This document shows positions 1 through 64,000 of a stretch of 64,000 bases of DNA, piece by piece. The notes under the pieces were generated by a model. That model did not search any database. It was not told where the DNA came from and saw only the letters and a program-made list of their open reading frames with translations. The stretch lies in the IMG/VR virus record IMGVR_UViG_3300015608_002795, positions 1-64,000 of that record, one strand, 5' to 3'. Within the stretch, counting starts at the first letter, position 1, and each line of letters opens with the position of its first letter. A program made the translations under genes and the position numbers. This DNA is from a virus. Its lineage: Duplodnaviria > Heunggongvirae > Uroviricota > Caudoviricetes.

Positions 1-217
1 GTCATTAATTTGTTTTACCTTTGAAAAAAAGTAAAATATGATAGTAGTTTAGGTATGTGGGTTATCAATGGTCATTCACTACAAAGAACTGATGTTGATG
101 GTAAAACATTCTATGATAAAAAGAGTGCGGATGATTTTAAGAAAACCATTGATAACCAAGATTTTTACTTCTACCATGATAATAAGTAATTTTATTACCA
201 CTAACGACTGAGAATAT

Positions 218-493
218 GTGTTCGTTTTAATGACACATATTCTTTGTTATATTCAGTTTTTTACTTTGATTAAAAAATATAAAAATATGAAACAGATTAA
301 TAAAACATTTGGAGTGTTTGAAACAAAAACATCAACTTGGAATAATGGAACAAGAAGTTTTTTTGGAGATTTGATACAAGATGGATTCACTTCTATTGAA
401 GATGCGGAGTCGTTTTTAATAGAAAGGTTGAACAAAATTTCTGATGAAAATATCAGATGTTTCATATTACCTATTTATCAAAGTAAAAATTGA
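218..493 (+). CDS. hypothetical protein (91 aa)
   Basis: intact ORF in six-frame track; no recognisable motif. Confidence 0.35.
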   Translation: MFVLMTHILCYIQFFTLIKKYKNMKQINKTFGVFETKTSTWNNGTRSFFGDLIQDGFTSIEDAESFLIERLNKISDENIRCFILPIYQSKN

Positions 494-754
494 ATATAAC
501 GGCTGGGTGTATATGTAGTGATTTACACTAAACTATATTAAAAGAAATGAATATAATTATTAACAGACAAGGTTGATTAAATGTAAGAAAAAATCAGGTT
601 GGATACAACATAAAGGATGGAGACAAAAAATAAACAAACCTTAACTTTATTTTTATTGAATATAACGGTTGCAAATATGAGAAGTAAATTTTTCCTATAA
701 AAAATAGACAAATCAAAATTTATTTCTTATATTTGTTGTTATACACAGTATTTT

Positions 755-1009
755 TTGTGGTGGAAAATTATTAAAAATATGAAGCATATAAAAACAAAAC
801 AGGAATTAGAAAAGGAATCACTTTTACTTTATGGTGGTAATAATAAACAAAATCCACCATTTAATGTAGGTGATAAACTAAAACAGATATGGAGAGTTGA
901 TGACGACAATAATCTTATAAAAGATGGTAGAGAAATGGTGGAGTTTGTTGGTATGAAAGGTGATATGATGTTATTGAAGCAAAACCGCAGATTCGGGTTC
1001 GAGTCCTGA
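755..1009 (+). CDS. hypothetical protein (84 aa); 3' end overlaps a tRNA-like T-arm fragment
   Basis: ORF preceded by TAtaTTTG promoter-like motif at 731-738; C-terminus encodes 'GGTTCGAGTCC'. Confidence 0.3.
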   Translation: MWWKIIKNMKHIKTKQELEKESLLLYGGNNKQNPPFNVGDKLKQIWRVDDDNNLIKDGREMVEFVGMKGDMMLLKQNRRFGFES

Positions 1010-1066
1010 CAAGCGTACAAATAGGAATACACCCAACAGGGAATTATAAATTTAATATATAATAAT

Positions 1067-1858
1067 ATGATAATTTATAGTTTATCCTCAAGTGAAGATC
1101 CTAATAATGTAAGGTATATAGGAAAAACAAATGATATTAAAAAAAGACTAAAAAGGCATCTTTCGAAATATAATTTGATTCCAGATACGCATAAAAATAG
1201 ATGGATAAAATCCGAAATATCAAAGGGAAATAAAATAATTATCACTGAGATATATCGAATAGTAGATGATGAAAAGTGGCAAGATGTTGAAATTTATTGG
1301 ATTGATAAATATAAAAAGGAAGGATATAAACTAACAAATTCAACAAATGGAGGAGACGGAGGTGTTTTCACAAAAGAGATGTTAGAAAAAAGAAGTGAAA
1401 GTATTAGAAATAAAAATATTAAAAATAAATTAGAGGAAATTGAAAAATATAAAATAAGAGAAATAGATAGTGTGTGGTATGGGGATAGAATTTGTATTTC
1501 GTGTAAGAAAACAATAACACATAAATCTAAAGGATTAAATCAGATTATTTATTTAATAAGGAAGTTGATAAATAAAAAATGTCTTAGTTGTAAATCATTT
1601 GATAGAAAACTTACAAGTGAAGAAAAAGAAAAAATATCTCTATCTAAAAAAAATATATCAGAGGAAACTAGAAAAAAATTGTCCATAATACATAAAGGTA
1701 AGTTTATATCAGAGGAAACTAAAAGAAAGATATCAAATTCATTAACTGGTAAAAAATTATCAGATGAAACTAGAAAAAAAATGTCAAATGCTAAAAAAAG
1801 AAAAAAATATAAAATACCTAGTGGGGATTCAGCCGACAGGGAAGCTAACAATAGGTAA
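1067..1858 (+). CDS. GIY-YIG family homing endonuclease
   Basis: N-terminal 'IIYSLSSSED..VRYIGKTNDIKKRLKRH' GIY-YIG motif; repeated NUMOD-like 'KKLSxETRKK' modules. Confidence 0.85.
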   Translation: MIIYSLSSSEDPNNVRYIGKTNDIKKRLKRHLSKYNLIPDTHKNRWIKSEISKGNKIIITEIYRIVDDEKWQDVEIYWIDKYKKEGYKLTNSTNGGDGGVFTKEMLEKRSESIRNKNIKNKLEEIEKYKIREIDSVWYGDRICISCKKTITHKSKGLNQIIYLIRKLINKKCLSCKSFDRKLTSEEKEKISLSKKNISEETRKKLSIIHKGKFISEETKRKISNSLTGKKLSDETRKKMSNAKKRKKYKIPSGDSADREANNR

Positions 1859-2531
1859 CTACCTAGGTTGTTTAAAGAAAGGCCTAAGGCTTCAAGAGGA
1901 AGGGCATGATGTTACCTTCTTGATAGCAAACTACCATTCTCTAACAACTGATAGTTATACTGATGTAACTGAACAGGAATTAATTAAATTAGGTTGTAAG
2001 AATATAAAAAGACAAACTCCTGAATATACTGAGTTGTTTTTCAAATTATGTTGTAAGCTAAACTTAGGAACATTACTGAAAATGCCTCAATATAAAGACA
2101 AAAAGGAAAATGTAGAATTTGACTTGGGATTGATGTTATATCCTGTATTAATGGCAGCTGATATCATCATTAACGACCCAGATGTAGTAATTGTTGGTAA
2201 AGACCAAATAGCTCACTTAGACCTATGTAATGATATTTCTAAGAGATTTAATGGTAAGTATTACAATTATGAATTAGGTGATGTAGATAAGATTATGTCA
2301 TTGATTGACCCAACAAAAAAGATGTCAAAATCTTTGGGAGAAAGACATGTTCTTTATATTTTTGATGAAAACTATGAAGCAAAAATAAAAAAGGCAAACG
2401 CCAACGAAGAAGGTCTCGAAAATCTTAAAAAGATTGGATTAGGAGTCGGAGTCGATGTTGATAAATATGAAATGAATTCTGATTTAAAGAAGGCTATTTC
2501 AGACAAAATGAATGAAATTTTTAACAAGTAA
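1764..2531 (+). CDS. truncated tryptophanyl-tRNA synthetase-like protein (HIGH motif degenerate as TIGN, KMSKS intact, no C-terminal anticodon-binding domain)
   Basis: 'GIQPTGKLTIGNYLG' aligns to the TrpRS 'GIQPSGxLHLGNYLG' signature; 'KMSKS' present; only ~70 aa after KMSKS; alternative start ATG at 1788. Confidence 0.7.
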   Translation: MKLEKKCQMLKKEKNIKYLVGIQPTGKLTIGNYLGCLKKGLRLQEEGHDVTFLIANYHSLTTDSYTDVTEQELIKLGCKNIKRQTPEYTELFFKLCCKLNLGTLLKMPQYKDKKENVEFDLGLMLYPVLMAADIIINDPDVVIVGKDQIAHLDLCNDISKRFNGKYYNYELGDVDKIMSLIDPTKKMSKSLGERHVLYIFDENYEAKIKKANANEEGLENLKKIGLGVGVDVDKYEMNSDLKKAISDKMNEIFNK

Positions 2532-2611
2532 TAAAATGACAACAATTAAAAACATAAAAAAATCTAAAAAACGAATAAAAATGATTCGATAGATAAGCTA
2601 TTGCCTTAACT

Positions 2612-2647
2612 AACCCGAATCATTGTAAATGGTTCGGGTTTTTTATT
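2612..2647 (+). terminator. intrinsic terminator (AACCCGAA..TTCGGGTT + T-run)
   Basis: perfect 8-bp stem followed by TTTTTTATTT directly after the TrpRS-like stop. Confidence 0.6.
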
Positions 2648-2652
2648 TATAC

Positions 2653-2744
2653 GCGTCGGTTCGCTTAGTTGGCCTAAAGCATCAGACTTTTAATCTGAAG
2701 AGATAATGTTCTCAACCGTGGGTTCGAATCCCACCCGGCGTACA
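2653..2744 (+). tRNA. tRNA, class-II architecture (long variable arm GAGA/TCTC), anticodon loop CTTTTAA (UUU), A73
   Basis: hand fold: acceptor GCGTCGG/CCGGCGT (2 GU), anticodon stem TCAGA/TCTGA, T-arm GTGGG-TTCGAAT-CCCAC. Confidence 0.5.
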
Positions 2745-2750
2745 AAAAAC

Positions 2751-2838
2751 TCCTTCGTATCCGTAGCTGGTCGAACGGTCCTGACTCTTAATCAGATGTG
2801 AGAAATCACCACCGTGGGTTCGAATCCCACCGAAGGAA
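2751..2838 (+). tRNA. tRNA, class-II architecture, anticodon loop CTCTTAA (CUU), A73
   Basis: acceptor TCCTTCG/CGAAGGA perfect; variable arm GTGA-GAAA-TCAC; T-arm GTGGG-TTCGAAT-CCCAC. Confidence 0.5.
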
Positions 2839-2842
2839 CTAA

Positions 2843-2915
2843 CCTCTTGTAGCAAACTGGCAGTAGGCAACGGTCTTTTAAACCGTGGGGCCGGGTTCGA
2901 TTCCCGGCGGGAGGA
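2843..2915 (+). tRNA. tRNA-Lys (UUU), canonical 73 nt
   Basis: acceptor CCTCTTG/CGGGAGG; anticodon stem ACGGT/ACCGT with loop CTTTTAA; T-arm CCGGG-TTCGATT-CCCGG. Confidence 0.65.
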
Positions 2916-2942
2916 CAAATTTTAACTCAATGGGTAGAGTAA

Positions 2943-3704
2943 ATGATTATATATATTATTATGAATAAGGAAACACTATTAAAATATATATCTGATAATT
3001 TGTCTACTCGTGAAATCGCCAAATATGAAGGGGTGACACAATCTAAAGTTAAATATTGGATAAAAAAATATGAAATAAAAACAAAATATTCGGCTTTTGG
3101 TAAGGGAATATCACCAAAAAGAGAAAAACAAGAATTTAATATAGAAGATATAGCTATAAAAAAAGATAGAGTATATAACTATTTATATGGACTATATTTA
3201 GGCGATGGATGCTTATATAAAAGAAAGGATAGAAATGTATCAACAATAACATTTTCTTTAGATAAAAAATATCCAAATATAATTAAGCAGTGTGAGTCGT
3301 ATTTACATGATTTATTTGGTAAATTTCCATATATTTATCATAGAAAAAATTCTAATTCCGTTGATGTGAAATATACATCTATTATAGTCGATAAACTTTT
3401 TTTAAAATACGGAAGTGGGAAAAAACACATGAATGGTATTTATTTACCTAAAATATTAGTAGATAATATTCACTACGATTGTTTATTAAAAGGGTTGTTC
3501 CATTCTGATGGTTCTTATTATTTTAATAATAGATCAGGCACTTATTGTTATAGTTTTACTAATAAAAGTATTGATATACTAAATATTTTTTCAAGATGTC
3601 TAAATTTTTATGATGTAAAGCATAGTTTATCAAAAGATCATATAATGATTCAATCGAATAAGGAAGTCAAAAAATTATATAAAATATTGGAACAAAAAAA
3701 TTAA
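2943..3704 (+). CDS. LAGLIDADG family homing endonuclease
   Basis: two LAGLIDADG motifs 'LYGLYLGDGC' and 'LKGLFHSDGS'; N-terminal HTH 'LSTREIAKYEGVTQSKVKYW'. Confidence 0.85.
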   Translation: MIIYIIMNKETLLKYISDNLSTREIAKYEGVTQSKVKYWIKKYEIKTKYSAFGKGISPKREKQEFNIEDIAIKKDRVYNYLYGLYLGDGCLYKRKDRNVSTITFSLDKKYPNIIKQCESYLHDLFGKFPYIYHRKNSNSVDVKYTSIIVDKLFLKYGSGKKHMNGIYLPKILVDNIHYDCLLKGLFHSDGSYYFNNRSGTYCYSFTNKSIDILNIFSRCLNFYDVKHSLSKDHIMIQSNKEVKKLYKILEQKN

Positions 3705-3709
3705 AAATT

Positions 3710-3946
3710 ATGGAAACGCTAACAACAATAAGAGAAAGATTAGAAACACATTATGAAGGTGTTTATAGAAAGATATGGGTTCAAGGCAGTGCTCGTCATG
3801 GTCAAAATGATATTTTATTAACTCTATTTCCTTCAAATAGTGACGGATACAAAATTGTATCTATGAGAAAGCTAAGAAATATTTCATTTGAAGAAGTGTT
3901 TACAGTACTACAAAGAGAATTAAGTATTACAAATATATTAGAGTAA
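3710..3946 (+). CDS. hypothetical protein (78 aa)
   Basis: intact ORF, tightly packed after the preceding gene. Confidence 0.4.
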   Translation: METLTTIRERLETHYEGVYRKIWVQGSARHGQNDILLTLFPSNSDGYKIVSMRKLRNISFEEVFTVLQRELSITNILE

Positions 3947-3961
3947 TTTAATATATAATGG

Positions 3962-4975
3962 ATGAGGTATATCAAAAAATATGAATCTTATAATAAACTT
4001 GATGAAATATTAGATATATTTATTGACTTTGAAGAAGAAGGATATGTAGTTAATAGTTTTGAGTTAAAAATAGTTGAGGATAGGGATGATTGGGGTGGAA
4101 ATTTTATATCCGAAAAGTTAAGACATGTTTATGGTAAAAAGTTTATAAACTATCATAAAGATGTAATTATGAGTAAAGGAGAAAAAACATATAAAGCTAA
4201 AGATGCTATTATTGTTAGAATATCAAAAACAAATTATATAAAAGATTTAACGGATAGAAAAATACATTGGAAAAAATTAGACTCTGAAATGTCTAAAAAA
4301 ACAGATGTTATAAAAAATAGATCTGAGTTTTTAAACTTAAGTTTATATGGGGTCATGGCTGAATGGTATCAACTTGGAAAGGCAGTACATGATGATTTTC
4401 GAGGTGAACCATATTTTGGATATGATGTTATTAATGATTGTTATACATTTGCATTTTATCCATCCGAAAAAGTACTTGAAAAATTTTATAATCCACCGTC
4501 TGAAATAAAAGAAAAATTACATTCTATTGTAAATGATCTATTATCTAAACACGAAGGTGGTAAGCCATTTTTTGACGCATTGGATGATGCTATTAAGGAT
4601 GTTTATAATGAAGATATGATTCTTGCTTTATTAAAGGGCAATTCAAATGAATGGATAGCAGCATCTGGTGGATTTGGAGATAGGGTCTATAACCTATGGA
4701 AAAGGGGAAAATTTAGGTGTAAAGGAATAGTTGTCTTCAATGGTAAAATGATGACAAATAAAACCGGAGTAAACAATTGGTATCCACCAGATTTCGATTT
4801 ATCAAACAAGGATTATGTATATGTAGATGATTCTTATTTTTCTGGTGGAACTGCAAGAAAAATAAATGGATTTTTATCTGAACACAATTCAAAAATTAAA
4901 CACGTATCTGTTATATATGATGGATCAAAGGAAAAAAGTAAACTAGTTAAATCATTTTTTAGATACTACAAATGA
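3962..4975 (+). CDS. phosphoribosyltransferase-fold protein (PRPP-binding motif)
   Basis: 'YVYVDDSYFSGGTARKI' matches the type-I PRTase / Prs PRPP-binding loop (hydrophobic-DD-x-x-TGGT). Confidence 0.5.
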   Translation: MRYIKKYESYNKLDEILDIFIDFEEEGYVVNSFELKIVEDRDDWGGNFISEKLRHVYGKKFINYHKDVIMSKGEKTYKAKDAIIVRISKTNYIKDLTDRKIHWKKLDSEMSKKTDVIKNRSEFLNLSLYGVMAEWYQLGKAVHDDFRGEPYFGYDVINDCYTFAFYPSEKVLEKFYNPPSEIKEKLHSIVNDLLSKHEGGKPFFDALDDAIKDVYNEDMILALLKGNSNEWIAASGGFGDRVYNLWKRGKFRCKGIVVFNGKMMTNKTGVNNWYPPDFDLSNKDYVYVDDSYFSGGTARKINGFLSEHNSKIKHVSVIYDGSKEKSKLVKSFFRYYK

Positions 4976-5024
4976 AACACATAAAATTTAATCAAACAAC
5001 TCTTTATAGACCAATTAATGGTCA

Positions 5025-5309
5025 GTGATTTCTTTAAAGCATATGTCATCGCTTGATTTTAATGGAGAGCTTGGATCTATACATATAAAATTATTAGAGG
5101 ATGATGATACATATATTTTAATTTCACTAGGATATAATCATGATATGAAATTTGATATGATGACGTGGACAGATCTTGAAATATGTAAAAATGGAATTCG
5201 TGGGAAAGCATCATGGATGAGACAAGTGAGTCATGGATTAGAAGGATCTTTATTTGATAAAGTAGCAAATTATCTAACAGATAATGAATTAGTTGGCCCT
5301 ATTATTTAA
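5025..5309 (+). CDS. hypothetical protein (94 aa)
   Basis: intact ORF. Confidence 0.35.
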   Translation: MISLKHMSSLDFNGELGSIHIKLLEDDDTYILISLGYNHDMKFDMMTWTDLEICKNGIRGKASWMRQVSHGLEGSLFDKVANYLTDNELVGPII

Positions 5310-5314
5310 ATAAT

Positions 5315-5345
5315 TTTGGTGGGAATAAAAAAAATCGTATCTTTG
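5315..5345 (+). promoter_or_regulatory. Bacteroidetes-type sigma-A promoter (-33 TTTG / -7 TATCTTTG)
   Basis: 'TTTGGTGGG..(20 nt)..CGTATCTTTGTG' read in sequence; motif recurs before most transcription units. Confidence 0.55.
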
Positions 5346-5473
5346 TGAAAACAAAGGAATAAAAATATAATATATACAATTATGAAAATGGTTAATACAA
5401 ATACAAGTTCGTCACGTAGTTCTAACAGCTCGAAAATTCGAAGTTGATTGTATTCTATTGCTATACAATATTG

Positions 5474-5507
5474 AACCTCGAATTTAATTCGAGGTTTTTT
5501 GTTTTAT
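5474..5507 (+). terminator. intrinsic terminator
   Basis: AACCTCGAA-TTTAA-TTCGAGGTT stem-loop followed by TTTTTGTTTTAT. Confidence 0.6.
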
Positions 5508-5580
5508 GGTTCCATCGTCCAACTGGATAGGACATGACCCTGCGAAGGTTAAGATATGAGTTCGAATCTCATTGGGACTT
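5508..5580 (+). tRNA. tRNA-Arg (GCG?)
   Basis: acceptor GGTTCCA/TGGGACT; D-stem GTCC/GGAC; anticodon loop CTGCGAA; T-arm ATGAG-TTCGAAT-CTCAT. Confidence 0.55.
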
Positions 5581-5586
5581 CAAATT

Positions 5587-5675
5587 GGTGAGTTAAGCAG
5601 CTACATTGGAGTGGCGACCAGCTTTGAAACCTGGGTTTCGTTAAATCGGATGGGGGTCGGGTCCTCAGCTCACCG
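5587..5675 (+). tRNA. tRNA, class II, Ser(UGA)-like with C31:C39 mismatch and atypical T-loop GTCGGGT
   Basis: acceptor GGTGAGT/GCTCACC; anticodon region CCAGC-TTTGAAA-CCTGG; variable arm TTCG/CGGA. Confidence 0.4.
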
Positions 5676-5679
5676 CAAT

Positions 5680-5767
5680 GGAGGGATGGCAGAGTTGGTC
5701 TATTGCACCTGACTTGAAATCAGGAGGTCGGGCAACCGATCCGTGGGTTCGAATCCTACTCCCTCCT
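5680..5767 (+). tRNA. tRNA-Ser (UGA)
   Basis: acceptor GGAGGGA/TCCCTCC perfect; anticodon stem CCTGA/TCAGG with loop CTTGAAA; long variable arm; T-arm GTGGG-TTCGAAT-CCTAC. Confidence 0.65.
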
Positions 5768-5772
5768 CAAAT

Positions 5773-5845
5773 GTTCTTGTAGCTCAACGGTTAGAGTTTT
5801 CCGCTTCGAACGGAAAGGATGTAGGTTCGAATCCTACCAAGAATT
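5773..5845 (+). tRNA. tRNA-Arg (UCG)
   Basis: acceptor GTTCTTG/CAAGAAT; anticodon stem TTCCG/CGGAA with loop CTTCGAA; T-arm GTAGG-TTCGAAT-CCTAC. Confidence 0.65.
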
Positions 5846-5894
5846 CAAAAAAATTGAACTCACATTTTAATATATAGTGAAAATATGAGTTCAA

Positions 5895-6467
5895 ATGAAA
5901 TACACAGTATATAAAATAACAAATTTAATAAACGGTAAAATTTATATCGGAGTTCATAAAACAGAAAATTTAGACGATGGATATATGGGATCTGGTAAAA
6001 ATATAAAAAGAGCTATTGACAAATATGGAATTCAAAATTTTAAAAAAGAATATATTAAAATATTTGACAATCAAGAAGATATGTTTAAAATGGAGTCTGA
6101 GTTGGTAAATGAATTATTTTTATCTAGTCGTGAGAATTATAATATAATGAAAGGAGGTCATGGAGGATTTGAACATATAAATAAAAATTGTTGGAATAAA
6201 GAAAGTAGAAAAAATCATCTACAAAAAATATATCATTTGGTTTCAGCTGAAAAAAGAAAGGATATCGGTGCATATATGGGTAAAAACTTTGGGGGTAGTA
6301 ATAGATTAAGAGAGGATGTAATAAATTATAGATTAAAAATACTCGAAACAGTTGATATGTCTAAATATGGTTGGGTAGAAAAAGCTAGTAAATTATTAAA
6401 TATAACACATACACAAGTTAGGAGATTTGTAAATAAATATTATAAAGGAGAATATTATAGAAGATAA
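5895..6467 (+). CDS. GIY-YIG family homing endonuclease
   Basis: 'KYTVYKITNLINGKIYIGVHKT..GYMGSGKNIKRAIDKYG' GIY-YIG core. Confidence 0.8.
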   Translation: MKYTVYKITNLINGKIYIGVHKTENLDDGYMGSGKNIKRAIDKYGIQNFKKEYIKIFDNQEDMFKMESELVNELFLSSRENYNIMKGGHGGFEHINKNCWNKESRKNHLQKIYHLVSAEKRKDIGAYMGKNFGGSNRLREDVINYRLKILETVDMSKYGWVEKASKLLNITHTQVRRFVNKYYKGEYYRR

Positions 6468-6553
6468 GGAGAGTAAAGTAGCCAGGGTGCTACCACCGCC
6501 TGCTAAGCGAGTGGATCGGGTAACTGATTACGTTTCGAGTACGTTGCTCTCCG
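6468..6553 (+). tRNA. tRNA-Ser (GCU)-like, class II, anticodon stem with bulged A
   Basis: acceptor GGAGAGT/GCTCTCC; D-stem GTAGC/GCTAC; anticodon loop CTGCTAA; T-arm ACGT-TTCGAGT-ACGT. Confidence 0.5.
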
Positions 6554-6557
6554 CCAT

Positions 6558-6646
6558 GGTAAAATACCCAAGAGGATGTAAGGGGCTTGCTTGGAAAGCA
6601 AGTAGGTCGGGAAACTGGCGCATGAGTTCGAATCTCATTTTTACCG
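6558..6646 (+). tRNA. tRNA-Ser (GGA)
   Basis: acceptor GGTAAAA/TTTTACC perfect; anticodon stem CTTGC/GCAAG with loop TTGGAAA; long variable arm; T-arm ATGAG-TTCGAAT-CTCAT. Confidence 0.6.
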
Positions 6647-6660
6647 CAAAAATTAAAATT

Positions 6661-6858
6661 ATGATTTTAGAAGAAAATATAAATGGATTAGTTTTTGTTG
6701 AACAAAGGACTTTTTATATCTATAAATCAGAAGAAGATAGAAAAAAAGGAAACTATTCCTTCGTAACTTCTGATGAAAGTTTATTTTTAACTCACAAGGA
6801 AAATTTAAGAAATAAATTGTCAGTTATAAGGGATGAAAAGATAGATAAAGTTTTATGA
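6661..6858 (+). CDS. hypothetical protein (65 aa; track ORF 6487-6858 trimmed to the first ATG downstream of the tRNAs)
   Basis: upstream part of the track ORF is occupied by two tRNA genes. Confidence 0.35.
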   Translation: MILEENINGLVFVEQRTFYIYKSEEDRKKGNYSFVTSDESLFLTHKENLRNKLSVIRDEKIDKVL

Positions 6859-7145
6859 TAATAGGAAATTGTCCAATATGTGATAGAGAAATGTGGGATG
6901 ATAACTCATCTGACCGGCATCATTTTTATCCAAAATGCAAAGGCGGAAAAGAAACAGAATGGGTGCATAGAGTATGTCATAGAAAAATACATTCTATTTT
7001 TACTGAAAATGAGTTAGCTAAAACATATAATAATGCTGAGTTAATTAGAGAGCATCCCGAAATTATTAAATTCGTAAAATGGGTTTCTAAAAAAGAGCCT
7101 GATTTTTATGACAAAACTATAACACATAATAGAAAAAGGAGATAA
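6855..7145 (+). CDS. HNH endonuclease
   Basis: 'CPICDREM..DRHHFYPKCKGGKETEWVHRVCHRKIH' Zn-finger plus HNH signature. Confidence 0.8.
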   Translation: MIIGNCPICDREMWDDNSSDRHHFYPKCKGGKETEWVHRVCHRKIHSIFTENELAKTYNNAELIREHPEIIKFVKWVSKKEPDFYDKTITHNRKRR

Positions 7146-7147
7146 AT

Positions 7148-7597
7148 ATGAATCTTAAAGATTATCAAGAGCATCTTAAAAGGATGAAAGAAGATCCGGA
7201 ATATAAAATGAATTATATTAAGAAAATGAAAGAACAACAGAAGGAAGATTTTCTTAAAATAAAACCATTTGTAAATGCAGAAGATATACCAGATCTACCA
7301 AAGGTAGATGCAAAAGAGTGGAAAGAATACTTTGTTCCGATTCTTATTGAAAAAGGGGCTATTCCTAAAGTAGATTTAATAGATGGTGAGTGGTATTATG
7401 GAGACCACAGAAGATGTAATGTAGCTAAATGGAATGAAAAAGATAATCAATTTGATTATTTAAGATATAAATTTGGATATTTCTGGGATAATTGCAATCA
7501 CTTTGAAGATGATGATGGATATGCATTATTTGTTCCTATAAGAAAAGCAAATAAAGAAGAAATAGAAGAACAAGAAAAAATTAAAAATAACCTATGA
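7148..7597 (+). CDS. hypothetical protein (149 aa)
   Basis: ORF translationally coupled to neighbours (ATGA overlap). Confidence 0.5.
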   Translation: MNLKDYQEHLKRMKEDPEYKMNYIKKMKEQQKEDFLKIKPFVNAEDIPDLPKVDAKEWKEYFVPILIEKGAIPKVDLIDGEWYYGDHRRCNVAKWNEKDNQFDYLRYKFGYFWDNCNHFEDDDGYALFVPIRKANKEEIEEQEKIKNNL

Positions 7598-8055
7598 AAA
7601 AATATTACCAAACAGACGAATTGCAAAAAATGATTGACTGGGATAATATCATGAAAATGAATAGATATGCTGGTGGTCATGACGATCAAATGATTGGATT
7701 GTTTAAAGACTCTACTTTAATAGCTCATTGGAATGAAAATGACTATCAAGGTATGGTGGCTACATGTGTAATGTTGTCTAATGGTAAATTTGCTATCTAT
7801 AATGATTATTATGGATCTTGTTCAGGATGTGATTCATGGGAAGGAGCTGATGATGATTCTGTTAGATCTATGTGTATTAATTTGTCTAATGGTGCTTATG
7901 TTTTTGAAAATATAAATGATGTTGTTTTATTTTTACATGATGAAAATAAAGATGGATATTCTTGGAATGGAAATGCTTCTTCTAATTTATTATCAGAAAT
8001 ACTTAAGAATATACAGATTCTTAGGGATATAAAAATTGAAAAGATTATTCAATAA
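7594..8055 (+). CDS. hypothetical protein (153 aa)
   Basis: overlapping start/stop with the preceding ORF. Confidence 0.5.
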   Translation: MKKYYQTDELQKMIDWDNIMKMNRYAGGHDDQMIGLFKDSTLIAHWNENDYQGMVATCVMLSNGKFAIYNDYYGSCSGCDSWEGADDDSVRSMCINLSNGAYVFENINDVVLFLHDENKDGYSWNGNASSNLLSEILKNIQILRDIKIEKIIQ

Positions 8056-8443
8056 TTATTTGAATTGACTTGAATTTTGGATTTTCTAAAGCTTTTCCAG
8101 ACGGGTCATATCTATCTCCAGTTAAAGGTATTTCGTATTCGATAGGAAATTCTGTTTCATCAGAAAATTGTAATCTTCTGTTTCTTGAAATTATTTTATC
8201 TTTAACCGGCTCAATTAAAATAGTATCAATTTCGTGAGCATATACCTTTTTAGCCACTTGCTTATTCAACCATTTATAAGATTTATTTACTAGTGATGTG
8301 AAATATTCTTGAGTATATGTAACATATAAAGGTTTATCATAGTTACTATTTAATGCGAAAGCTGATAAATATACTAACTTTGATGGATCAGTATTTTTTA
8401 ACTTTATATCACCTATAATATTTTCTGCTTTCATTTGTGACAT
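8045..8443 (-). CDS. hypothetical protein (132 aa)
   Basis: first ORF of a three-gene minus-strand block. Confidence 0.5.
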   Translation of the reverse strand: MSQMKAENIIGDIKLKNTDPSKLVYLSAFALNSNYDKPLYVTYTQEYFTSLVNKSYKWLNKQVAKKVYAHEIDTILIEPVKDKIISRNRRLQFSDETEFPIEYEIPLTGDRYDPSGKALENPKFKSIQIIIE

Positions 8444-9642
8444 TTTACTATCATCATAAGAATATTTAATTCCAAAAATATTAAAGAAATATTATTATTA
8501 AAACTCCTATTAATTATATTTTTAACATCTGTCATATTAATTTTTTCACCCAATACCATATTACAATATGCCGCAACTAACTTTTTGGTATTATTTATTC
8601 GTCCTTTACCACAATAGTATAAAATAGGTTCAACAAGTAGTGGATCCTGTTCGATATAATTAATATATTGATTAGGGTTTCCTATTTTGATTTCATGATT
8701 CCATCTTTTATAATTCTTTAATAATATATCTGTGTTTGAAAATATATTTTTAGGTGGTATATCTGATATTATTATCAAGTCATAACAATCATTTAATAAC
8801 TTTATAACTTTATTATAACTTTCACCTAATTCAGATTTGTATGCATCAAATTCTTCTATTTCTAATGGGTGACCAATATGATTTTTTAATTTTCGGAACA
8901 TTTCTATAAAAACTTCCGTTAAGTTATAGTAGTTTATGTTTCTACGTCGGGTTCTTCGACCATTAGTTGCCACTGCTGTTAATGGTGTTTCAGATAATTT
9001 AGATGATGCGATAGATAATATTTTTCTAAATATATCGTCATATTTAATAATATTATTTGATTGAACAAAATCTAATAGATCATATGATGAGGTTTTAGTA
9101 GATAGATTAGAAATGTCAGGCTTTGGGACTACATTTATTACATCAAGATCAACTCCATTTTTTTCTAATAATTCTTTTGTATATGGTATAACTGATTTAT
9201 CAAAAACATCATGTGCATAAGATATCATGTTTTGACTATTTAACGTAAATCCAATTTTAAAATCACTCTCGAACCTATCTTTTGTATAGTCAAATAATAC
9301 AAATTGAGCGCCTTTAGATGTATAATTTTTAAATGTGTATGCACTAGAAACAATACACCATGACGTATCAGATCCAATTAATGATATAGATTCATGTGTA
9401 TATGTTCTAACTATTAATATATTTTCATTTTCGAAAACTAATTTTAAATCATTACTAAGTAATGCCTTAACATCATCTTTTTCAAATGATTTAGTTTTAC
9501 TACTTAGAAATCTTTCTATAGCATCCATTAATTCATACTCATCTTTATACCTCGATATTTTAGTCATAAATGGTTTATAATCAACATCATATAACTTACT
9601 TATTGATTGCTTCCAATCCGATCTCAATTCACTACCCACCAT
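8431..9642 (-). CDS. hypothetical protein (403 aa)
   Basis: long intact minus-strand ORF. Confidence 0.55.
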   Translation of the reverse strand: MVGSELRSDWKQSISKLYDVDYKPFMTKISRYKDEYELMDAIERFLSSKTKSFEKDDVKALLSNDLKLVFENENILIVRTYTHESISLIGSDTSWCIVSSAYTFKNYTSKGAQFVLFDYTKDRFESDFKIGFTLNSQNMISYAHDVFDKSVIPYTKELLEKNGVDLDVINVVPKPDISNLSTKTSSYDLLDFVQSNNIIKYDDIFRKILSIASSKLSETPLTAVATNGRRTRRRNINYYNLTEVFIEMFRKLKNHIGHPLEIEEFDAYKSELGESYNKVIKLLNDCYDLIIISDIPPKNIFSNTDILLKNYKRWNHEIKIGNPNQYINYIEQDPLLVEPILYYCGKGRINNTKKLVAAYCNMVLGEKINMTDVKNIINRSFNNNISLIFLELNILMMIVKCHK

Positions 9643-9988
9643 AAAAGAGGTCTTTTTGTTCTTTTGGAAATTGGTTAAAAATATTTTTAAATTTATACCC
9701 AGTTTGTAATTTAGCTATTTCATCAAGAATTTTTTCATACTTATCAAAATCATCAACATTTATCCTAATGTTTTTTCTTTTTAAGTCTATAACATTATTA
9801 TAAAGTGTGATCAATTCATTATATGGAACATTACTAAATAATAATTCAGTAAATTTTCCCATATACCCCATCGCATTTTCGTCAGTTAGGAATTTTTTTA
9901 ACTTTTCATAATCATCAAGCTTAGATTTTAGTATAGCTCTTGATTTATTTAAATTTTCAAATACAAACTCGTTATATCTTTTAATCAT
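9632..9988 (-). CDS. hypothetical protein (118 aa)
   Basis: overlaps the start of the 403-aa ORF by 11 nt (coupled). Confidence 0.5.
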   Translation of the reverse strand: MIKRYNEFVFENLNKSRAILKSKLDDYEKLKKFLTDENAMGYMGKFTELLFSNVPYNELITLYNNVIDLKRKNIRINVDDFDKYEKILDEIAKLQTGYKFKNIFNQFPKEQKDLFYGG

Positions 9989-10025
9989 TTTTAAAAATTA
10001 ATTTCATAATTATATATTAAAAAAA

Positions 10026-10056
10026 TTTGGTGGTAAAAAAATACATCGTATCTTTG
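10026..10056 (+). promoter_or_regulatory. Bacteroidetes-type promoter (TTTGGTGG..CGTATCTTTGTG)
   Basis: same motif and spacing as at 5315; sits 40 nt upstream of the SPFH gene. Confidence 0.55.
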
Positions 10057-10095
10057 TGTTTCATTTATTAAAATTTTTAAACAAAACAAAAAAGT

Positions 10096-11988
10096 ATGGA
10101 CTATTTAAGTTATTTAACGTCGCCGTGGGCAATCGGCATCGCTTCTGTTCTCTTTGTGCTATTTACATGGAAATGGATTCTAAGAGTATTATGTGGTATG
10201 GTGTTGATCCCCGAAGACAAAATTGGTCTTGTGACCAAAAAGTTCGTTCTATTTGGAGCAAATAAATCGCTTCCTGATGGACGAATTATCGCATTAAATG
10301 GAGAGGCTGGATACCAAGCAGACCCTCTCGCACCTGGACTTTATTTCGGGTATTGGATTTGGCAATATGATATTACTCTACAGGGATTTACAAAAATTCC
10401 TCAAGGTCAAATCGGACTTGTAATCGCAAAAGATGGTAATGAGTTACCAGCAGGTAGTATCCTCGCAAACGCAGTATCATGTGACAACTTCCAAGATGCT
10501 CGAAAATTCTTAACATCAGGTGGTAAAAAAGGTAAACAAGTTAGTTACATCAACACAGGTGTTTATCGTATTAACACATTGTTGTTTGATGTTATACCAG
10601 CTGAGATTCAAACTATTGAAGATGGTCAAGTAGGTGTAATAACTACACTCGATGGTGTTCCTCTTCAACAAGGCCAAATCGCGGGTAAAGATGTTCCAGG
10701 TCATAACAACTTCCAAGATTTTGATGTCTTTTTAAGTGGTGGTGGACAAAGAGGTCTACAAACTCAAGTAGTTCTTGCGGGTTCTTACGCTATCAACCCA
10801 TGGGCAGTTACAATTGAAAAAGTGCCAATGACTGAAGTTGGTATTGGTAATGTTGGTATCGTTATCTCCTATGTAGGTGATGAAGGTGTTGACACATCTG
10901 GTCAAGAATTCAAACACGGTAACATCGTAGGCAAGGGCCAAAAAGGTGTTTGGAAAGATCCTTTAGATCCGGGTAAATATCCTATCAACCCATATACACA
11001 CAAAATTCAAGTTGTACCAACAACTAACCTTGTGTTGAACTGGGCGGACGCAAGAACCGAGTCTCACAACTTAGATAAAAATCTAAGCACAATTACCGTT
11101 CGTTCTAAAGACGGTTTCCAATTTAACTTGGATGTATCTCAAATCATTCATATTCCTTCAACAGAAGCTCCTAAAGTAATTGCTCGTTTCGGTAGCATTC
11201 AAAACCTTGTATCTCAAGTTCTTGAACCTACTATTGGTAACTACTTCCGTAACTCAGCTCAAGATTCTGATGTTATTGCCTTCTTAAGTTCTCGTAAAGA
11301 ACGTCAAGATGCAGCAAAAGGACGTATCTCTGAAGTATTAAAAGAGTATAATGTATCTGCAGTGGATACTCTTATCGGTGACATCACACCTCCTGGTGAT
11401 TTGATGAAAACCCTTACTGATCGTAAAATTGCATCAGAGGAAGAAAAGACTTATGAAACTCAGATGAACGCTCAAAAAGTTAAGCAAACTCTTGAAAAAG
11501 AAACTGCGTTAGCTAATAAGCAAAAGGAAATCGTAGATGCTCAGCAATCAGTTCAAATCGCTGAACGTAGAGCTGAAGCTTTTGTTAAAGAAGCAGAAGG
11601 TAAAGCGAAATCAGTTAAACTTAACGCAGGTGCTGAAGCCGAAGCTACTAAACTACGTGCTGAAGCAAAAGCTTACGAAACTGAACAAGTGGGTAAGGCT
11701 GAAGCAACTAAGATTGAAAGCATTGGTAACGCAACTGCTGAAGCTTATAGAAAACAAGTTGAAGCTATGGGTAGTGATAACTTCTCCAAATTCAAAATCA
11801 CTGAAGAAATCGGAAAGAATGGTATCAAAATCATTCCTGAAGTTCTTATCACTGGTGGTGAAAATGGTGGTCCTATCTCTGGATTACTTGGATTGGAACT
11901 CCTTAAAAAGATTCAATCAGACAGTTCTACTGAAATGAAAACTGAATCGAAAGATGAAGTTAAAACAGTAGTATCAGATAAGAAATAA
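10096..11988 (+). CDS. SPFH/band-7 (flotillin-like) membrane protein
   Basis: N-terminal TM helix; SPFH-like core; C-terminal alanine/glutamate-rich coiled coil 'AEAKAYETEQVGKAEATKIES..' typical of flotillins. Confidence 0.75.
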   Translation: MDYLSYLTSPWAIGIASVLFVLFTWKWILRVLCGMVLIPEDKIGLVTKKFVLFGANKSLPDGRIIALNGEAGYQADPLAPGLYFGYWIWQYDITLQGFTKIPQGQIGLVIAKDGNELPAGSILANAVSCDNFQDARKFLTSGGKKGKQVSYINTGVYRINTLLFDVIPAEIQTIEDGQVGVITTLDGVPLQQGQIAGKDVPGHNNFQDFDVFLSGGGQRGLQTQVVLAGSYAINPWAVTIEKVPMTEVGIGNVGIVISYVGDEGVDTSGQEFKHGNIVGKGQKGVWKDPLDPGKYPINPYTHKIQVVPTTNLVLNWADARTESHNLDKNLSTITVRSKDGFQFNLDVSQIIHIPSTEAPKVIARFGSIQNLVSQVLEPTIGNYFRNSAQDSDVIAFLSSRKERQDAAKGRISEVLKEYNVSAVDTLIGDITPPGDLMKTLTDRKIASEEEKTYETQMNAQKVKQTLEKETALANKQKEIVDAQQSVQIAERRAEAFVKEAEGKAKSVKLNAGAEAEATKLRAEAKAYETEQVGKAEATKIESIGNATAEAYRKQVEAMGSDNFSKFKITEEIGKNGIKIIPEVLITGGENGGPISGLLGLELLKKIQSDSSTEMKTESKDEVKTVVSDKK

Positions 11989-12010
11989 TCCTTGTCCGTC
12001 TAAAATAGAA

Positions 12011-12042
12011 GGTTGGTTCAGAAATGAGCCAACTTTTTTTAT
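12011..12042 (+). terminator. intrinsic terminator
   Basis: GGTTGGTTCA-GAAA-TGAGCCAAC hairpin followed by TTTTTTTAT after the SPFH stop. Confidence 0.55.
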
Positions 12043-12062
12043 ATATAGACTATAAAATAAAA

Positions 12063-12093
12063 TTTGTCAACTTAATAAAAAGTTGTATATTTG
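12063..12093 (+). promoter_or_regulatory. Bacteroidetes-type promoter (TTTG..TATATTTG)
   Basis: 'TTTGTCAACTTAATAAAAAGTTGTATATTTGTAG'; followed by a 10-codon mini-ORF and a hairpin terminator at 12184-12209. Confidence 0.45.
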
Positions 12094-12209
12094 TAGTATG
12101 AAAAAAGAACAATTAACATTTTTGAAGTAAAGTCATAGACCTTATTGATATCGTCAGCGGAATTAGACTGCTGTATATCATTTAACCCAGTCTTTGACTG
12201 GGTTTTTTA

Positions 12210-12470
12210 TTGCTAAAAATTAATAAGATTAAAATGAAAATAAGTAAAGGAGATAAGGTCAAAATGAGTGAAAAGTTAAAATCAATTTTGACATCAAATG
12301 GGTGTGAAGATCACGCAATTGAATTTGGAAATTGTATAGGCATCGTTGAGGAAAGGGTATTCCCAGATATTGATGAGGCACCAGAAGTTAATGTTAGGTG
12401 GTTACCATCAGGTCTTAGATATGCCTACTTTCCTAATGAATTAAAAAAAGTTAAAGGTTATGAAAGTTAA
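12210..12470 (+). CDS. hypothetical protein (86 aa)
   Basis: intact ORF. Confidence 0.4.
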   Translation: MLKINKIKMKISKGDKVKMSEKLKSILTSNGCEDHAIEFGNCIGIVEERVFPDIDEAPEVNVRWLPSGLRYAYFPNELKKVKGYES

Positions 12471-12666
12471 AGATACAAATTGGATGAATGATAAAATCCA
12501 AGATATAAAAAAGAGAAAAAGAAAGCTCGAATTACTTCAAGATCCTGAAATGAAAAAAAGAATAAAAAAGGACTTGAAACGTGAATATCGTTCTGTAAAA
12601 AGGGGAGAACGCAATCAAAATAATATATATATGAAAAAAGAAATTGATGAATTCTATAGAAAATAA
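12460..12666 (+). CDS. hypothetical basic protein (68 aa)
   Basis: Lys/Arg-rich ORF. Confidence 0.3.
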   Translation: MKVKDTNWMNDKIQDIKKRKRKLELLQDPEMKKRIKKDLKREYRSVKRGERNQNNIYMKKEIDEFYRK

Positions 12667-13366
12667 CTTTTATGTATATGTACATATAAACAAAAATACT
12701 GATTTGCCATTTTATGTAGGATTTGGCCGAAAAAATAGAATACTTGATAAAGGAAGAAGGAGTGCTGAATGGAACGATATTGTTAGTCAATATGGATATT
12801 ATTTTGGTACACTTAAACACAATATGACGAGAGAAGAAGCCAATTTATTTGAAAAGAAATGTATAAAATTTTTTATTGAAATTGGATTCAATCTTGTTAA
12901 TAAAATCAATGGTGGGAGTGGAAATTCTAAAAGAAAGCCATATAGTGAAGAATATAAAAAAATATTATCAGAAAGAGGGAAAAAATATTGGAAATCTTTA
13001 TCCAAAGAAGAAATTGATAAATTTTCACAAAAAATGTCATCTATATTAAAAGGTAAAAAGAAGCCAAAGAGAACAAAAGAGCATTGTAAAAATCTATCAA
13101 TATCACATAAAGGACAAAAAGCATGGAACAAAGGGTTGATACTAAATTATTCAGATGATATAAAATCAAGAATGTCTGATCATTCTAAAAAGAAAGTTAT
13201 AATATTCGACTTAAATGATAATAAAATTGGTGAATTTGATTCAATATCAAATGCAGCAAAAAAAATTGGACTGACCCCCAATAAGGTTAGTAAAATTCTA
13301 ACAGGAAGAATCAAAAAGAGTGAATATAAAATTTTTTATTTAAATGAATTTGGTGAACAAAAATGA
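12644..13366 (+). CDS. GIY-YIG homing endonuclease with NUMOD3 repeats
   Basis: 'NFYVYVHINKNTDLPFYVGFGRKNR..GRRSAEWNDIV' and 'KNLSISHKGQKAWNKG'. Confidence 0.8.
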   Translation: MMNSIENNFYVYVHINKNTDLPFYVGFGRKNRILDKGRRSAEWNDIVSQYGYYFGTLKHNMTREEANLFEKKCIKFFIEIGFNLVNKINGGSGNSKRKPYSEEYKKILSERGKKYWKSLSKEEIDKFSQKMSSILKGKKKPKRTKEHCKNLSISHKGQKAWNKGLILNYSDDIKSRMSDHSKKKVIIFDLNDNKIGEFDSISNAAKKIGLTPNKVSKILTGRIKKSEYKIFYLNEFGEQK

Positions 13367-13614
13367 ATAAAAAAGTAAAAATAGTAAGAGGTAAGTCTCC
13401 TTATATAGCAGATGCTAAAAGCGTTTTAAGTGTTAGGTCTACTTATGATTCTGTGGATTTAAAATTTACCTTTAATTGTGAAAATAGAAAATTATCCATT
13501 ATAGATGAATATAGAAGAAGTCAAGATTATCTATATGGTAAAGAATATCGTGTAGAATACATGGTAGATTTACAATTAGTTAGAGAAGAACAAATTAAAA
13601 AATTATTAAAATGA
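13363..13614 (+). CDS. hypothetical protein (83 aa)
   Basis: coupled ORF. Confidence 0.4.
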   Translation: MNKKVKIVRGKSPYIADAKSVLSVRSTYDSVDLKFTFNCENRKLSIIDEYRRSQDYLYGKEYRVEYMVDLQLVREEQIKKLLK

Positions 13615-14270
13615 AAAGCTATCCTAAAATAGAACATTATAACAAAGGTCCATTTGGCCTGAACTGCTATGCCTTCTATAAGTACGATGGATCTAATTTC
13701 CGAGCAGAATGGAGTAGGAAAAGGGGTTGGTATAAATATGGAACAAGAAATGTAATGGTTGATAAAAACACCCCTATGTTTGGAGATGCAATTGATATAT
13801 TTCTTAATAAATATGGAGAAGATTTAGATGATGTTTTTAGAAAAGAGTACAAAAGGGTTGATAGCTTTGTTGTATTTGGTGAATTTTTTGGTGAACATTC
13901 ATTCGCCGGAAAACATGTAGATGAAGATAAAAAAGATATCATTCTTTTTGATGTAAATCAATTCAAAAGAGGTTTTTTACCTCCTACTGAATTCATTGAT
14001 AATTTTGGGCATTTAGATATACCAAAAATCGTATATAAAGGCATTTACGACGAAGAATTAGTTGATAGAGTTAAATCTAATCAACTTAGTTTAGAAGAAG
14101 GAGTTATCTGCAAAGGCACCATTAAAACAAAATCAGAAGGTGAAGTTGTATGGATGACAAAAATTAAAACAATAGAATGGGTCAATAAAGTTAAATTATT
14201 ATATGGTGAAAAAGCTTTATTGGAAGAATTTAATAACGATTCTAAAATACTGAATGAATATGAATACTAA
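13611..14270 (+). CDS. nucleotidyltransferase (ligase)-like protein, KxDG motif 'KYDGSN'
   Basis: covalent-NMP-ligase motif I near the N-terminus; paired with the downstream ligase-like ORF. Confidence 0.55.
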   Translation: MKSYPKIEHYNKGPFGLNCYAFYKYDGSNFRAEWSRKRGWYKYGTRNVMVDKNTPMFGDAIDIFLNKYGEDLDDVFRKEYKRVDSFVVFGEFFGEHSFAGKHVDEDKKDIILFDVNQFKRGFLPPTEFIDNFGHLDIPKIVYKGIYDEELVDRVKSNQLSLEEGVICKGTIKTKSEGEVVWMTKIKTIEWVNKVKLLYGEKALLEEFNNDSKILNEYEY

Positions 14271-14973
14271 GAAAAGAATATTTAATTTAAGAGGAATAGC
14301 ACCAGACTATCCGAGAATACCTCATTTGGATAAAAATATATCTAAAATGACACATGATGATATTCTCTCTGATAATGCTATTGTCTATCCGATCGAAGGA
14401 TATGTTCAAGAAAAAATAGACGGAGCAAATTTAGGAGTGTCTTGGTATAAAAATGGTCCTATTGTTAGAAATAGAAGTAACATTTTAAAGAAAGGTTATT
14501 CGAAAATTCATACACCATCCAAAGAGCAATTTAAATCTACCTGGAATTGGGTACATGACAATAGAAAAGACATTCAACTTATTTCAGAAATAGTAATGTC
14601 TGAAATAACAATCTATGGAGAATGGATGGTTGCACAGCACTCAATTGCATATAACGGGTTGCCTGATTGGTTTATCGCATATGATATTTGGGTTGTTGAG
14701 GATAATAAGTTTTTATCTCCGGCTAAAGTAGATGAATTATTATCCAAAACTGATATATCTTATATCAAACCATACAAAGCAACTTTAAATAGTGTTTCTG
14801 ATGTTATTAGATGGGCTGAAATGAGGTCTGACTATACAAATGGCGTCAGAGAAGGTATAGTAATTAAGACCGTAGAAGGTGATTTTGTAAAAGATACTTA
14901 CAAAGTGGTAAATAAACACTTTGATAGAAGAGAGAATTTTAATGATAAATTAATTAAAAATAAATTAAAATAA
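14254..14973 (+). CDS. RNA ligase-like protein, motif I 'KIDGANLGV'
   Basis: KxDGxN lysine-adenylylation motif; size and context fit phage Rnl-type enzymes. Confidence 0.6.
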   Translation: MNMNTKKRIFNLRGIAPDYPRIPHLDKNISKMTHDDILSDNAIVYPIEGYVQEKIDGANLGVSWYKNGPIVRNRSNILKKGYSKIHTPSKEQFKSTWNWVHDNRKDIQLISEIVMSEITIYGEWMVAQHSIAYNGLPDWFIAYDIWVVEDNKFLSPAKVDELLSKTDISYIKPYKATLNSVSDVIRWAEMRSDYTNGVREGIVIKTVEGDFVKDTYKVVNKHFDRRENFNDKLIKNKLK

Positions 14974-15056
14974 AAAGAGTCAATAAAACTCGTATATTTG
15001 TAATATAGTGTCCGATATCTACAAGTGAAGAATTAGAATTATAAATTAATTAAAAA

Positions 15057-15419
15057 ATGATAAAGAACTTACAAGGAAAAGAATTAGAACAATTTAAAGA
15101 TAACTTTAAAATTATAAGTTATTGGGCACCAACCATATTCACATCACCAATAGACAATCAAAAATATGCCATTGCAATAGGATCCCCTTGGATTCCTATT
15201 CCACATGCAATGACTCTACAAGAGGTAAGTGAAAGGTGGATTAAAAAAGAACTTAAGAAACCAGAAATCATTCAAAGAGTTCCTTCTAAAAGAGGAAAAG
15301 GAAAATACACGGTGACCTTTGATAAATCTTGGAAGTGTACTTGTTCTGGATATAAATTCAAAAGAAATTGTAGTCATATTGATGATGTAAAATCAAAACT
15401 AAAACTCAAATTGAAATAA
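15057..15419 (+). CDS. SWIM zinc-finger protein
   Basis: 'WKCTCSGYKFKRNCSHIDDV' CxC..CxH SWIM signature. Confidence 0.5.
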   Translation: MIKNLQGKELEQFKDNFKIISYWAPTIFTSPIDNQKYAIAIGSPWIPIPHAMTLQEVSERWIKKELKKPEIIQRVPSKRGKGKYTVTFDKSWKCTCSGYKFKRNCSHIDDVKSKLKLKLK

Positions 15420-15420
15420 A

Positions 15421-15909
15421 ATGCATTGTGTAAATTTAATACTAATTAGAAAAGCCGAATTAAGGAATTCGAAAATTTCATCTATAATTGATGGTGGTGA
15501 TTTTCCAAAATCAGATATTCCATATATAATTTTACCACAAGATATTATAGCATTTCCAACTCTGGAAAAAGCAGACGTGTGTAAAAATTTTGGTGGTGGA
15601 GTCACCTTCATAGCAATTAATACTGACTATTTTGGCTTATCCAACAGGTATGGACCTGGCGATCAGTCTGCTAGTTTAAATGAAACCATTATCTATGGTG
15701 ATAATTTTCATTATAAGACAATTAAAGTAAATCACGAGTTTAATGCTATTGATAAAATTTTATCAGAATATGGTGTTATTCGGGAAAATGGACAAGATGA
15801 ATTTGATTCGATACATTTAGGTAGGTATAGAAGTAATGAAGAATATATTAAAAAATATAAAAAAATAAAACTCATTAATCAAATCCTTGTTACAACTCCA
15901 AAGTTCTAA
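15421..15909 (+). CDS. hypothetical protein (162 aa)
   Basis: intact ORF. Confidence 0.45.
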   Translation: MHCVNLILIRKAELRNSKISSIIDGGDFPKSDIPYIILPQDIIAFPTLEKADVCKNFGGGVTFIAINTDYFGLSNRYGPGDQSASLNETIIYGDNFHYKTIKVNHEFNAIDKILSEYGVIRENGQDEFDSIHLGRYRSNEEYIKKYKKIKLINQILVTTPKF

Positions 15910-16376
15910 CCAATGTGAATAGTAATATCTTGTGGTGCTGGTTTATTTCCACCAAAAAATGGTCTAAGTAAATATTGAAAAAGCTTTTTATTGGAATGGT
16001 CAATTGAAACTGTAATATTATTTACGGTGAATTGATAATTACTATCGCCAATCTCTATAGTATAATTATAGATTTCATTAATATTGACAGATGTTATAAA
16101 CTCCACAGTACGAATAGACTTTACATAACAATAGGCATATACATCTACTCGATCTTTTTGATTATTGTATACCCATCCAAATCTAATACTATCAGCCCAT
16201 ATATGGGGTAACCATCCAATTCCTACTAATTTATTTATATCATAATTATCATCGTCTTTAAAATCATATTTACAGGAATCATCAAATTTAATAGGCCATG
16301 TAAATAATCTTTTACCAAACCAAAGTTTGATTTTTAGCTGTGAGTAGTGATTTCCCTTTTTAATTTTAAATATCAT
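15906..16376 (-). CDS. hypothetical protein (156 aa)
   Basis: minus-strand block. Confidence 0.5.
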   Translation of the reverse strand: MIFKIKKGNHYSQLKIKLWFGKRLFTWPIKFDDSCKYDFKDDDNYDINKLVGIGWLPHIWADSIRFGWVYNNQKDRVDVYAYCYVKSIRTVEFITSVNINEIYNYTIEIGDSNYQFTVNNITVSIDHSNKKLFQYLLRPFFGGNKPAPQDITIHIG

Positions 16377-16378
16377 AA

Positions 16379-16999
16379 CTATTTTAAATATTGTCTTATA
16401 TTATATCCAAGTCTCTCTTCGAGAGAGCCAATTGTTTCGTCAGTTACAGTAGCTTCTGATTCACTATTCTCAAACCAAAGACAATATATAATTACTTTTT
16501 TTGATAGTGAATAGACCACTTTCCAACAATGCTCTGGAACATATACTCCATTTCCTATTGTTTTATTATATTGATTTCCACCACCAATTATTAACAGTGA
16601 ATCATTTTGTGATACTTTTCTTATAATAAATTCGTACATTTTCCAGACTCCCCGATTTAAATTTTGTGTTTGTGGTATTACATTATAAAATCTAAAAGTA
16701 GATTCTGCTGATTCACAATCAAGTGCAAAATCTTCAAAATTAGCAATGTGTCCTTGATCATACCCTGACTTATAATAGTCATCTGAGGTTGCTGATGATT
16801 TAAGACCCCCTGTTTTAAAAGACATGCCTTTTCTACTACAAGGGCCGCCTCCTTTATAAAGTTTATAAGACACATATATAGGTTGTTTCAGTTCATAATT
16901 GTAATAAGATTTGTAAATACCAGCGTTTATGACTGTATCGATTTTTTGTGCGTAACAAAAAGCAGGAATTAATAGGAATAAAAATATAATATATTTCAT
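16379..16999 (-). CDS. secreted DNA/RNA non-specific endonuclease (signal peptide, 'GYDQGHI' motif)
   Basis: N-terminus 'MKYIIFLFLLIPAFCYAQ' is signal-peptide-like; 'SGYDQGHIANFEDF' matches the Serratia-nuclease DRGH active-site motif. Confidence 0.65.
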   Translation of the reverse strand: MKYIIFLFLLIPAFCYAQKIDTVINAGIYKSYYNYELKQPIYVSYKLYKGGGPCSRKGMSFKTGGLKSSATSDDYYKSGYDQGHIANFEDFALDCESAESTFRFYNVIPQTQNLNRGVWKMYEFIIRKVSQNDSLLIIGGGNQYNKTIGNGVYVPEHCWKVVYSLSKKVIIYCLWFENSESEATVTDETIGSLEERLGYNIRQYLK

Positions 17000-17003
17000 T
17001 AAC

Positions 17004-17363
17004 TTAGTTTATTTTCATGTCTGTAACTATTTGTATTTTAATTCCTAATTTACTACCCTCGATTTCCATATCGGACCATTTTGTTTCGGAGTAATTAATA
17101 TTTTGGTTATCAAATGATACCGGTTGAGGACCATTCATTCGACGATACCTTTCTTCTTGTATTCTTCTTTGTTCTGTTTCTTGATTTCTAATCATATCTT
17201 CAAAAGATTGTGGATTTTGATAAGGGTTTGGGGTAGGTGAAGGAGTATGGTTTTGTTTGTACCCATATTTTGCTAATAGATAATCCGCCTCTGATTGATC
17301 AATATCAGGATTTGCGGAAGTAACTTGTTGATTGTCTATTATTCTAACTTCTGGTCTTTGCAT
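17004..17363 (-). CDS. hypothetical protein (119 aa), Pro/Gln-rich
   Basis: intact ORF. Confidence 0.45.
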   Translation of the reverse strand: MQRPEVRIIDNQQVTSANPDIDQSEADYLLAKYGYKQNHTPSPTPNPYQNPQSFEDMIRNQETEQRRIQEERYRRMNGPQPVSFDNQNINYSETKWSDMEIEGSKLGIKIQIVTDMKIN

Positions 17364-17365
17364 AT

Positions 17366-17698
17366 TTAATTTTTACATTTTTTAATAATACTAGAAACGG
17401 CAGATTTTATCTTGCCTAATTCTGTATATTTAAATTCATCTACAAATTTTTCACCTTTTGCTTTTACACCAACATAATCATTACGAAACATAACTTGAGC
17501 AACTACATCACCACGAAATAAAATTTCTAAATCGTTGCCAACTTCCTTGGTTTCTAATCTTTGTGATTTAACATGATTTTTAATTTGAATTTTAAAATCA
17601 ACCTTTTTATCAGCATCCCATACTTTCTTAGGATATAATTTTTTGGTGTCTTTGAAGGTCTTTCCTTCAAAAAGTTTAAAATTTATAATGTGTTTCAT
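17366..17698 (-). CDS. hypothetical protein (110 aa)
   Basis: intact ORF. Confidence 0.45.
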   Translation of the reverse strand: MKHIINFKLFEGKTFKDTKKLYPKKVWDADKKVDFKIQIKNHVKSQRLETKEVGNDLEILFRGDVVAQVMFRNDYVGVKAKGEKFVDEFKYTELGKIKSAVSSIIKKCKN

Positions 17699-17777
17699 AA
17701 TCTACTTTTATATTTTAAGTATATATTAAAATAATTTTTATTTATATATGGGAGTGAAACGGAATAATATATAATAT

Positions 17778-18497
17778 ATGAACAATAAAAGAAAATTGAA
17801 TAAGATTTTAATCTTTGCAAAAAAATTGCGTGGAATAAATATATTGGGTGGATCCTGTAAAAGATGTGGCGAGACAAACATACATAAATTATGCTTTCAT
17901 CATATAAACCCAGAAGAAAAGGAAGACACATTTAATAATTTAAAATATAATAGATGGACAATTATTAAAAATGAAATTGATAAGTGTGAGGTGTTGTGCC
18001 ATAACTGTCATACTGAACTGCACTATCTTGATAAATCAGCGAGGTATTCAAAAAAAGAAAAAAATAAACATATCTATCTGGAATATAAAGGTATAGATAA
18101 ATGTGAAATTTGTGGATATAAATCTTGTATAGATTCTCTACAATTTCATCATCTGTTAAATAAAAAAATAGAATTTAGAAACATCCAAACCACTTTTAAT
18201 TCAATTATAGATTTGACAAATAATATAAGGGAAGAATTAGATGTTTGTAAGGTTATTTGTAATAATTGCCATGTAGAACTACACACAGACACTATTTTTT
18301 TTAACAACAATCTTAGAATAATTATTGATAAGTCAATCAATATGAGAGAAAATTCAAAAAGCATAGATGAAGATAAAGTTAAAGAAATGATGAATAATAA
18401 TTTAAGTATAAAAGAAATGATGAGTATTTTAAGTTGTAAAAAAAGTGCAATTTATGATTGTGTCAAAAAAATAAGAAAAGATAAAACAAAGGAATAA
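17778..18497 (+). CDS. HNH endonuclease with duplicated HNH Zn-finger modules
   Basis: 'CKRCGETNIHKLCFHHINP..CHNCHTELH' and 'CEICGYKSC..HHLLNK..CNNCHVELH'. Confidence 0.75.
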   Translation: MNNKRKLNKILIFAKKLRGINILGGSCKRCGETNIHKLCFHHINPEEKEDTFNNLKYNRWTIIKNEIDKCEVLCHNCHTELHYLDKSARYSKKEKNKHIYLEYKGIDKCEICGYKSCIDSLQFHHLLNKKIEFRNIQTTFNSIIDLTNNIREELDVCKVICNNCHVELHTDTIFFNNNLRIIIDKSINMRENSKSIDEDKVKEMMNNNLSIKEMMSILSCKKSAIYDCVKKIRKDKTKE

Positions 18498-18521
18498 TTT
18501 TTTTATATATACATTTACATT

Positions 18522-18594
<73 letters not shown>

Positions 18595-18606
18595 CAAAAA
18601 ATTAAA

Positions 18607-18638
18607 TTTGGTGAACAAAAAGATACTTCGTATCTTTG
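18607..18638 (+). promoter_or_regulatory. Bacteroidetes-type promoter (TTTGGTG..CGTATCTTTGTA)
   Basis: drives a 30-codon mini-ORF (18657-18749) and the downstream tRNA cluster; hairpin terminator at 18771-18804. Confidence 0.5.
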
Positions 18639-18813
18639 TATTCAAATATTAAAGAAATGAACAAGAATTTAGAAATATCAGTTACTATCTCTTATGAGGG
18701 ATATTATTATGAGGAGGAAACTCGCTCAGTAGGACTGGCATTTCTATAATGAAGATAGAAGATGTTTTAAAAAGCCGGTTCCTACAAAGAATCGGCTTTT
18801 TTTATGCGAATTT

Positions 18814-18896
18814 GGGTAGGTATGCAAGTGGTTAAAGCAAACGGTCTGTAAAACCGTCCTCTTCGGAGTTCGTGGGTTCAACTCCCACCTTACCCA
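18814..18896 (+). tRNA. tRNA-Tyr (GUA), class II
   Basis: acceptor GGGTAGG/CTTACCC; anticodon stem ACGGT/ACCGT with loop CTGTAAA; long variable arm; T-arm GTGGG-TTCAACT-CCCAC. Confidence 0.65.
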
Positions 18897-18902
18897 CACT
18901 TG

Positions 18903-18980
18903 GGAGTATAACGCCAGCGGCACGTAAGCCGCCCCTAATCAAACAGGCGTACGGACGGTAAGTATGGTTCAAATCCTGCT
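18903..18980 (+). tRNA. tRNA-like element, non-canonical fold (acceptor GGGAGTA/TACTCCC, internal GCGGC/GCCGC hairpin, T-loop-like GGTTCAAATCC)
   Basis: terminal stems and a T-loop motif present but no cloverleaf fits; possible pseudo-tRNA. Confidence 0.25.
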
Positions 18981-18992
18981 ACTCCCACAAAT

Positions 18993-19063
18993 GGTCTTGT
19001 CGGCTAATGGTAGGCTTCGTGGTTTTCACCCACGAGACGCGGGTTCGAATCCCGTCGAGACTA
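18993..19063 (+). tRNA. tRNA-Glu (UUC)
   Basis: acceptor GGTCTTG/CGAGACT; anticodon stem CGTGG/CCACG with loop TTTTCAC; T-arm GCGGG-TTCGAAT-CCCGT. Confidence 0.6.
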
Positions 19064-19068
19064 CAAAT

Positions 19069-19140
19069 GGTCCCGTCGTCTAATGGTTAGGACGTATCCC
19101 TTTCACGGATAAAATGCGAGTTCGATTCTCGTCGGGACTA
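19069..19140 (+). tRNA. tRNA-Glu (UUC), paralogue
   Basis: acceptor GGTCCCG/CGGGACT; anticodon stem TATCC/GGATA with loop CTTTCAC; T-arm GCGAG-TTCGATT-CTCGT. Confidence 0.6.
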
Positions 19141-19152
19141 CAAAGATTAAAT

Positions 19153-19228
19153 GCTGCCGTCGACTAGTGGTTTATGTCGCAAGACTTTCAATCTTGTGAG
19201 CCGAAGGGCTCTCGCGGGTTCGAATCCC
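19153..19228 (+). tRNA. tRNA, class-II architecture (variable arm GAGCC/GGCTC), anticodon loop CTTTCAA (UUC), A73, 3-bp D-stem
   Basis: acceptor GCTGCCG/CGGCAGT; anticodon stem CAAGA/TCTTG perfect; T-arm GCGGG-TTCGAAT-CCCGT. Confidence 0.55.
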
Positions 19229-19412
19229 GTCGGCAGTACAAAAGTAGTTATCAAAATATCCATTCGGTCAATGGTGACAGGCAATAGACCCTGATACTCC
19301 ATAATGAACGAGTAAAGCTACCTCAAAAGACGTTTTGAGACGCATCGCTTCCGATAGATAACTCACAAGTACTATTATATCATCCATTATGGGGTTTTGG
19401 GTACTTAAATTG

Positions 19413-19504
19413 GGTGGCGTTGCTACATCAGGTCTGTAAAACCTGTCTGCGTTAACAAAATGGTAGCTGGTCTGCAGTTTAGAGGTTCGATTCCTTCGTC
19501 ACCC
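19413..19504 (+). tRNA. tRNA-like, class-II length, GUA-type anticodon hairpin (CAGGT-CTGTAAA-ACCTG), irregular D region
   Basis: acceptor GGGTGGC/GTCACCC; T-arm AGAGG-TTCGATT-CCTTC; about 35 nt between anticodon and T stems. Confidence 0.3.
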
Positions 19505-19508
19505 ACAT

Positions 19509-19590
19509 GGATTGTTAGCAAAGCGGCAAAGTCGGGTGGCTGTAACCCACCTCCCTTCGGGGTCCGTAGGTTCGAGTCCTACACAATCCA
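19509..19590 (+). tRNA. tRNA-Tyr (GUA), class II
   Basis: acceptor GGATTGT/ACAATCC perfect; anticodon stem GGTGG/CCACC with loop CTGTAAC; T-arm GTAGG-TTCGAGT-CCTAC. Confidence 0.6.
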
Positions 19591-19595
19591 CAAAT

Positions 19596-19678
19596 TGGTA
19601 GATGGGCGAGTGGTTAATGCCGACAGTCTGTAAAACTGTTCTCCTTGGAGTTCGGGGGTTCAAATCCCTCTCTACCAA
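19596..19678 (+). tRNA. tRNA-Tyr (GUA), class II, T1:A72
   Basis: acceptor TGGTAGA/TCTACCA; anticodon stem ACAGT/ACTGT with loop CTGTAAA; T-arm GGGGG-TTCAAAT-CCCTC. Confidence 0.6.
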
Positions 19679-19744
19679 CCATACGTTGAAAAACAGCAGA
19701 TTTTTGGTCCGCAATGTTTAATATATAAAATAAAAATATTATAT

Positions 19745-20160
19745 ATGAAACAAAATCACAAGGATAAAATTTCTGATGATATTATTCTAAACTACTATAA
19801 AAATAATAAAACTTTACATGAATCTGCTTCTGAATTATCAATGACTGTTGTAAGTCTATGGAGGAGAGCTAAAAAGTTAAACATAAAATGGTCTGATAAA
19901 AAAAGACCAGCTCATAATAGAATTACTCTACAATAGACGGAAAAAAGCCTGATTATCAAACATTTAAATTAAAAAACCGTTTAATATCTGAAGGAATAAA
20001 AGAAAATAAGTGTGAAGTGTGTGGAATATTTGAGTGGAACAGCAGACCACTAATAATGCAATTAGATCACATAGATGGTAATTCACATAATCACTTACTA
20101 GAGAATTTAAGACTAATTTGTCCAAATTGTCACGCTCAAAGCGAAACATATTGTGGTAAA
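19745..20160 (+). pseudogene. HNH endonuclease split between two frames (HTH ORF 19745-19936, HNH domain 19921-20160)
   Basis: N-terminal HTH ORF ends ITLQ*; the +2 frame continues as '..CEVCGIFEWNSRPLIMQLDHIDGNSHNHLLENLRLICPNCHAQ', homologous to the intact HNH gene at 34131. Confidence 0.55.
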
Positions 20161-20210
20161 AATAAATAAAGTCAATTTTTTTTGTTATATTTACATGAAA
20201 AGTAAATAAA

Positions 20211-20939
20211 ATGGCAACATTCGAACAAAAAGATGTTATAGATACACTAATTGGATTTAAACACTACATTAAAAATACATCATTTTTAGGTGGCAAAGAT
20301 GTTATTAAACAAATATGCACGACTAAAGAATTAAATGACACTCTCGTTTACATTTTTAATCCTGATAAAATCACTTCTATATATAACTCTGATATTGAAA
20401 AATTCAATCGTATAAAATTTGAAAATATTGAAGAGTTTACAAATGAAACATACTTCAATAAAAAATTCCTCTATATAAAAGAATGTAACTATAATCTTAA
20501 AAAAATTGATTGTATATTCACACTAATGGATATAGAACCAAATTTTAGGAACTTATATCACACCTACTATAAACTAAAACATCTAGTATGGAATAGCACC
20601 GATGATATCAAAGATAATTTGATAGAATTTAGTGATGAAGCATACCGATATAATATATCATTGGTATCAATATCCGAACCAGTTGAACATACAGCTTGGA
20701 AAATTGTTGTCAAACAAGATAGAACAGATATTACCTTTCATACTCATATAATTAACACAATTAATCAAATCTCCAAAAGAGTAAATGGATATTGCTCAAT
20801 GAAAATATCTGATAATGCTTACGTATTCTATATACATCATATTAACTCAGATACAATTGCTCCTAATTGGAAATTCAAAAATCTATCACAACCCATATCC
20901 GACTGTATACCTGATTGGTATTATGATGGTGATAAATAA
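20211..20939 (+). CDS. hypothetical protein (242 aa)
   Basis: intact ORF. Confidence 0.5.
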   Translation: MATFEQKDVIDTLIGFKHYIKNTSFLGGKDVIKQICTTKELNDTLVYIFNPDKITSIYNSDIEKFNRIKFENIEEFTNETYFNKKFLYIKECNYNLKKIDCIFTLMDIEPNFRNLYHTYYKLKHLVWNSTDDIKDNLIEFSDEAYRYNISLVSISEPVEHTAWKIVVKQDRTDITFHTHIINTINQISKRVNGYCSMKISDNAYVFYIHHINSDTIAPNWKFKNLSQPISDCIPDWYYDGDK

Positions 20940-20965
20940 TTATAGTATATTTTAATATATACATT

Positions 20966-21442
20966 ATGAAATATTTATCATCATTTAAAATTTTTGAAGG
21001 AAAAAAGGTCACTTGTAAATGTGGTTGGGAATGGAATTTAGAAGAAGGAGGCAAAGATCCATACACCTGTCACAAATGTGGTAAGGTTAATGAGAAAATG
21101 AAGTGGACTAAATTTTTTAAAATTCTATCTTTTAAATATAGTTTTTTTGAAAATGATTATCGAATAATTACAGAAAAGGATCCAGAATTTAATGATTGTA
21201 TCTATGATTGCATTCTTTCAAAATATGAAAAAGATATAGTAGAAATCTATTCAGTAAAAAGGTTATCAGATGGTGAAATATTTACAGTAGGTGATCAACT
21301 ATTACTCGGTGGTGAAGATTATGTAAAAATTGATAAAATTTGGCCGTCATTTGATCAAATGAGAGCAGATAGTGGTAGACTAGGTTTGGCATTAAATAAT
21401 AAATTCCTTACCGTGTGGCATTTCAGCCGTAAAAAAAAATAA
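20966..21442 (+). CDS. hypothetical protein with zinc ribbon (CKCG..CHKCG)
   Basis: 'VTCKCGWEWNLEEGGKDPYTCHKCGKVN'. Confidence 0.5.
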   Translation: MKYLSSFKIFEGKKVTCKCGWEWNLEEGGKDPYTCHKCGKVNEKMKWTKFFKILSFKYSFFENDYRIITEKDPEFNDCIYDCILSKYEKDIVEIYSVKRLSDGEIFTVGDQLLLGGEDYVKIDKIWPSFDQMRADSGRLGLALNNKFLTVWHFSRKKK

Positions 21443-21481
21443 ACAAAAAGGGAAAATAAAAATATAATATATACATTTAAA

Positions 21482-21513
21482 TTTGGTGGTATAAAAAATC
21501 CACCGTATATTTG
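21482..21513 (+). promoter_or_regulatory. Bacteroidetes-type promoter (TTTGGTGG..CGTATATTTGTAA)
   Basis: precedes a non-coding stretch ending in twin terminator hairpins. Confidence 0.5.
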
Positions 21514-21626
21514 TAAAATAAAATTAAAATAAAATGAAACAGATACATAACATATCAGCGAAAATAGGGGGCGGCGCCGGAGCGTCTGTCAGTGGCTGAG
21601 CTATGTTATGATTTAAGATAATATAA

Positions 21627-21686
21627 AACCCAGTCACAAAAATGACTGGGATTTTTTTTACCCAGTCACCAAATGACTGGGTTTTT
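21627..21686 (+). terminator. tandem pair of near-identical terminator hairpins (CCCAGTCA..TGACTGGG, twice)
   Basis: 'AACCCAGTCACAAAAATGACTGGGATTTTTTTT' immediately followed by 'ACCCAGTCACCAAATGACTGGGTTTTT'. Confidence 0.55.
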
Positions 21687-21767
21687 CGATTTCGGCGGGT
21701 ATCGAGCCAAGCTTATACCTTGGATATTCGTAGCGGGAAATGGAAGACGTGGGTTCGAATCCCACCC
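21682..21767 (+). tRNA. tRNA (candidate UAU anticodon hairpin CCAAG-CTTATAC-CTTGG); D region irregular
   Basis: acceptor CGGCGGG/CCCGCCG perfect; T-arm GTGGG-TTCGAAT-CCCAC. Confidence 0.4.
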
Positions 21768-21791
21768 CGCCGACAAAAATAATTTTTAGAA

Positions 21792-22277
21792 ATGAAAATT
21801 TGCACAAATTGTAATAAAGAGAAAAGTGTTAGTGAATTTTATTTTAAAAAGAATAGGAATTCTTATGAATCATCTTGTAAAAAATGTAGACAATTATCAG
21901 TTAAAAATTATTTAGAAAAAAATAACAATCTTAAAAAAATATTTTATACAAGAGTAAGAAATATTTTAAAAAGATCTAATGTAGTAGATATCGATTTAAG
22001 AAACTATCTAATACAATTATGGGAGGAACAAGAAGGAAAATGTTACTATACTGGTATTAAAATGTCTCTAAAGGGATATAGTAAAAATGAAAAAACAGCT
22101 ATGACTGTAGATAGAATTGATCCAAATGGTGGATATACTAGAGGTAATATAGTTCTATGTTGTTCAATTGTTAATAAAATTAAACAAAACTTATCAATTA
22201 ATGAATTATTAGAATGGTGTAATTTAATAAAAATATCAAGCGAGTATCGTATAATGGAAGCGAAAGCTATATTATAG
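21792..22277 (+). CDS. HNH endonuclease
   Basis: 'CTNCNKEKS..SCKKCR' Zn ribbon; 'GKCYYTGIKM..VDRIDPNGGYTRGNIVLCCSIVNKIK' HNH core. Confidence 0.7.
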   Translation: MKICTNCNKEKSVSEFYFKKNRNSYESSCKKCRQLSVKNYLEKNNNLKKIFYTRVRNILKRSNVVDIDLRNYLIQLWEEQEGKCYYTGIKMSLKGYSKNEKTAMTVDRIDPNGGYTRGNIVLCCSIVNKIKQNLSINELLEWCNLIKISSEYRIMEAKAIL

Positions 22278-22339
22278 GTGCCTTCCAAGCATCGGATGTC
22301 GGTTCGATTCCGACTATTCGCTCAAAAAATAAAGTAAAA

Positions 22340-22546
22340 ATGAGTATTTACGCAACAAATTTTATCATAGATGAAGAGACAGGAGAAGCAAAACTTGTTA
22401 AACATCTAAATAAAAAAAGAATTGATCGATGCACGGCTTCAATACCACCAGGTGGCTGGAATAAAAAAGGATCAAAACAAAAAGAAAAAAAATTTTGGAA
22501 TAGAGGCAAAACAAAAGATTTAACAAATTACTCAAAGAATTGTTAA
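22340..22546 (+). CDS. hypothetical small protein (68 aa)
   Basis: intact ORF. Confidence 0.3.
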   Translation: MSIYATNFIIDEETGEAKLVKHLNKKRIDRCTASIPPGGWNKKGSKQKEKKFWNRGKTKDLTNYSKNC

Positions 22547-22695
22547 ATAAAATTGACTAAAATATGGGGGTTGGGACTGCAGCAGGAGTGGTCACTTGAC
22601 TTGCAATCAAGAAATCAGATGGTATCGTCCACCATAACCTCCACCATAGGGTCTGAGGGAGTCCCTTAAACGGATAAATAACGTGTCCCTCTCCA

Positions 22696-22769
22696 GCGGG
22701 TGACGCATAAATGATGGTGCACCAGATTGCCATTCTGGAACAGAGCCGGTTTGATCCCGGTCACCCGCA
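22696..22769 (+). tRNA. tRNA-Gly (GCC)
   Basis: acceptor GCGGGTG/CACCCGC perfect; anticodon stem CCAGA/TCTGG with loop TTGCCAT; T-arm GCCGG-TTTGATC-CCGGT. Confidence 0.65.
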
Positions 22770-22818
22770 CAACCGAAAATAGGGAAACGCTCATAATTAA
22801 TATATAAAAATAAAAATT

Positions 22819-23463
22819 ATGAGATGGTCCCAATTAGAAGTAGAAAATATTATAGAATTAATTAAATGTGGAAAAAGCTATAAAGAAATATCAAGTATTG
22901 TAAATAGAACAGAGTCTAGTATAAGAAACAAAGCAAATGAAATTCAAATTATAACTTCACAATATTATCAAGTTAAAATTGTTAATAAATCTTGCTTAGA
23001 GTGTTCTTCAACTTTTGATTCTTTAGAGTATGAAAATAGAAAATTTTGCTCAAAATCTTGTAGCATAAAACACAATAATAGGTTAAGAAAAAAAAGTAAA
23101 TTTTGTTATAATTGTAAAAATATTTTATCAATAAGACAAAAAAAATTTTGTTGTAGGGAATGTAATAATTCATACAACAAGAATAAAATTTTTGAAAGAA
23201 TATCAAATGGCGACACATCAATATACTTTCAACAATATAAAAAATATTTAATTGAAAAATATGGTGAAAAATGTATGAAATGTGGATGGTCTGAAAGAAA
23301 TCCAATAACAAAAAAAGTTCCTATACAAATGGAACATATAGATGGAAATTCAGAAAATAACAGTATAGAAAATTTAGAATTATTATGTCCAAATTGTCAC
23401 TCATTAACACCAACATTTGGGGCCTTAAATAAAGGCAGAGGAAGAAAAAATAGAAAAAGATAA
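22819..23463 (+). CDS. HNH homing endonuclease (N-terminal HTH, Cys-rich middle, C-terminal HNH)
   Basis: 'MEHIDGNSENNSIENLELLCPNCHSLTPTFG'; paralogue of 32586-33254. Confidence 0.8.
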   Translation: MRWSQLEVENIIELIKCGKSYKEISSIVNRTESSIRNKANEIQIITSQYYQVKIVNKSCLECSSTFDSLEYENRKFCSKSCSIKHNNRLRKKSKFCYNCKNILSIRQKKFCCRECNNSYNKNKIFERISNGDTSIYFQQYKKYLIEKYGEKCMKCGWSERNPITKKVPIQMEHIDGNSENNSIENLELLCPNCHSLTPTFGALNKGRGRKNRKR

Positions 23464-23544
23464 ACCAGGAGAGTAAATCCTATACTGAGAATGTTCCGGG
23501 TGTGGTTGCCTAGTTCGATGGTGTAAGTGTAGGGATCTCCATTT

Positions 23545-23610
23545 GGGGGATTAGCTCAGTTGGCTAGAGCACCTGCCTTGGGTCATCGGTTCGAATCCGA
23601 TATCCTCCAC
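23545..23610 (+). tRNA. truncated tRNA-Pro(UGG)-like gene (3' half of anticodon stem and variable loop missing)
   Basis: GGGGGAT-TA-GCTC-AGTTGGCTA-GAGC-A-CCTGC-CTTGGGT then directly T-arm CATCGG-TTCGAAT-CCGAT and ATCCTCC; 63 nt instead of about 73. Confidence 0.4.
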
Positions 23611-24486
23611 TATGAAAGGAGAAATCATGCGGGACGCATAAACGTCACAGAGGAGTATAAATCTTTCTGTGACTCAAAAGGAATCAAATTCCAAATGGAT
23701 GATAATGTAAAATCCTATGATGATACAACACTATTTTGTCCAGCTGGAATGCAACAGTTTAAGTCTAAGTTTAAAGACTTAAGCTACAAAGGAACAATAT
23801 CAAATATTCAATCTTGTTTAAGGTTGAATGATATAGAAGAAATTGGTGACGGAACACATTTACTCTACTTTAACATGATTGGACTTTTTTCATTCAGAGA
23901 GTTGAGTCTATCAGAAACAATTGATTTTTGGATAGAATTTTTAAATAAAATAGGAATAATTCCTGACTATGTAACAATCCATCCTAATAAATTAAATTGG
24001 GGAGAGTGGTATAAAAAACATAATGTAGAAATAAGAATAGACGAGGAATGTAAATGGACAGATGGTGAAATAGGTGGTTACTGTACTGAGTTTTATAAGA
24101 ATGGTATTGAAATAGGAAATATTGTAAATACCATGGATAATTGTATAGATGTTGGATTTGGATTGGAAAGAATTGAAATGGTATTAAATGGTAAAGGAAA
24201 ATCTAAAGAGGAAACCCTTACACAAACAATACTTAAAATAATTGAAAGTGGATTTAAGCCAACATACAATAAACAAGGTTCTTTATTGCGTAGGTTATTG
24301 AGGATATGTTATTTACAAAATATTGAAATTAATCATCAATATTATTTGGATGAAATAAAAAGGCAGGAAAGGATATTAGAAAAGTGGAATAGGTTAAAGG
24401 ATAAGCATAAAGACAAGTCAAAAGATTGGTGGTGGAATACACATGGAATTGACATAAATCAAATAGAAGATGGAGACATTATATAA
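23560..24486 (+). CDS. alanyl-tRNA synthetase catalytic (aminoacylation) domain only, ~300 aa; start codon unclear
   Basis: 'TTLFCPAGMQQFK', 'RLNDIEEIGDGTHLLYFNMIGLFSF', 'DGEIGGYCTEFY' and 'IDVGFGLERIEMVL' align with AlaRS motifs; no editing or C-Ala domain; the only in-frame ATG lies inside the truncated tRNA. Confidence 0.65.
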   Translation: MARAPALGHRFESDILHYERRNHAGRINVTEEYKSFCDSKGIKFQMDDNVKSYDDTTLFCPAGMQQFKSKFKDLSYKGTISNIQSCLRLNDIEEIGDGTHLLYFNMIGLFSFRELSLSETIDFWIEFLNKIGIIPDYVTIHPNKLNWGEWYKKHNVEIRIDEECKWTDGEIGGYCTEFYKNGIEIGNIVNTMDNCIDVGFGLERIEMVLNGKGKSKEETLTQTILKIIESGFKPTYNKQGSLLRRLLRICYLQNIEINHQYYLDEIKRQERILEKWNRLKDKHKDKSKDWWWNTHGIDINQIEDGDII

Positions 24487-25190
24487 TATAAATAGTTTAG
24501 TTTTTTGGGAAGAAAAAGATATTAGAATAAGAAGATTTATTGAAGATTCGATCAAAGAAGAAATGAAATCTATTCTTCTTTCTCAAAATTCAGCGTGGAA
24601 ATTTTATCAAATTGAAGCACCTTGTTTGATTCCAATTGATTTAATCAATCCGAATTATACGAGTGAAGATATATGGATTCAAGAGGATAAGGAGTTAGTT
24701 TTAAAACCAGAGACTACACCAAGTTCTTACGTATATGCTCAACACCTACTTAATTCTAATAGATGCTTACCACCACTTGTGGTTTGGCAAACATCTAAAT
24801 CATTTAGAAGAGAGCAAGATCAGGTTCTTAAAAACATGAGACTGAAGGAGTTTTATCAACAAGAGTTTCAATGTATATATGCTTCTGATACTTTGAATGA
24901 CTATCAGGAAAAGGTATTAGAACCTTCTAATTGCTTTGCCAGCAAGAATTGTTGAAAGTGATAGATTACCCTCTTATAGTTTAAGAACGATGGATATTGA
25001 AGTTTTTAATGATGATAAATGGATGGAAGTTTGTTCAATATCGAAGAGGACAGATTTTCCACAAAAAGCTAGAATTCATGTAAAAGATAGAGTTATAGAA
25101 AAAGACTTATTAGTACTTGAAATAGCTTTAGGTTCGGATAGGTTATTGTATAATTATTTGGAGAGAACAAAAAAAAGTCGTATATTGTAA
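24470..25190 (+). pseudogene. class-II aaRS-like catalytic core interrupted by a frameshift (ORFs 24470-24955 and 24936-25190)
   Basis: 'LKPETTPSSY..LPPLVVWQTSKSFRREQDQVLKNMRLKEFYQQEF' resembles class-II motif 2; the downstream frame carries the motif-3-like 'EIALGSDRLLY'. Confidence 0.45.
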
Positions 25191-25191
25191 T

Positions 25192-25419
25192 ATGAAATTA
25201 TACAAGGTAACATTTGACGACGGTGGGTGGCACACCAATTTACCAAGTTACACTATTGTAGCAGAAAGTAAAGAAGATGCTATGAAAAAAGCAAGAGAAG
25301 ACACTCACTATAATCAGTGGGACTGTTGGGCTTATGAGTTTAAAATTGAAGGATATGTAATCGAGGTGTATGATGAAAAGTCATATAACCGCGATAAAAA
25401 AATTAAAGAAGTATTATGA
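25192..25419 (+). CDS. hypothetical protein (75 aa)
   Basis: intact ORF. Confidence 0.4.
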   Translation: MKLYKVTFDDGGWHTNLPSYTIVAESKEDAMKKAREDTHYNQWDCWAYEFKIEGYVIEVYDEKSYNRDKKIKEVL

Positions 25420-25637
25420 ACAAGAATGAACTTAAAAAATTTTTATATTTGAATAAACCAGTCGCTGTTTTTCAATATATGAGAAAAGGATCAGCTTATT
25501 ACAAATCAGTAGTTGGTGATGTTGAATTAATTTACAACATTCCATTTGAGGACATGGCAGGAGATGCAGATTTTCTACCAGAAATGGAGGGTAAATTTTT
25601 AGCAAGGTGGGTTGATGAAAGTTTAAGCACTACTTAA
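25416..25637 (+). CDS. hypothetical protein (73 aa)
   Basis: coupled ORF. Confidence 0.4.
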   Translation: MNKNELKKFLYLNKPVAVFQYMRKGSAYYKSVVGDVELIYNIPFEDMAGDADFLPEMEGKFLARWVDESLSTT

Positions 25638-25648
25638 TAAATAAAAAA

Positions 25649-25721
25649 GCGGAAGTAGCTCATTTGGTAGAGCACCGTCCTTCCAAGTCGGGGGTGGCCG
25701 GTTCGAGCCCGGTCTTCCGCT
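25649..25721 (+). tRNA. tRNA-Gly (UCC)
   Basis: acceptor GCGGAAG/CTTCCGC perfect; anticodon stem CCGTC/GTCGG with loop CTTCCAA; T-arm GCCGG-TTCGAGC-CCGGT. Confidence 0.65.
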
Positions 25722-25844
25722 CCAAAACGGATTTGCAACCCGTTATTTTTAAAAACATATCATTTTTCTTTGTCAAAAGGAGGATAAAAAGATTCTCTAG
25801 GAGAACGAATTAATTTAATATATAATGTTAAATTAATTCGTTCT

Positions 25845-26564
25845 GTGATATTACAAGATATATCCAATTTAAAAGTCGTTGATGTAGTTGATGTTATTTG
25901 TGATAATTGTAATCTACAATTCACAAGAACTTTAAAAAATATTAAATCATTTCGCCCAAAGTGGGATGGTAAAGATATTTGTAGAAACTGCTCTTTTATT
26001 TTGTCTGCACATAAAAAGCCACAGTGTAATAAGGAATATTGGAAGGACTCAAATGTTAAATCTAAGCACGGATTATCTATTAAATCAAGTGATATTTATT
26101 ATGAGTCTATAAAAAATAGACCAAGTATATGTGGAAAAGACAATCCAATGTATGGTAAAAAAATGTCAGATACTACTAAAAGTAAAATGTCACTTGCTAG
26201 AACAGGTAAAATAGGTGAGAATGCTACGGCTTGGAAAGGTGGTAAAGTTTCTATCACCAGACTGGTAAAAGGATTTCAAAATAGAAATGGTTGGTATAAA
26301 AAAATATATGAGAGAGATGGATTTAAATGTGTTTATTGTGGTTCTAAAGATAAAATAGAAGCTCATCATAAGATTCCGATTAAAAATATCATAGATTTAC
26401 ACAAGCTCGAATTTAATAATAATGAAGATTTATATAAATTTTTAATATCCTTGGATATAATATTAGACTCTAATTTAGAAAATGGTATTACTTTATGCAG
26501 AGAGTGTCATAAAAAAGAACATATTAATTTTGGTAGTCGCTACCCAATTGTTAAACACCAGTAA
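25845..26564 (+). CDS. HNH homing endonuclease with NUMOD3 repeats
   Basis: 'CGKDNPMYGKKMSDTTKSKMSLARTGK' and 'CVYCGSKDKIEAHHKIP..NGITLCRECHKKEH'; start flanked by a perfect 15-bp inverted repeat. Confidence 0.75.
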   Translation: MILQDISNLKVVDVVDVICDNCNLQFTRTLKNIKSFRPKWDGKDICRNCSFILSAHKKPQCNKEYWKDSNVKSKHGLSIKSSDIYYESIKNRPSICGKDNPMYGKKMSDTTKSKMSLARTGKIGENATAWKGGKVSITRLVKGFQNRNGWYKKIYERDGFKCVYCGSKDKIEAHHKIPIKNIIDLHKLEFNNNEDLYKFLISLDIILDSNLENGITLCRECHKKEHINFGSRYPIVKHQ

Positions 26565-26658
26565 CTCATAACCGGGTTTTATTTATTAGGTTATAAGATT
26601 AAAAATTAGTCAACGTGAGATCGAAAACAAAAAAATAAACAACTGTACTATTATACAG

Positions 26659-27333
26659 GTTGGTGATTTCGGTATTGGGACTACTAGCAGAGATAATTGT
26701 GATAGAATACTTAAAGATTTAAATGATTTTTTAAATCTTTATGATATTACTATGTATGTTATTCGTGGAAATCATGATGATCCATTTTACTTTAAGGGAG
26801 ATCATATTTTTAGTAATCTTAAATTATTACCCGATTATACTCAAATAGAAGTTGATGGTTATAACATCCTTTTTGTTGGTGGTGCAGTTTCTGTAGATAG
26901 AAAAGTAAGCCTATCCAAAATGCAACTTGCAGCTAGTGTGGGAATAAAACAAAATCTATACTGGTTTGATGAGGCATTTGTACTAGATGAAAATAAGTTA
27001 AAGGACATCAAAAATGTTAATATGGTTGTAACACATACTGCTCCTGAATGGTGTTTTCCAGATAATCGAAGCGGATTCAATGATTTTGTTCTTGGTTTTT
27101 CTGATCGTGATGATAGATTGCTTGATGATTTAAAACATGAAAGAGCTATAGTAACTAAAATGTTTAAGATTCTTAAAGAGAATGGAAATAATATTATCAA
27201 ACATTATTATGGACATTTTCATAGAAGTGAAATAACTTTAAATGGATATACTGAACATATTTTACTTGGAGTTGGTGAATTTCAAATGGTTGACCAACCA
27301 ACTGAGCAAGACTATGAAGCATTATTTAACTAG
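26659..27333 (+). CDS. calcineurin-like metallophosphoesterase (no in-frame ATG before the GDxG motif)
   Basis: 'VGDFGIG', 'IRGNHDD', 'VTHTAP' and 'GHFH' motifs; the frame is open from 26590 but the first ATG is at 26752. Confidence 0.65.
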   Translation, partial: VGDFGIGTTSRDNCDRILKDLNDFLNLYDITMYVIRGNHDDPFYFKGDHIFSNLKLLPDYTQIEVDGYNILFVGGAVSVDRKVSLSKMQLAASVGIKQNLYWFDEAFVLDENKLKDIKNVNMVVTHTAPEWCFPDNRSGFNDFVLGFSDRDDRLLDDLKHERAIVTKMFKILKENGNNIIKHYYGHFHRSEITLNGYTEHILLGVGEFQMVDQPTEQDYEALFN

Positions 27334-27342
27334 AAATATAAA

Positions 27343-29274
27343 ATGAAAAAATCTATTTTATTGCTTTGCCTTCTTATTGGGGGCAAAGCTTTTTCACAAG
27401 AGAAAAGTGATACAGGTCAAATTACTCAACTTGATCGAGTAATTGTTATGGGAATTAGAGGTGATAAAAAAACACCAATAACACAAAAGACAATTTCAAA
27501 GAAAGAAATCACACAATTTTATCAAGGGCAGGAAATTCCAATACTGCTAGATAAAACTCCATCTATAACTTCTCAAACCGATGGAGGTCATACACAAGGA
27601 TATACCTATTTTCGAATTAGGGGAATTGATCAAACAAGAGTTAATATGACACTAAACGGAGTTCCTCTAAACGAACCAGAAGATCAAGGTGTTTATACCT
27701 CTAACTATCCAGGGTTCGCTAATGTAATTCAATCGGTTCAAGTTCAAAGGGGTGTAGGAACATCAAGTAATGGTGTTGCCTCATATGGTGGGTCAATTAG
27801 CTTTTTGAGTCAAAGTGGTATTAATAGGGGTTCTGAAATTGATTTAGGGTATGGATCGTTTAATACTAAACGACTTAACTACTCAAATAGTACAGGATTA
27901 AGTAGAAAAAACCTCTCCTTATTTACCAATTTATCATTATACTCAAGTGATGGATATAGGTATAATTCAGGGGGAAAAGGATATTCATTATTTATGAGCG
28001 GAGGTTACTACAAAGATCTTAATATACTTAAGTTTACAGCATTTACTGGTATGTCAACTAATCAAATGGCATGGCTTGCTGTTTCTGAAGATGATATTAA
28101 ATACGATAGAAAAACTAATTATAATAAAGGTGATGCTGATGATAAATTCAACCAAACTTTTGCTCAATTACAATGGACTAAAATTGTAAATAAAAATTCT
28201 AAATTTTCTTCTAATTTATTCTATAATAGGCTTGATGGCTCTTATGATTTACACTTCATATCACCGGGAACAAGAACTTTATTTTTATCATCTAATTTTT
28301 ATGGACTAGTTAGTAATTATTTATATCATAAAAATAGTGTTAAAATTAATATTGGTGCCAGTATATCTGGATATAATAGGAATCACAGCAATGACACTCT
28401 AGGGTACACAAATACTGGATATAAAAGTGAAATTAATATCTTCTCGAAGTTAAATTATGATATTCAAAAAGTAACATTTTTTGGAGACATTCAATATCGT
28501 TATACAGATTTTAAATATCATGGTGATGTTAAGTTAGATAGACTCAAATGGAATTTCTTCAATCCGAAGGCAGGTATTATTTATACAAAAAATAAATTTT
28601 TAAACTATTATTTTTCAGTGGGGACTACAAAAAGAGAGCCAACAAGAACTAACTTATTTAGTGGTGGTGATAATTTAATATCATTAAATAAGATTGATCC
28701 GGAGAAAGTTATTGATTATGAATTGGGTGTGAATTTCAAAGATGATAAATTATCTATTCAGGGCAATTTGTATTATATGAATTTTCGTAATGAAATTACT
28801 CCAATTGGGCCAATGGGTGCAAACAGTCTTCCACTAATGATTAATGTCGATAAGAGTCTTAGAAGTGGTGTGGAAGTTGATTTTACATATATATTTAATG
28901 ATCTTACATTTTATACGAATCTCAATATATCACATAATAAGGTAAATAATAAAGGAAGTGAATTCAAGCCACTCTATACGCCTAATTTTGTTATGAATCA
29001 ATCCATTACATTTAACTATAATCAACTATCATTTGGCATCAATAGTAAGTGCCAAGGAAAATCTTATATTAGTTTTGATAACAACTATTCAATACCATCA
29101 TTTATCATATTTGGTTTCAATATTAGTTACGAACAAAAATCATACACCTTTGTACTACAAGGAAATAATTTAACAGATAATAAATATTATACAAGCGGGT
29201 ATGTTGATTCGAGAGTTAGATATTATACAAATGCATTATCAAACTTTTATCTCACTATTAAAAAGAAATTTTAA
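27343..29274 (+). CDS. TonB-dependent-receptor-like outer-membrane beta-barrel protein (signal peptide, C-terminal Phe)
   Basis: 'MKKSILLLCLLIGGKAFSQ' signal peptide; plug-like N-terminal region; alternating beta-strand pattern with Tyr/Asn/Gly richness; terminal '..KKKF'. Confidence 0.6.
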   Translation: MKKSILLLCLLIGGKAFSQEKSDTGQITQLDRVIVMGIRGDKKTPITQKTISKKEITQFYQGQEIPILLDKTPSITSQTDGGHTQGYTYFRIRGIDQTRVNMTLNGVPLNEPEDQGVYTSNYPGFANVIQSVQVQRGVGTSSNGVASYGGSISFLSQSGINRGSEIDLGYGSFNTKRLNYSNSTGLSRKNLSLFTNLSLYSSDGYRYNSGGKGYSLFMSGGYYKDLNILKFTAFTGMSTNQMAWLAVSEDDIKYDRKTNYNKGDADDKFNQTFAQLQWTKIVNKNSKFSSNLFYNRLDGSYDLHFISPGTRTLFLSSNFYGLVSNYLYHKNSVKINIGASISGYNRNHSNDTLGYTNTGYKSEINIFSKLNYDIQKVTFFGDIQYRYTDFKYHGDVKLDRLKWNFFNPKAGIIYTKNKFLNYYFSVGTTKREPTRTNLFSGGDNLISLNKIDPEKVIDYELGVNFKDDKLSIQGNLYYMNFRNEITPIGPMGANSLPLMINVDKSLRSGVEVDFTYIFNDLTFYTNLNISHNKVNNKGSEFKPLYTPNFVMNQSITFNYNQLSFGINSKCQGKSYISFDNNYSIPSFIIFGFNISYEQKSYTFVLQGNNLTDNKYYTSGYVDSRVRYYTNALSNFYLTIKKKF

Positions 29275-29389
29275 TGTCTTTAATAGAGGTTATAGCGGTT
29301 GCTTTTAGTTTTCTATCAATAGTATATACTGTTAATAAAAGTATTTTGAGTTTTATAAAATAATATATACTTAAAACATATTAAATTTA

Positions 29390-29905
29390 ATGAAACATCT
29401 ACAAAAATTTAACGAAATGGCGATTAGGATAAGAAAAAAAGAAGCAAAAAAGTCTAAGAAAACAGATCCACATTATATACTTAAATATAATTATATGATT
29501 GGTGATGCAAATGGAGATACTAGCGAAAAAGTAAAAATATCAAAGGATAATCCATTTCTTGAAAGATATTATAAACTTCTGAATTCACTAAAACCTACTC
29601 AAGGAACATGGGGGATTATATTAGACCGTGAAACGATATATAAAACATATGAAGAAAAACAAATAACCAAAGATGATTATTATTTTCTTATGAGAATAAT
29701 GTTTGAAGAATATGAAGAAGAGGATATGGAATCTCCTAATCCAAAAGAGCCAAAATTCAAAGTAGATAAGAAGGATGAGAAATATGCTAACGAATTCTTT
29801 GAAGGTGTGAGATCTGAAACAGAATATTCCTTTCTAGTCTTTGAAGGATTAAGTTTGAAGTATGTTGATGAAAATGGAAAGAAACATGATGCTGATGTTG
29901 ATTAA
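29390..29905 (+). CDS. hypothetical acidic protein (171 aa)
   Basis: intact ORF. Confidence 0.5.
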   Translation: MKHLQKFNEMAIRIRKKEAKKSKKTDPHYILKYNYMIGDANGDTSEKVKISKDNPFLERYYKLLNSLKPTQGTWGIILDRETIYKTYEEKQITKDDYYFLMRIMFEEYEEEDMESPNPKEPKFKVDKKDEKYANEFFEGVRSETEYSFLVFEGLSLKYVDENGKKHDADVD

Positions 29906-29908
29906 AAA

Positions 29909-29940
29909 TTTGGTCGAAACAATTAAAATAAATATATTTG
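29909..29940 (+). promoter_or_regulatory. Bacteroidetes-type promoter (TTTGGTCG..TATATTTG)
   Basis: upstream of ORF 30025. Confidence 0.45.
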
Positions 29941-30024
29941 TGTAATAGTCGTTAATCTATTCAAAATTAACTGGTGGCGTTATAGAAGTTCACGATAGTA
30001 TCTTCCTAAAATAAATATTAGGAA

Positions 30025-30240
30025 ATGAAAAAGTTACTAGAGTTAATTGAACAACTCAAAATTGCCGAAAAAGAACAAAAGGAAATTCGACAAATTGTTT
30101 GTAGAAAATCAAAAAGTAAGGATGTACAACAATGGATTAGAATTTGTAAACATTATGGACTATATGAACATAGTGAAAAAATAAAAAGTCTTAAACATAA
30201 GATAAATCAACTTCGATTGAAATATTGGTATTGGAAATAA
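30025..30240 (+). CDS. hypothetical protein (71 aa)
   Basis: intact ORF. Confidence 0.4.
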   Translation: MKKLLELIEQLKIAEKEQKEIRQIVCRKSKSKDVQQWIRICKHYGLYEHSEKIKSLKHKINQLRLKYWYWK

Positions 30241-30253
30241 AAAATCTTAATTT

Positions 30254-30490
30254 ATGATATATAAAAACATTATTGATTTCATTAAGGGAGAAAATTTAGA
30301 AAATGAAATTACTGACCTGACTGGCCGAAAAACAATTAAAGATTTTGAAGATTATTTGGATGACTACTCTGATAGAGATATTGTTGCTTCAGTAGTAAAT
30401 GATCTAGAAAATTCTGGAAAAATAAACGGAATCGTTAAGGTCGGGAGAAATAGGAATTGGAGAAGGCAAACTATTAATCTAAAAAAATAA
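30254..30490 (+). CDS. hypothetical protein (78 aa)
   Basis: intact ORF. Confidence 0.4.
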   Translation: MIYKNIIDFIKGENLENEITDLTGRKTIKDFEDYLDDYSDRDIVASVVNDLENSGKINGIVKVGRNRNWRRQTINLKK

Positions 30491-30521
30491 TTTGGTGGAA
30501 ATAAAAAAAGTTGTATCTTTG
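30491..30521 (+). promoter_or_regulatory. Bacteroidetes-type promoter (TTTGGTGG..TTGTATCTTTGTG)
   Basis: precedes a non-coding leader, the terminator at 30726-30762 and the large tRNA cluster. Confidence 0.5.
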
Positions 30522-30765
30522 TGTAACAAATCCCGAAAAAAGTAAAAAGGGACTTTAAACTTTTAATATATAACTTAATATAATAATTTCAATGAAACTG
30601 AATACAAGAAATATGACAATTATGAATCTCAACGTGGTGAATACGTTATGTATTAGACCTTGTTCGGGTATTGCTATTTCTAATTCAGATGGACTAGATG
30701 GATAAAAAGAATTAAGATAAAAGCAAGACCCGAACTCAAAAAGTTCGGGTTTTTTTGTTTTATAT

Positions 30766-30855
30766 GGCTCTGTGGCGAAATTTCGGTAGCACGCGTCAGG
30801 CTTAAACCCTGATGGACAGAAAAAGTCCGTGTCGGTTCGACCCCGACCAGAGTCA
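30766..30855 (+). tRNA. tRNA-Leu (UAA), class II
   Basis: acceptor GGCTCTG/CAGAGTC; anticodon stem TCAGG/CCTGA with loop CTTAAAC; long variable arm; T-arm GTCGG-TTCGACC-CCGAC. Confidence 0.7.
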
Positions 30856-30861
30856 CAAATT

Positions 30862-30941
30862 GGCCGAGTGGTGGAATGGTAGACACGCTAGTCTAAGAAG
30901 CTAGTACCTTCGGTGTGAGAGTTCGAGTCTCTCCTTGGTCA
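30862..30941 (+). tRNA. tRNA, Leu-like body with anticodon loop CTAAGAA (AAG?)
   Basis: acceptor GGCCGAG/CTTGGTC (2 GU); anticodon stem CTAGT/GCTAG; T-arm GAGAG-TTCGAGT-CTCTC. Confidence 0.45.
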
Positions 30942-30949
30942 CAAAAAAT

Positions 30950-31029
30950 GCTCCCGTAATCGAGTCTGCCTTCTAAGCAGTTAATCGTAACGGATATTGA
31001 AAATGAGGGTTCGAATCCCTCCGGGAGTT
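30950..31029 (+). tRNA. tRNA-like, D-arm apparently absent, UCU anticodon hairpin, long variable region
   Basis: acceptor GCTCCCG/CGGGAGT; anticodon stem TCTGC/GCAGT with loop CTTCTAA; T-arm GAGGG-TTCGAAT-CCCTC; only 8 nt between acceptor and anticodon stem. Confidence 0.35.
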
Positions 31030-31187
31030 CAAATATCGTCAAGATTCTATATCTATGAGAGTTTCTAGGACAATCATAAGATGAAATGGAAGAATTAAAA
31101 ACCACAGAATTTGATTTATAAATATTCTAGAAAGATTTATAAGTTGATGGTGGGTAGTAGGTTCGAATCCTACCTTGATGTCGAAAT

Positions 31188-31258
31188 GGGAATTTAGTTC
31201 AATGGAAGAACAAGGAGCTGTTAACTCTTAGACATCGGATCGTTACCGGTAATTCCCG
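31188..31258 (+). tRNA. tRNA-Asn (GUU)
   Basis: acceptor GGGAATT/AATTCCC perfect; D-stem GTTC/GAAC; anticodon stem AGGAG/CTCTT with loop CTGTTAA; T-loop ATCGTTA. Confidence 0.6.
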
Positions 31259-31289
31259 CAAATAACGAATACATAGTAGAAATACTATG

Positions 31290-31360
31290 TGGGATATACA
31301 TCAGTGGTAGATGGCCCTCGCGAAAGGGGGTAGGCAGTGGTTCGATTCCACTTATCCCAA
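31290..31360 (+). tRNA. tRNA, Phe(GAA)-like with GCGAAAG anticodon loop (C33)
   Basis: acceptor TGGGATA/TATCCCA perfect; D-stem CATC/GATG; T-arm AGTGG-TTCGATT-CCACT; preceded by a perfect 8-bp hairpin ACATAGTA-GAAA-TACTATGT. Confidence 0.45.
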
Positions 31361-31366
31361 CTAAAT

Positions 31367-31439
31367 TGTCAGTTAGCTCATTTGGTAGAGTACCTGTCTG
31401 ATACACAGGAGGTGCCGGGATCGTAACCCGGACTGACAA
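31367..31439 (+). tRNA. tRNA-Ile (GAU)
   Basis: acceptor TGTCAGT/ACTGACA perfect; anticodon stem CCTGT/ACAGG with loop CTGATAC; T-arm CCGGG-ATCGTAA-CCCGG. Confidence 0.65.
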
Positions 31440-31445
31440 CAAAAA

Positions 31446-31526
31446 CGGCGTGTAACCCTCAATCCTGATAAGATTGCTACGGGTAATTGGTAAGTGAAAA
31501 TGCTGGTTCGATTCCAGTCACGCCGA
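31446..31526 (+). tRNA. tRNA-like, D-arm apparently absent, GAU-type hairpin CAATC-CTGATAA-GATTG
   Basis: acceptor CGGCGTG/CACGCCG perfect; T-arm GCTGG-TTCGATT-CCAGT. Confidence 0.35.
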
Positions 31527-31532
31527 CAAATT

Positions 31533-31618
31533 GGGAGATTAGCTCAGCTGGTCAGAGCAAGATCCTGTTAAGATCGAGGCGTGAATAACGATTTCATAGG
31601 TTCGAATCCTATCTCCCG
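31533..31618 (+). tRNA. tRNA, class-II architecture, anticodon loop CTGTTAA (GUU), G73
   Basis: acceptor GGGAGAT/ATCTCCC perfect; D-arm GCTC-AGCTGGTCA-GAGC; 19-nt variable arm (CGT/ACG stem); T-arm ATAGG-TTCGAAT-CCTAT. Confidence 0.5.
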
Positions 31619-31661
31619 CTTATTGAGTGATTTTCGAAAATTATATTTTAATATATAATTT

Positions 31662-32315
31662 ATGGAATCAAAATATATTTGTGAAGAATGTGGTAATGAA
31701 TTTTTTCCATTAAAAAGGAATGTTCAATACTCAAAGCTGAAAGGATTAAATAGAATAAGATTTTGTTCTAAACAATGCTCCGGTAGAAATTCTAAAAAAG
31801 AAATATTACTAGAGTGTGCAAATTGTGGGAAACAAGTCTATAAAAAAAGAAAAGAGAGAAAAAAGAGTAAAAGTGGAAATATTTTTTGTGGTAAGAGCTG
31901 TTCAGCATCTTTTAATAACAGAAATAAGTCTACTGGAACAAGAAGAAGTAAGTTAGAGTTATGGATAGAGAAAGAATTGAAAAGTGAATATAAATTTGAA
32001 ATTATTTTTAATGGAAAAGAAATCATAAATAGTGAATTAGACATTTATATACCAAGCTTAAAATTAGCATTTGAGTTAAATGGTATATTTCACTATGAAC
32101 CTATTTATGGAGAAGAAAAACTTAAAAATATTAAAAATAATGATGATAGAAAATTTCAAGCCTGCTTAGAGAAAAATATAGAACTTTGCATAATAGATAC
32201 GTCAGGTTCTAAAAACTTTAAGTCAGAAAGAGACAAAAAATATTTTAACATCATTAGTAATATAATAAATGCACGGATGGTTCGAGTGGTTGAAGACACT
32301 AGTCTGCAAAACTAG
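31662..32315 (+). CDS. DUF559 / very-short-patch-repair-like endonuclease with N-terminal zinc ribbons (homing-endonuclease-like)
   Basis: 'CEECGNEF..CSKQCSG' and 'CANCGKQV..CGKSC' Zn ribbons; C-terminal 'IYIPSLKLAFELNG..EKNIELCIID' PD-(D/E)xK-like core; 3' end overlaps the next tRNA by about 45 nt. Confidence 0.5.
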   Translation: MESKYICEECGNEFFPLKRNVQYSKLKGLNRIRFCSKQCSGRNSKKEILLECANCGKQVYKKRKERKKSKSGNIFCGKSCSASFNNRNKSTGTRRSKLELWIEKELKSEYKFEIIFNGKEIINSELDIYIPSLKLAFELNGIFHYEPIYGEEKLKNIKNNDDRKFQACLEKNIELCIIDTSGSKNFKSERDKKYFNIISNIINARMVRVVEDTSLQN

Positions 32316-32357
32316 AAGCCGTAAGGTTCATCGTGAGTTCAAATCTCACTCCGTGCT
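32271..32357 (+). tRNA. tRNA with GCA (Cys) anticodon and 17-nt variable arm
   Basis: acceptor GCACGGA/TCCGTGC perfect; anticodon stem CTAGT/ACTAG with loop CTGCAAA; T-arm GTGAG-TTCAAAT-CTCAC. Confidence 0.55.
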
Positions 32358-32362
32358 CATAA

Positions 32363-32448
32363 TGTCTCGTAGCTCAGTGGTTTAAGAGCACCGCCCTTAC
32401 AAGGCGGAGGCGAATAGGATACCGTCAGTTCGATTCTGACCGAGACAA
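32363..32448 (+). tRNA. tRNA-Val (UAC) with 16-nt variable region
   Basis: acceptor TGTCTCG/CGAGACA perfect; anticodon stem CCGCC/GGCGG with loop CTTACAA; T-arm GTCAG-TTCGATT-CTGAC. Confidence 0.6.
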
Positions 32449-32456
32449 CAAAAAAT

Positions 32457-32541
32457 GCCTGGTTCGCATAGTGGACGATTGCACCTGCCTTGTAAGCAGG
32501 ATCTTAAAAAGGCGACGGGGGTTCGAATCCCTCACCAGGCT
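32457..32541 (+). tRNA. tRNA-Thr (UGU) with 16-nt variable region
   Basis: acceptor GCCTGGT/ACCAGGC perfect; anticodon stem CCTGC/GCAGG with loop CTTGTAA; T-arm GGGGG-TTCGAAT-CCCTC. Confidence 0.6.
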
Positions 32542-32585
32542 CAAAGTAGGAAGGCTCATATTTTTAATATATAAAAATAAAAACT

Positions 32586-33254
32586 ATGAGAATTTCAAAA
32601 GAAATATTAATTGAACTAGTTAATAGAGGACTATCAAATAAAAAAATATCAGAGGAATTAAATGTTTCTAGATCAACTATTGTTAGAGAAAAGTCTAAAT
32701 ATAATTTGAATTCAAAGTATTATGAAATTAAAAGTGAAATTAAAAAATGTGAGTTTTGTAATGAAGAATTTAAATCAATAAAGAGTGATAATAGAAAATT
32801 TTGTTCAAGGGAATGCTCTATTAATAGTCAGAAAAAGTCAAATGAATTAAAAATATGTGAGTTTTGTAATGAAGAATTTATAATAAGTGGGAGAAACATA
32901 TCAAAAAATAGAAAATTTTGCTCAACTGATTGTCATAAAAAGTATGTAGAAGATTCAAGATTTAAAAAATTAGAATATAACGGTGGAGTAAGTAACAAGA
33001 CAGCTAGGTTGTACCTAATAAAAAAATTTGGTGAAAAATGTATGAATTGTGGATGGGATAAGAAGAATACAGTTAGTGGAAAATGTCCGATAGAACTAGA
33101 ACATATAGACGGTAACTCAGAAAATAACAACTTAGATAATTTAAAATTACTTTGTCCAAATTGTCACTCATTAACACCAACATATAAATCTTTGAATAAG
33201 GGAAAAGGAAGACATAAAAGAAGAGAAAGGTATAAAGAAGGTAGAAGTTATTAA
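32586..33254 (+). CDS. HNH homing endonuclease (HTH + Cys-rich + HNH), paralogue of 22819-23463
   Basis: 'LEHIDGNSENNNLDNLKLLCPNCHSLTPTYKSLNKGKGR'. Confidence 0.8.
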   Translation: MRISKEILIELVNRGLSNKKISEELNVSRSTIVREKSKYNLNSKYYEIKSEIKKCEFCNEEFKSIKSDNRKFCSRECSINSQKKSNELKICEFCNEEFIISGRNISKNRKFCSTDCHKKYVEDSRFKKLEYNGGVSNKTARLYLIKKFGEKCMNCGWDKKNTVSGKCPIELEHIDGNSENNNLDNLKLLCPNCHSLTPTYKSLNKGKGRHKRRERYKEGRSY

Positions 33255-33255
33255 T

Positions 33256-33328
33256 TGGGGATTAGCTCAAATGGTAGAGCGTTTCTGTGACATGGAAAAG
33301 GTAGTGGGATCGTTACCCACATCCCCAA
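33256..33328 (+). tRNA. tRNA-Val (GAC)?
   Basis: acceptor TGGGGAT/ATCCCCA perfect; anticodon stem TTTCT/GGAAA with loop GTGACAT; T-arm GTGGG-ATCGTTA-CCCAC. Confidence 0.5.
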
Positions 33329-33333
33329 CAAAG

Positions 33334-33378
33334 TAGTGATGGTGATGATGTAACCCCATCATCCGGGTTCATCACTAT
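33334..33378 (+). ncRNA. tRNA-minihelix-like hairpin (7-bp terminal stem AGTGATG/CATCACT enclosing a 7-bp hairpin)
   Basis: AGTGATG-G-TGATGATG-TAACCC-CATCATC-CGGGTT-CATCACT; sits between two tRNA genes. Confidence 0.3.
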
Positions 33379-33451
33379 GTGGGAGTAGCTCAGTTGGTAA
33401 GAGCACCTGCATCGAGGCAGGCGGTCGGTGGTTCAAGTCCATCCTCCCATA
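33379..33451 (+). tRNA. tRNA with 6-nt anticodon loop ATCGAG (Arg UCG-like, one nt short)
   Basis: acceptor GTGGGAG/CTCCCAT; canonical D-arm GCTC-AGTTGGTAA-GAGC; anticodon stem CCTGC/GCAGG perfect but loop only 6 nt; T-arm GGTGG-TTCAAGT-CCATC. Confidence 0.45.
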
Positions 33452-33495
33452 CAAATCTTTAGTCTGATCAACTATTGACTGGATGGTTCGAAACA
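33452..33495 (+). ncRNA. tRNA top-half minihelix (acceptor-like stem TGATCAA/TTGATTA + T-arm GGATG-GTTCGAAA-CATCC)
   Basis: about 43-nt element with a T-loop consensus and a 7-bp terminal stem but no D or anticodon arm. Confidence 0.3.
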
Positions 33496-33496
33496 T

Positions 33497-33569
33497 CCGA
33501 TTGATTATGGTGTAAAGGGCACACCCGACGAGGGAGGTTTAAGGTTCGATTCCTTATTAATCAACAAAA
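33497..33569 (+). tRNA. tRNA-like, irregular anticodon region
   Basis: acceptor TGATTAT/TTAATCA (6 of 7); T-arm TAAGG-TTCGATT-CCTTA; D-stem GTG/CAC. Confidence 0.3.
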
Positions 33570-33570
33570 T

Positions 33571-33642
33571 GCCGTAGTCGTATAATTGGTATTACGCAAC
33601 GTTGGTATCGTTGTAACAGCGGATCGTAACCGCTCTATGGCT
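33571..33642 (+). tRNA. tRNA-Thr (GGU)
   Basis: acceptor GCCGTAG/CTATGGC; anticodon stem CAACG/CGTTG with loop TTGGTAT; T-arm AGCGG-ATCGTAA-CCGCT. Confidence 0.65.
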
Positions 33643-33760
33643 CTATAAGCATGGTAGTAGCCCTTATTTGAATGAAAATTTATCTTGACCGCAAGCAAAA
33701 TAGATAAAGAAGTAAGTAAAAAATAAAAAATCTACCCATCACTTGCGGGTGATGTTTTTT

Positions 33761-33850
33761 GCCCAGATGTTGGAATTTAGGGAGACATCACCGTCTTAGA
33801 AGCGGTGGCGAAATAATAGTAGCGTACGGGTTCGATCCCCGTTCTGGGCA
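33761..33850 (+). tRNA. tRNA-Leu (UAG), class II
   Basis: acceptor GCCCAGA/TCTGGGC perfect; anticodon stem ACCGT/GCGGT with loop CTTAGAA; 19-nt variable arm; T-arm ACGGG-TTCGATC-CCCGT; preceded by the terminator hairpin at 33737-33760. Confidence 0.65.
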
Positions 33851-33858
33851 CGAATAGT

Positions 33859-33992
33859 TTGTATTATGGCGAAGCTGGGATTGATTTCGGGTAAACTCCA
33901 AAATCTTCTACTCAAGAACGAAAACCGCCATCCTGATGTACGAGGTAGATAGTATAAGGGATCATAGGTTCGAGTCCTATTAATACAAACAT
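33859..33992 (+). tRNA. tRNA-like with about 60-nt internal insertion (acceptor TGTATTA .. T-arm ATAGG-TTCGAGT-CCTAT .. TAATACA)
   Basis: perfect 7-bp terminal complementarity and canonical T-arm, but 134 nt end to end. Confidence 0.25.
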
Positions 33993-33994
33993 TA

Positions 33995-34070
33995 TGGCAT
34001 GGCTTAGAGGAAAAGAGCGGTCTCTCATAAGGACTGTCAAGTGGGTTCGAACCCCACGCATGCTACTAAT
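33995..34070 (+). tRNA. tRNA (CAU anticodon hairpin GGTCT-CTCATAA-GGACT); acceptor pairing imperfect
   Basis: T-arm GTGGG-TTCGAAC-CCCAC; D-stem GCT/AGC. Confidence 0.35.
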
Positions 34071-34130
34071 TCGGATTGGAAATTACCACTTCGGACTTTT
34101 AATATATATATAATAAAAATTAAAAAAGAA

Positions 34131-34733
34131 ATGTGTAATTATGGATGGAGTAACGGATTAGACTCCGCAAATGACAATAGAATTAGAAGTAAATATAAAT
34201 ATATAGCACTTTGTGAAAATTCAAATATTCACAGAGGAGTTTTAAGAAATAAAATAATTAAAGAGGGATTAATATTATATAAATGTTCAGAATGTGGAAT
34301 TACCAATGAATGGAATGGGAAAAAAATAATTTTAGAACTGGATCATATAAGCGGTGATAGTACTGATAATAGAATTGAAAATTTAAGATTTTTGTGTCCA
34401 AATTGTCATTCTCAAACACCAACATTTAAAGGTAGAAATAAACCGAAGTCAGAAAAAGAAATAAAAATAAGAAAAGAAAAGAAAAAAAAGGAGAGGAGAA
34501 AAAAAATAAAAAATAAAAAATGCAATAATTGTAGTAAAATGTGTAGCTTTAATGCGGATGTTTGTAGGGACTGTTACAAAATATTACAAAGAAAATATGA
34601 TAGACCAGATGATCAAATATTATTAAGACAGGTTAAAGAATTTGGATATACAAAAACATCAAAAATATATGGAGTTTCTGATAAAACTATTAAAAAATGG
34701 TTTGAGGATTTATCGGATACACCGAAAGATTAA
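34131..34733 (+). CDS. HNH homing endonuclease (track ORF 34041 trimmed to the ATG downstream of the tRNA)
   Basis: 'CSECGITNEWNGKKIILELDHISGDSTDNRIENLRFLCPNCHSQTPTF'; C-terminal HTH-like 'YGVSDKTIKKWF'. Confidence 0.75.
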   Translation: MCNYGWSNGLDSANDNRIRSKYKYIALCENSNIHRGVLRNKIIKEGLILYKCSECGITNEWNGKKIILELDHISGDSTDNRIENLRFLCPNCHSQTPTFKGRNKPKSEKEIKIRKEKKKKERRKKIKNKKCNNCSKMCSFNADVCRDCYKILQRKYDRPDDQILLRQVKEFGYTKTSKIYGVSDKTIKKWFEDLSDTPKD

Positions 34734-34736
34734 AAA

Positions 34737-34819
34737 GGCCCAATGGCGTAACGGTAGCCGCGGCAGGCTCAAACCCTGCTGACCTAAAAGTCGTGTAGGT
34801 TCGACTCCTACTTGGGTCA
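34737..34819 (+). tRNA. tRNA-Leu (CAA), class II
   Basis: acceptor GGCCCAA/TTGGGTC; anticodon stem GCAGG/CCTGC with loop CTCAAAC; long variable arm; T-arm GTAGG-TTCGACT-CCTAC. Confidence 0.7.
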
Positions 34820-35046
34820 CTATGAAAATACACGGTATTGATAAGTCTTTATATAAATTTAGTGCTTTAAAAGATAATAAAAAAGTGGCTACTATAAAAG
34901 TTGTAGCCTATACTAAATTTCAAGCTTATTATGAGTGTGTTAAATATTTTCCAGAACAATGGATACACCTACGAACATATTCGATTTGCGGAAGATGATG
35001 AAGAGTGTGGTCCAATTTTAACAAAAAATGATATTAAAAGAAAGAT

Positions 35047-35658
35047 ATGATATTTAAAGAGTTTCCAAAAATAGCAAGATTATCAAGAGAGATAATCATC
35101 ACTGAAAAAATAGATGGTACTAATTCATCTGTTTTTATTCAAAGTGCTGCTTTGGAAGAGGGCAGTAACCCCGAAATAATTGAGAATGTCAATGGTCTTA
35201 CTGTTAGAGCAGGTAGTAGAACTCGTTGGGTTACACCAACTGATGATAACAAAGGATTTGCTCGTTGGGTAAAAGAAAATGCCGAAGAATTGGTAAAGCT
35301 CGGTGAGGGTCATCACTTTGGTGAATGGTGGGGTAATGGTATTCAAAGGGGATATAATCTACCAAGAGGTGATAAAAGATTTTCGCTATTCAATGCAGGT
35401 AGATGGAGAATAAATTCCTTTGAAGAAAAAGGATTTGAGTGTCCACCAAAATGTTGTTCAGTAGTTCCTGTATTATATACTGGTATTTTCGATACCAATG
35501 CAATACAAGATACTCTTAACGAACTTATTGAGCATGGTAGTTATGCAGCTCCGGGTTTTATGAATCCTGAAGGAATTGTAATTTATCACATTGCTGGTAA
35601 TTTAGGATTTAAAAAAACTATTAAAAATGACGATAGACCAAAATCATTAATAGAATAG
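35047..35658 (+). CDS. ATP-dependent RNA/DNA ligase-like nucleotidyltransferase, motif I 'KIDGTN'
   Basis: 'REIIITEKIDGTNSSVFIQ' lysine-adenylylation motif about 20 aa from the N-terminus (Rnl2/Lig-like arrangement). Confidence 0.6.
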   Translation: MIFKEFPKIARLSREIIITEKIDGTNSSVFIQSAALEEGSNPEIIENVNGLTVRAGSRTRWVTPTDDNKGFARWVKENAEELVKLGEGHHFGEWWGNGIQRGYNLPRGDKRFSLFNAGRWRINSFEEKGFECPPKCCSVVPVLYTGIFDTNAIQDTLNELIEHGSYAAPGFMNPEGIVIYHIAGNLGFKKTIKNDDRPKSLIE

Positions 35659-35683
35659 TTGTATAATTAATATATATATTTTA

Positions 35684-36094
35684 ATGGTAAAGAAGTACTA
35701 CGAATATTATAAATCATCATTTATTCAAATATCTAATAATGATTATCGTTCTCTAATGGGTGAAACTAACGAGTATGGATATCTTATTAATCTAAATAGG
35801 ATTTCAAATTTTGATGAAAGAGATACTATACTGATAAAATCATTAGGATTTGATATTGCTTTTTCTGATATCGATAGTCAAAAAAGCAACTACCGTAAAT
35901 CATCTATACTTTTTAAAAAGGGTGAGGTTGTTCCGACACTTATAATAACTAAAATCGAGGATGAATATTTTATCGTAAATGTTATATTGAAAAATGATAA
36001 AAAAAGATCTTATTTTGATCCAGCATATATAAATGAATATTATAAGTGCGACCAAATAGATGGATTAATATCCTGTTTAAAAGATATTTTATGA
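35684..36094 (+). CDS. hypothetical protein (136 aa)
   Basis: intact ORF. Confidence 0.45.
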   Translation: MVKKYYEYYKSSFIQISNNDYRSLMGETNEYGYLINLNRISNFDERDTILIKSLGFDIAFSDIDSQKSNYRKSSILFKKGEVVPTLIITKIEDEYFIVNVILKNDKKRSYFDPAYINEYYKCDQIDGLISCLKDIL

Positions 36095-36957
36095 TTCAGA
36101 TTAGAATTGATAATGATGCAAATTATAAGTCTATTTTTTTCAATGGTAAAACCATAAGACAAAAAATAAACGGAAATATTCCAATTACCTCACCAAAATT
36201 TGCAGAAATAGAGGATGTTGCTATAAACAGTAAATGTTTTGCTAATTGTAATTATTGTTATGTGTCTGCTCTATCATCTGGAGAAAATTTTGATAATATT
36301 GTGGAGAAATCTATAGACGTTTGGGGATCCGTTAGTCAAAATAGTCGACCATTTCAAATTGCTATAGGAGGTGCTGGTGAACCAACTCTACATCCACAAT
36401 TTATAGACTTCATAAAATCTGTTAAGGACTTAGGAATAACACCTAATTATACAACAAATGGTATGCATTTATCTTCTGATATATTAGAATCCACAGAAAA
36501 ATATTGCGGGGGTGTGGCACTTAGTTATCATCCGCATATAAAAAAAGTATTTGATATTGCAATAAAAAAGTTAAAATCTATTAAAACAAAACTCAATATT
36601 CATATAATATTGGGAACTGATCAATCATTAATTGATGTAAAAAATTTGTACGAAATACATAAAGATGATATTGAATATTTTGTGATACTACCATATCAAG
36701 CATCAGGAAGAGGAAAGGAAATAGAAACTTCTTTAGTATGGAATAATTTTTTTAATTTTATATACTCACTACCAGAAAGATATCAATCCAAGTTTGCATT
36801 TGGTGCCTTATTTTATAAGTGGATTAATGAAAATGATATCAAATTAGATATAGATATATATGAGCCAGAAATATATTCTGGATATAGAATAATGGATGAC
36901 TCATATAAAACACTAAGAATATCAAGTTATAATACAAATCCTAAAAATAATATATAA
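36091..36957 (+). CDS. radical SAM enzyme (CxxxCxxC)
   Basis: 'CFANCNYCYV' cluster-binding motif about 50 aa from the ATG at 36091. Confidence 0.6.
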   Translation: MIQIRIDNDANYKSIFFNGKTIRQKINGNIPITSPKFAEIEDVAINSKCFANCNYCYVSALSSGENFDNIVEKSIDVWGSVSQNSRPFQIAIGGAGEPTLHPQFIDFIKSVKDLGITPNYTTNGMHLSSDILESTEKYCGGVALSYHPHIKKVFDIAIKKLKSIKTKLNIHIILGTDQSLIDVKNLYEIHKDDIEYFVILPYQASGRGKEIETSLVWNNFFNFIYSLPERYQSKFAFGALFYKWINENDIKLDIDIYEPEIYSGYRIMDDSYKTLRISSYNTNPKNNI

Positions 36958-36961
36958 ATCT

Positions 36962-37420
36962 ATGAAGAAAATATTTGAATTTAATGTAGATAATACAATA
37001 GATATAATAACGAATTCATCTTCTGAACTATTTGTTCTAAAGGGAAAGACTAAAGAAATAGTAGAAGAGATGATCAGAGAAGTCTATCCGTCATTTGAAG
37101 ATGAGTACAAGCTAGTAACAATAGAAGAGTGTGATGAGGATGATTTATCTACATATATAAACAGTGTCTTTTTAAAATATGATAGTGATGATTTTGCTAT
37201 GTGTAAAAAACTAAATGTCCGACCAAATATCTTATACAAAAATTTTGGAATGTATGGTATTGAAAATTATTGGAGCGGAGAATATTCTAAAGAGGGTAGA
37301 GAAATTTTACTAAATAATATTCCAAAGAATACCTATTTATTATTCTCCTTAGATGAAAATCCTAATTGGGATATGCAGGAGCGTTTAATGACTATTGCAT
37401 CTAGATATCATCTTGGATAA
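36962..37420 (+). CDS. hypothetical protein (152 aa)
   Basis: coupled to the radical SAM gene. Confidence 0.5.
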   Translation: MKKIFEFNVDNTIDIITNSSSELFVLKGKTKEIVEEMIREVYPSFEDEYKLVTIEECDEDDLSTYINSVFLKYDSDDFAMCKKLNVRPNILYKNFGMYGIENYWSGEYSKEGREILLNNIPKNTYLLFSLDENPNWDMQERLMTIASRYHLG

Positions 37421-37422
37421 TT

Positions 37423-37453
37423 TTTGGAATATAAAAAAAATATAGTATATTTG
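37423..37453 (+). promoter_or_regulatory. Bacteroidetes-type promoter (TTTGGAAT..TAGTATATTTGTAA)
   Basis: followed by the terminator hairpin at 37537-37566 and then the ArgRS-like gene. Confidence 0.5.
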
Positions 37454-37588
37454 TAATATGAAATTAATGGTAAATAATAGGAATAGAGAAACAGATTCAG
37501 TCTGATTGGATATTCCTTGCTAAAAAATAACAAGATAACCCGTCAGAAATGACGGGTTTTTTTGTGCTAAAAATTAAAAATTAAAAAA

Positions 37589-38758
37589 ATGAAAATTGAT
37601 ATAAACAAAATAAAAATAACACCAGAAAAACTTGGATTTAATTTCTGCCAATTTGGTGAATTAACAGAAGAAGTAAAATCTTGGGTTGATTTTTGGAAAT
37701 TTAAAACAGAAAAATCAGGACCATTTACTAACATAATAGTTGGTGATATAGATTTTGAATTAATATTCAATGAATCAGTCAGTTACGACTATGTAGATGG
37801 ATTTAGTCCTAACCTAAATAAACATCTTCATGTTGGACATTTATCAAATCTTGTTATTGCAAATGCAATGCAGAAATTGGGAATAGGAAAAGAGTTCATT
37901 GCAATATTAGGTGATACCTTAGATGGTGAGGTAAATAAGTCAGATGCACTTTCATCATACCAAAAATATTGTCAAGAATTCAATTATAAAGTAGATAAAA
38001 TTTTTTACGCTTCTGACATGAAATTAAAGGATGATATTTTAAAAGAGGGAGAAGGTGACTACTTAGGATCAAAAGTATTTGATTTAGGTGATGAAAAAAT
38101 AGTTGGAATAAAGAGTTCTGGATTAACATCTTACTTTTATCAAGATGTTGCCTTAGCTCAACACTTAAATTCATCGACTCTTTATCTGACTGGTTTTGAA
38201 CAGGATAATCACTTCAAATCATTAAAGAAGCTATTTCCATCGACAAACCATATAGGTTTAGGATTAGTTCTTCTAAATGGTAAGAAAATGTCAAGTAGTG
38301 AAGGTAATATCATTCTATTAAAAGATTTTATAAACCAACTATTAGAAATGTTTAATGATATAAAATTGGTTTATAATATTTTAGCTGGTCAAATTTTAAA
38401 ATCAGCACCAGGTAGTAGTAAATCAATTGATATGAAACTAATTAGTAATCCTAAATTATCACTTGGGTTATATTTAAGTTACACTATGGCACATATTAAA
38501 AGTTGTGGAGTAGAAACAAAAAAAATTAAAAATTATGTATCAGAGGAATTACAATTTGCAGAACTAAAATCAAAAGTAAATTTAAGTCCTAATTTATTAT
38601 TTGAATCTCTAGTAAAACACTGTAAGTCAATTAATAAGTTATATGAGACACATTATATAAAAAACAACAAAGAAAATATAGAACTTTTCTCTACACTAAT
38701 CTCTGATTTAGAGTTAGGAATGAGTAAATTAGGTATGTTTTCCATTGATAAAGTATAA
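37589..38758 (+). CDS. class-I aminoacyl-tRNA-synthetase-like catalytic core (ArgRS-like: 'LHVGHLSN' HIGH and 'KMSSS'), no anticodon-binding domain
   Basis: 'FSPNLNKHLHVGHLSNLVIANAMQKLG' resembles the ArgRS/CysRS HIGH region; 'KMSSSEGN' is KMSKS-like; 389 aa versus more than 550 aa for a full ArgRS. Confidence 0.55.
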   Translation: MKIDINKIKITPEKLGFNFCQFGELTEEVKSWVDFWKFKTEKSGPFTNIIVGDIDFELIFNESVSYDYVDGFSPNLNKHLHVGHLSNLVIANAMQKLGIGKEFIAILGDTLDGEVNKSDALSSYQKYCQEFNYKVDKIFYASDMKLKDDILKEGEGDYLGSKVFDLGDEKIVGIKSSGLTSYFYQDVALAQHLNSSTLYLTGFEQDNHFKSLKKLFPSTNHIGLGLVLLNGKKMSSSEGNIILLKDFINQLLEMFNDIKLVYNILAGQILKSAPGSSKSIDMKLISNPKLSLGLYLSYTMAHIKSCGVETKKIKNYVSEELQFAELKSKVNLSPNLLFESLVKHCKSINKLYETHYIKNNKENIELFSTLISDLELGMSKLGMFSIDKV

Positions 38759-38847
38759 AAATTAAAATTATGAAAGGTTGGATAAAGTCAATAAGACAAT
38801 CAAAAGGATCGTAACTTAACGGAAAAATCACAAAAAATCTAACTATT

Positions 38848-38922
38848 GATAAATATCACTGTAGTTCAACTGAATAGAATTGAGGTTTCCTAAACTTCGG
38901 ATGTGGGTTTGATTCCCACCAG
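38848..38922 (+). tRNA. tRNA-like (acceptor ATCACTG/CAGTGAT perfect, T-arm GTGGG-TTTGATT-CCCAC, aberrant anticodon region)
   Basis: lies at the 3' end of the minus-strand HNH gene. Confidence 0.3.
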
Positions 38923-39630
38923 TGATTCATAATATTTAATCCATTTCCTTATGGAGTTATCACTAACCCCATATTTTCTACCCGTGCCACAGTACCCTAA
39001 TCTTTTCACATCATCTAATATTACATCATAATTTGGCCTTTTTACTTTTCTTGTTTGTGATTTATCTTGTTTATTAAAACATTTTAAGCACATTTTAGAG
39101 TGTTTTAATATTTTCATACCACAAACACAATATGTATTTTTTTTATTTAATTTATTAAATAAATATTCATCATAATCAAAATCAAAAATATTTAAATTCT
39201 CCTTATTTATATTTTCTATTATTGTTTTTATGATGTCTTTATTAAAGCAAACAGAAAAATGTATTTCGTATAATTTCCAGTTTGATTTTTCTATTATATC
39301 ATGCCTATTTTGATAATAGGCTTTCAAATTACCATTTTTTTCATAATGTTGGTTACCATTTATTTCTATTCCAACTTTTTTATTAGGAAAGGCAATATCT
39401 ATTGAAAAATGTCTATCAGTAAGTGGTGTAAATTCTTCAACATATAAAATATTCATTTCATATAGAGCTTCTTTGAATTTATTACAAGGTATTGATTTGA
39501 ATTTTTCTTTTGATTTCCAGTTATGTTTGTCGGGGTTATTTTTATAAAATTCTTTTCTTGAGTTTGATATTTTTAATTTTGTAGATTCTGATATTTTTTT
39601 ACCACGCTTTGTTAGTCCAATATTTCCCAA
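38890..39630 (-). CDS. HNH-family homing endonuclease-like protein; separate HTH mini-ORF upstream in another frame (39639-39719, minus strand)
   Basis: C-terminal HTH 'YGVSDNSIRKWIKYY' as in the 34131 HNH; the upstream 26-codon ORF 'MNEIVIKLRKSGKSIREIAIDIGVFA' is an HTH. Confidence 0.6.
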   Translation of the reverse strand: MGNIGLTKRGKKISESTKLKISNSRKEFYKNNPDKHNWKSKEKFKSIPCNKFKEALYEMNILYVEEFTPLTDRHFSIDIAFPNKKVGIEINGNQHYEKNGNLKAYYQNRHDIIEKSNWKLYEIHFSVCFNKDIIKTIIENINKENLNIFDFDYDEYLFNKLNKKNTYCVCGMKILKHSKMCLKCFNKQDKSQTRKVKRPNYDVILDDVKRLGYCGTGRKYGVSDNSIRKWIKYYESLVGIKPTSEV

Positions 39631-39828
39631 TCCATTTTCTACGCAAATACTCCTATATCAATGGCAATTTCACGAATAGACTTCCCACTTTTTCTCAATT
39701 TAATTACGATTTCATTCATGTATTATATATTAAATATTCGAACCTACATATATGATTTTTTTATATACTAATTAAGGTATGTTCGAATCACTCCGGGACT
39801 TCTTAAAAAATTTTTAATATATACTCCT

Positions 39829-40428
39829 ATGGATAAAGTCTTTTCTATAAAAGAATTCATCGGGAGTCAAGTTTATAATGGTGAATTATTAGATATTAAA
39901 ATCTTTAAACAAAGTGATGATTCTCTTTGTGGTCCGGCATCTATAAAAATGATACTTGATTTTTATGGAAACAATATTACCGAATCTGAAATTGCAAAAT
40001 TATGTAATCATACTTATGAATTAGGAACTGATGATGTTCATATGAAACAAGCATGTGAATCTCTTGGGTATGAAGTTTTCATTAAAAATGAATCTACATT
40101 TGATGATATAAATAATTTTCTTAGAAAGGGAATACCAGTTATTGTAGATTGGTTCGCAGGTGTTAAATTAGATGATGAAGATGTATCTGAAGGATTTGTA
40201 TATGATACAAAATTACCAACCGATGTAGGTGTTCCAAATGGTCACTCTTCTATAGTTGTTGGATTAGATGATGCTTATATTTATTTAATAGATCCTGAAA
40301 TTGCTGAAATTAGGAAAATAAGAAAAGAAGATTTTATCAGGGTGTGGTTTGATTTTAGAAATCCATACATTATGAACTGGGAAGAAATGATTTTAAGACA
40401 AATTTTTGTTATTTTACCAAACAAATAG
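39829..40428 (+). CDS. C39-like papain-fold cysteine peptidase
   Basis: 'QSDDSLCGPASIKMILDFYG' matches the peptidase-C39 catalytic Cys region; a conserved His lies downstream. Confidence 0.55.
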   Translation: MDKVFSIKEFIGSQVYNGELLDIKIFKQSDDSLCGPASIKMILDFYGNNITESEIAKLCNHTYELGTDDVHMKQACESLGYEVFIKNESTFDDINNFLRKGIPVIVDWFAGVKLDDEDVSEGFVYDTKLPTDVGVPNGHSSIVVGLDDAYIYLIDPEIAEIRKIRKEDFIRVWFDFRNPYIMNWEEMILRQIFVILPNK

Positions 40429-40485
40429 TATATTTGTATTTATGAACGTCACCAGACGGGAAATCCGAAGTAAAAACCTACTTGA

Positions 40486-40851
40486 TTAAGTATCTCCGTA
40501 GTGATCGATACAGGAATATATCAAAACCTCGGATTCACTAACTTTATATTCTAATCTTACTTTCTTATTTATTCTCTTCGAACATCTACCATCACCTTTT
40601 AAATGTTCTGACCTTCCTAGCCCAGCACTTTGTGGTCTCCACAATTCGGGATTTCTAGCCATATCATTTATCAACGAAACTACTTTTTTATAATCATTTT
40701 TATTTAATTGAAGCATCTCATTAAATTCCTCAAATGCTTTTTTAGTAAAGGAAATTTTCCTCTCGACCTTCTTACTAGGATCAGAGTTATTAGATATATG
40801 AGCATGCATTCTATAGCTCTCATTCACAAAATTTTCGAATCTTGTAATCAT
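40486..40851 (-). CDS. hypothetical protein (121 aa)
   Basis: intact ORF. Confidence 0.45.
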   Translation of the reverse strand: MITRFENFVNESYRMHAHISNNSDPSKKVERKISFTKKAFEEFNEMLQLNKNDYKKVVSLINDMARNPELWRPQSAGLGRSEHLKGDGRCSKRINKKVRLEYKVSESEVLIYSCIDHYGDT

Positions 40852-40861
40852 ACTTTATATA

Positions 40862-43135
40862 TTATAAATTTTCCTTATTAATTTCACCTCTTATTATACT
40901 AGTATCAGCCTGATTTAATGGATAATTAGGTAGTGTTAGCCTCATATTTGCATTATCTGCGAATATTAAGTACCTATAATCCTCTCCAATTATTGCTTGA
41001 TTTAATAATTTACTATGTTCTGACTCAGGAACAATATCATTAAACAATCTAATATTCGTAATCTTCATATCAGACCCTAATATTGTAGCATTTGTATTTT
41101 CCAATTCAAAATTAACTATTGTTAAATCATTCTCTTGTGAATATACTTTCTTTAGTATGGTAGAATCTATTGAAGAAGCATCTGATTCAACATCAGTATT
41201 TCTTTTATAAATCCATTGGTTTATTTTTCGTTGTCTTTGATCAACATTCACAAGATATGAGTACCACGTTCCTTCCTGTAAAGCGTTAGCATTTCCAGTA
41301 ACTCCTATAGCAAAATTATAACTATCTGTATTTAATGTAAATGATATCACATCAGATTCTAGATTTATTTTAAATCCTAAACTATTTGTATCATCATAAT
41401 ATTTTATGAAATTATAACTATCATTAACGGTATAGTTATTTATATTAAACCATAACATGAAGCTAAAATTATCAGACACTTTGAAATAATCTCTGAAGTT
41501 TCTATATGTAACACCAGTAGATTGATAAGTAATACTATTTAAATCATAATTGGACTTACTAATAATGTTAGTAGAGTTTTCAATTAACTCTTTATCAATA
41601 TCAACAAGAATTTCAGTTCTTAGAACATCTCTTGTAAGTGGTCTAAATTGTTCCTTGTTAGCGACATCTTTCTTATCTAGAGAATTTTCAAGTCCAAATA
41701 GTTCATCAATAGTAGAATTCTTAGTAAGTTCTTTAACTTTATCAGTGATTGTCTGATTAACACCAATAATATTGGATTTTTGTACATATTTTTTAAGCAT
41801 AACCTTATAGTATAAAGCAGAGTTGTTAAAATTTCTAAATTGTTGAGCATGCTCTACTTGAAACATTCTGTTTAAATTACAAAACCACAAAAAATCTTCT
41901 TTACTTGGTCTTTTTTCAACCCCAAATGCCTTTTTAAACATTTCTTTTGGTATGTGAACTTCAAAACTATCAAATAAAGAAAGGTCAAATTGATTCATTG
42001 CTATTTGATTATCAGGAAAATTATTTCCATCAACCGCTATTTTCATCATCTCACTACACACATAATTGTATAATTGATATTCGTGGAAGGTAAAATCTAT
42101 TCCTTTCTTATCAGGATCGGTTAGAAAATAAACTACATCGTGTCCAAACATTTGGGTCGAATCATTACTTAATTGATTAAGTAAATTTACTGCCTGTGTT
42201 TGTTGATATGGTTGAAATAATTTCGATATATCATCAGGGGTTAATGGTTTTAATGGACTAGCATCACAACTAGATCCATCTAAAAGACCGCTTGTAGAGT
42301 TAGAATCACTAGCTGTTCCACCAACAATGCCTAACATTAGACAACTACAATTTTCTCTGACACCATATAAATTTGTTTTTTGTGCATCAAGTGTAACGTT
42401 TTGGAAGTCACCAATTAAATTAATATCAAATATTTTAACAATTGATGATCCACTATATTCTATTAAATATTCAATTTGAAAAAATCTTACTGGATTTATT
42501 CTAACAGTTGATATATTTTCTTTAGTTAATGGTTCCCATTGTGATACAGTTCTACCATAATCCTGTGAGAATCTATACTTTATATTAGCATTGGTAATAT
42601 CACCACTTGATAGAATTTCTATATCATCAATTTTAAAGACCTTATAAATATAAGGTGGCTTAATAACAATAGATGTATTTGTAGTATTTAAGGTGATAAT
42701 ACTCTCACCATCGGTTATACTTCTAGCAACTGCCCCATTTAATGTATAATCGAGAAGTTTAATAGTTCCAATGTCAGATGTCCCTGCTCTTTCCCATTTT
42801 ATATCGATATACATCGGATCTTTTGGATCAACTGTTTGAAAATTAAGTATGGTACTATTCAATTCAGACCATCCAGTCCATGTTGTATTATTCCTTGATA
42901 TTCTATAATATGTATTTAGGTATCTAGAATTGCTTGTTCCAGAAGAATTATAATCAAAGGTTTTGAATTTCTCAATATCTGATAAGTTTAATATTGATTG
43001 TATATAGGTATCACCAATACCCACAAACTGCGGTTCTTCTCCTGTTGCAAATGTTTCAGTTATTGAAATAACTCCAGTAAGTGTGTTTTTATCTACAGAA
43101 TACATAATATGATATATATTAAAAATGTATTTCAC
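40862..43135 (-). CDS. large hypothetical protein (757 aa), probable virion structural or receptor-binding protein
   Basis: long Asn/Ser/Thr/Tyr-rich beta-rich sequence typical of tail fibre/lectin-like proteins; promoter-like TATATTTG just upstream on the minus side. Confidence 0.55.
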   Translation of the reverse strand: MKYIFNIYHIMYSVDKNTLTGVISITETFATGEEPQFVGIGDTYIQSILNLSDIEKFKTFDYNSSGTSNSRYLNTYYRISRNNTTWTGWSELNSTILNFQTVDPKDPMYIDIKWERAGTSDIGTIKLLDYTLNGAVARSITDGESIITLNTTNTSIVIKPPYIYKVFKIDDIEILSSGDITNANIKYRFSQDYGRTVSQWEPLTKENISTVRINPVRFFQIEYLIEYSGSSIVKIFDINLIGDFQNVTLDAQKTNLYGVRENCSCLMLGIVGGTASDSNSTSGLLDGSSCDASPLKPLTPDDISKLFQPYQQTQAVNLLNQLSNDSTQMFGHDVVYFLTDPDKKGIDFTFHEYQLYNYVCSEMMKIAVDGNNFPDNQIAMNQFDLSLFDSFEVHIPKEMFKKAFGVEKRPSKEDFLWFCNLNRMFQVEHAQQFRNFNNSALYYKVMLKKYVQKSNIIGVNQTITDKVKELTKNSTIDELFGLENSLDKKDVANKEQFRPLTRDVLRTEILVDIDKELIENSTNIISKSNYDLNSITYQSTGVTYRNFRDYFKVSDNFSFMLWFNINNYTVNDSYNFIKYYDDTNSLGFKINLESDVISFTLNTDSYNFAIGVTGNANALQEGTWYSYLVNVDQRQRKINQWIYKRNTDVESDASSIDSTILKKVYSQENDLTIVNFELENTNATILGSDMKITNIRLFNDIVPESEHSKLLNQAIIGEDYRYLIFADNANMRLTLPNYPLNQADTSIIRGEINKENL

Positions 43136-43158
43136 AAAGAATCTGTATATTTGTAATT

Positions 43159-43386
43159 ATGAAGATTTATCCAAAAGAAGATATTAAAAATGGATTTGAT
43201 CAAATCATATGGTATAAAAATAAATCATATGAATGCACACAAATAGAAGAGAATAGAGACCTTTGGGTAGTTACATGTGAACTCATTGCTAATGAATACC
43301 CACTACTTAAAATGAGTGAAATACTTTTACGATTCTATACTATTGAAGATCAAAGAGATATGAGGATAGATGATGTCCTAAAATAA
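43159..43386 (+). CDS. hypothetical protein (75 aa)
   Basis: intact ORF. Confidence 0.4.
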   Translation: MKIYPKEDIKNGFDQIIWYKNKSYECTQIEENRDLWVVTCELIANEYPLLKMSEILLRFYTIEDQRDMRIDDVLK

Positions 43387-43387
43387 T

Positions 43388-43418
43388 TTTGTTTATTCCG
43401 AAAATGTTCGTATATTTG
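43388..43418 (+). promoter_or_regulatory. Bacteroidetes-type promoter (TTTGTTTATTCC..CGTATATTTGTAA)
   Basis: 18 nt upstream of the peptidase gene start. Confidence 0.5.
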
Positions 43419-43435
43419 TAAAAAATTATTGTATA

Positions 43436-44641
43436 ATGAACATAAAAGAAACATTTTTAAGATTGACAAGTAAGACTTATCCACATGGAAGTGAGTCTGA
43501 ACTGTACGATCTATTAATCGACGGATTGGAATTTGACGAGTTTGGTAACAGATACATACAAGTTGGCGAAAGCACCTGTATGTTTACTTCTCACCTGGAT
43601 ACAGCCACATCTGCTAAGACAGATGTTAATCATGTTTTTGAAGGTAATATTATTAAGACAGATGGTACATCAATTTTAGGCGCAGATGATAAGGCAGGTG
43701 TTACTATCATGTTTTATATGATTGAGAATAAAGTGCCTGGTCTATATTATTTCTTCTTAGGTGAAGAGGTTGGTTGTATCGGATCTAAGAAACTATCTAC
43801 TAAATTAAATACTACAAAAGAATATCCATTTGATAAGATCAATAAGGTTATTTCATTTGATAGGCGTGGATATGACTCTGTTATCACCTATCAAGCAAGT
43901 AGCAGATGCTGTTCTGATGAATTCGCTCAAGCTTTAGCAGATGACCTAAATAAGTGTGGTGTAGCTTTTAATTATAAGCCAGATCCAACAGGTATCTATA
44001 CGGACTCTGCTCAATTTACACGAATTTATCCAGAATGTACCAACATTTCAGTTGGATATAAGTCTGAGCACACTTTCTCTGAAAATCAAGATATTGATCA
44101 CTTAGAAGAATTAGGCAAAGCTTGTTTAAACGTTGAATGGGAAAAACTGCCTGTAACAAGAGATCCAAGCAAGTATGAATACAGAAGTTATAGTTATGGA
44201 TACGGTGATTGGGAGTCTGAATGGGAAGATTATTATGGATATGGATCTTATGGAAATAGATCTAGAATGATTTCCAACGCAGCATCCGCATCATCATATA
44301 CACCGCCTGAAAAAGATGAAACTTTACACTTCTATGATGAAGAATACCAATTTGTATCTTCTCTTAAGAAGAATAAGCTTAGTGATAGATTAATTTCTGT
44401 AGATTTTGCACCTGAAAGAATTGATGATGAAAAATCATCCATCATTGAAATACTTGAATCACTTGAAGTAGATTATAAGGCGGTCAAATGGGATGGATTC
44501 AAACTTGTGGTCAAACACAATGAGCCAGCAGATCATACTACAGAATGCTTGAGAGCTGATCTAACTGAATTCTTACCAAATCTTGATTTCTGGAAAAAAG
44601 AAATTGAAGATTATAAAGGAGTTAGTGATAAGATTTATTAA
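43436..44641 (+). CDS. M20/M28/M42-family metallopeptidase-like protein
   Basis: 'HLDTATSAKTDV' and 'GADDKAGVTIM' metal-ligand motifs. Confidence 0.55.
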   Translation: MNIKETFLRLTSKTYPHGSESELYDLLIDGLEFDEFGNRYIQVGESTCMFTSHLDTATSAKTDVNHVFEGNIIKTDGTSILGADDKAGVTIMFYMIENKVPGLYYFFLGEEVGCIGSKKLSTKLNTTKEYPFDKINKVISFDRRGYDSVITYQASSRCCSDEFAQALADDLNKCGVAFNYKPDPTGIYTDSAQFTRIYPECTNISVGYKSEHTFSENQDIDHLEELGKACLNVEWEKLPVTRDPSKYEYRSYSYGYGDWESEWEDYYGYGSYGNRSRMISNAASASSYTPPEKDETLHFYDEEYQFVSSLKKNKLSDRLISVDFAPERIDDEKSSIIEILESLEVDYKAVKWDGFKLVVKHNEPADHTTECLRADLTEFLPNLDFWKKEIEDYKGVSDKIY

Positions 44642-44651
44642 AAATATTAAA

Positions 44652-45116
44652 ATGAAAACATTAGCAATATACGCTGGATCATTTAATCCATTTCACATTG
44701 GTCATTTGAATATTTTGGAAAAGGCAGAAAAAATTTTTGGAAAAGGAAATGTACTAGTTGCCATGGGTGTAAATCCAGCTAAATTGTCGTTAGATGAAGT
44801 AAGAAAAGGAGCCTTAGAAAAAATGTCTCTTTTAGAGAATAAGATTGGAAGAAAGGTTGAAGCCTATTTTTCCTTTCTACATGAGTTTATTGAACAAAAA
44901 GAGAAAGAAGGATACGATGTTGTATTAGTTAGAGGTCTAAGAAATGGTGATGATCTCGCTTATGAAAATAATCAATTGAGTTTCATACATGACTTTAAAC
45001 CTGAGGTTAAATCAGTGTTTATTATGTGTGATAAGCAATATGAACACGTTTCATCTTCTTCTATTCGTCAATTGGAATCTTTTATTCCAGGTAGTGGGTC
45101 CAAATATTTAGTATGA
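44652..45116 (+). CDS. nucleotidyltransferase of the NMNAT/PPAT (cytidylyltransferase-like) family
   Basis: 'IYAGSFNPFHIGHLNIL' is the (H/T)xGH adenylyltransferase signature (GxFxPxHxGH). Confidence 0.65.
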   Translation: MKTLAIYAGSFNPFHIGHLNILEKAEKIFGKGNVLVAMGVNPAKLSLDEVRKGALEKMSLLENKIGRKVEAYFSFLHEFIEQKEKEGYDVVLVRGLRNGDDLAYENNQLSFIHDFKPEVKSVFIMCDKQYEHVSSSSIRQLESFIPGSGSKYLV

Positions 45117-45487
45117 TATTTATTCGTTTTATTTTATTATTATCATCTATCTATATAATATATAGGTCAACACATATGATATTTGATATCATAATTAGTC
45201 ACTCTTCCTATAATAAAGCATTCAAAAGGTATAATGATATTAATAATAAGATTGCAAACTTTTTATACCAATCTGATAATATCAATAAATATAGAAGTCA
45301 AACATCTGAGTATTTAAAAATAACTTATGATAATTTAAAAGAGTTCACTGAAATTGTGTCGATGAAGGATTACACGATGTATTACATTAAATCTTATAAA
45401 GAACTATATGATTTATTTAAAGATATTATACCTGAACTAGTTCAGGAGGAAAGAGAAAAAAAATTAAATAAAATTTTGTTGGTTTAA
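45113..45487 (+). CDS. hypothetical membrane protein (124 aa)
   Basis: hydrophobic N-terminus 'MIFIRFILLLSSIYIIY'. Confidence 0.4.
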   Translation: MIFIRFILLLSSIYIIYRSTHMIFDIIISHSSYNKAFKRYNDINNKIANFLYQSDNINKYRSQTSEYLKITYDNLKEFTEIVSMKDYTMYYIKSYKELYDLFKDIIPELVQEEREKKLNKILLV

Positions 45488-45505
45488 AAAGATTTCGTAT
45501 CTTTG
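45475..45505 (+). promoter_or_regulatory. Bacteroidetes-type promoter (TTTGTTGG..TTCGTATCTTTGTG)
   Basis: followed by a leader, the terminator hairpin at 45676-45713 and the 3' tRNA super-cluster. Confidence 0.5.
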
Positions 45506-45716
45506 TGTAACAAAAGAAAAAATAAACTAAAAGGGACAATTAAAATATAATATATACTATTATGAAATTATTTATTAACATACAAGTTCAGCCGACTCAA
45601 CAACCCGATCAGGATCCTGATAAGGGAAAGGCTATCTGTATGTTATAAACGATTTAAAATTAATTCAAAATAACTACCCATTTAGCCTAAACTAAATGGG
45701 TTTTTTTGTTTTATAT

Positions 45717-45790
45717 CGGGTAGTGTGGACAATTGGGAGTCTCCTCCGTCTGGACCGGAGTGAATGCAGGTTCGAGCCCTGTCTACCCGA
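45717..45790 (+). tRNA. tRNA-Pro (UGG)-like (C33 in loop TCTGGAC)
   Basis: acceptor CGGGTAG/CTACCCG perfect; anticodon stem CTCCG/CGGAG; T-arm GCAGG-TTCGAGC-CCTGT. Confidence 0.5.
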
Positions 45791-45849
45791 CTGATTGAGA
45801 CTGTTATTAATTCATAGACCGCATAAAAGGGAATCATAGAATTAAAAAA

Positions 45850-45924
45850 CGAGAATGTGTTGTAAACCGGTTGCATACTTCCCCTGGAAGGAAGAGGAGT
45901 GGTTCGAATCCAACATTTTCGACA
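45850..45924 (+). tRNA. tRNA-like (UGG hairpin CTTCC-CCTGGAA-GGAAG), weak T-stem
   Basis: acceptor CGAGAAT/ATTTTCG (1 GU); T-loop TTCGAAT present. Confidence 0.3.
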
Positions 45925-45966
45925 GGTCTAGTTAGATTTCTAGCGTGTAATAATAAAAAATCAAAC

Positions 45967-46041
45967 GGTGCCATCCATCATTGGTCAGGGCTACCTCACT
46001 GTCTATGAGTGTAGGTGCGGGTTCGAATCCCGTTGGTACCG
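45967..46041 (+). tRNA. tRNA-Asp (GUC)? (loop CTGTCTA; an alternative register would give CUA)
   Basis: acceptor GGTGCCA/TGGTACC; T-arm GCGGG-TTCGAAT-CCCGT; anticodon stem only 4 bp in either register. Confidence 0.45.
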
Positions 46042-46052
46042 CAAAAAGGAAA

Positions 46053-46123
46053 GGTCTATTAGTTTAATGGTAAAATGTCAGCTTGTCACGCTGATGTCAC
46101 GAGTTCGATTCTCGTATAGACCG
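46053..46123 (+). tRNA. tRNA-Asp (GUC)
   Basis: acceptor GGTCTAT/ATAGACC perfect; anticodon stem TCAGC/GCTGA with loop TTGTCAC; T-arm ACGAG-TTCGATT-CTCGT. Confidence 0.65.
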
Positions 46124-46156
46124 CAACAGGGCTGCGTCTGTATAAAGCAGGCATTG

Positions 46157-46229
46157 GGTCGTTTAGGGGAGAGGTCGTCCCTGCCGGCATGTGGGCCGGA
46201 GAGCGGTGGTTCGAATCCATCAGCGACCG
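46157..46229 (+). tRNA. tRNA-His (GUG)-like with 6-nt anticodon loop ATGTGG and extra 5' G(-1)
   Basis: acceptor GGTCGTT/AGCGACC preceded by G; D-arm GGGG-AGAGGTCGT-CCCT; anticodon stem CCGGC/GCCGG perfect; T-arm GGTGG-TTCGAAT-CCATC. Confidence 0.5.
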
Positions 46230-46284
46230 CGATTCCCTGATGAAGGGACTAGTTAGACTTCTAAGGTTATCAAAAAGTCAGGAT

Positions 46285-46355
46285 TGTTCAATGGTGTAAC
46301 GGTAGCACAACAGGTTTTGGTCCTGTTAGTCGTGGTTCGAATCCACGTTGAATAA
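46285..46355 (+). tRNA. tRNA-Gln (UUG)
   Basis: acceptor TGTTCAA/TTGAATA; D-stem GTG/CAC; anticodon stem ACAGG/CCTGT with loop TTTTGGT; T-arm CGTGG-TTCGAAT-CCACG. Confidence 0.65.
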
Positions 46356-46361
46356 CAAGTT

Positions 46362-46445
46362 GGTCCCGGCGCATAATGGCTGGTGCAGCGGATTGTCACT
46401 CCGTGGATTTAAAAACCGTAGTGGGTTCGATTCCCATCGGGACCG
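46362..46445 (+). tRNA. tRNA with GUC (Asp) anticodon and 16-nt variable region
   Basis: acceptor GGTCCCG/CGGGACC perfect; anticodon stem GCGGA/TCCGT with loop TTGTCAC; T-arm GTGGG-TTCGATT-CCCAT. Confidence 0.55.
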
Positions 46446-46452
46446 CAAATAA

Positions 46453-46529
46453 CGAGATGTTGGGGAGTCCGGTTACCCCGCCTGCTTTGGGAGCAGGAGA
46501 ACTCGCAGGTTCGAATCCTGCCATCTCGA
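46453..46529 (+). tRNA. tRNA-Pro (UGG)
   Basis: acceptor CGAGATG/CATCTCG perfect; D-stem GGGG/CCCC; anticodon stem CCTGC/GCAGG with loop TTTGGGA; T-arm GCAGG-TTCGAAT-CCTGC. Confidence 0.7.
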
Positions 46530-46543
46530 CAAAAATTAAAAAA

Positions 46544-46600
46544 TGAGAATCGTAATATCATATCAGCAACAGCAACAACAAATTGATCGAACAGATTGAT
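46544..46600 (+). CDS. 18-codon mini-ORF with a run of six Gln codons (MRIVISYQQQQQQIDRTD)
   Basis: ATG with upstream A-rich leader; CAG/CAA x6; followed by the terminator at 46621-46659; embedded in a tRNA-Gln-rich array. Confidence 0.3.
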
Positions 46601-46620
46601 AAGGAGTTGTATTGCTAAAC

Positions 46621-46659
46621 TAACCCCACTCAATTTGTTTTGAGTGGGGTTTTTTATTT
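46621..46659 (+). terminator. intrinsic terminator (AACCCCACTCAA..TTGAGTGGGGTT + T-run)
   Basis: 10-bp stem and TTTTTTATTT. Confidence 0.6.
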
Positions 46660-46663
46660 AAAT

Positions 46664-46734
46664 TGTCTCGTGGTGAAGTGGTATCACGGCGGTCTTTGGT
46701 CCCGCAGGTCCTGGTTCAATTCCAGGCGAGATAA
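46664..46734 (+). tRNA. tRNA-Gln (UUG), T31:C39 mismatch
   Basis: acceptor TGTCTCG/CGAGATA; D-stem GTGA/TCAC; loop CTTTGGT; T-arm CCTGG-TTCAATT-CCAGG. Confidence 0.55.
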
Positions 46735-46741
46735 CAAATAT

Positions 46742-46812
46742 TTTAGGGTCATCTAACGGCAGGATGGGAAGCTTTGAACTTTCAAATGCTGGTTCGAATC
46801 CAGCCCCTAAAA
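46742..46812 (+). tRNA. tRNA-Gln (UUG), T1:A72
   Basis: acceptor TTTAGGG/CCCTAAA perfect; anticodon stem GGAAG/CTTTC with loop CTTTGAA; T-arm GCTGG-TTCGAAT-CCAGC. Confidence 0.55.
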
Positions 46813-46817
46813 CACAT

Positions 46818-46899
46818 TGAGATGTAGCGTAATGGTAACGCATCCGCCTTTGAAGCGGTGGAAGAAATTCCCCTGTAGGTTCGACCCCTACCATCTCAA
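46818..46899 (+). tRNA. tRNA with UUG (Gln) anticodon and 15-nt variable arm (GGAA/TTCC)
   Basis: acceptor TGAGATG/CATCTCA perfect; D-arm GCG-TAATGGTAA-CGC; loop CTTTGAA; T-arm GTAGG-TTCGACC-CCTAC. Confidence 0.5.
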
Positions 46900-46902
46900 C
46901 AT

Positions 46903-46976
46903 TGCTCTATTGTATATGGGTTTGATTACGTCTGTCTTTGAAGCAGAAGAGCTTGGTTCGAGTCCAAGTGGAGCAA
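46903..46976 (+). tRNA. tRNA-Gln (UUG)
   Basis: acceptor TGCTCTA/TGGAGCA; anticodon stem TCTGT/GCAGA with loop CTTTGAA; T-arm CTTGG-TTCGAGT-CCAAG. Confidence 0.55.
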
Positions 46977-46982
46977 CTAAAT

Positions 46983-47055
46983 TGACTTGTCGTATAACGG
47001 TTAATTACACTCGCCTCTGAAGCGAAAAATATTGGTTCGAGTCCAATCAAGTTAA
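46983..47055 (+). tRNA. tRNA-Gln (CUG)
   Basis: acceptor TGACTTG/CAAGTTA; D-stem GTA/TAC; anticodon stem CTCGC/GCGAA with loop CTCTGAA; T-arm ATTGG-TTCGAGT-CCAAT. Confidence 0.6.
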
Positions 47056-47065
47056 CATTTTAGTT

Positions 47066-47305
47066 TTGATATATATAGTAAAGATGAAAAAATATTATGT
47101 AGATCAAAAGGTTTTGTTAAGAAAAAATTTATTACTAGGTCAAGTCGTTAGAATACTACCTAATGGTAATCTTTTGGTTTCATTTTATGAAAATAACATC
47201 TTTAAATATGAAGTTGTAACTGATGATGCTGAAATTGTTGAGGAAAAAGAATATGAAGTTATACGTCATAGGATCAACACTATCAATAAATTACTTGGAG
47301 ATTAA
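47066..47305 (+). CDS. hypothetical protein (79 aa)
   Basis: intact ORF. Confidence 0.4.
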   Translation: MIYIVKMKKYYVDQKVLLRKNLLLGQVVRILPNGNLLVSFYENNIFKYEVVTDDAEIVEEKEYEVIRHRINTINKLLGD

Positions 47306-47369
47306 AAATTCATATCCTTTATCATATTTCTAATGTTGGTAGGTTTTTAAGTGTATCATAAATTATATA

Positions 47370-47750
47370 TTAAATTCCTAAATCATTAAGTCTTTTTTGT
47401 CTTGTTTCTTCCTCACCACATTCTTCCTTATAAAAAATATAATATTTTTCTATAGCATCTGCAATTAATATATCAAACATTTTTAAAAATTCATAACCCT
47501 CATCAACCGTCTCATTTATTCTTTTTATTGAAAAATAGAATTTCTTTTGAAATAACTCCTTATCATTATAGCAAACATCATTATTTTCGGTATATGAAAC
47601 GTCTAGCTTTAACCCATTATTAGTCAATTTAATGGAGGCATCTAGCAATTCAGAATAGCTTTTACATTGAATAGTAATTGGTGCAAATTGGTAAATATCA
47701 TACTTAACATTTTTAATGATAACCATACTATATTGATTTTTTAATAACAT
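47370..47750 (-). CDS. hypothetical protein (126 aa)
   Basis: isolated minus-strand ORF. Confidence 0.45.
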   Translation of the reverse strand: MLLKNQYSMVIIKNVKYDIYQFAPITIQCKSYSELLDASIKLTNNGLKLDVSYTENNDVCYNDKELFQKKFYFSIKRINETVDEGYEFLKMFDILIADAIEKYYIFYKEECGEEETRQKRLNDLGI

Positions 47751-47812
47751 GTAACATCATGATATATATACTAATACATATATATAAAAATCAACTTCTT
47801 AATATATAAAAT

Positions 47813-48262
47813 ATGAATATAGGATTATATAAAATATCATTTAACACTGATATACCTTACCTAAACGATATATATGGGTTATTAACTGATATAGAAAAGG
47901 AAAGAATACAATCGTTCTCTATTTTATCATCATTTTATTACAACTCTAATAATAAGTATATTGGATATTTAATCATTCCACATAATGAAATGAAAGAGTA
48001 TGAAAATATTCTAAATAACAATTTAATTCCTTACCTTTGTGAAGACTATAGTGATTTAGTTATAAATAATGAAATAAATTTAGAACTCGATTTAGAATAT
48101 TATATTGATTTTTATAATTATATTGATTATGATAACTTTTTATTTGAATTGAATTCGTGGATATTAAAAAATTTAAATTTGGATTCTATTTTAGACAGAA
48201 TCAATTTATACGGAGTTGAAACTTTAAGACCTATAGATAAAGAATATTTAAAATCAGTCTAA
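47813..48262 (+). CDS. hypothetical protein (149 aa)
   Basis: intact ORF. Confidence 0.45.
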   Translation: MNIGLYKISFNTDIPYLNDIYGLLTDIEKERIQSFSILSSFYYNSNNKYIGYLIIPHNEMKEYENILNNNLIPYLCEDYSDLVINNEINLELDLEYYIDFYNYIDYDNFLFELNSWILKNLNLDSILDRINLYGVETLRPIDKEYLKSV

Positions 48263-48296
48263 AACATTTTATCTATTCACCAATAAAATTAAGAGA

Positions 48297-48629
48297 ATGA
48301 CAATTGTTTTAAATAAAATTTACCCGAAATTAGATTTAAGGAGACTAATAGTTAATAGGATTAATGTTTTAGTCTATACTTATAAAAGGGAATTAGATAT
48401 TGAATCTATTTACTTCAATACACCAATTGATGGAATAAAATTCTATAAATTATTCCCTCATTATACAGAAACAGATTTTGTCTCGGATTGGTTTTCAAAA
48501 AGAATTAGTGGTAGTACCCTATTAAAAATTTTAGATTGTTTAAAAAATCGAGATTTTTATGGTTATTGTAGAACTACAACAAACCAACTTGTAAAAATCA
48601 CACCTAGAAAAAAAATTAAAAATGTTTAA
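48297..48629 (+). CDS. hypothetical protein (110 aa)
   Basis: intact ORF. Confidence 0.4.
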   Translation: MTIVLNKIYPKLDLRRLIVNRINVLVYTYKRELDIESIYFNTPIDGIKFYKLFPHYTETDFVSDWFSKRISGSTLLKILDCLKNRDFYGYCRTTTNQLVKITPRKKIKNV

Positions 48630-49338
48630 AAAAGATTATAAATATAGTATAAATTACGAAACAGAAGGAAACACTGATTGCAAAAATCATGGATGTGATG
48701 ATGAAGGAATATGCCGTTGTTTTCGCATAACAAATGTTGTAATAAGAGATATTGATGTTCTATACATATCAAATTCTATTTTTAGTGAAATATTTAACAC
48801 AAAATCCACGCAATATAAGAGGGATAATAAATTAAATCAAATTTTGTACGGATTTAATCAAGAAATTGATCTTTACTGTATAGATAGAATATTGAGGATT
48901 AATAAATTATGGGATCCAGAAAATTGGGATCCTCATTGGAGTAGTGGGTACTATGGTGATGAAGTAGATTCAATAGAAATTTCTGATGTAGTTTATCAAA
49001 AAATATGCACAGATATTGATCATATTTTATCTCTTCCAAATTTAAAAGAAAAAATTGAGTATCTACTAATTCTAGAATATGGATATTTATTAGAAAAAAT
49101 AAAAACACGAAACTATGAAGTTATTGAAGTAAATAAATCAGATATAATTTTTGGACAAGACTTCTATCGAAAAAAAGTTGACAATGAATTAGAGTATTAT
49201 ACGGATAATCATTTCGATTTAATAAAGGGAGTATGTTTATTGGATGATGGTAAATGGAGGGTAATAGATGGATATCATAGATTATTAAGTAGTAAAAAGG
49301 ATAAGGTAAAAATTATAAGTATATATGAAAACAAGTAA
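48622..49338 (+). CDS. protein with C-terminal ParB/sulfiredoxin-like nuclease motif
   Basis: 'WRVIDGYHRLLSS' resembles the ParB-like 'DGHHR' box; Cys/His cluster near the N-terminus. Confidence 0.5.
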   Translation: MFKKDYKYSINYETEGNTDCKNHGCDDEGICRCFRITNVVIRDIDVLYISNSIFSEIFNTKSTQYKRDNKLNQILYGFNQEIDLYCIDRILRINKLWDPENWDPHWSSGYYGDEVDSIEISDVVYQKICTDIDHILSLPNLKEKIEYLLILEYGYLLEKIKTRNYEVIEVNKSDIIFGQDFYRKKVDNELEYYTDNHFDLIKGVCLLDDGKWRVIDGYHRLLSSKKDKVKIISIYENK

Positions 49339-49696
49339 TATTGTGTCAGAGTCAGATATACATTTATATTTAGACTATTTTAAAAAACTAAATGAAGATC
49401 AAATACAAGATGAAATATCATTATGGGAAAATAGAATTCAAAATGATGATTATACACACTATGAATTTTTAACTTTTTTAAAAGTTCTAGAGTTATTAGA
49501 AGTAGATTCTATTAACGATATACAAACAGTTGATTTTTTAAGTAATACAATTGAGGAATTAAAGGATTTGTCTGATTGTACACTAGATAAATATGAAGGA
49601 TCAGAGAGTCAAACAAAGTTATTAGATGATATAAATAAATCATTAACAGAATGTGAATTGTTATATAAATATTACAACGAAAAAATTATTAATTAG
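49325..49696 (+). CDS. hypothetical acidic protein (123 aa)
   Basis: intact ORF. Confidence 0.4.
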   Translation: MKTSNIVSESDIHLYLDYFKKLNEDQIQDEISLWENRIQNDDYTHYEFLTFLKVLELLEVDSINDIQTVDFLSNTIEELKDLSDCTLDKYEGSESQTKLLDDINKSLTECELLYKYYNEKIIN

Positions 49697-50260
49697 ATGG
49701 TATCAAATAGAGAAACAAAGTACAAAGGGCATTTCAAAGTTGATGAATTAACCCTTAAATCCAGAAGTGGGAAAGAAATCAAAAGAGAAGTAATGGTTCG
49801 TAAAGATGCTGTTGCAGCGATTGTTTATGATACTAAAAAAGATAAATTTATTTTTGTCTCACAATGGAGGCCTGGTAGCAATTCTGATATTCTTGAAATT
49901 GTAGCAGGTACATTGGATGTACCTGGTGAGGACCCAAGGGAAGCTATGATAAGAGAAATTGACGAAGAAATTGGATATAAAACAGACTCAATTGTTTTAA
50001 TTGATGAATGTTATATGTCACCAGGCGGTACTACTGAGGTAATTAGTATTTACTATTGTGAAGTGTCAGAACAAACACATGTAGGTGGTGGATTAGAAGA
50101 TGAGGATATTGACATTGTTGTAATGGATTTAAAAGAGGTTCTTTCAACTAGATTTAAAGATGCTAAAACAATTATTGGTGTGAACTACATCAAATATAAT
50201 CAAGGTAAATTTTCAGTAAAATTTATACCTGCTACTAAAAATAATAAAAATGATGATTAA
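49697..50260 (+). CDS. Nudix hydrolase (ADP-ribose pyrophosphatase-like)
   Basis: Nudix box 'GTLDVPGEDPREAMIREIDEEIGY' (Gx5Ex7REUxEExGU). Confidence 0.8.
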   Translation: MVSNRETKYKGHFKVDELTLKSRSGKEIKREVMVRKDAVAAIVYDTKKDKFIFVSQWRPGSNSDILEIVAGTLDVPGEDPREAMIREIDEEIGYKTDSIVLIDECYMSPGGTTEVISIYYCEVSEQTHVGGGLEDEDIDIVVMDLKEVLSTRFKDAKTIIGVNYIKYNQGKFSVKFIPATKNNKNDD

Positions 50261-50957
50261 AGAATATTCTGAATATTCGGGTAAAAGTGTTGATATACTT
50301 GAATCTAATATATCTATTTGTAATAAATTAATTACTGAAGAAATCAGTTCATATCAAAAAAATAGAGAAAAAAGCACAATCGATATATTAGTAGATTCAA
50401 AAAATTTAATCTATGATATTATCAGGTATCCATTTAATATTGACAAAGCTCATTTACTTGCTAAGTATCAATTATTTTCACCATATATGATGAATATGAT
50501 TATATCGTCTGGATATACATCTTTTTTAGAATATATGGGTGGTGTGGGTGTTTTGTCTGAAATCATAAAAGAAAATTTAATTAACTCAAAAGTAACATTT
50601 AATAGTATCAACAATGAGATTTTTCATTTCTCAAAATGGAGGTTTGAGAAAAAAGGATTAGATATATCAACTATAGGATACATTGATAAAGATAAGAATT
50701 ATGATGTTGTTGTATCCGATGGATTTTTACAATATTTAGATTCCCCTGATCAAGAATATTTAGTTCAATCAATGATTGATATTACATCTAAAAATGGTTT
50801 ACTATGTCTACTTGTTGATATCAGTGGAGAAAATCCAGAATCTCCACTAAAGAAAAATGTTGATATCTTAAGAATACATTCTATTCTTGAGCAATCTGAT
50901 ATGGTTTGTATTTATGGAAAAAATACATTTTCATCACTATGGAAGAAAATGATTTAA
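50250..50957 (+). CDS. SAM-dependent methyltransferase-like protein
   Basis: glycine-rich motif I 'FLEYMGGVGVLS' and acidic 'VVVSDGFLQYL'; paralogue of 55479-56195 with a shared C-terminus 'YGKNTFSSxWKK'. Confidence 0.5.
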   Translation: MMIKEYSEYSGKSVDILESNISICNKLITEEISSYQKNREKSTIDILVDSKNLIYDIIRYPFNIDKAHLLAKYQLFSPYMMNMIISSGYTSFLEYMGGVGVLSEIIKENLINSKVTFNSINNEIFHFSKWRFEKKGLDISTIGYIDKDKNYDVVVSDGFLQYLDSPDQEYLVQSMIDITSKNGLLCLLVDISGENPESPLKKNVDILRIHSILEQSDMVCIYGKNTFSSLWKKMI

Positions 50958-51307
50958 AGGAATTACTGGAATATATGAGAGAGGAACTTAAAGATGATCT
51001 GTTTTCTAAGAAATTTTTCGTATCTTTGGTTAAGAATGTTATATTCTATAATGTAAAAAAAGATAAAATATATTCTTTTAAAAAATTATCAGTATTGGGA
51101 TTTTCGATATTAATATCTCAATATAGAACCAAAGAATTTTTCAAAGATGATGATAAATATGATTATATGAGGTTTTTTAAACTAAATTCTAAAGAACTAG
51201 ATTCGGATTCAGTGAAGGGATTTATTATTTTGAAAAATAATATCGAAAATTTAGAATATATAAAGAGTATATCAAGAGATAACAAATTAAAAAAGATAAT
51301 AGAATGA
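50939..51307 (+). CDS. hypothetical protein (about 122 aa from the ATG at 50939)
   Basis: track ORF 50906 overlaps the methyltransferase end; internal ATG chosen. Confidence 0.4.
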   Translation: MEENDLKELLEYMREELKDDLFSKKFFVSLVKNVIFYNVKKDKIYSFKKLSVLGFSILISQYRTKEFFKDDDKYDYMRFFKLNSKELDSDSVKGFIILKNNIENLEYIKSISRDNKLKKIIE

Positions 51308-51795
51308 ATGTAAATAAATTAAAAGAACCTTATGTCCTAATTTTAATTGGACCTCCATTGGTTGGTAAAACAACATGGATAAAAAAGAATTTTGCTAATA
51401 AGGATGTAAAACTAATAAGTCGAGATCAGATAGTTTTAGATGTATATGGTAGTGATGATTATGACGAAGCATTCAAAAATGTTGATCAGAAAAGGGTTAA
51501 TAATGTATTAGAATCAACACTATTAAAAGCCTCGGATAATGGTGAGAATGTTATTGTGGATATGACAAACTTAACTTCTAAAAGAAGAAAACACACACTA
51601 AGTTATTTTGATGATAACTACAGTAAGATTGCGGTTATTTTTCCACCTGTTGATTGGGATGAGATTCAAAAAAGAAATGAAAAAAGGAAAAAAGAAGAAA
51701 ACAAAAATATTCCTGAACACGTATTAAAAACTATGTTATCTTCTTATCAACCAGTTTCACATGAAGAAGGATTCGATAAAGTTGTTTCATTATGA
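51304..51795 (+). CDS. P-loop kinase (polynucleotide-kinase-like kinase domain)
   Basis: Walker A 'LILIGPPLVGKTTWIKK' at the N-terminus and a Walker-B-like 'VIVDMTN'; 163 aa. Confidence 0.6.
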   Translation: MNVNKLKEPYVLILIGPPLVGKTTWIKKNFANKDVKLISRDQIVLDVYGSDDYDEAFKNVDQKRVNNVLESTLLKASDNGENVIVDMTNLTSKRRKHTLSYFDDNYSKIAVIFPPVDWDEIQKRNEKRKKEENKNIPEHVLKTMLSSYQPVSHEEGFDKVVSL

Positions 51796-52322
51796 ATGAA
51801 CTAGAAATATTATATAAAGAAGCTATGGAAAGGCTTGAGTGGCTAGAAAATGAATTAAAACGCCGGCCGTCTGATGTTATTAATGGTAGGATCTTAGAAT
51901 TAAATAATATCATTATTAAAATTCAACAAATATTAATATCAAAGATTAAATAATTATCGTACTTCAGGTGCCTTGTTTGTTATCATATCAGATATAATTT
52001 TCCTAATTAGGAAAACTAAACCCTCAAATTGATCACTTTTAAATAAAAAATTTGGATTTCTATCATAGTTATTAATATTTCTAACTTCTATTAAAAACCA
52101 TTCATCTTTTATTTTCGAAATATCTATTTCCTTTTTTCTAACTTTTAGTCGAATAAGACTATTATATATTTTTTCCAATTTAGAATTAATGTCAAAATTA
52201 TTAATTATATCTTTGATAGTATTAATTTCATCATCAGTGAAATTATCTATATCATAATTGTATATATTATTTTTTGAAATTTGAATAAAAATTTGTATAT
52301 TTAATTACAAAATAATCTAATT

Positions 52323-52940
52323 ATGACTAAGTATGATAAGATGAAAATTTCTCTACGTTATTGGTTATTGGGAATGGCTCAATCAAATCCTGATTATCTG
52401 AAATGTGTTGAGGCTTTAGAATTCGCATCTAAGTTTCATACCGGAAAACGTAAGGATGGTGTAACAAACGAATTTGAGCACCAATTAACAATTACACATT
52501 ACATCAGAAGTCTTATTAACAACTTGGAATATCCATCTGAAACAATTTGTGTTTCATTATTACATGATGTTCCAGAAGATTATGACGTTTCGTTTGATGA
52601 ACTTACTCAAAAATTTGGACCTATTGTAAGTGGATCTACTGAAAAATTAACTAAGTTTTATAGAGGAGTAAAGAAGACTAACGAGGTTTATTTTAGTGGA
52701 ATTGCATCTGACCCAATTGCCTCAATTGGAAAAGGTGGTGATAGGATTCATAATTTACAATCAATTGTTGGAGTTTTTACCAAAACAAAACAAGAGGAAT
52801 ATGTTAAAGAAGCCGAAGATTGGATTTTACCATCATTAAAAGAAGCAAGAAGATTATTTCCTAAACAAGAACTCGCTTATGAAAATATAAAACTTATGAT
52901 GAAATCACAAATAGAATTAATAAAATATACTTGGAATTAA
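52323..52940 (+). CDS. HD-domain phosphohydrolase
   Basis: 'EHQLTITHYIR..LLHDVPEDYD' His..HD..D metal-binding pattern (SpoT/MazG-like HD). Confidence 0.6.
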   Translation: MTKYDKMKISLRYWLLGMAQSNPDYLKCVEALEFASKFHTGKRKDGVTNEFEHQLTITHYIRSLINNLEYPSETICVSLLHDVPEDYDVSFDELTQKFGPIVSGSTEKLTKFYRGVKKTNEVYFSGIASDPIASIGKGGDRIHNLQSIVGVFTKTKQEEYVKEAEDWILPSLKEARRLFPKQELAYENIKLMMKSQIELIKYTWN

Positions 52941-52949
52941 AAATAAACT

Positions 52950-53645
52950 ATGCCGAATTACGTAATTAATACAATCAAAGTTGAAGGTGAACAATCCATT
53001 ATTGATGAATTAATGTTCTCTGTTAAATCAGATGAATCTAATTTTGACTTTGAAAAAATTATTCCATCGCCAGAGTCTATGAAAATAGAGTCTGGTACTA
53101 ATACTGATATCTCCTTAGCTATTTATGAATTTGAAAAAACTGGATCAGATATTAGATTAGTAAATTATCTATCATATCCTTGGGTAAAGACAGAAAATAT
53201 AACAAATACATCCGAACTCTGTGAATACATTAAAAAGTGTAATAGATACAGTAAAGAATTAGGTAGACTTGCCTATGAAAATATAATCCAATATGGATGT
53301 AAAGATTGGTATGAGTGGAATTGTAAATACTGGGGCACAAAATGGAATTCTTCTGATTCTTCATCTTGTGGAAATACTATATCATTTCAGACAGCATGGT
53401 CTACTCCATATCCTGTTATTGAAGAGTTGTCAAAAAAGTACCCTACAATTAGCTTTACTATAAATTATGCAGATGAAGATATTGGTAGTAATTGTGGAAC
53501 TTATAAATTACAAAATGGTAATCTATTAGAAAATATAAAAGGAGATACTGTATTTGCTTGTGAAATGTGGGGATATGATCCCGCAGACTATGATGAAGCT
53601 TATGCGAGAGATAAAAGAATTGATGAAATAATTGAAGAAAAATGA
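52950..53645 (+). CDS. hypothetical protein (231 aa), Cys-rich
   Basis: intact ORF. Confidence 0.5.
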   Translation: MPNYVINTIKVEGEQSIIDELMFSVKSDESNFDFEKIIPSPESMKIESGTNTDISLAIYEFEKTGSDIRLVNYLSYPWVKTENITNTSELCEYIKKCNRYSKELGRLAYENIIQYGCKDWYEWNCKYWGTKWNSSDSSSCGNTISFQTAWSTPYPVIEELSKKYPTISFTINYADEDIGSNCGTYKLQNGNLLENIKGDTVFACEMWGYDPADYDEAYARDKRIDEIIEEK

Positions 53646-54109
53646 TAACACTAATTGCAGCATGTTCGAAAAATAGAGTTATTGGTAAGGATAATCAATT
53701 ACCATGGCATCTGTCCGAGGACTTAAAAAGATTTAAAAAAATTACGACTGATAAGGTTGTTTTAATGGGTCGTAAAACATATGAATCTATTGGAAGACCA
53801 CTTCCAAATAGAACTAATCTTGTCTTAACAAGAGACAGGACATTTGCACCACAAGGTGTTTATGTCTATAATCATTTAGAAGAAGTTTTACCAATATTCA
53901 ATGATATTGTTGTTATTGGTGGTGGTGAAATTTATAAACAAATGATTAAAAGAGCAGATGTTATAGAACTTACTTTAGTTGATAAAGAATTTGATGGAGA
54001 TGCCTATTTTCCAGAAATTGATGATACGTGGGAAGAAGAAAGTAGAGAAACGTTTAATAACGGTGATTTTGATTATCATTTTATAACTTATAAAAGAAAA
54101 TATGCTTAA
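53642..54109 (+). CDS. folA: dihydrofolate reductase
   Basis: 'MITLIAACSKNRVIGKDNQLPWHLSEDLKRFKKIT..VLMGRKTYESIG..NLVLTR' canonical DHFR N-terminal motifs; 155 aa. Confidence 0.85.
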   Translation: MITLIAACSKNRVIGKDNQLPWHLSEDLKRFKKITTDKVVLMGRKTYESIGRPLPNRTNLVLTRDRTFAPQGVYVYNHLEEVLPIFNDIVVIGGGEIYKQMIKRADVIELTLVDKEFDGDAYFPEIDDTWEEESRETFNNGDFDYHFITYKRKYA

Positions 54110-54485
54110 GAGTAAAACATTATATAGTGTAGACCCCAAAGACTATCTTAGAGGTAATATTCAAGTAACACTTAGGGTTATTGGTGTTTTTGATACGAAT
54201 AAGGTACATTGGTCATATTATGCTGTATCTACTACTACATCAGTATCAACTAACACTTTAAATATGACAGATGATATTGGAAGCGGTAAGGGAATAATTT
54301 CTTGTAATACTGATTTTGTAAGTCTACTCTTATTTTATCCGAATTTATACGGTGTTAAATTTGCTGATATGGATTCTGCCAAAAAATACATAGATGATTT
54401 TAAAATAAAATGGGAAACAGGCTCGAATAACACGATCCAAGAAGTTCGTGATCAAAAATTAAAAGAACTAACAGATGAAAGCTAA
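54102..54485 (+). CDS. hypothetical protein (127 aa)
   Basis: coupled ORF. Confidence 0.45.
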   Translation: MLKSKTLYSVDPKDYLRGNIQVTLRVIGVFDTNKVHWSYYAVSTTTSVSTNTLNMTDDIGSGKGIISCNTDFVSLLLFYPNLYGVKFADMDSAKKYIDDFKIKWETGSNNTIQEVRDQKLKELTDES

Positions 54486-55482
54486 TATATGGTTTCTCAT
54501 GCCATCAACTGATGCTCCAACTGGTGGTATAAATAACTGCTATAGATTATGTCAAATAGCAGACGAATTGGGGATAAAAGCAAGGGTATTAAGTGAATAT
54601 CCATATGATTTTTGTGATCCAACTGATCTAATAAAGTATTGGGTAGAAATACCAAATGTTGGATTTAGATATGATAAGTATAATCTACCTTGTATTCAAG
54701 AAGGTGATATCGTCGTTTTACCTGAAATTTACGGATGGAGACCACACTTTGATGTTCCTGTTAGAAGAGTTACATATTTACAAAACTGGGCTCTAATGAG
54801 TGAACACTCTTGGGAAAATCACTATTGGACATATAACAATTGGACACATTTATCATATTGTATAGAGGCAGCTCATTATGAGAGATATCAACATCGAACA
54901 AGATTACCAATTGATAGACCAGTAGATTGGCCAGATACTGCTATGATGGTGGGAAAGAAAAAATTAAAATGGACATCCGTTACACCTTATTTCGACTTTG
55001 AAAATTATTCAACCGGGATCAATGACCCAAATAAAATATTAATGCTGCCTAGAAAAATGGGTAATACAATGGATATTTTTAAAAAGGCGTTTGGTGATAA
55101 ACTTGTGGTAGTAGATAATGTAACACCAAAAGAACTACGAGATATCTACAAGGATGTAGGCACTCTTATTATACCTTCTCCAGCTGAAGGATTATCATTT
55201 CCTATGGTGGAAGCCTTGTTATCCGGATGTTGTGTTGTATCTTGGGAATGTGGAGCACCTGAGGAATATCTAATTCATGGAGTTACATCTATGATGGCTG
55301 AGTTCGGTGATATACATGGATTAATAAATCACACTAAATATTTAGTTAGTAATCCGGATGAAATGAAAAAAATGTCGGAACAAGGAAGAAACTTAGTAAC
55401 CAAATTATATACAAAAGAAAAGACAAAGAATGAAATGTATATTGCTTATTATTCATCATTAAAAATCAATCCAGAGTTATGA
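54475..55482 (+). CDS. glycosyltransferase, GT1-like (GT-B)
   Basis: C-terminal 'PSPAEGLSFPMVEALLSGCCVVS' fits the GT4/GT1 'EGFGLxxxEAMAxGxPVI' nucleotide-sugar binding motif. Confidence 0.55.
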   Translation: MKANIWFLMPSTDAPTGGINNCYRLCQIADELGIKARVLSEYPYDFCDPTDLIKYWVEIPNVGFRYDKYNLPCIQEGDIVVLPEIYGWRPHFDVPVRRVTYLQNWALMSEHSWENHYWTYNNWTHLSYCIEAAHYERYQHRTRLPIDRPVDWPDTAMMVGKKKLKWTSVTPYFDFENYSTGINDPNKILMLPRKMGNTMDIFKKAFGDKLVVVDNVTPKELRDIYKDVGTLIIPSPAEGLSFPMVEALLSGCCVVSWECGAPEEYLIHGVTSMMAEFGDIHGLINHTKYLVSNPDEMKKMSEQGRNLVTKLYTKEKTKNEMYIAYYSSLKINPEL

Positions 55483-56195
55483 TAGGAGAATTTAGAAATA
55501 GCCAAATGATAAATGATTATGTGGAGTTTAGTGGTGAGAACATGACTAACTTAGTCAATAAACTATCAAATTATCAATTGATAAACAAAACCGAGTTTCA
55601 TAAATATCAGAATAGTTTTGACTTTTATGAGGAATCTGATACATATATTTATGACCTATTATCCAATAATACAAGTAAAGATAAATTAATTAGTAAGATT
55701 AATTTATTTTCACCATTCTTATTTAAGACAGTTATTAATCCAAATTATAAATCATTTTTAGAATTTGGTGGTGGATTAGGATTATTCTGTGAGATTATTA
55801 AAATGATGAGGCCAGATATGTCAGTTAATTACGCAGATATAAAATCAAAAATATCAGATTTTGCTAAATGGCGATTTGAAAAAAGAAATATTGATGTTAA
55901 TCAAATAATCATACCACAAAATGATTTTGAATTTCCTCAAAAATATGATGTTATTTTTACAGATGCTGTAATAGAACATTTAGAAGAAGAACAACAAGTA
56001 AGGTATATGCAAAAATTAGCATCTTATGTAAGTAACAATGGGGTTTTAATACCACTTATTGATCTTACCGGAAAGGAAGAAATTATGCCAATGCATAATG
56101 ATGTTAATATTATAAATTTACATAACGTTTTAGAAAATTCTGGAATGTATTGTTTATATGGAAAAAATACTTTTTCATCAATATGGAAAAAATAA
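55479..56195 (+). CDS. SAM-dependent methyltransferase-like protein (paralogue of 50250-50957)
   Basis: 'FLEFGGGLGLFC' motif I; C-terminus 'CLYGKNTFSSIWKK' nearly identical to the paralogue. Confidence 0.5.
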   Translation: MIGEFRNSQMINDYVEFSGENMTNLVNKLSNYQLINKTEFHKYQNSFDFYEESDTYIYDLLSNNTSKDKLISKINLFSPFLFKTVINPNYKSFLEFGGGLGLFCEIIKMMRPDMSVNYADIKSKISDFAKWRFEKRNIDVNQIIIPQNDFEFPQKYDVIFTDAVIEHLEEEQQVRYMQKLASYVSNNGVLIPLIDLTGKEEIMPMHNDVNIINLHNVLENSGMYCLYGKNTFSSIWKK

Positions 56196-56202
56196 AAATA
56201 AT

Positions 56203-56922
56203 ATGAGAGAACAATTAATAAGAGTATTTACCGATACAGTAAGTCATATAGAAAATGGAGAGTATAATAAAGATCTTCATTGTAGTAAGAATAGATTGAG
56301 TTCAATTGAATTGGATTCCGATATAATAAAGAAACCAGGAATTATCACAGTTGAGAATCTTGATTGTATTGAGGTTGCGAGTCGCCTATCAAAAGAAGGA
56401 AAGACATGTATGCTTAATATGGCATCTTATAAGAAGCCGGGTGGTGGAGTTAAAAGTGGAGCAATGGCTCAAGAAGAAGAATTGGCTAGAAGGTCTAATT
56501 TAATGTATGGATTACCACAAGAATTTTATCCATTAAGTATTGATGAATATATTTATACACAAGATGTTACCTTTTTCAAAAATAAATATTATCAGGTAAT
56601 ACCATCATTTGATTGTGATATTATTACAATTGCTGCTATTAATAGAAGTGAATCAACACCAGCTAACTATGAGGAAATCATGGAAGAAAAAATATCTAAT
56701 ATGCTATACATACCATATAAAAATGGATGTAAGAATTTAGTACTTAGTGCATTTGGATGTGGAGTGTTTAAAAATGATCCACACTTTGTATCTGAGTTAT
56801 TTAAGAGTCTTTTGGATAGTGGGTTTTCTTCACTTTATAGTAGAGTATCATTCGCTATATTAAATGATAGAAACTCGGTTGGTAGTAATTATCAAATTTT
56901 TAAAGAAACATTATTGAATTAA
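56203..56922 (+). CDS. DUF2263/bacterial-type poly(ADP-ribose) glycohydrolase-like macrodomain protein
   Basis: 'MASYKKPGGGVKSGAMAQEEELARRS' matches the PARG signature GGG-x6-8-QEE. Confidence 0.6.
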   Translation: MREQLIRVFTDTVSHIENGEYNKDLHCSKNRLSSIELDSDIIKKPGIITVENLDCIEVASRLSKEGKTCMLNMASYKKPGGGVKSGAMAQEEELARRSNLMYGLPQEFYPLSIDEYIYTQDVTFFKNKYYQVIPSFDCDIITIAAINRSESTPANYEEIMEEKISNMLYIPYKNGCKNLVLSAFGCGVFKNDPHFVSELFKSLLDSGFSSLYSRVSFAILNDRNSVGSNYQIFKETLLN

Positions 56923-57069
56923 TCAAATCCCTTATATTAAAGGTAAATATAAACAATTGAATATCAATAAAATTATAAACAAATCAAGCCCTGCTTGAAA
57001 AAAATCTTAAATTTTTTAAAACCTTTGATTTTTCAAGCATATAATACTTAAACAATAAAAACAAATATT

Positions 57070-57345
57070 ATGAACAAATCAGATTTAATTAATCAAGTAG
57101 CATCATCCACTGGCCTAACAAAAACTAAAGCTGGTGAAGTTATTGACTCTATCACAGAATCAATGAAAACAGCATTATCTAATGGTGATAAAGTAACTCT
57201 TGTTGGATTCGGATCATTTTCCGCATCAAAGCGTAAAGCTCGCAAGGGTCGTAATCCAAAAACAGGTCAAGTTATTTCTATCCCTGAAAAAGTGGTTGTT
57301 AAGTTTAAATCAGGTTCTTACTTATCCGAATCTGTAAATGCTTAA
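57070..57345 (+). CDS. hup: HU/IHF-family DNA-binding protein
   Basis: 'MNKSDLINQVA..GLTKTKAGEVID..VTLVGFGSFSASKRKARKGRNPKTGQVISIPEKVVVKFKSG' HU fold with beta-arm RNP motif; 91 aa. Confidence 0.85.
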   Translation: MNKSDLINQVASSTGLTKTKAGEVIDSITESMKTALSNGDKVTLVGFGSFSASKRKARKGRNPKTGQVISIPEKVVVKFKSGSYLSESVNA

Positions 57346-57365
57346 TTTTTCTTAGAAAACTATAA

Positions 57366-57403
57366 AAAAGTCGGTTAATTTTATTTTTAACCGACTTTTT
57401 TAT
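57366..57403 (+). terminator. intrinsic terminator
   Basis: AAAAGTCGGTTAA..TTAACCGACTTTTTTA after the HU-like gene stop. Confidence 0.6.
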
Positions 57404-57447
57404 TTAAGTATCAATTTAATTACTTAATTTTGTAAAAACATCTAAGA

Positions 57448-57954
57448 ATGAAATTAGAAATAGAAAAAAAATTCTTGCTAAAAGCGTTGCCTAATAAAAA
57501 ATATGATGATAAGTATTTAATTGACCAATATTATTGGAAAAATAAAAGTAATATATGGGAAAGAGCAAGAACATATCATTCTGAAATAAGCGGAGATAGT
57601 TATATACATACAATTAAAAAATCTGTCTCCAAAAGTGTAAATATCGAAGATGAGAAAGAACTTACAAAAGATGAATTTGAGATATTTAGAAATAAATGTA
57701 TTAGGGATCCAAATTCTAGATTTATATCTAAGGAACGATACATATATAAATATGGAGATCTAAAATGGGAGGTTGATAATTTTGATAATGGATATAGACT
57801 AATAGTTGCTGAAATAGAAATTCCTAAGAAGAGCTATCGAGTAGTTATACCAGATTATATTTCAGATGTCTTACTCATGGAAGTAACTGGTTTGAAACAA
57901 TTCAGTAATAGGAATTTATCTATTGCTATGAAAGAAGTTAATAAAATACAATAA
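57448..57954 (+). CDS. CYTH-domain (triphosphate tunnel metalloenzyme) protein
   Basis: N-terminal 'MKLEIEKKFLLKALP' is the CYTH 'ExExK' signature; acidic strands downstream. Confidence 0.55.
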   Translation: MKLEIEKKFLLKALPNKKYDDKYLIDQYYWKNKSNIWERARTYHSEISGDSYIHTIKKSVSKSVNIEDEKELTKDEFEIFRNKCIRDPNSRFISKERYIYKYGDLKWEVDNFDNGYRLIVAEIEIPKKSYRVVIPDYISDVLLMEVTGLKQFSNRNLSIAMKEVNKIQ

Positions 57955-57959
57955 ATAAT

Positions 57960-58463
57960 ATGGAAAAATTAGAATTGAGAATGTATGGACTCGTTCCATA
58001 TAATATAAGTCCGATTCAACAAGGTATTCAATTTGGACATGCTGTAGTTGAATATGGGCTAGAATATCACTCTTCACCAATATACCAAGATTGGGCCAAA
58101 AATTGGAAAACATTTATTATATTAAATGGAACTACTACTAATTTAAATCCGGATAGATTAGGTGGTTTAAATAGGCATCTACAGAATTTAAGAGATGCAG
58201 GTGTTTATGTATCTACCTTTCATGAGCCTGATTTAGGAGACCAACTAACAGCATTTGTTTTTATCGTTGATGAAAGGGTATTTAATAGAGAAAAGTATCC
58301 AGATTATAACGGAAATGATCCTGATTTTTTAGACACATCATTGGCTGATGAAAAGTCAGATTATGATGAGTGGAAATTACAATTTAATGATACCGAAGAA
58401 AATATAAATAGGATTCTATTCTTACGTGATTACCTTCATCCTAAGAACATACGAATGGCATAG
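57960..58463 (+). CDS. hypothetical protein (167 aa)
   Basis: intact ORF. Confidence 0.45.
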   Translation: MEKLELRMYGLVPYNISPIQQGIQFGHAVVEYGLEYHSSPIYQDWAKNWKTFIILNGTTTNLNPDRLGGLNRHLQNLRDAGVYVSTFHEPDLGDQLTAFVFIVDERVFNREKYPDYNGNDPDFLDTSLADEKSDYDEWKLQFNDTEENINRILFLRDYLHPKNIRMA

Positions 58464-58514
58464 AACTTTAGAGTAATAAATAAATATAAATAAAAACTAA
58501 TAAAACTAAAAACA

Positions 58515-60632
58515 ATGGATAAATACTTTGAAAAAGAAACACCTGAAGAATTGAAAAAAATCAATGAAGTAAAAATGTCAATTGATGAAGACGATGATGA
58601 TGAGGGTGATAGTAAGTTTAAAGGTGGTAAAAAAAGTGCTGATCCTAAATCAAAGACACCAGTACTTGATACTTTTAGTAGAGACTTAACAAGACAAGCT
58701 CAAGATGGAAAAATTGATCCAATCGTTGGCCGCGAAAAAGAAATTGAAAGAGTCTCACAGATTTTATCAAGAAGAAAGAAAAATAATCCAATACTAATTG
58801 GAGAGCCGGGAGTGGGTAAATCAGCAATTGCTGAAGGACTTGCTTTGAGAATCGGACAAAAGAAAGTTTCCCGTGTTCTCTATAATAAAAGAATTGTGAT
58901 GTTAGACCTAGCTTCTATGGTTGCTGGTACTAAATATCGTGGACAATTCGAGGAAAGGATGAAGGCGCTTATGGCTGAACTGGAAAAAAACCCGGACGTT
59001 ATTCTTTTCATTGATGAAATACACACTATTATTGGTGCGGGTGGAGCATCTGGATCTTTAGATGCCTCTAATATGTTTAAACCAGCACTTGCTCGAGGCG
59101 AAATTCAAATTATCGGCGCTACAACACTTGATGAATATAGAAAGCATATTGAGAAAGATGGAGCTTTAGAAAGAAGATTTCAAAAGGTGGTGGTAGAGCC
59201 TGCTTCGGAAGAAGAAACTTTACAAATTATACAAAATATTAAAGATAAATATGAATCACATCATAACGTAGAATATAGTCTTGAGGCAGTACAAGCTTGT
59301 GTAACACTAACCTCTCGTTATATGACGGATCGATTTCTTCCAGATAAGGCAATTGATGCTTTAGATGAAGCCGGAGCAAGAGTGCATATTTCAAACATTA
59401 TAGTTCCTAAAGAAATTACTGACATTGAATCTAAAATGCTCGAGGTTAAGGAAAAGAAGAATGAGGTAGTTAGAAGTCAACGATATGAAGAGGCTGCTAA
59501 ATTGAGAGATGTTGAAAAACAACTTACAACTAATCTTGAAGAAGCTAGGAGAAAATGGGAAGAAGACCAAAAAAATCACAAACAATTAGTTAGTGAGGAT
59601 AATGTTGCTGAAGTTGTTTCGATGATAAGTGGTATTCCTTTACAAAAAATTAACCAGAAGGAAAATGATAGACTTTCTAAAATGGGATCTGTTCTTACTG
59701 GAAAGGTAATTGGTCAAGATGATGCTGTTTCAAAAGTTGTAAAAGCGATTCAAAGAAGTCGAATTGGATTAAAAGATCCAAATAAACCAATTGGAACCTT
59801 CTTATTCTTAGGTCCGACCGGCGTGGGAAAAACCCAATTAGCTAAGATATTGGCAATATATATGTTTGATTCAGAAGATTCTTTAATTAGAATTGATATG
59901 AGTGAATACATGGAGAAATTTACTGTATCTCGACTGGTAGGAGCTCCTCCAGGATATATTGGTCATGATGAAGGTGGTCAACTAACTGAAAAAATCAGAA
60001 GGAAACCTTATTCAGTAGTCTTATTAGATGAAATTGAAAAAGCACATCCTGATGTATTCAACATCTTACTTCAGGTATTGGACGATGGACAATTGACAGA
60101 TTCGATGGGTCGAAAGGTAAGCTTTAAAAATACTGTCATTATTATGACATCAAATACTGGTTCAAGACAGTTAAAAGACTTTGGAACAGGTATGGGATTT
60201 CTAACTAAAAGTAGAGAAAACAAAGGTGATGAAGAATCTAAAGCAGTTATTGAAAAGCAATTAAAGAAAACATTTGCTCCTGAATTCCTCAATCGTATTG
60301 ATGATATTGTCACATTTAATTCTTTAACAAAAGATAATATTAATAAAATTATTGATATTGAGTTAGAGGGTCTTATTACAAGAGTACAGGGTCTCGAATA
60401 TGAGCTTGAATTAACAAGTGATCTTAGAGACTACATTGTTGATAAAGGATTTGATATTGATTATGGAGCAAGACCTTTAAAGCGAGCTATCCAAAAATAC
60501 ATTGAGGATACTCTAACAGAGGAAATCATATCTAATAATCCAGAAAAGGGAATTAAACTGGTTATGGATTATGATAAAGATGCTGATAAAGTGATTTTCA
60601 AGGAAGAAAAAAAGAAGGCTAAGAAGAAATAA
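58515..60632 (+). CDS. ClpC/ClpA-like two-AAA+ Clp ATPase lacking the N-terminal Clp_N domain
   Basis: Walker A '[15 protein letters not shown]' (D1) and '[12 protein letters not shown]' (D2); UVR-like coiled-coil '[18 protein letters not shown]'; ClpB/C signature '[15 protein letters not shown]'. Confidence 0.85.
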
Positions 60633-60656
60633 TATTGGTATTAAATCAGTAATAGA

Positions 60657-60692
60657 AAAAGAGAAAGTTAAACTTTCTCTTTTTTTGTTTTA
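60657..60692 (+). terminator. intrinsic terminator
   Basis: AAAAGAGAAAGTTAAACTTTCTCTTTTT + TTGTTTTATA after the Clp gene. Confidence 0.6.
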
Positions 60693-60713
60693 TAAACATA
60701 AAAGAGTATCTAT

Positions 60714-61439
60714 ATGAATAGATTTGTATTTATAATACCATTCCGAAATGTAAAAGAGTTTATTAAACAATGTTATGAGTCACTATTGGCTCAAAATAAT
60801 CAAAATTGGATAGCTATATTCTGTGATGATGTGTCTGATGATGGAACCTTAGATGACCTACCAAATGAACCCAGATTCGTTATAAAACGAACTTCTGAGA
60901 GAATAACCGCATTACCAAATATACATTATGGAATAATGGAAAGCAATTTAAATGATGATGATATCATCTGTATTTTAGACGGGGATGATTTCTTATTTAG
61001 AAAAGATGCTATTGATATTATTGATAAATTATATAATGATAACACACTATTAACATATGGTCAATATGCTTGGCCAAATGGATCACCTGGACACTGCATT
61101 GAATATAACCCAACATCATTTGCTAGTCTTAGAAGAGGTGGATATTGGGCATCACATTTAAGAACATTCAAGTATAAACTTTATAAGCAATTATTAGTGG
61201 AAGATCCTAATCTTGATTGCTATAAAGATGCAAATGGAGAATTCTATAAAACTTGTTATGATATAGCTATCATGACACCACTAATGGAAATGGCTGGACT
61301 AGAAAACATTAAATTTAATAATATACCAATTTATTACTATAGACTACACCCCAACAATGACCATTCTTTATATGGAAAATTACAAAAAGATACCGAAAAA
61401 GAGATATTCAATAAGAAACCTTTTAAAAGGGTTTTTTAA
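60714..61439 (+). CDS. glycosyltransferase family 2-like
   Basis: 'FVFIIPFRNVKEFIKQCYESLLAQ..IAIFCDDVSDDGT' GT-A N-terminal DxD-region. Confidence 0.6.
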   Translation: MNRFVFIIPFRNVKEFIKQCYESLLAQNNQNWIAIFCDDVSDDGTLDDLPNEPRFVIKRTSERITALPNIHYGIMESNLNDDDIICILDGDDFLFRKDAIDIIDKLYNDNTLLTYGQYAWPNGSPGHCIEYNPTSFASLRRGGYWASHLRTFKYKLYKQLLVEDPNLDCYKDANGEFYKTCYDIAIMTPLMEMAGLENIKFNNIPIYYYRLHPNNDHSLYGKLQKDTEKEIFNKKPFKRVF

Positions 61440-61455
61440 GAAAAAAAAAGTTAGT

Positions 61456-63067
61456 ATGAAAATAGGGGTTGTTTTTTATCATAAAAATATATCACAATTA
61501 TATCCAAAGAGATGGATAGAGGAGTGTGTTAAGTCTATCTTAGGACAGACTCATCAAGATTTTGCCATATACGAATTGAATTATGGTGATGATAATTTTA
61601 GACTACATAAGGAATTCGAAATAGATAAAGAATATCATTATTATAAAAATCCATTTGATAATCATGCACAAGCCATGAACTTCATTTTAAATAAAGCAAT
61701 TGAAGATGGTTGTGACGCCGTGTTTAATACAAATATGGATGATAACTATAGTTTGAATAGATTTGAAATACAACTTGAGTACATTAATAAAGGATATGAT
61801 ATAATTAGTTCTAACTTTGTTTATATAGATGAAAATAGTGTAGAGATTAGGGAAATGGATTTTTCCAAAATTGATATCGCAGAAAATTTAGAAAAAGATC
61901 ATAATGTAATAGCTCACCCATCTGTTTGTTATTCAAAAAAGTTCTTAGAAGAAAATTTATATATCCCAGAAGAAATTCCAAGAGAGGATTTACTATTATG
62001 GAAAAGAACTGTTAATGATTATAGGTTTCATATATGTGATAAAATTTTACTAAATTATAGAATACACAAAGATCAGGTTTCAAGAAAGAGAGAAGAAGAG
62101 ATATCTGAAACTGATTCTATAATAGAGGTCAAAGAAGCTAGAAAAAAATCAAAAAAACATTCTAAAAAAGTTGGTTTGCTTTTGATTGCTACAAATAAAT
62201 ATATCGAATTCTTAGATGAATTGATATCTACAGCAGATGAATATTTCTTAAAGAATCAAGAAGTCACATATTTTGTTTTTACCAATGAAAAAATAAATTT
62301 GAATACAGATAGAAAGGTGGTTAGGATAGAAACAGAACACAAAAAGTGGCCTTGGATGACTCTAGGAAGATATGAGATATTCCAAAATTCTTCAGATATA
62401 TTATCATCAATGGACTATTTATACTATTGTGATGTTGATATGAGGTTTGTATCAGAAGTAGGTGATGAAGTGTTAGGCGATCTTGTTGGAACTTTACATC
62501 CGGGATATTGGAACAGAGAAGACGGATCCGGAACACCCGAAAGAAATTCCAAATCATTAGCTTATATTCCGGTTGGATCAAAAAATAAATATTATGCTGG
62601 GGGATTTAATGGGGGTACATATAAAAGATTTATGAAAATGTGTTTTAGGCTAGATCATAACATAGAAACAGATCATAGAAACAATATAATAGCAATTTGG
62701 CATGATGAGTCACATTTAAATAAATATTTATTTGAAAACCCACCTACAATATCACTAGATCCAGGATATTGTTATCCAGAGGATAACAAAGCCTTTTTTC
62801 AAGGAAATTCAGATGTTCCATTTAAAGCTAAGTTAATAGCACTCAATAAAGATCACAATCTATATAGAGATATAACAGATAAAAAAGTCGAAAAAAATTT
62901 AGTAGTTCCTACTCAGGAATTTGAAGAAGCACTTAGGATACAAGAAGAAAGAGATAGAATGGAAAAATGGCTGAAATGGAAAAGATCCGAACCAACTTGT
63001 TCAAAATGTGGTGAAAGAAAAGATCCGAAAAGATTTAACTCATGTCCAAAGTGTGGACAGTTTTATT

Positions 63068-63069
<2 letters not shown>
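61456..63069 (+). CDS. fusion glycosyltransferase: N-terminal GT2-like domain + GT6 (ABO/alpha-1,3-Gal-transferase-like) domain + C-terminal zinc ribbon
   Basis: N-terminus 'IGVVFYHKNISQLYPKRWIEECVKSILGQTHQDF'; GT6 motifs 'YFVFTNEK', 'YCDVDMRF', 'GTLHPGYW', 'AIWHDESHLNKYL' (near-identical to the ABO transferase 'WHDESHLNKYLL'); 'CSKCGERKDPKRFNSCPKCGQ'. Confidence 0.75.

Positions 63070-64000
<931 letters not shown>

Follow-up and report, generated by a model that had tools for sequence, protein, structure and literature searches.

What does an exceptionally dense array of tRNA genes do in a viral genome, and how did it arise? The stretch analysed here (the window; 64,000 nucleotides) was described in an initial annotation as holding about 55 tRNA or tRNA-like genes in eight clusters, read as a family of diverging copies and not as compensation for codon usage.

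Census of the tRNA array

tRNA genes were called with ARAGORN at default settings and with Rfam RF00005 at its gathering score. ARAGORN identified 41 genes in the window, which span 2653-47056 and share the + orientation, and Rfam identified 43 (E-values 3e-13 to 0.03). Their union comprises 47 firm tRNA genes at 2653-47055, on the + strand only, rather than a dozen or so, and ARAGORN made no calls in any of 10 mononucleotide shuffles of the window. These results confirm the super-array. Relaxed searches added nine sub-threshold tRNA-like genes, on the + strand and inside the same intergenic clusters (starts at 5592, 6468, 19412, 22566, 30950, 33472, 33859, 33994 and 45967), three of which (30950, 22566 and 6468) have independent support. 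The total is 47 firm genes and up to 56 with the sub-threshold ones, and the original estimate was a fair one. All eight clusters are present, and a single Arg(CCU) gene at 38855 lies outside them. The duplicated families had also been counted correctly: Tyr(GUA) has three genes and one aberrant member, Gln five UUG and one CUG, Glu(UUC) three, Asp(GUC) two firm and two odd, Pro(UGG) three, Lys three, and Ser three firm, of which one has an odd loop (CGA), and two sub-threshold.

The source of the window is a huge phage, whose relatives include IMG/VR contigs of up to 483 kb and LR745206.1 (634,780 bp), the closest published genome, which carries an array of the same kind. The array packs roughly 50 tRNA genes into ~44 kb of what is a very large phage genome. 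As had been proposed, its density and redundancy go well beyond those of the sets in T4-like and most jumbo phages. Since up to 67 tRNAs have been reported in complete huge-phage genomes (PMC7162821), and given the LR745206.1 array, its size has precedent. The tRNA genes other than the long-variable-arm, D-rewired and irregular or sub-threshold ones are listed below (called by ARAGORN and Rfam unless stated).

2843-2915, +, canonical tRNA-Lys(UUU); 100% identity in L044
5508-5580, +, tRNA-Arg(GCG)
5680-5767, +, class II tRNA-Ser(UGA)
5773-5845, +, tRNA-Arg(UCG)
6558-6646, +, class II tRNA-Ser(GGA)
18521-18594, +, initiator-type tRNA-Met(CAU); 1:72 mismatch, anticodon stem with GGG/CCC
18814-18896, +, class II tRNA-Tyr(GUA)
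18993-19063, +, canonical tRNA-Glu(UUC)
19069-19140, +, canonical tRNA-Glu(UUC)
19509-19590, +, tRNA-Tyr(GUA)
19596-19678, +, tRNA-Tyr(GUA), CCA encoded
25649-25721, +, tRNA-Gly(UCC), CCA encoded
30766-30855, +, tRNA-Leu(UAA)
30862-30941, +, tRNA-Leu(AAG)
31188-31258, +, canonical tRNA-Asn(GUU), G73
31367-31439, +, canonical tRNA-Ile(GAU)
33256-33328, +, canonical tRNA-Val(GAC)
33571-33642, +, canonical tRNA-Thr(GGU), U73
33761-33850, +, tRNA-Leu(UAG); ARAGORN
34737-34819, +, tRNA-Leu(CAA)
38855-38927, +, tRNA-Arg(CCU)
45717-45790, +, tRNA-Pro(UGG); ARAGORN, Rfam 26 bits in relaxed search
46053-46123, +, canonical tRNA-Asp(GUC), G73; Rfam 70 bits
46285-46355, +, tRNA-Gln(UUG)
46453-46529, +, tRNA-Pro(UGG), 7-nt variable loop
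46664-46734, +, tRNA-Gln(UUG)
46742-46812, +, tRNA-Gln(UUG)
46903-46976, +, tRNA-Gln(UUG)
46983-47055, +, tRNA-Gln(CUG)

Paralogue lineages and architectures

That the paralogues have clearly different bodies holds: the closest pair in the window shares 77% identity, and at such values (≤77%) they are evidently not recent duplicates. Describing them as diverging copies is too simple: the paralogues are old, structurally distinct lineages conserved across related phages. The initial interpretation is supported in part. Three architectures occur: canonical, long-variable-arm and D-rewired. Many isoacceptors are represented by one canonical and one non-canonical tRNA, and for many amino acids a normal tRNA is accompanied by an oddly built one in which an arm is added or the D loop lies elsewhere.

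Nine class-I tRNAs, for Lys, Glu, Asn, Cys, Val, Thr, Asp and Gln, carry a long variable arm. The arm is supported by compensatory changes, and the discriminator base is that of the canonical partner. One body, or chassis, can serve different isotypes; some phages have a given long-arm body as Asn(GUU), with G73, where others have it as Lys(UUU), with A73. All nine genes were called by ARAGORN and Rfam.

2653-2741, +, tRNA-Lys(UUU), 19-nt variable arm, A73; body common to Asn(GUU) tRNAs of L005, L045 and L046
2751-2838, +, tRNA-Lys(CUU), 17-nt long variable arm, A73
19153-19238, +, tRNA-Glu(UUC), long variable arm with 5-bp stem and GAAG loop; hairpin -9.2 kcal/mol, p = 0.000 vs shuffles
31533-31618, +, tRNA-Asn(GUU), long variable region, G73
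32271-32357, +, tRNA-Cys(GCA), long variable arm, U73; L003, L046, L052 and L060 likewise have long-arm Cys genes
32363-32448, +, tRNA-Val(UAC), 16-nt variable region without stable stem
32457-32541, +, tRNA-Thr(UGU), long variable region, U73
46362-46445, +, tRNA-Asp(GUC), long variable region, G73; L015 orthologue 87% identical, its variable region a 4-bp stem
46818-46899, +, tRNA-Gln(UUG), long variable arm with 4-bp stem and GAAA loop

In the D-rewired Ile and Arg tRNAs the anticodon arm is enclosed by a helix, followed by a D-loop-like motif. Covariation for this architecture is strong, and the family comprises 33 matches (29 distinct sequences) in ~18 phage contigs, LR745206.1 and two MAG contigs. 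Members were scored with a family model, R1.

21693-21773, +, tRNA-Ile(UAU), 81 nt; Rfam 41.3 bits (alignment with D arm deleted and 22-nt insertion), R1 94.2 bits, covariation
30950-31029, +, tRNA-Arg(UCU), 80 nt; R1 77.7 bits, not called by ARAGORN default or at the Rfam gathering score; canonical Arg(UCU) at this position in L003
31446-31526, +, tRNA-Ile(GAU), 81 nt; Rfam 30.1 bits, R1 93.6 bits; RNAfold encloses the anticodon hairpin by ACCC/GGGT

The remaining genes are irregular or sub-threshold, and some members of the array are plain remnants (e.g. 941-1018 and 23545-23609).

941-1018, +, 3' remnant of tRNA-Trp gene; relaxed ARAGORN only; 980-1041 is 97% identical to L044 8016-8075, overlapping its tRNA-Trp
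5592-5676, +, degenerate sub-threshold Ser(UGA)-like tRNA, poor acceptor stem and T loop; ARAGORN -ps85 only
6468-6556, +, sub-threshold tRNA-Ser(GCU), perfect 7-bp acceptor stem, G73, CCA encoded; ARAGORN -ps85
19412-19505, +, aberrant Tyr(GUA)-like tRNA; Rfam tRNA-Sec 26 bits, relaxed ARAGORN, no match to R1
22240-22322, +, tRNA-Gly(UCC), 14-nt D-loop insertion; Rfam 45.8 bits
22566-22646, +, divergent tRNA-Ala(UGC), G3:U70, A73, CCA encoded, unusual T loop; relaxed ARAGORN, 87% identical copy in phage contig L050
22696-22769, +, tRNA-Gly(GCC) without GG/T-loop consensus; Rfam 43.4 bits, L050 copy 84% identical
23545-23609, +, tRNA-Ala-like gene, 7 nt replacing the anticodon arm, G3:U70 and A73 retained; Rfam 46.3 bits; a deletion derivative of tRNA-Ala in L065 (1122-1196)
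31290-31360, +, class-I-shaped tRNA, odd anticodon loop CGCGAAA ("CGA"); ARAGORN and relaxed search; comparable gene at L046 6302-6376
33379-33451, +, tRNA with 6-nt anticodon loop (AUCGAG); ARAGORN, Rfam 56.4 bits
33472-33565, +, sub-threshold tRNA-like sequence, canonical T arm; ARAGORN -ps85
33859-33990, +, 133-nt tRNA-like sequence, acceptor-like stem and canonical T arm; ARAGORN intron mode, RNAfold
33994-34067, +, sub-threshold tRNA(CAU); Rfam 24.4 bits, relaxed ARAGORN
45851-45921, +, irregular Pro(UGG)-like tRNA, 8-bp acceptor stem, short T stem, C33; Rfam 32.7 bits, 99-100% identity in L015
45967-46041, +, tRNA-Asp(GUC) just under the Rfam gathering score; 28.4 bits, relaxed ARAGORN
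46157-46229, +, Asp-like body, 6-nt anticodon loop (AUGUGG); ARAGORN and relaxed search

Codon demand and the translation island

tRNA gene copy number does not track codon use, in line with the initial reading. Copy number correlates weakly with amino-acid use (Spearman 0.43, p = 0.06); Gln makes up 2.6% of residues yet has six tRNA genes, and CGN codons are rare yet have two tRNAs. The occurrence of odd tRNA forms beside normal ones, conserved in related phages, suggests a reserve decoding system maintained by the virus itself. The array is best read as a putative autonomous decoding set, which would resist host tRNA nucleases and may be reshuffled by homing endonucleases.

Besides the tRNA array, the translation island contains 10 homing endonuclease genes and three genes for RNA ligases, along with four truncated aminoacyl-tRNA synthetase (aaRS)-like genes that adjoin their cognate tRNAs. 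The endonuclease genes at 22819-23463 and 32586-33254 are paralogues.

1067-1858, +, GIY-YIG/NUMOD3 homing endonuclease (Pfam GIY-YIG 2e-8, NUMOD3 1.9e-8); an insertion relative to the close relative L044, where it is absent
2943-3704, +, LAGLIDADG homing endonuclease (Pfam LAGLIDADG_3 1.1e-10); by synteny, its site holds three Lys tRNA genes in L044
5895-6467, +, GIY-YIG (SegE-like) homing endonuclease (Pfam SegE_GIY-YIG 3e-5, GIY-YIG 3e-4)
12644-13366, +, NUMOD1 homing-endonuclease-like gene (Pfam NUMOD1 1e-7)
22819-23463, +, HNH homing endonuclease (PHROG 1271 6.8e-20, Pfam HNH)
25845-26564, +, NUMOD3/HNH homing endonuclease (Pfam NUMOD3 2e-7, HNH 9e-5)
31662-32315, +, homing-endonuclease-like gene (PHROG 559, HNH endonuclease, 1.4e-11; PHROGs 3339, 9084)
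32586-33254, +, HTH-HNH homing endonuclease (PHROG 1271 2.9e-27)
34041-34733, +, HNH homing endonuclease (PHROG 10822 4.5e-36)
1764-2531, +, truncated TrpRS-like gene, 255 aa, TIGNYLG and KMSKS motifs (Pfam tRNA-synt_1b 1.9e-38; NCBIfam trpS 2.6e-36, under cut-off)
23695-24486, +, AlaRS catalytic-core-like gene, putative start codon (Pfam tRNA-synt_2c 1.8e-17; NCBIfam alaS 1.9e-18, under cut-off)
24470-25190, +, GlyRS-like class-II core, split over two ORFs (Pfam tRNA-synt_2b 1.1e-8; NCBIfam glycine--tRNA ligase 5.7e-7 and 1.4e-4)
37589-38758, +, ArgRS-like catalytic core gene, 389 aa, HVGH motif (NCBIfam argS 2.2e-8, far under cut-off; weak Pfam match)
13611-14270 and 14254-14973, +, two adjoining RNA-ligase-family genes (Pfam RNA_ligase 1.1e-8 and 1.7e-27)
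35047-35658, +, RNA ligase gene (PHROG 548, RNA ligase, 6.7e-33)

Extent and setting of the tRNA array

With default settings ARAGORN identified 41 tRNA genes in the window, all on the plus strand between positions 2653 and 47056, and the Rfam tRNA model RF00005 identified 43 at its gathering score. The union of the two sets comprises 47 genes, which we refer to as firm; many genes are cited below by their start. ARAGORN made no calls in any of ten shuffles of the window. Relaxed searches added nine tRNA-like sequences within the same intergenic clusters:

Starts 5592, 6468, 19412, 22566, 30950, 33472, 33859, 33994 and 45967, plus strand: sub-threshold tRNA-like sequences

Some of these are clearly real genes. 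The sequence at 30950 scores 77.7 bits with a dedicated family model, that at 22566 has G3:U70, A73 and CCA and is 87% identical to a gene of another phage contig, and that at 6468 has a perfect acceptor stem, G73 and an encoded CCA. The 47 firm genes and nine sub-threshold candidates bear out the initial annotation, which had estimated about 55 tRNA or tRNA-like genes; the predictors recovered 47 rather than only a dozen or so bona fide tRNAs. All eight clusters in which it had placed them were found, with a lone gene at 38855 to be added, and its counts for the duplicated anticodon families agree with ARAGORN, Rfam and the relaxed searches.

The decoding set is nearly complete and almost all codon boxes are covered. 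No Phe, His, Trp or firm Ala tRNA is encoded within the window; tRNAs for Phe, His and Trp are carried just upstream in a close relative. Alongside canonical tRNAs the array contains class-I isotype tRNAs with a class-II-like variable arm (long-arm tRNAs) and Ile and Arg tRNAs in which a helix encloses the anticodon arm (rewired tRNAs). The four-arm cloverleaf, with a D arm between the acceptor stem and the anticodon arm, is absent at 21693, 30950 and 31446, and is present in the other firm genes except 23545, which lacks an anticodon arm. Two or more architectures occur within the window for Lys, Glu, Asn, Asp, Gln, Ile, Val and Thr, and in related contigs a long-arm or rewired gene often adjoins a canonical one.

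The 3' ends of the genes are also distinctive. Of the 47 firm genes only 2 encode CCA; 45 have C immediately 3' of the discriminator, and in 26 this position is followed by CAAA. The same CAAA follows 138 of 305 tRNAs of related loci and 14 of 33 rewired tRNAs, the rewired genes having the same C/CAAA trailer as their canonical neighbours, and it often makes up the entire 4-6 nt spacer between adjacent genes (e.g. 5768-5771 and 19064-19067). Its frequency and its position in the spacers suggest a clade-wide processing signal, which we predict on these grounds.

The window has a GC content of approximately 29% and most of its genes are on the plus strand. PHROG and Pfam matches to homing endonucleases and an RNA ligase support a phage origin, and protein relatives are confined to viral contigs and collections, several of these contigs being 348-483 kb long. 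No near-identity emerged when 20 kb of the window were compared by megablast with 50,697 phage records, the sole match being 54 bases long. A more sensitive search using one tRNA cluster identified the closest published record, LR745206.1, deposited without annotation as an "uncultured phage" of 634,780 bp; the DNA match is 77%, and the tRNA array of this record is collinear, with 31 ARAGORN calls in 40 kb as well as rewired Ile and Arg genes. No terminase or capsid gene is present within the window. At L001 and L002, the comparison loci that carry relatives of the ArgRS-like gene, no tRNAs were found within 10 kb.

According to the accessible portion of PMC7162821, the largest huge-phage genomes are placed in a "Mahaphage" clade with predicted Bacteroidetes hosts and up to 67 tRNAs per genome, tRNA number increases with genome size, and huge phages carry genes for tRNAs, for synthetases and for ligases acting on tRNAs that host defences have cleaved. 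Those genomes thus resemble the window in carrying tens of tRNAs with synthetases and RNA ligases. Their tRNAs were counted with tRNAscan-SE, and the same portion of the report makes no mention of canonical/non-canonical pairing or of the long-arm and rewired classes. In the overall explanation that we favour on balance, the array would be a huge phage's tRNA island, and this phage would be a relative of those with the largest genomes known.

Long variable arms on class-I isotypes

Nine firm genes (Lys UUU, Lys CUU, Glu, Asn, Cys, Val UAC, Thr UGU, Asp and Gln) have variable regions of 15-20 nt, and none of their anticodons (UUU, CUU, UUC, GUU, GCA, UAC, UGU, GUC and UUG) is a Leu, Ser or Tyr anticodon. 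In bacteria such long arms are otherwise confined to Leu, Ser, Tyr and Sec tRNAs (PMC7609411 and general knowledge). Most of the arms consist of a 3-5 bp stem and a four-base loop, usually GNRA-like, with 3-4 unpaired nucleotides on the 3' side. Stems of 4-5 bp, giving the paired arm of more than 10 nt that characterizes class II, are present at 2653, 2751, 19153, 31533, 32271 and 46818, while in Val 32363, Thr 32457 (no more than a 3-bp stem in ARAGORN) and Asp 46362 the variable region is long but weakly structured, with no stable stem. Introns were rejected as the source of the extra length, which lies in the variable region and not after position 37; the intron mode of ARAGORN returned only implausible calls hundreds of bases long.

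The trait is clade-wide. Of the 269 distinct tRNAs that ARAGORN called in the window and related loci, approximately 46, from 14 class-I isotypes, have long variable regions; three of these calls are rewired Ile or Arg tRNAs. Across the clade the long form usually adjoins a canonical isodecoder. The variable regions fold better than shuffled sequences (Wilcoxon p = 5.5e-7), and in a 12-sequence alignment of the chassis (a tRNA body common to different isotypes) found in Asn and Lys tRNAs, 97% of the arm helix is paired and two of its three pairs show compensatory changes. Judged from these comparisons of sequence, the arm shows signs of being under selection.

The discriminator is common to the long-arm tRNAs and their canonical partners, being A for Lys, Glu, Val and Gln, G for Asn and Asp, and U for Thr; long-arm Cys has U73 and no canonical Cys partner in the window. 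The Asn/Lys chassis, in which the D arm, the anticodon stem UCAGA/UCUGA and the T arm GUGGG/CCCAC are constant in every copy, carries GUU with G73 in the related loci L005, L045 and L046, and UUU with A73 and another acceptor stem at window position 2653 and in L048. Its isotype therefore appears to have been switched from Asn to Lys by the anticodon, discriminator and acceptor stem alone, which favours correct cognate charging and argues against mischarging with Ser or Leu of the kind associated with allo-tRNAs and nev-tRNAs.

LeuRS requires A73, the base present in the long-arm tRNAs for Lys, Glu, Val and Gln. A long arm with G73, as in the Asn and Asp long-arm tRNAs, corresponds to the SerRS identity set (PMC7609411), and the allo-tRNAs (PMC5389517) and nev-tRNAs (PMC3333845) offer precedents. 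Such features could be taken to indicate deliberate mistranslation or recoding, in which SerRS, LeuRS or TyrRS would accept these tRNAs on account of the long arm, and codons such as those for Lys, Asn and Asp would be partly read as another amino acid. We regard this as very improbable. Cognate discriminators and anticodons are kept, and are altered together when the isotype changes; the arms leave 3-4 unpaired 3' nucleotides, compared with 1-2 in the phage's own Ser tRNAs and 2 in its own Leu tRNAs, and have a stem of 3-5 bp; the acceptor/T branch is 7/5, not 8/4 or 9/3; and stop-codon use and ORF density look standard.

Both precedents also differ from the long-arm tRNAs. Allo-tRNAs and (8/4) phage tRNA-Ser/His, which come from metagenomes and phage clusters and likewise have long arms on anticodons other than those of Ser, Leu and Tyr (PMC5389517), possess an 8/4 or 9/3 branch, a long D stem with a tetraloop and a predicted Ser identity with G73 or U73 (PMC5389517); "polycistrons of irregular tRNAs" have been described among them (Mukai et al., PMC5389517). 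Membership of the long-arm genes in this group was rejected on the 7/5 branch that all of them show in the ARAGORN folds; they also have ordinary D arms and the cognate discriminator. Set against the allo-tRNA Ser identity, Asn and Asp have G73 and Cys and Thr have U73, both of these being cognate discriminators as well; Lys, Glu, Val and Gln have A73. Only 45851-45921 looks like an 8/3-8/4 branch. The nematode nev-tRNAs (PMC3333845) are similarly class-II-shaped with class-I anticodons (Gly and Ile), but they come from eukaryotes and receive Leu in vitro, contrary to the code, whereas here the discriminator fits the isotype of the anticodon and a canonical isodecoder is paired with the long form.

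T arms are more alike among long-arm tRNAs (75%) than among short ones (59%), a likeness that a common origin of long-arm and class-II tRNAs and a shared structural constraint explain equally well. The reverse change, from class-II to class-I shape, is seen in 13 Leu sequences of the clade, which have short variable loops of 4-8 nt:

L016 150-549; L003 5052-5128 and 6722-6794 (related loci): short-variable-loop Leu tRNAs (UAG, UAA, CAA, CAG)

Rewired Ile and Arg tRNAs and other irregular members

Three genes of the window follow an 80-81 nt plan in common with a gene of the related locus L046:

21693: rewired tRNA, anticodon UAU
31446: rewired tRNA, anticodon GAU
30950: rewired tRNA, anticodon UCU

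ARAGORN at default settings misses all three and Rfam at its gathering score misses one, so tRNA counts for huge phages may be low. In the Rfam alignments these genes lack the D arm, and 21693 also has a large insertion. The plan opens with a 7-bp acceptor stem, U-A and one or two further bases, the 5' strand of a three-base helix and one base, continues with the anticodon arm (5 + 7 + 5), four bases and the 3' strand of the three-base helix, then has the motif U-A-A-Y-U-G-G-N-N-A and a linker usually ending in UGAAAAU, and closes with a canonical T arm, the 3' strand of the acceptor stem and the discriminator. The nucleotides after U8-A9 thus pair with those after the anticodon arm in a new helix of 3-4 bp; since this helix encloses the anticodon arm, the latter occupies the usual place of the D loop. 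The D-loop-like motif lies between the new helix and the T arm, and both the GG of this motif and the T arm GGTTCRAWTCC are kept.

A covariance model of the family, R1, was built from four sequences (the three window genes and the L046 gene). It returned 33 matches, 29 of them distinct, in approximately 18 viral contigs, as well as two in LR745206.1 and one in each of two MAG contigs. The anticodons are GAU, UAU, one CAU, UCU, UCG and one CCU; the class is therefore restricted to Ile and Arg, unless the CAU gene reads Met. In the model-guided alignment 96.5% of cells pair, compared with 38-46% when the partners are slid. The new helix itself is 96.6% paired and all three of its pairs change on both sides (e.g. 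CG 12, AU 9, GC 8), and RNAalifold alone predicts the same structure. In LR745206.1 the rewired Arg(UCU) gene adjoins a canonical one. A cellular origin of the class was rejected: a search of one genome for each of 185,579 species yielded only the two short MAG contigs, of 3.3 and 8.7 kb, which are made of tRNA arrays and are likely mis-binned phage DNA. The Tyr-like sequence 19412-19505, considered as a further family member, was rejected, as it has no match to R1.

When the secondary structure is read against canonical numbering, position 26 would be the lone base that separates the new helix from the anticodon stem, the 5' strand of this helix would correspond to positions 22-25, and its 3' strand with the following U and AAYUGGNNA would correspond to positions 10-13 and the D loop (A14, R15, Y16, Y17, G18, G19, N20, A21). 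We infer from this model that block 10-21, originally 5' of the anticodon arm, has moved to its 3' side. This would create the junctions 9-22, 43-10 and 21-49, which join residues that are close together in the canonical L-shape, so the D-stem/anticodon-stem stack and the D-loop/T-loop elbow could both be kept. An origin by tandem partial duplication followed by deletion is plausible but speculative.

In Cyanidioschyzon merolae, circularly permuted tRNA genes have the 3' half before the 5' half and processing restores a normal tRNA. The rewired class shares with these genes a departure from the canonical segment order, but its acceptor strands follow each other normally, only an internal block seems to be transposed, and nothing here suggests processing back to the canonical order. 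The D-arm-lacking mitochondrial tRNAs, as described in the accessible portions of PMC4013460 and PMC12221289, likewise have no hairpin between the acceptor stem and the anticodon arm and are presumed decoders. In the mitochondrial forms the replacement loop is short, the T loops are degenerate and adapted partner proteins are required. The rewired class differs in its canonical T arm, its D-stem-like helix and an AAYUGG motif moved to the 3' side of the anticodon arm.

Some members of the array depart from the canonical form in other ways. Among the Gly genes, 22240 (UCC) has a 14-nt D-loop insertion, and 22696 (GCC) lacks the GG and the T-loop consensus, with an 84% identical copy in the related locus L050. 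The tRNA-Ala-like sequence 23545-23609 has no anticodon arm, but G3:U70, A73 and both the D and T arms are retained. An AlaRS-core-like ORF (23695-24486) lies 85 nt downstream. The sequence is a deletion derivative of the normal tRNA-Ala at L065 1122-1196 (LR745206.1), and may be a pseudogene, a substrate of AlaRS or a mimic with a regulatory role. Good bodies with 6-nt anticodon loops, AUCGAG and AUGUGG, are found at 33379-33451 and 46157-46229, respectively. The gene at 31290-31360 has the odd loop CGCGAAA, and a class-I-shaped gene with the anticodon CGA is similarly placed at L046 6302-6376; a Ser anticodon on a class-I body gives no obvious identity. The Pro(UGG)-like gene 45851-45921 combines C33 with an acceptor stem of 8 bp and a T stem of 3-4 bp. 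Its counterpart at L015 8202-8281 is 99-100% identical in flanks of 74-84% identity, a difference that points to strong constraint or recent transfer. No fold was settled for 33472-33565, 33859-33990 or 19412-19505. Given the clearly damaged or odd members 941-1018, 23545-23609, 5592-5676 and the genes with 6-nt loops at 33379 and 46157, part of the array is decay; other members may be further designs.

Several of these genes (33379 and 46157 with their 6-nt loops, 23545 and the irregular 45851) seem ill-suited to decoding, and irregular tRNAs that are charged yet unused in translation have been described (PMC5389517). The non-canonical members might thus be decoys or inhibitors of host tRNA nucleases, modification enzymes or synthetases, or regulatory mimics (e.g. 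23545), but we consider this quite unlikely. The long-arm and rewired tRNAs keep 7-nt loops, U33 and anticodons for heavily used phage codons, their acceptor arm, T arm and 3' trailer stay normal, and the Ile and Arg codons AUA (644 occurrences) and AGA (432), the main ones of their type, are matched in the window by rewired tRNAs only. For the rewired class, a decoding role with a permuted core is a possibility that we put forward tentatively. The class would then be the first natural tRNA topology of its kind outside organelles, and together with the class-II-shaped isodecoders, which span at least 14 class-I isotypes, it might form a second, parallel adaptor set for translation under attack on canonical tRNAs, possibly with the phage's truncated synthetases.

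Just upstream of the rewired tRNA-Ile(UAU), at 21630-21690, are two near-identical hairpins (CCCAGTCA...TGACTGGG), each followed by a T run, that by sequence resemble twin intrinsic terminators.

Gene turnover, codon use and proposed function of the array

Ten free-standing homing endonuclease genes are interleaved with the tRNA clusters, among them the following, which are shown with the genes related to RNA ligases and aminoacyl-tRNA synthetases:

1067-1858: GIY-YIG homing endonuclease gene, adjoining a tRNA cluster
5895-6467: GIY-YIG homing endonuclease gene (SegE_GIY-YIG, 3e-5), adjoining a tRNA cluster
2943-3704: LAGLIDADG homing endonuclease gene
12644-13366: HNH or NUMOD gene
22819-23463: HNH or NUMOD gene
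25845-26564: HNH or NUMOD gene
31662-32315: HNH or NUMOD gene
32586-33254: HNH or NUMOD gene
34041-34733: HNH or NUMOD gene
13611-14270: RNA-ligase-family gene
14254-14973: RNA-ligase-family gene
35047-35658: RNA-ligase-family gene
1764-2531: truncated TrpRS-like gene, beside a tRNA-Trp remnant (an intact tRNA-Trp in the close relative L044)
~23695-24486: AlaRS-core-like gene, within the Gly/Ala sub-cluster
24470-25190: GlyRS-like gene, within the Gly/Ala sub-cluster
37589-38758: ArgRS-like gene, beside tRNA-Arg(CCU)

The four truncated synthetase-like genes each adjoin cognate tRNA genes. Their scores are far below the family cut-offs and they lack anticodon-binding domains; catalytic motifs are kept in the two class-I members, TIGNYLG and KMSKS in the TrpRS-like and HVGH in the ArgRS-like protein. 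These genes may be inactive or do something else.

Comparison with L044 revealed how the array changes. Several window tRNA genes are 98-100% identical in this relative, in flanks that are 85-100% identical. At the Lys cluster, however, two long-arm Lys genes of the window correspond in L044 to 436 bp devoid of tRNA genes, and the LAGLIDADG gene of the window corresponds to three other Lys genes; relative to L044, a GIY-YIG gene is also inserted beside the tRNA-Trp remnant. Flanks that are 96-100% identical to L044 around a Lys cluster of different content, and the inserted endonuclease genes, indicate that gene content turns over quickly at endonuclease-marked sites. The individual tRNA lineages are nonetheless old. 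The closest pair in the window is 77% identical, which rules out recent duplication, and most pairs are 60-70% identical. With this maximum identity and with differing architectures, the paralogues do have the clearly different bodies that the initial annotation had ascribed to them; the redundancy of the set is one of architecture and not of sequence.

The presence of ten homing endonuclease genes among the clusters, the difference in gene content between near-identical relatives and the obvious remnants at 941-1018, 23545-23609 and 5592-5676 would all be expected under neutral accumulation, in which endonucleases and recombination during co-infection move tRNA genes and the odd copies are passengers or decaying pseudogenes. 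As an account of the whole array this is nevertheless unlikely: the two main architectures keep their lengths and helices through compensatory changes among phages whose proteins are 40-70% identical, discriminators and anticodons stay consistent, and some odd genes exceed their flanks in conservation, as does 45851-45921 in L015.

A tally of 16,554 codons was used to compare tRNA gene number with demand. Gln accounts for 2.6% of residues and has six genes, Pro accounts for 2.8% and has three, and the CGN codons total 109 although both Arg(GCG) and Arg(UCG) are encoded. Overall, amino-acid use and tRNA gene number correlate weakly (Spearman 0.43, p = 0.06). Most anticodons have U34 or G34, fitting the dominant A/U-ending codons. 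This fit, the coverage of nearly every codon box and the rise of tRNA number with genome size in huge phages (in the accessible portion of PMC7162821) are what codon-usage compensation alone would predict, the AT-rich phage (~29% GC) supplying tRNAs for A/U-ending codons with extra copies for dosage. Copy number follows amino-acid use too weakly, and the Gln, Pro and CGN genes fit it too poorly, for this to be a likely explanation; dosage would be better served by identical copies than by paralogues of differing architecture that are at most 77% identical, and the conserved long-arm and rewired forms are left unexplained. The same weak correlation supports the initial annotation's view that the redundancy goes beyond codon-usage compensation.

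We lean to the explanation that the phage has an autonomous translation supply that tolerates nucleases, its architectures serving as back-up for one another. With this tRNA set an AT-rich phage would go on translating if the tRNAs of the host did not suit it or were being destroyed, whether by tRNA-cleaving defence nucleases of the host or by the phage's own host shut-off. Alternative architectures would provide a second decoder per codon that such enzymes do not recognize, RNA ligases could repair cleaved tRNAs, and truncated synthetases together with the retained discriminators and anticodons could keep charging correct. Recombination between related phages, driven by homing endonucleases, would add, remove and swap tRNA genes. 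The genes and their structures, with their conservation and covariation, are shown directly, as are the endonuclease-linked differences between close relatives and the mismatch of copy number and codon use; we infer expression, aminoacylation and decoding by the non-canonical tRNAs, as well as the evasion of defence.

The usual prey of anticodon nucleases are Lys, Glu and Gln tRNAs with U34 and Tyr, Asp and Asn tRNAs with G34. These are also the most multiplied families of the array, which favours an autonomous, nuclease-tolerant supply. According to the accessible portions of PMC13096335, PMC10264068, PMC11464382 and PMC11555353, bacterial defences cut the anticodon or variable loops of specific tRNAs and so deplete them, phage tRNAs whose loops are altered escape, and under that nuclease pressure the homing endonuclease SegB amplifies phage tRNA genes. 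The structural variants, ligases and homing endonucleases of the array would offer indirect support for resistance of its tRNAs to host nucleases. Some tRNA-targeting enzymes use a long variable arm as a determinant (PMC13096335), and the arm is therefore not obviously protective.

In the T-even and T5 regions, as the accessible portions of the same four reports describe them, tRNAs are likewise clustered with free-standing GIY-YIG or HNH genes, phage tRNAs differ from those of the host in the loops cut by nucleases, and endonucleases drive changes in tRNA gene content. These regions contain 8-25 tRNAs of normal architecture that escape through point differences or dosage, whereas here whole architectures stand side by side. 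As in SegB-type amplification (PMC13096335), GIY-YIG Seg-family genes adjoin tRNAs at 1067-1858 and 5895-6467. Tandem repeats of a tRNA and endonuclease segment of the SegB type are absent from the window, in which tRNA copies are at most 77% identical and HNH paralogues 45-52% identical to each other.

Large tRNA sets in huge phages, clusters of tRNA and endonuclease genes, and anti-defence tRNAs are already known. The largely subscription-free literature searched in full text contains no description of systematic pairing of canonical and non-canonical isodecoders, of class-II-shaped tRNAs for many class-I amino acids with cognate discriminator and anticodon, or of a rewired Ile/Arg tRNA class in phages. 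Why phages carry tRNAs has been debated for decades. Here canonical and different forms with the same anticodon occur in one genome, a pairing that related phages conserve; the two forms are directly comparable and constitute a natural experiment in which expression, charging, decoding and sensitivity to tRNA-cleaving defences could be compared. If the rewired and long-arm tRNAs work on the ribosome, they would widen the structural limits of bacterial-type tRNAs, show how far the D and variable regions can be rearranged, and provide scaffolds for orthogonal tRNA design. For annotation, the consequence is that standard tRNA finders miss or misread these genes.

Recoding of stop codons was rejected for the window, which has no suppressor tRNA, uses TAA 50, TGA 14 and TAG 11 times and has an ORF density that looks standard. 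Some relatives encode tRNA(CUA) amber suppressors (L004 5488-5561, L006 3033-3104 and L025 7062), and one has a tmRNA gene (L011 512-886), of which the window has none. Other genes of the window include:

10096-11988: SPFH/Band 7 protein gene
16379-16999: non-specific DNA/RNA endonuclease gene
27343-29274: TonB-dependent receptor gene (Plug and beta-barrel domains)
36046-36957: radical SAM gene
58515-60632: ClpB-like double AAA+ ATPase gene
61357-63069: GT2-GT6 glycosyltransferase fusion gene

The radical SAM gene lies between an RNA ligase gene and the ArgRS-like gene and weakly resembles prokaryotic viperins (42 bits, far below the cut-off). The TonB-dependent receptor gene is kept in at least 11 related viral contigs at 38-56% identity, and fits a Bacteroidota host without being proof of one.

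Follow-up and report, generated by a model that had tools for sequence, protein, structure and literature searches.

Adenylyltransferase, Nudix, PARG and phosphoribosyltransferase-like genes in a huge-phage accessory region: probably separate acquisitions, two of them with predicted ADP-ribose chemistry

The window analysed here, a stretch of 64 kb, comes from an accessory part of a huge uncultivated phage genome, to which the 642-kb LR756502.1 is related. A TonB-dependent receptor gene in the window, together with homologues of its PARG and phosphoribosyltransferase (PRTase) genes in Lak and crAss-like phages, suggests a Bacteroidota host. The window holds 41 tRNA genes, three RNA-ligase genes plus a PNK-like kinase, and is rich in glycosyltransferases (GT1, GT2 and GT6), with DegT and epimerase genes just past its end on the same strand as the glycosyltransferase genes. 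A sequence-only reading had joined four genes across positions 3962–56922 into an NAD+/ADP-ribose turnover module. All four open reading frames are present on the plus strand (as are the other genes described below, unless stated), and their signatures are not chance motifs, since translating the window in all six frames yields each exactly once and each is accompanied by a profile match. The 53-kb span itself was not confirmed as a single feature; it encloses unrelated genes by the dozen, along with the majority of the tRNA genes.

The first gene (3962–4975) encodes a two-part PRTase-like protein of 337 aa. Only the C-terminal ~170 aa (4454–4972) form the conserved core, which has a type-I PRTase fold and an intact PRPP/ribose-5-phosphate loop (YVYVDDSYFSGGT), bearing out both the loop and the fold proposed earlier; the N-terminal extension of ~165 aa (3962–4453) is variable and found in only three homologues. 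The PRTases nearest to the core are the purine/pyrimidine enzymes APRT, XPRT and OPRT, and not the type-II enzymes NadV and Namat, nor Prs or Adps, which had been considered for it. Nicotinamide and nicotinate PRTases so far known are type II (PF04095). Members of the family occur widely among crAss-like and huge phages, one of them being crAss001 gp59 (‘orotate/hypoxanthine phosphoribosyltransferase’), likewise from a Bacteroidota phage, which is 29% identical across the core and lacks the 165-aa N-terminal extension. While gp59 is preceded by two PNK/phosphatase genes within a DNA pol I/ThyX nucleotide-metabolism block, the neighbours of the window gene are tRNA genes and homing endonucleases. 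A small downstream ORF of 94 aa (5025–5309), with no Pfam match, has counterparts in other phages that are joined to the C-terminal end of the PRTase-like core: the C-terminal extensions of homologues P0007 and P0008 resemble it, and in locus L112 homologues of it follow the PRTase gene.

The adenylyltransferase gene (44652–45116, 154 aa) carries GSFNPFHIGH as described and belongs to the HIGH family (PF01467, E 8e-14), but its NMNAT-like identity was not upheld; by sequence and fold the protein is PPAT (CoaD)-like, the alternative that the sequence-only reading had itself set against its assignment. It scores 92.8 bits against the CoaD model TIGR01510, just under the curated cut-off of 103.3 bits, and adopts a PPAT-family fold in which the ATP-binding and catalytic residues are all there. 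Bacterial CoaD and the phage protein have the fold, the length (~155 aa) and the motifs HxGH, K42, RGLR, D95, Y98-E99 and SSS in common, and PPAT genes are also annotated in Caulobacter jumbo phages. Unlike bacterial CoaD, the phage protein carries L102Q, N106I and E134Q, at positions that we take to be the pantetheine contacts lining the pocket. The enzyme would adenylylate 4'-phosphopantetheine to dephospho-CoA, though the pocket substitutions make this acceptor uncertain. Fusions to an unannotated HD-like N-terminal domain characterise the clade's remoter viral members as well as the cellular proteins closest to it (Lentisphaeria/Victivallales), and thus the acceptor could differ from phosphopantetheine. 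The sole conserved neighbour is an M28-type peptidase-like gene (43436–44641; PF04389, E 4e-5; phrog_4191, E 4e-70), which adjoins the PPAT-like gene in five loci (L083, L088, L089, L092 and L093).

The Nudix gene (49697–50260; PF00293, E 2.6e-13) belongs to the YffH/AdpP family of ADP-ribose or NDP-sugar pyrophosphatases. The Nudix box had been called perfect; the REx2EE catalytic core is intact, while the box as a whole reads G-x6-E-x7-REIxEExGY, one residue above the canonical G-x5-E. The predicted ADP-ribose pyrophosphatase type agrees with TIGR00052 (86.2 bits, over the 79.55 cut-off) and with a PDB match to ADP-ribose pyrophosphatase 8wv3 (E 1.6e-20). The GDP-mannose pyrophosphatase NudK matches almost equally well (E 5e-20), which, combined with the glycosyltransferase-rich region, means that the substrate may be an NDP-sugar rather than ADP-ribose. 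Overlapping the 3' end of the gene is a methyltransferase-like ORF (50250–50957) that has no Pfam match of its own and is a paralogue (36% identity, E 2e-50) of the class-I SAM methyltransferase at 55479–56195 (PF08242, E 2.2e-8). The latter lies directly upstream of, and overlaps, the PARG gene.

The PARG gene starts at 56158 in public gene calls, upstream of the 56203 assumed before, and runs to 56922; the earlier start is favoured by the alignment with the LR756502 homologue, whose 255 columns compare with the 254 aa that this call encodes. The assignment to bacterial-type PARG macrodomains (DUF2263/TIGR02452) was borne out by PF10021 (E 4.6e-21), TIGR02452 (124.9 bits) and PDB matches to the PARGs of D. 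radiodurans (1.2e-18) and T. curvata (7e-16), with which the GCGVF diphosphate-binding loop is aligned. The signature GGGVKSGAMAQEE at 56440–56478 has the expected GGG and QEE elements with a spacing of x7 instead of the x8 first given, still inside the accepted x6-8. Homologues occur in LR756502.1, in Lak megaphages and in Bacillus phage G (gp114). The family, the GGG-x6-8-QEE motif and the diphosphate-binding loop are common to D. radiodurans DRB0099, S. coelicolor SCO0909 and T. curvata PARG, to which the phage-encoded protein is only ~30–35% identical. Bacterial-type PARGs remove ADP-ribose from RNA 2'-OH and 5'-phosphate ends, and in Deinococcus the PARG gene shares its operon with genes for an RNA/DNA ligase and an HD-phosphatase/PNK (PMC11833690). 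The RNA-ligase and PNK context of the window region recalls this DRB0100-DRB0099-DRB0098 operon, but here the RNA ligases are 20–40 kb from PARG and its immediate partner is the SAM methyltransferase. That pairing is kept in the related locus L131 and absent in L132 and L133, and in L134 the PARG slot is filled by an Asp-protease-like ORF.

Between the Nudix and PARG genes lie a P-loop polynucleotide-5'-kinase-like gene (51304–51795; PF13671, E 5.6e-24; phrog_505, polynucleotide kinase; PDB matches Pnkp1 4xrp, E 2.4e-7, and T4 PNK), an HD_4 gene of the SpoT or small alarmone hydrolase-like type (52323–52940; PF13328, E 6e-9; PDB matches SpoT/RelA hydrolase domains and small alarmone hydrolase 6z3o) and a dihydrofolate reductase gene (DHFR; 53642–54109; PF00186 matched by the identical L001 gene). 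In L131 the Nudix, kinase, HD_4, DHFR, methyltransferase and PARG genes form a single co-directional block of 4.6 kb, with DHFR in the same position as part of this syntenic block in relatives, and in the window the block is broken by a minus-strand ORF (51954–52178). It is not conserved in LR756502.1, and the closeness of Nudix and PARG may be plain synteny, since it is seen only in close relatives.

The four genes start at 4.0 (PRTase), 44.7 (PPAT), 49.7 (Nudix) and 56.2 kb (PARG) in the window, whereas the homologues in LR756502.1 are at 60.9 kb (PRTase), 361.8 kb (PARG) and 414.3 kb (PPAT), that of PPAT alone retaining its neighbours, and no Nudix homologue was matched in that genome. None of 42 loci had a second member of the set within ±10 kb of a homologue. 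By the layout of LR756502.1 and these loci, the four genes are linked neither physically nor by co-inheritance, and with the genes 4–53 kb apart, a PPAT-like adenylyltransferase and a type-I PRTase, the proposed module does not stand.

The sequence-only reading had cast the set as a split, non-canonical NAD+ salvage and ADP-ribose turnover pathway; on that model PARG and Nudix would supply ribose-5-phosphate or ADP-ribose, the PRTase-fold protein would couple nicotinamide and the small adenylyltransferase would yield NAD+. All four domains do act in adenylate, ribose-phosphate or ADP-ribose chemistry, and NAD+ synthesis genes are frequent among gut jumbo phages (PMC11662467). Against this stand the PPAT-like adenylyltransferase, the type-I PRTase, the missing linkage and co-occurrence, and the absence of a Prs/Adps domain; moreover, a free ADP-ribose pyrophosphatase would destroy the NARP1 substrate. 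Neither Nampt/NAPRTase, NadV, Prs, NadR or PnuC nor another HIGH nucleotidyltransferase turned up when the window was searched (Pfam on ~46 ORFs, NCBIfam and a motif sweep); the inspected DNA, to which these negatives apply, comprised the 64-kb window and a few kb beyond. No core gene of NARP1, NARP2 or NARP3 was found in the window, for which family members other than those of the NARP1/NARP2 sets had been suggested. NARP2 of Vibrio phage KVP40 pairs the Nampt NadV with NatV, an NMNAT-Nudix fusion, and the window has in common with it a HIGH-family nucleotidyltransferase and a predicted ADP-ribose-type Nudix; however, it lacks a Nampt (PF04095), and its nucleotidyltransferase is PPAT-like and unfused, with the Nudix gene 4.6 kb off beyond tRNA genes and several unrelated ORFs. 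NARP1 and NARP1-AP, with the Prs-like Adps, Namat and the Poa1p-like Macro phosphatase Adpp, likewise combine ADP-ribose-centred chemistry with a macrodomain and a PRPP-loop protein, but NARP1 is a tight operon, whereas the window PRTase and PARG are 52 kb apart. Further, Adps is a two-domain Prs homologue and Namat a type-II PRTase, in contrast to a single type-I domain nearest APRT, and the Adpp macrodomain (PF14519/PF01661/PF20016) is not of the PF10021 PARG type. The resemblance to NAD+ rebuilding thus exists at the level of motifs, the finding itself is mostly ordinary, and we regard split salvage as very improbable.

It is instead probable that the four genes are separate acquisitions that constitute no NAD+ reconstitution pathway, with Nudix and PARG predicted to remove and dispose of ADP-ribose. 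Only these two likely share chemistry. PARG would free ADP-ribose from ribose-linked adducts (PAR, RNA 2'-OH-ADPr and ADPr-capped 5'-phosphate ends) that host or competitor ADP-ribosyltransferases could install, and Nudix would then cleave it to AMP and ribose-5-phosphate, a scheme of repair or counter-defence in which NAD+ is not rebuilt. In favour of this reading are the RNA-end activities of bacterial-type PARGs, the RNA-ligase, PNK-like kinase and tRNA genes of the window and the L131 block. The side remark that PARG could reverse defensive ADP-ribosylation is plausible. A rival reading, possible but doubtful, would make the whole of 49.7–56.9 kb a counter-defence ‘eraser’ island neutralising several nucleotide-based host defences, where Nudix degrades ADP-ribose-derived signals, the PNK-like kinase repairs RNA ends, the SpoT-like HD protein hydrolyses alarmones and PARG reverses ADP-ribosylation. 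The family assignments of these four proteins, the compact, co-directional L131 block, the action of PARG on ADP-ribosylated RNA (PMC11833690) and the jumbo-phage framework of ‘counter-nucleotide and NAD+-centred systems’ (PMC7824862) are consistent with it, while the DHFR, glycosyltransferase and methyltransferase genes in the block, the interrupting minus-strand ORF, L134 without PARG and the lack of conservation of the block in LR756502.1 argue against it. Slightly less likely still is a reading in which the four genes, metabolic or auxiliary, have nothing to do with one another and serve no common pathway: Nudix would trim NDP-sugars (NudK-like) for the extensive glycosylation genes of the phage, PARG would regulate ADP-ribosylation by unseen transferases of the phage itself, PPAT would raise CoA supply and the PRTase would salvage bases from host nucleic acids. 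The essentially equal NudK score, the glycosyltransferase, DegT and epimerase genes, the replaceable PARG slot, the absence of co-occurring pairs in more distant relatives and the nucleotide-metabolism setting of gp59 all favour this, but close relatives hold Nudix and PARG in a compact block with the PNK-like kinase and SpoT-like HD genes, and paralogous methyltransferases abut both, which hints at some shared context.

For the favoured ADP-ribose removal scheme there is a precedent in jumbo phages, where release of ADP-ribose by Macro/NADAR proteins and Nudix cleavage to AMP have already been proposed (Iyer et al. 2021, PMC7824862). The window differs in that its macrodomain is of the PARG subtype and in that its Nudix linkage is loose and conserved in close relatives only. 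Both cases place a macrodomain-superfamily hydrolase and a Nudix protein in one huge-phage accessory region, and the predicted flow to AMP is identical.

The four genes that the sequence-only reading joined into an NAD+/ADP-ribose turnover module (3962-56922) are all real and lie on the + strand, and each signature occurs once in a six-frame motif sweep of the 64-kb window, within its stated ORF, but they are not a module. They are unlinked, starting at 4.0, 44.7, 49.7 and 56.2 kb of the window, and their homologues in LR756502.1, a 642-kb uncultured phage, are similarly scattered (PRTase 60.9 kb, PARG 361.8 kb and PPAT 414.3 kb), with a Nudix homologue undetected in that genome and neighbours kept by the PPAT gene alone. 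A second member of the four-gene set was present in none of 42 loci, each extending ±10 kb from a homologue in IMG/VR or GenBank. With component definitions drawn from the primary papers, none of the defining components of the described phage NAD+ reconstitution sets NARP1, NARP1-AP, NARP2 and NARP3 was found in the window. Nampt/NAPRTase, Prs, NadR and PnuC were not detected among ~46 profile-scanned ORFs, a scan that covers the window for these proteins because the remaining ORFs are too short to encode them. The PnuC and NadR pair of NARP3 is likewise missing from the window, where the matches of the NadR models are confined to the HxGH motif in the PPAT-like gene. Both this gene and the PRTase-like one are independent accessory genes. 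Two of the four genes in the original interpretation stand, while the pathway does not. Had it been true, it would have added a fourth, fold-divergent route of NAD+ reconstitution in phages; the evidence points against such a route, and arguing against it spares a costly experimental pursuit. The HxGH and PRPP-loop cases show that short catalytic motifs cannot assign NAD-pathway roles.

One departure concerns ORF 44652-45116, which had been taken for an NMN/NaMN adenylyltransferase and is, by the present analysis, a CoaD-family adenylyltransferase, PPAT-like rather than NMNAT-like. Beyond the cytidylyltransferase-like domain (PF01467, E 8e-14), the top NCBIfam model is coaD (TIGR01510), a full-length match over aa 5-144 at 92.8 bits, below the equivalog cut-off of 103.3; scores across the PPAT-like clade range from 81 to 104 bits, and a single member, at locus L108, exceeds that cut-off. 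The NMNAT/NaMNAT models fall far below their cut-offs (TIGR00482 28.6 bits against 112, TIGR01527 17.0 against 181 and TIGR01526 13.8 against 341), and their matches are limited to aa 1-65 around the HxGH motif. In a PDB sequence search the best 34 matches were all phosphopantetheine adenylyltransferases (lowest E 4.7e-15), with the first NaMNAT appearing only at E 0.12, and in a structural test among HIGH nucleotidyltransferases the protein was not closest to NMNAT/NaMNAT. A PPAT identity was the outcome that the sequence-only reading had itself named as speaking against it, and a PPAT-like result is what this ORF returned. Alignment with the Salmonella and Acinetobacter CoaD proteins shows that the ATP-binding and catalytic residues are all kept (T/S10, H18, K42, R88, R91, D95, Y98, E99 and S128-130). 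The same alignment reveals clade-wide replacements at residue positions L102 (to Q), N106 (to I/M/L/C) and E134 (to Q/N/T), positions that line the 4'-phosphopantetheine pocket in E. coli structures. The product is most likely dephospho-CoA, with real residual doubt as to the acceptor substrate.

Members of the PPAT-like clade are common in large viral contigs. In the more distant viral members and in the closest cellular relatives (Lentisphaeria/Victivallales), the PPAT-like domain forms the C-terminal part of 300-476-aa fusions, as at loci L010 (3374-4474) and L012 (3332-4474) and at the viral loci L094-L110, the fusions being spread over Lentisphaeria/Victivallales MAGs and many viral contigs. 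The PPAT-like part is preceded by a conserved HD-like partner domain (EPHRYYH..H...LFHD..YDP..NEE.SA...EYQ..Y..GR..FL) that Pfam does not recognize, with only sub-threshold HD and HD-CE matches. A search of the window's six-frame translation with an HMM of 14 fusion proteins did not find this partner. The canonical rsmD-coaD context was also sought in Lentisphaeria and none was seen, the homologue there being the fusion protein. The fusion at the viral locus L102 additionally carries a weakly CoaE-like P-loop kinase, which is suggestive and was set aside as evidence at 25.6 bits, below the cut-off of 27. An M28-type peptidase is the sole conserved neighbour of the PPAT-like gene, and a PDB search with the conserved 757-aa neighbour was empty.

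The 337-aa product of ORF 3962-4975 had no match in direct Pfam and PHROGs searches, and phmmer against the PDB returned only noise. Its conserved part is confined to aa ~165-337, and the same core occurs as a stand-alone protein of ~160 aa. The family to which it belongs comprises 454 representative clusters, is present in crAss-like and huge phages, has an invariant PRPP loop and can be placed in no characterized subfamily. Since 26 of 80 family members individually match PF00156, and since the family profile matches PurF, PyrR, OPRT and HPRT in the PDB (solely in their PRPP-loop region), the core is a type-I PRTase, with a Rossmann-like core and the PRPP loop in the form hydrophobic-DD-x3-G-x-T. 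The earlier claim of a PRPP-binding loop thus holds as far as the type-I fold and its loop, but not as far as NadV or Namat (type II) or Prs/Adps. NadV (the NARP2 Nampt) and Namat carry PF04095, the type-II PRTase family, whereas Adps belongs to the Prs family (PF14572). Neither PF04095 nor PF18127 matched any scanned ORF of the window, which places no Nampt, Namat or NadV there, and the two-domain Prs architecture of Adps (PF13793/PF14572) adjacent to Namat was not found. Ten long fusion members show no Pfam domain besides PF00156. Across 14 loci, clustering and Pfam searches of the neighbours gave no functional clue and no recurrent or NAD-related partner, only genes for a capsid protein, an amidinotransferase fold, a 2H/Acb1-like protein and a DNA methylase; the 2H-phosphoesterase/Acb1-like gene (an anti-CBASS family) lies at 10499-11080 of locus L113. 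The crAss001-like homologue gp59, annotated as "orotate/hypoxanthine PRTase", sits directly 3' of two PNK/phosphatase genes in a DNA pol I / ThyX block. Downstream of the gene in the window is a small ORF (5025-5309) that is fused to the PRTase core in two relatives, and the contigs around the PRTase gene held no further genes of interest past the window. At the other end, a look-up of contigs that encode the window's last gene returned none.

The PARG assignment of ORF 56203-56922 fared better. PF10021 (microbial PARG) matches at 76.2 bits (E 4.6e-21, cut-off 23.5) and TIGR02452 at 124.9 bits (cut-off 50), and the alignment with D. radiodurans PARG takes in the segments GGGVKSGAMAQEE and FGCGVFKNDP, the T. 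curvata PARG also aligning through both catalytic loops. These models, the catalytic loop and the diphosphate-binding loop identify a bacterial-type PARG, though with the motif spaced GGG-x7-QEE, inside the GGG-x6-8-QEE range of the family, instead of the x8 first read. It is not an Adpp of the NARP1-AP type, as the macrodomain is PF10021 and not PF14519, PF01661 or PF20016, and its surroundings contain neither Adps nor Namat. LR756502.1, all Lak megaphages and Bacillus phage G carry PARG homologues, and a scan of IMG/VR recovered one relative. Because bacterial PARGs have newly been shown to be active on ADP-ribosylated RNA, the huge-phage PARGs could act against defences that ADP-ribosylate RNA or DNA.

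ORF 49697-50260 is likewise a Nudix protein (PF00293, E 2.6e-13) of the YffH/AdpP subfamily (TIGR00052, 86.2 bits against a cut-off of 79.55), though the box described as perfect is one residue longer than the canonical G-x5-E form (G-x6-E-x7-REIxEExGY). In the alignment with a solved ADPRase, a proline 15 residues past the box falls on the SPG of that enzyme. ADPR is a plausible rather than an established substrate from these comparisons, because ADP-ribose pyrophosphatases and NudK match about equally (ADPRase 8wv3, 77.2 bits, E 1.6e-20; GDP-mannose pyrophosphatase NudK 3o52, 75.6 bits, E 5e-20), and the equivalog models for ADPRase and for the NudK type both stayed below their cut-offs. The IMG/VR scan for the Nudix gene returned no relative. 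Upstream, a 238-aa ORF (48622-49338) without a Pfam or PHROG match ends in ...RVIDGYHRLL, a ParB/sulfiredoxin-like DGxHR motif.

Two methyltransferase-like paralogues (36% identity, E 2e-50) bracket the region between these genes: 50250-50957 overlaps the stop codon of the Nudix gene, and 55479-56195 the start of the PARG gene. Only 55479-56195 matches SAM-methyltransferase Pfam models, and tblastn of the family against the INPHARED phages gave no match. In a more compact relative (L131), the Nudix, methyltransferase-like, PNK-like kinase, HD_4, DHFR, methyltransferase and PARG genes form one 4.6-kb co-directional block. The proximity of Nudix and PARG is lineage synteny with replaceable parts and not an obligate pairing, because in another relative (L134) the PARG slot is occupied by an aspartyl-protease-like ORF and in more distant relatives the methyltransferase appears in unrelated contexts. 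Near one methyltransferase homologue, in the viral contig of locus L132, is a 2H-phosphoesterase/Acb1-like gene (8767-9312). Within the region, 52323-52940 encodes a stand-alone SpoT/RelA-type HD hydrolase that resembles small alarmone hydrolases, is kept beside the PNK-like kinase in relatives and may degrade (p)ppGpp or (p)ppApp. Past the PARG gene, ORF 57448-57954 (PHROG 6660 its sole match, with none in Pfam or the PDB) starts with MKLEIEKKF, an ExExK-like motif with a tentative likeness to CYTH triphosphate-tunnel enzymes.

Bacterial-type PARGs strip ADP-ribose from RNA 2'-OH groups and from ADP-ribosylated 5'-phosphate ends, and in Deinococcus the genes for an RNA/DNA ligase and an HD-phosphatase/PNK stand in the same operon as the PARG gene (PMC11833690). 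Given these activities, that operon and the tRNA and RNA-repair genes of the window, the most economical reading of PARG and Nudix is the removal and disposal of ADP-ribose, not the rebuilding of NAD+: the PARG would strip ADP-ribose adducts and the Nudix enzyme would hydrolyse the freed ADPR to AMP and ribose-5-phosphate. A jumbo-phage scheme of ADPr removal and disposal has already been proposed by Iyer et al. (PMC7824862). It is also conceivable, though improbable, that one or both of the orphan enzymes (PRTase-like and PPAT-like) have a new specificity. The PRTase-like family could perform an undescribed phosphoribosyl transfer, for example to a modified base, a nucleic-acid end or an ADPR-derived substrate. 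The PPAT-like clade, with its usual HD-like fusion and its lack of the pantetheine-contact residues of PPAT, could adenylylate something other than 4'-phosphopantetheine, NMN being among the possible substrates, and the HD domain could then hydrolyse what is made. What is left of value alongside ADP-ribose removal and disposal is a PARG common to megaphages and two phage-enriched families, the type-I PRTase-like and the HD-associated PPAT-like.

The window (GC ~29%) also encodes 41 tRNAs, an SPFH protein, a TonB-dependent receptor, ClpB and several glycosyltransferases. Among sequenced phages no close relative emerged at the nucleotide level (in a megablast search of INPHARED with 43-58 kb, a 54-bp match was the only one); its nearest protein-level relative is LR756502.1, a relative of 45-70% identity, and the identical sequence is present on the 159-kb JGI metagenome contig Ga0182412_100168. 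The IMG/VR record UViG_3300020577_009873 overlaps the window as well. From the gene content, the relationship to LR756502.1 and the 159-kb contig, it follows that the window belongs to the accessory genome of a huge phage that is uncultivated. A Bacteroidota host is inferred, given the gene for the TonB-dependent receptor and the PARG and PRTase homologues in Lak and crAss-like phages. This outer-membrane receptor (27343-29274) has both a Plug and a beta-barrel domain and is unusual phage cargo.

Three PF09414 RNA-ligase genes, two in tandem (13611-14270 and 14254-14973) and one at 35047-35658, together with the PNK-like kinase (51304-51795), point to a heavy investment in RNA repair. Truncated-looking aminoacyl-tRNA-synthetase ORFs (1764-2531, 23560-24486 and 37589-38758: TyrRS/TrpRS-type, an AlaRS N-terminal piece and a weak class-I match) stand among homing-endonuclease genes of the GIY-YIG, HNH and NUMOD types (1067-1858, 5895-6467, 12644-13366, 22819-23463, 25845-26564 and 34041-34733), which suggests that the synthetase genes are split or interrupted by introns or inteins. 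The tRNA genes span 2653-46983 (e.g., 2653-2743, 19153-19239, 31532-31619 and 32271-32542), with the anticodon undetermined in two (33379-33452 and 46157-46230). Lengths of 83-91 nt are seen in many isoacceptors whose variable arms are usually short (Lys 91 and 89, Asn 88, Cys 88, Glu 87, Val 87, Thr 86, Asp 85 and Gln 83 nt), which could reflect introns or unusually long variable arms.
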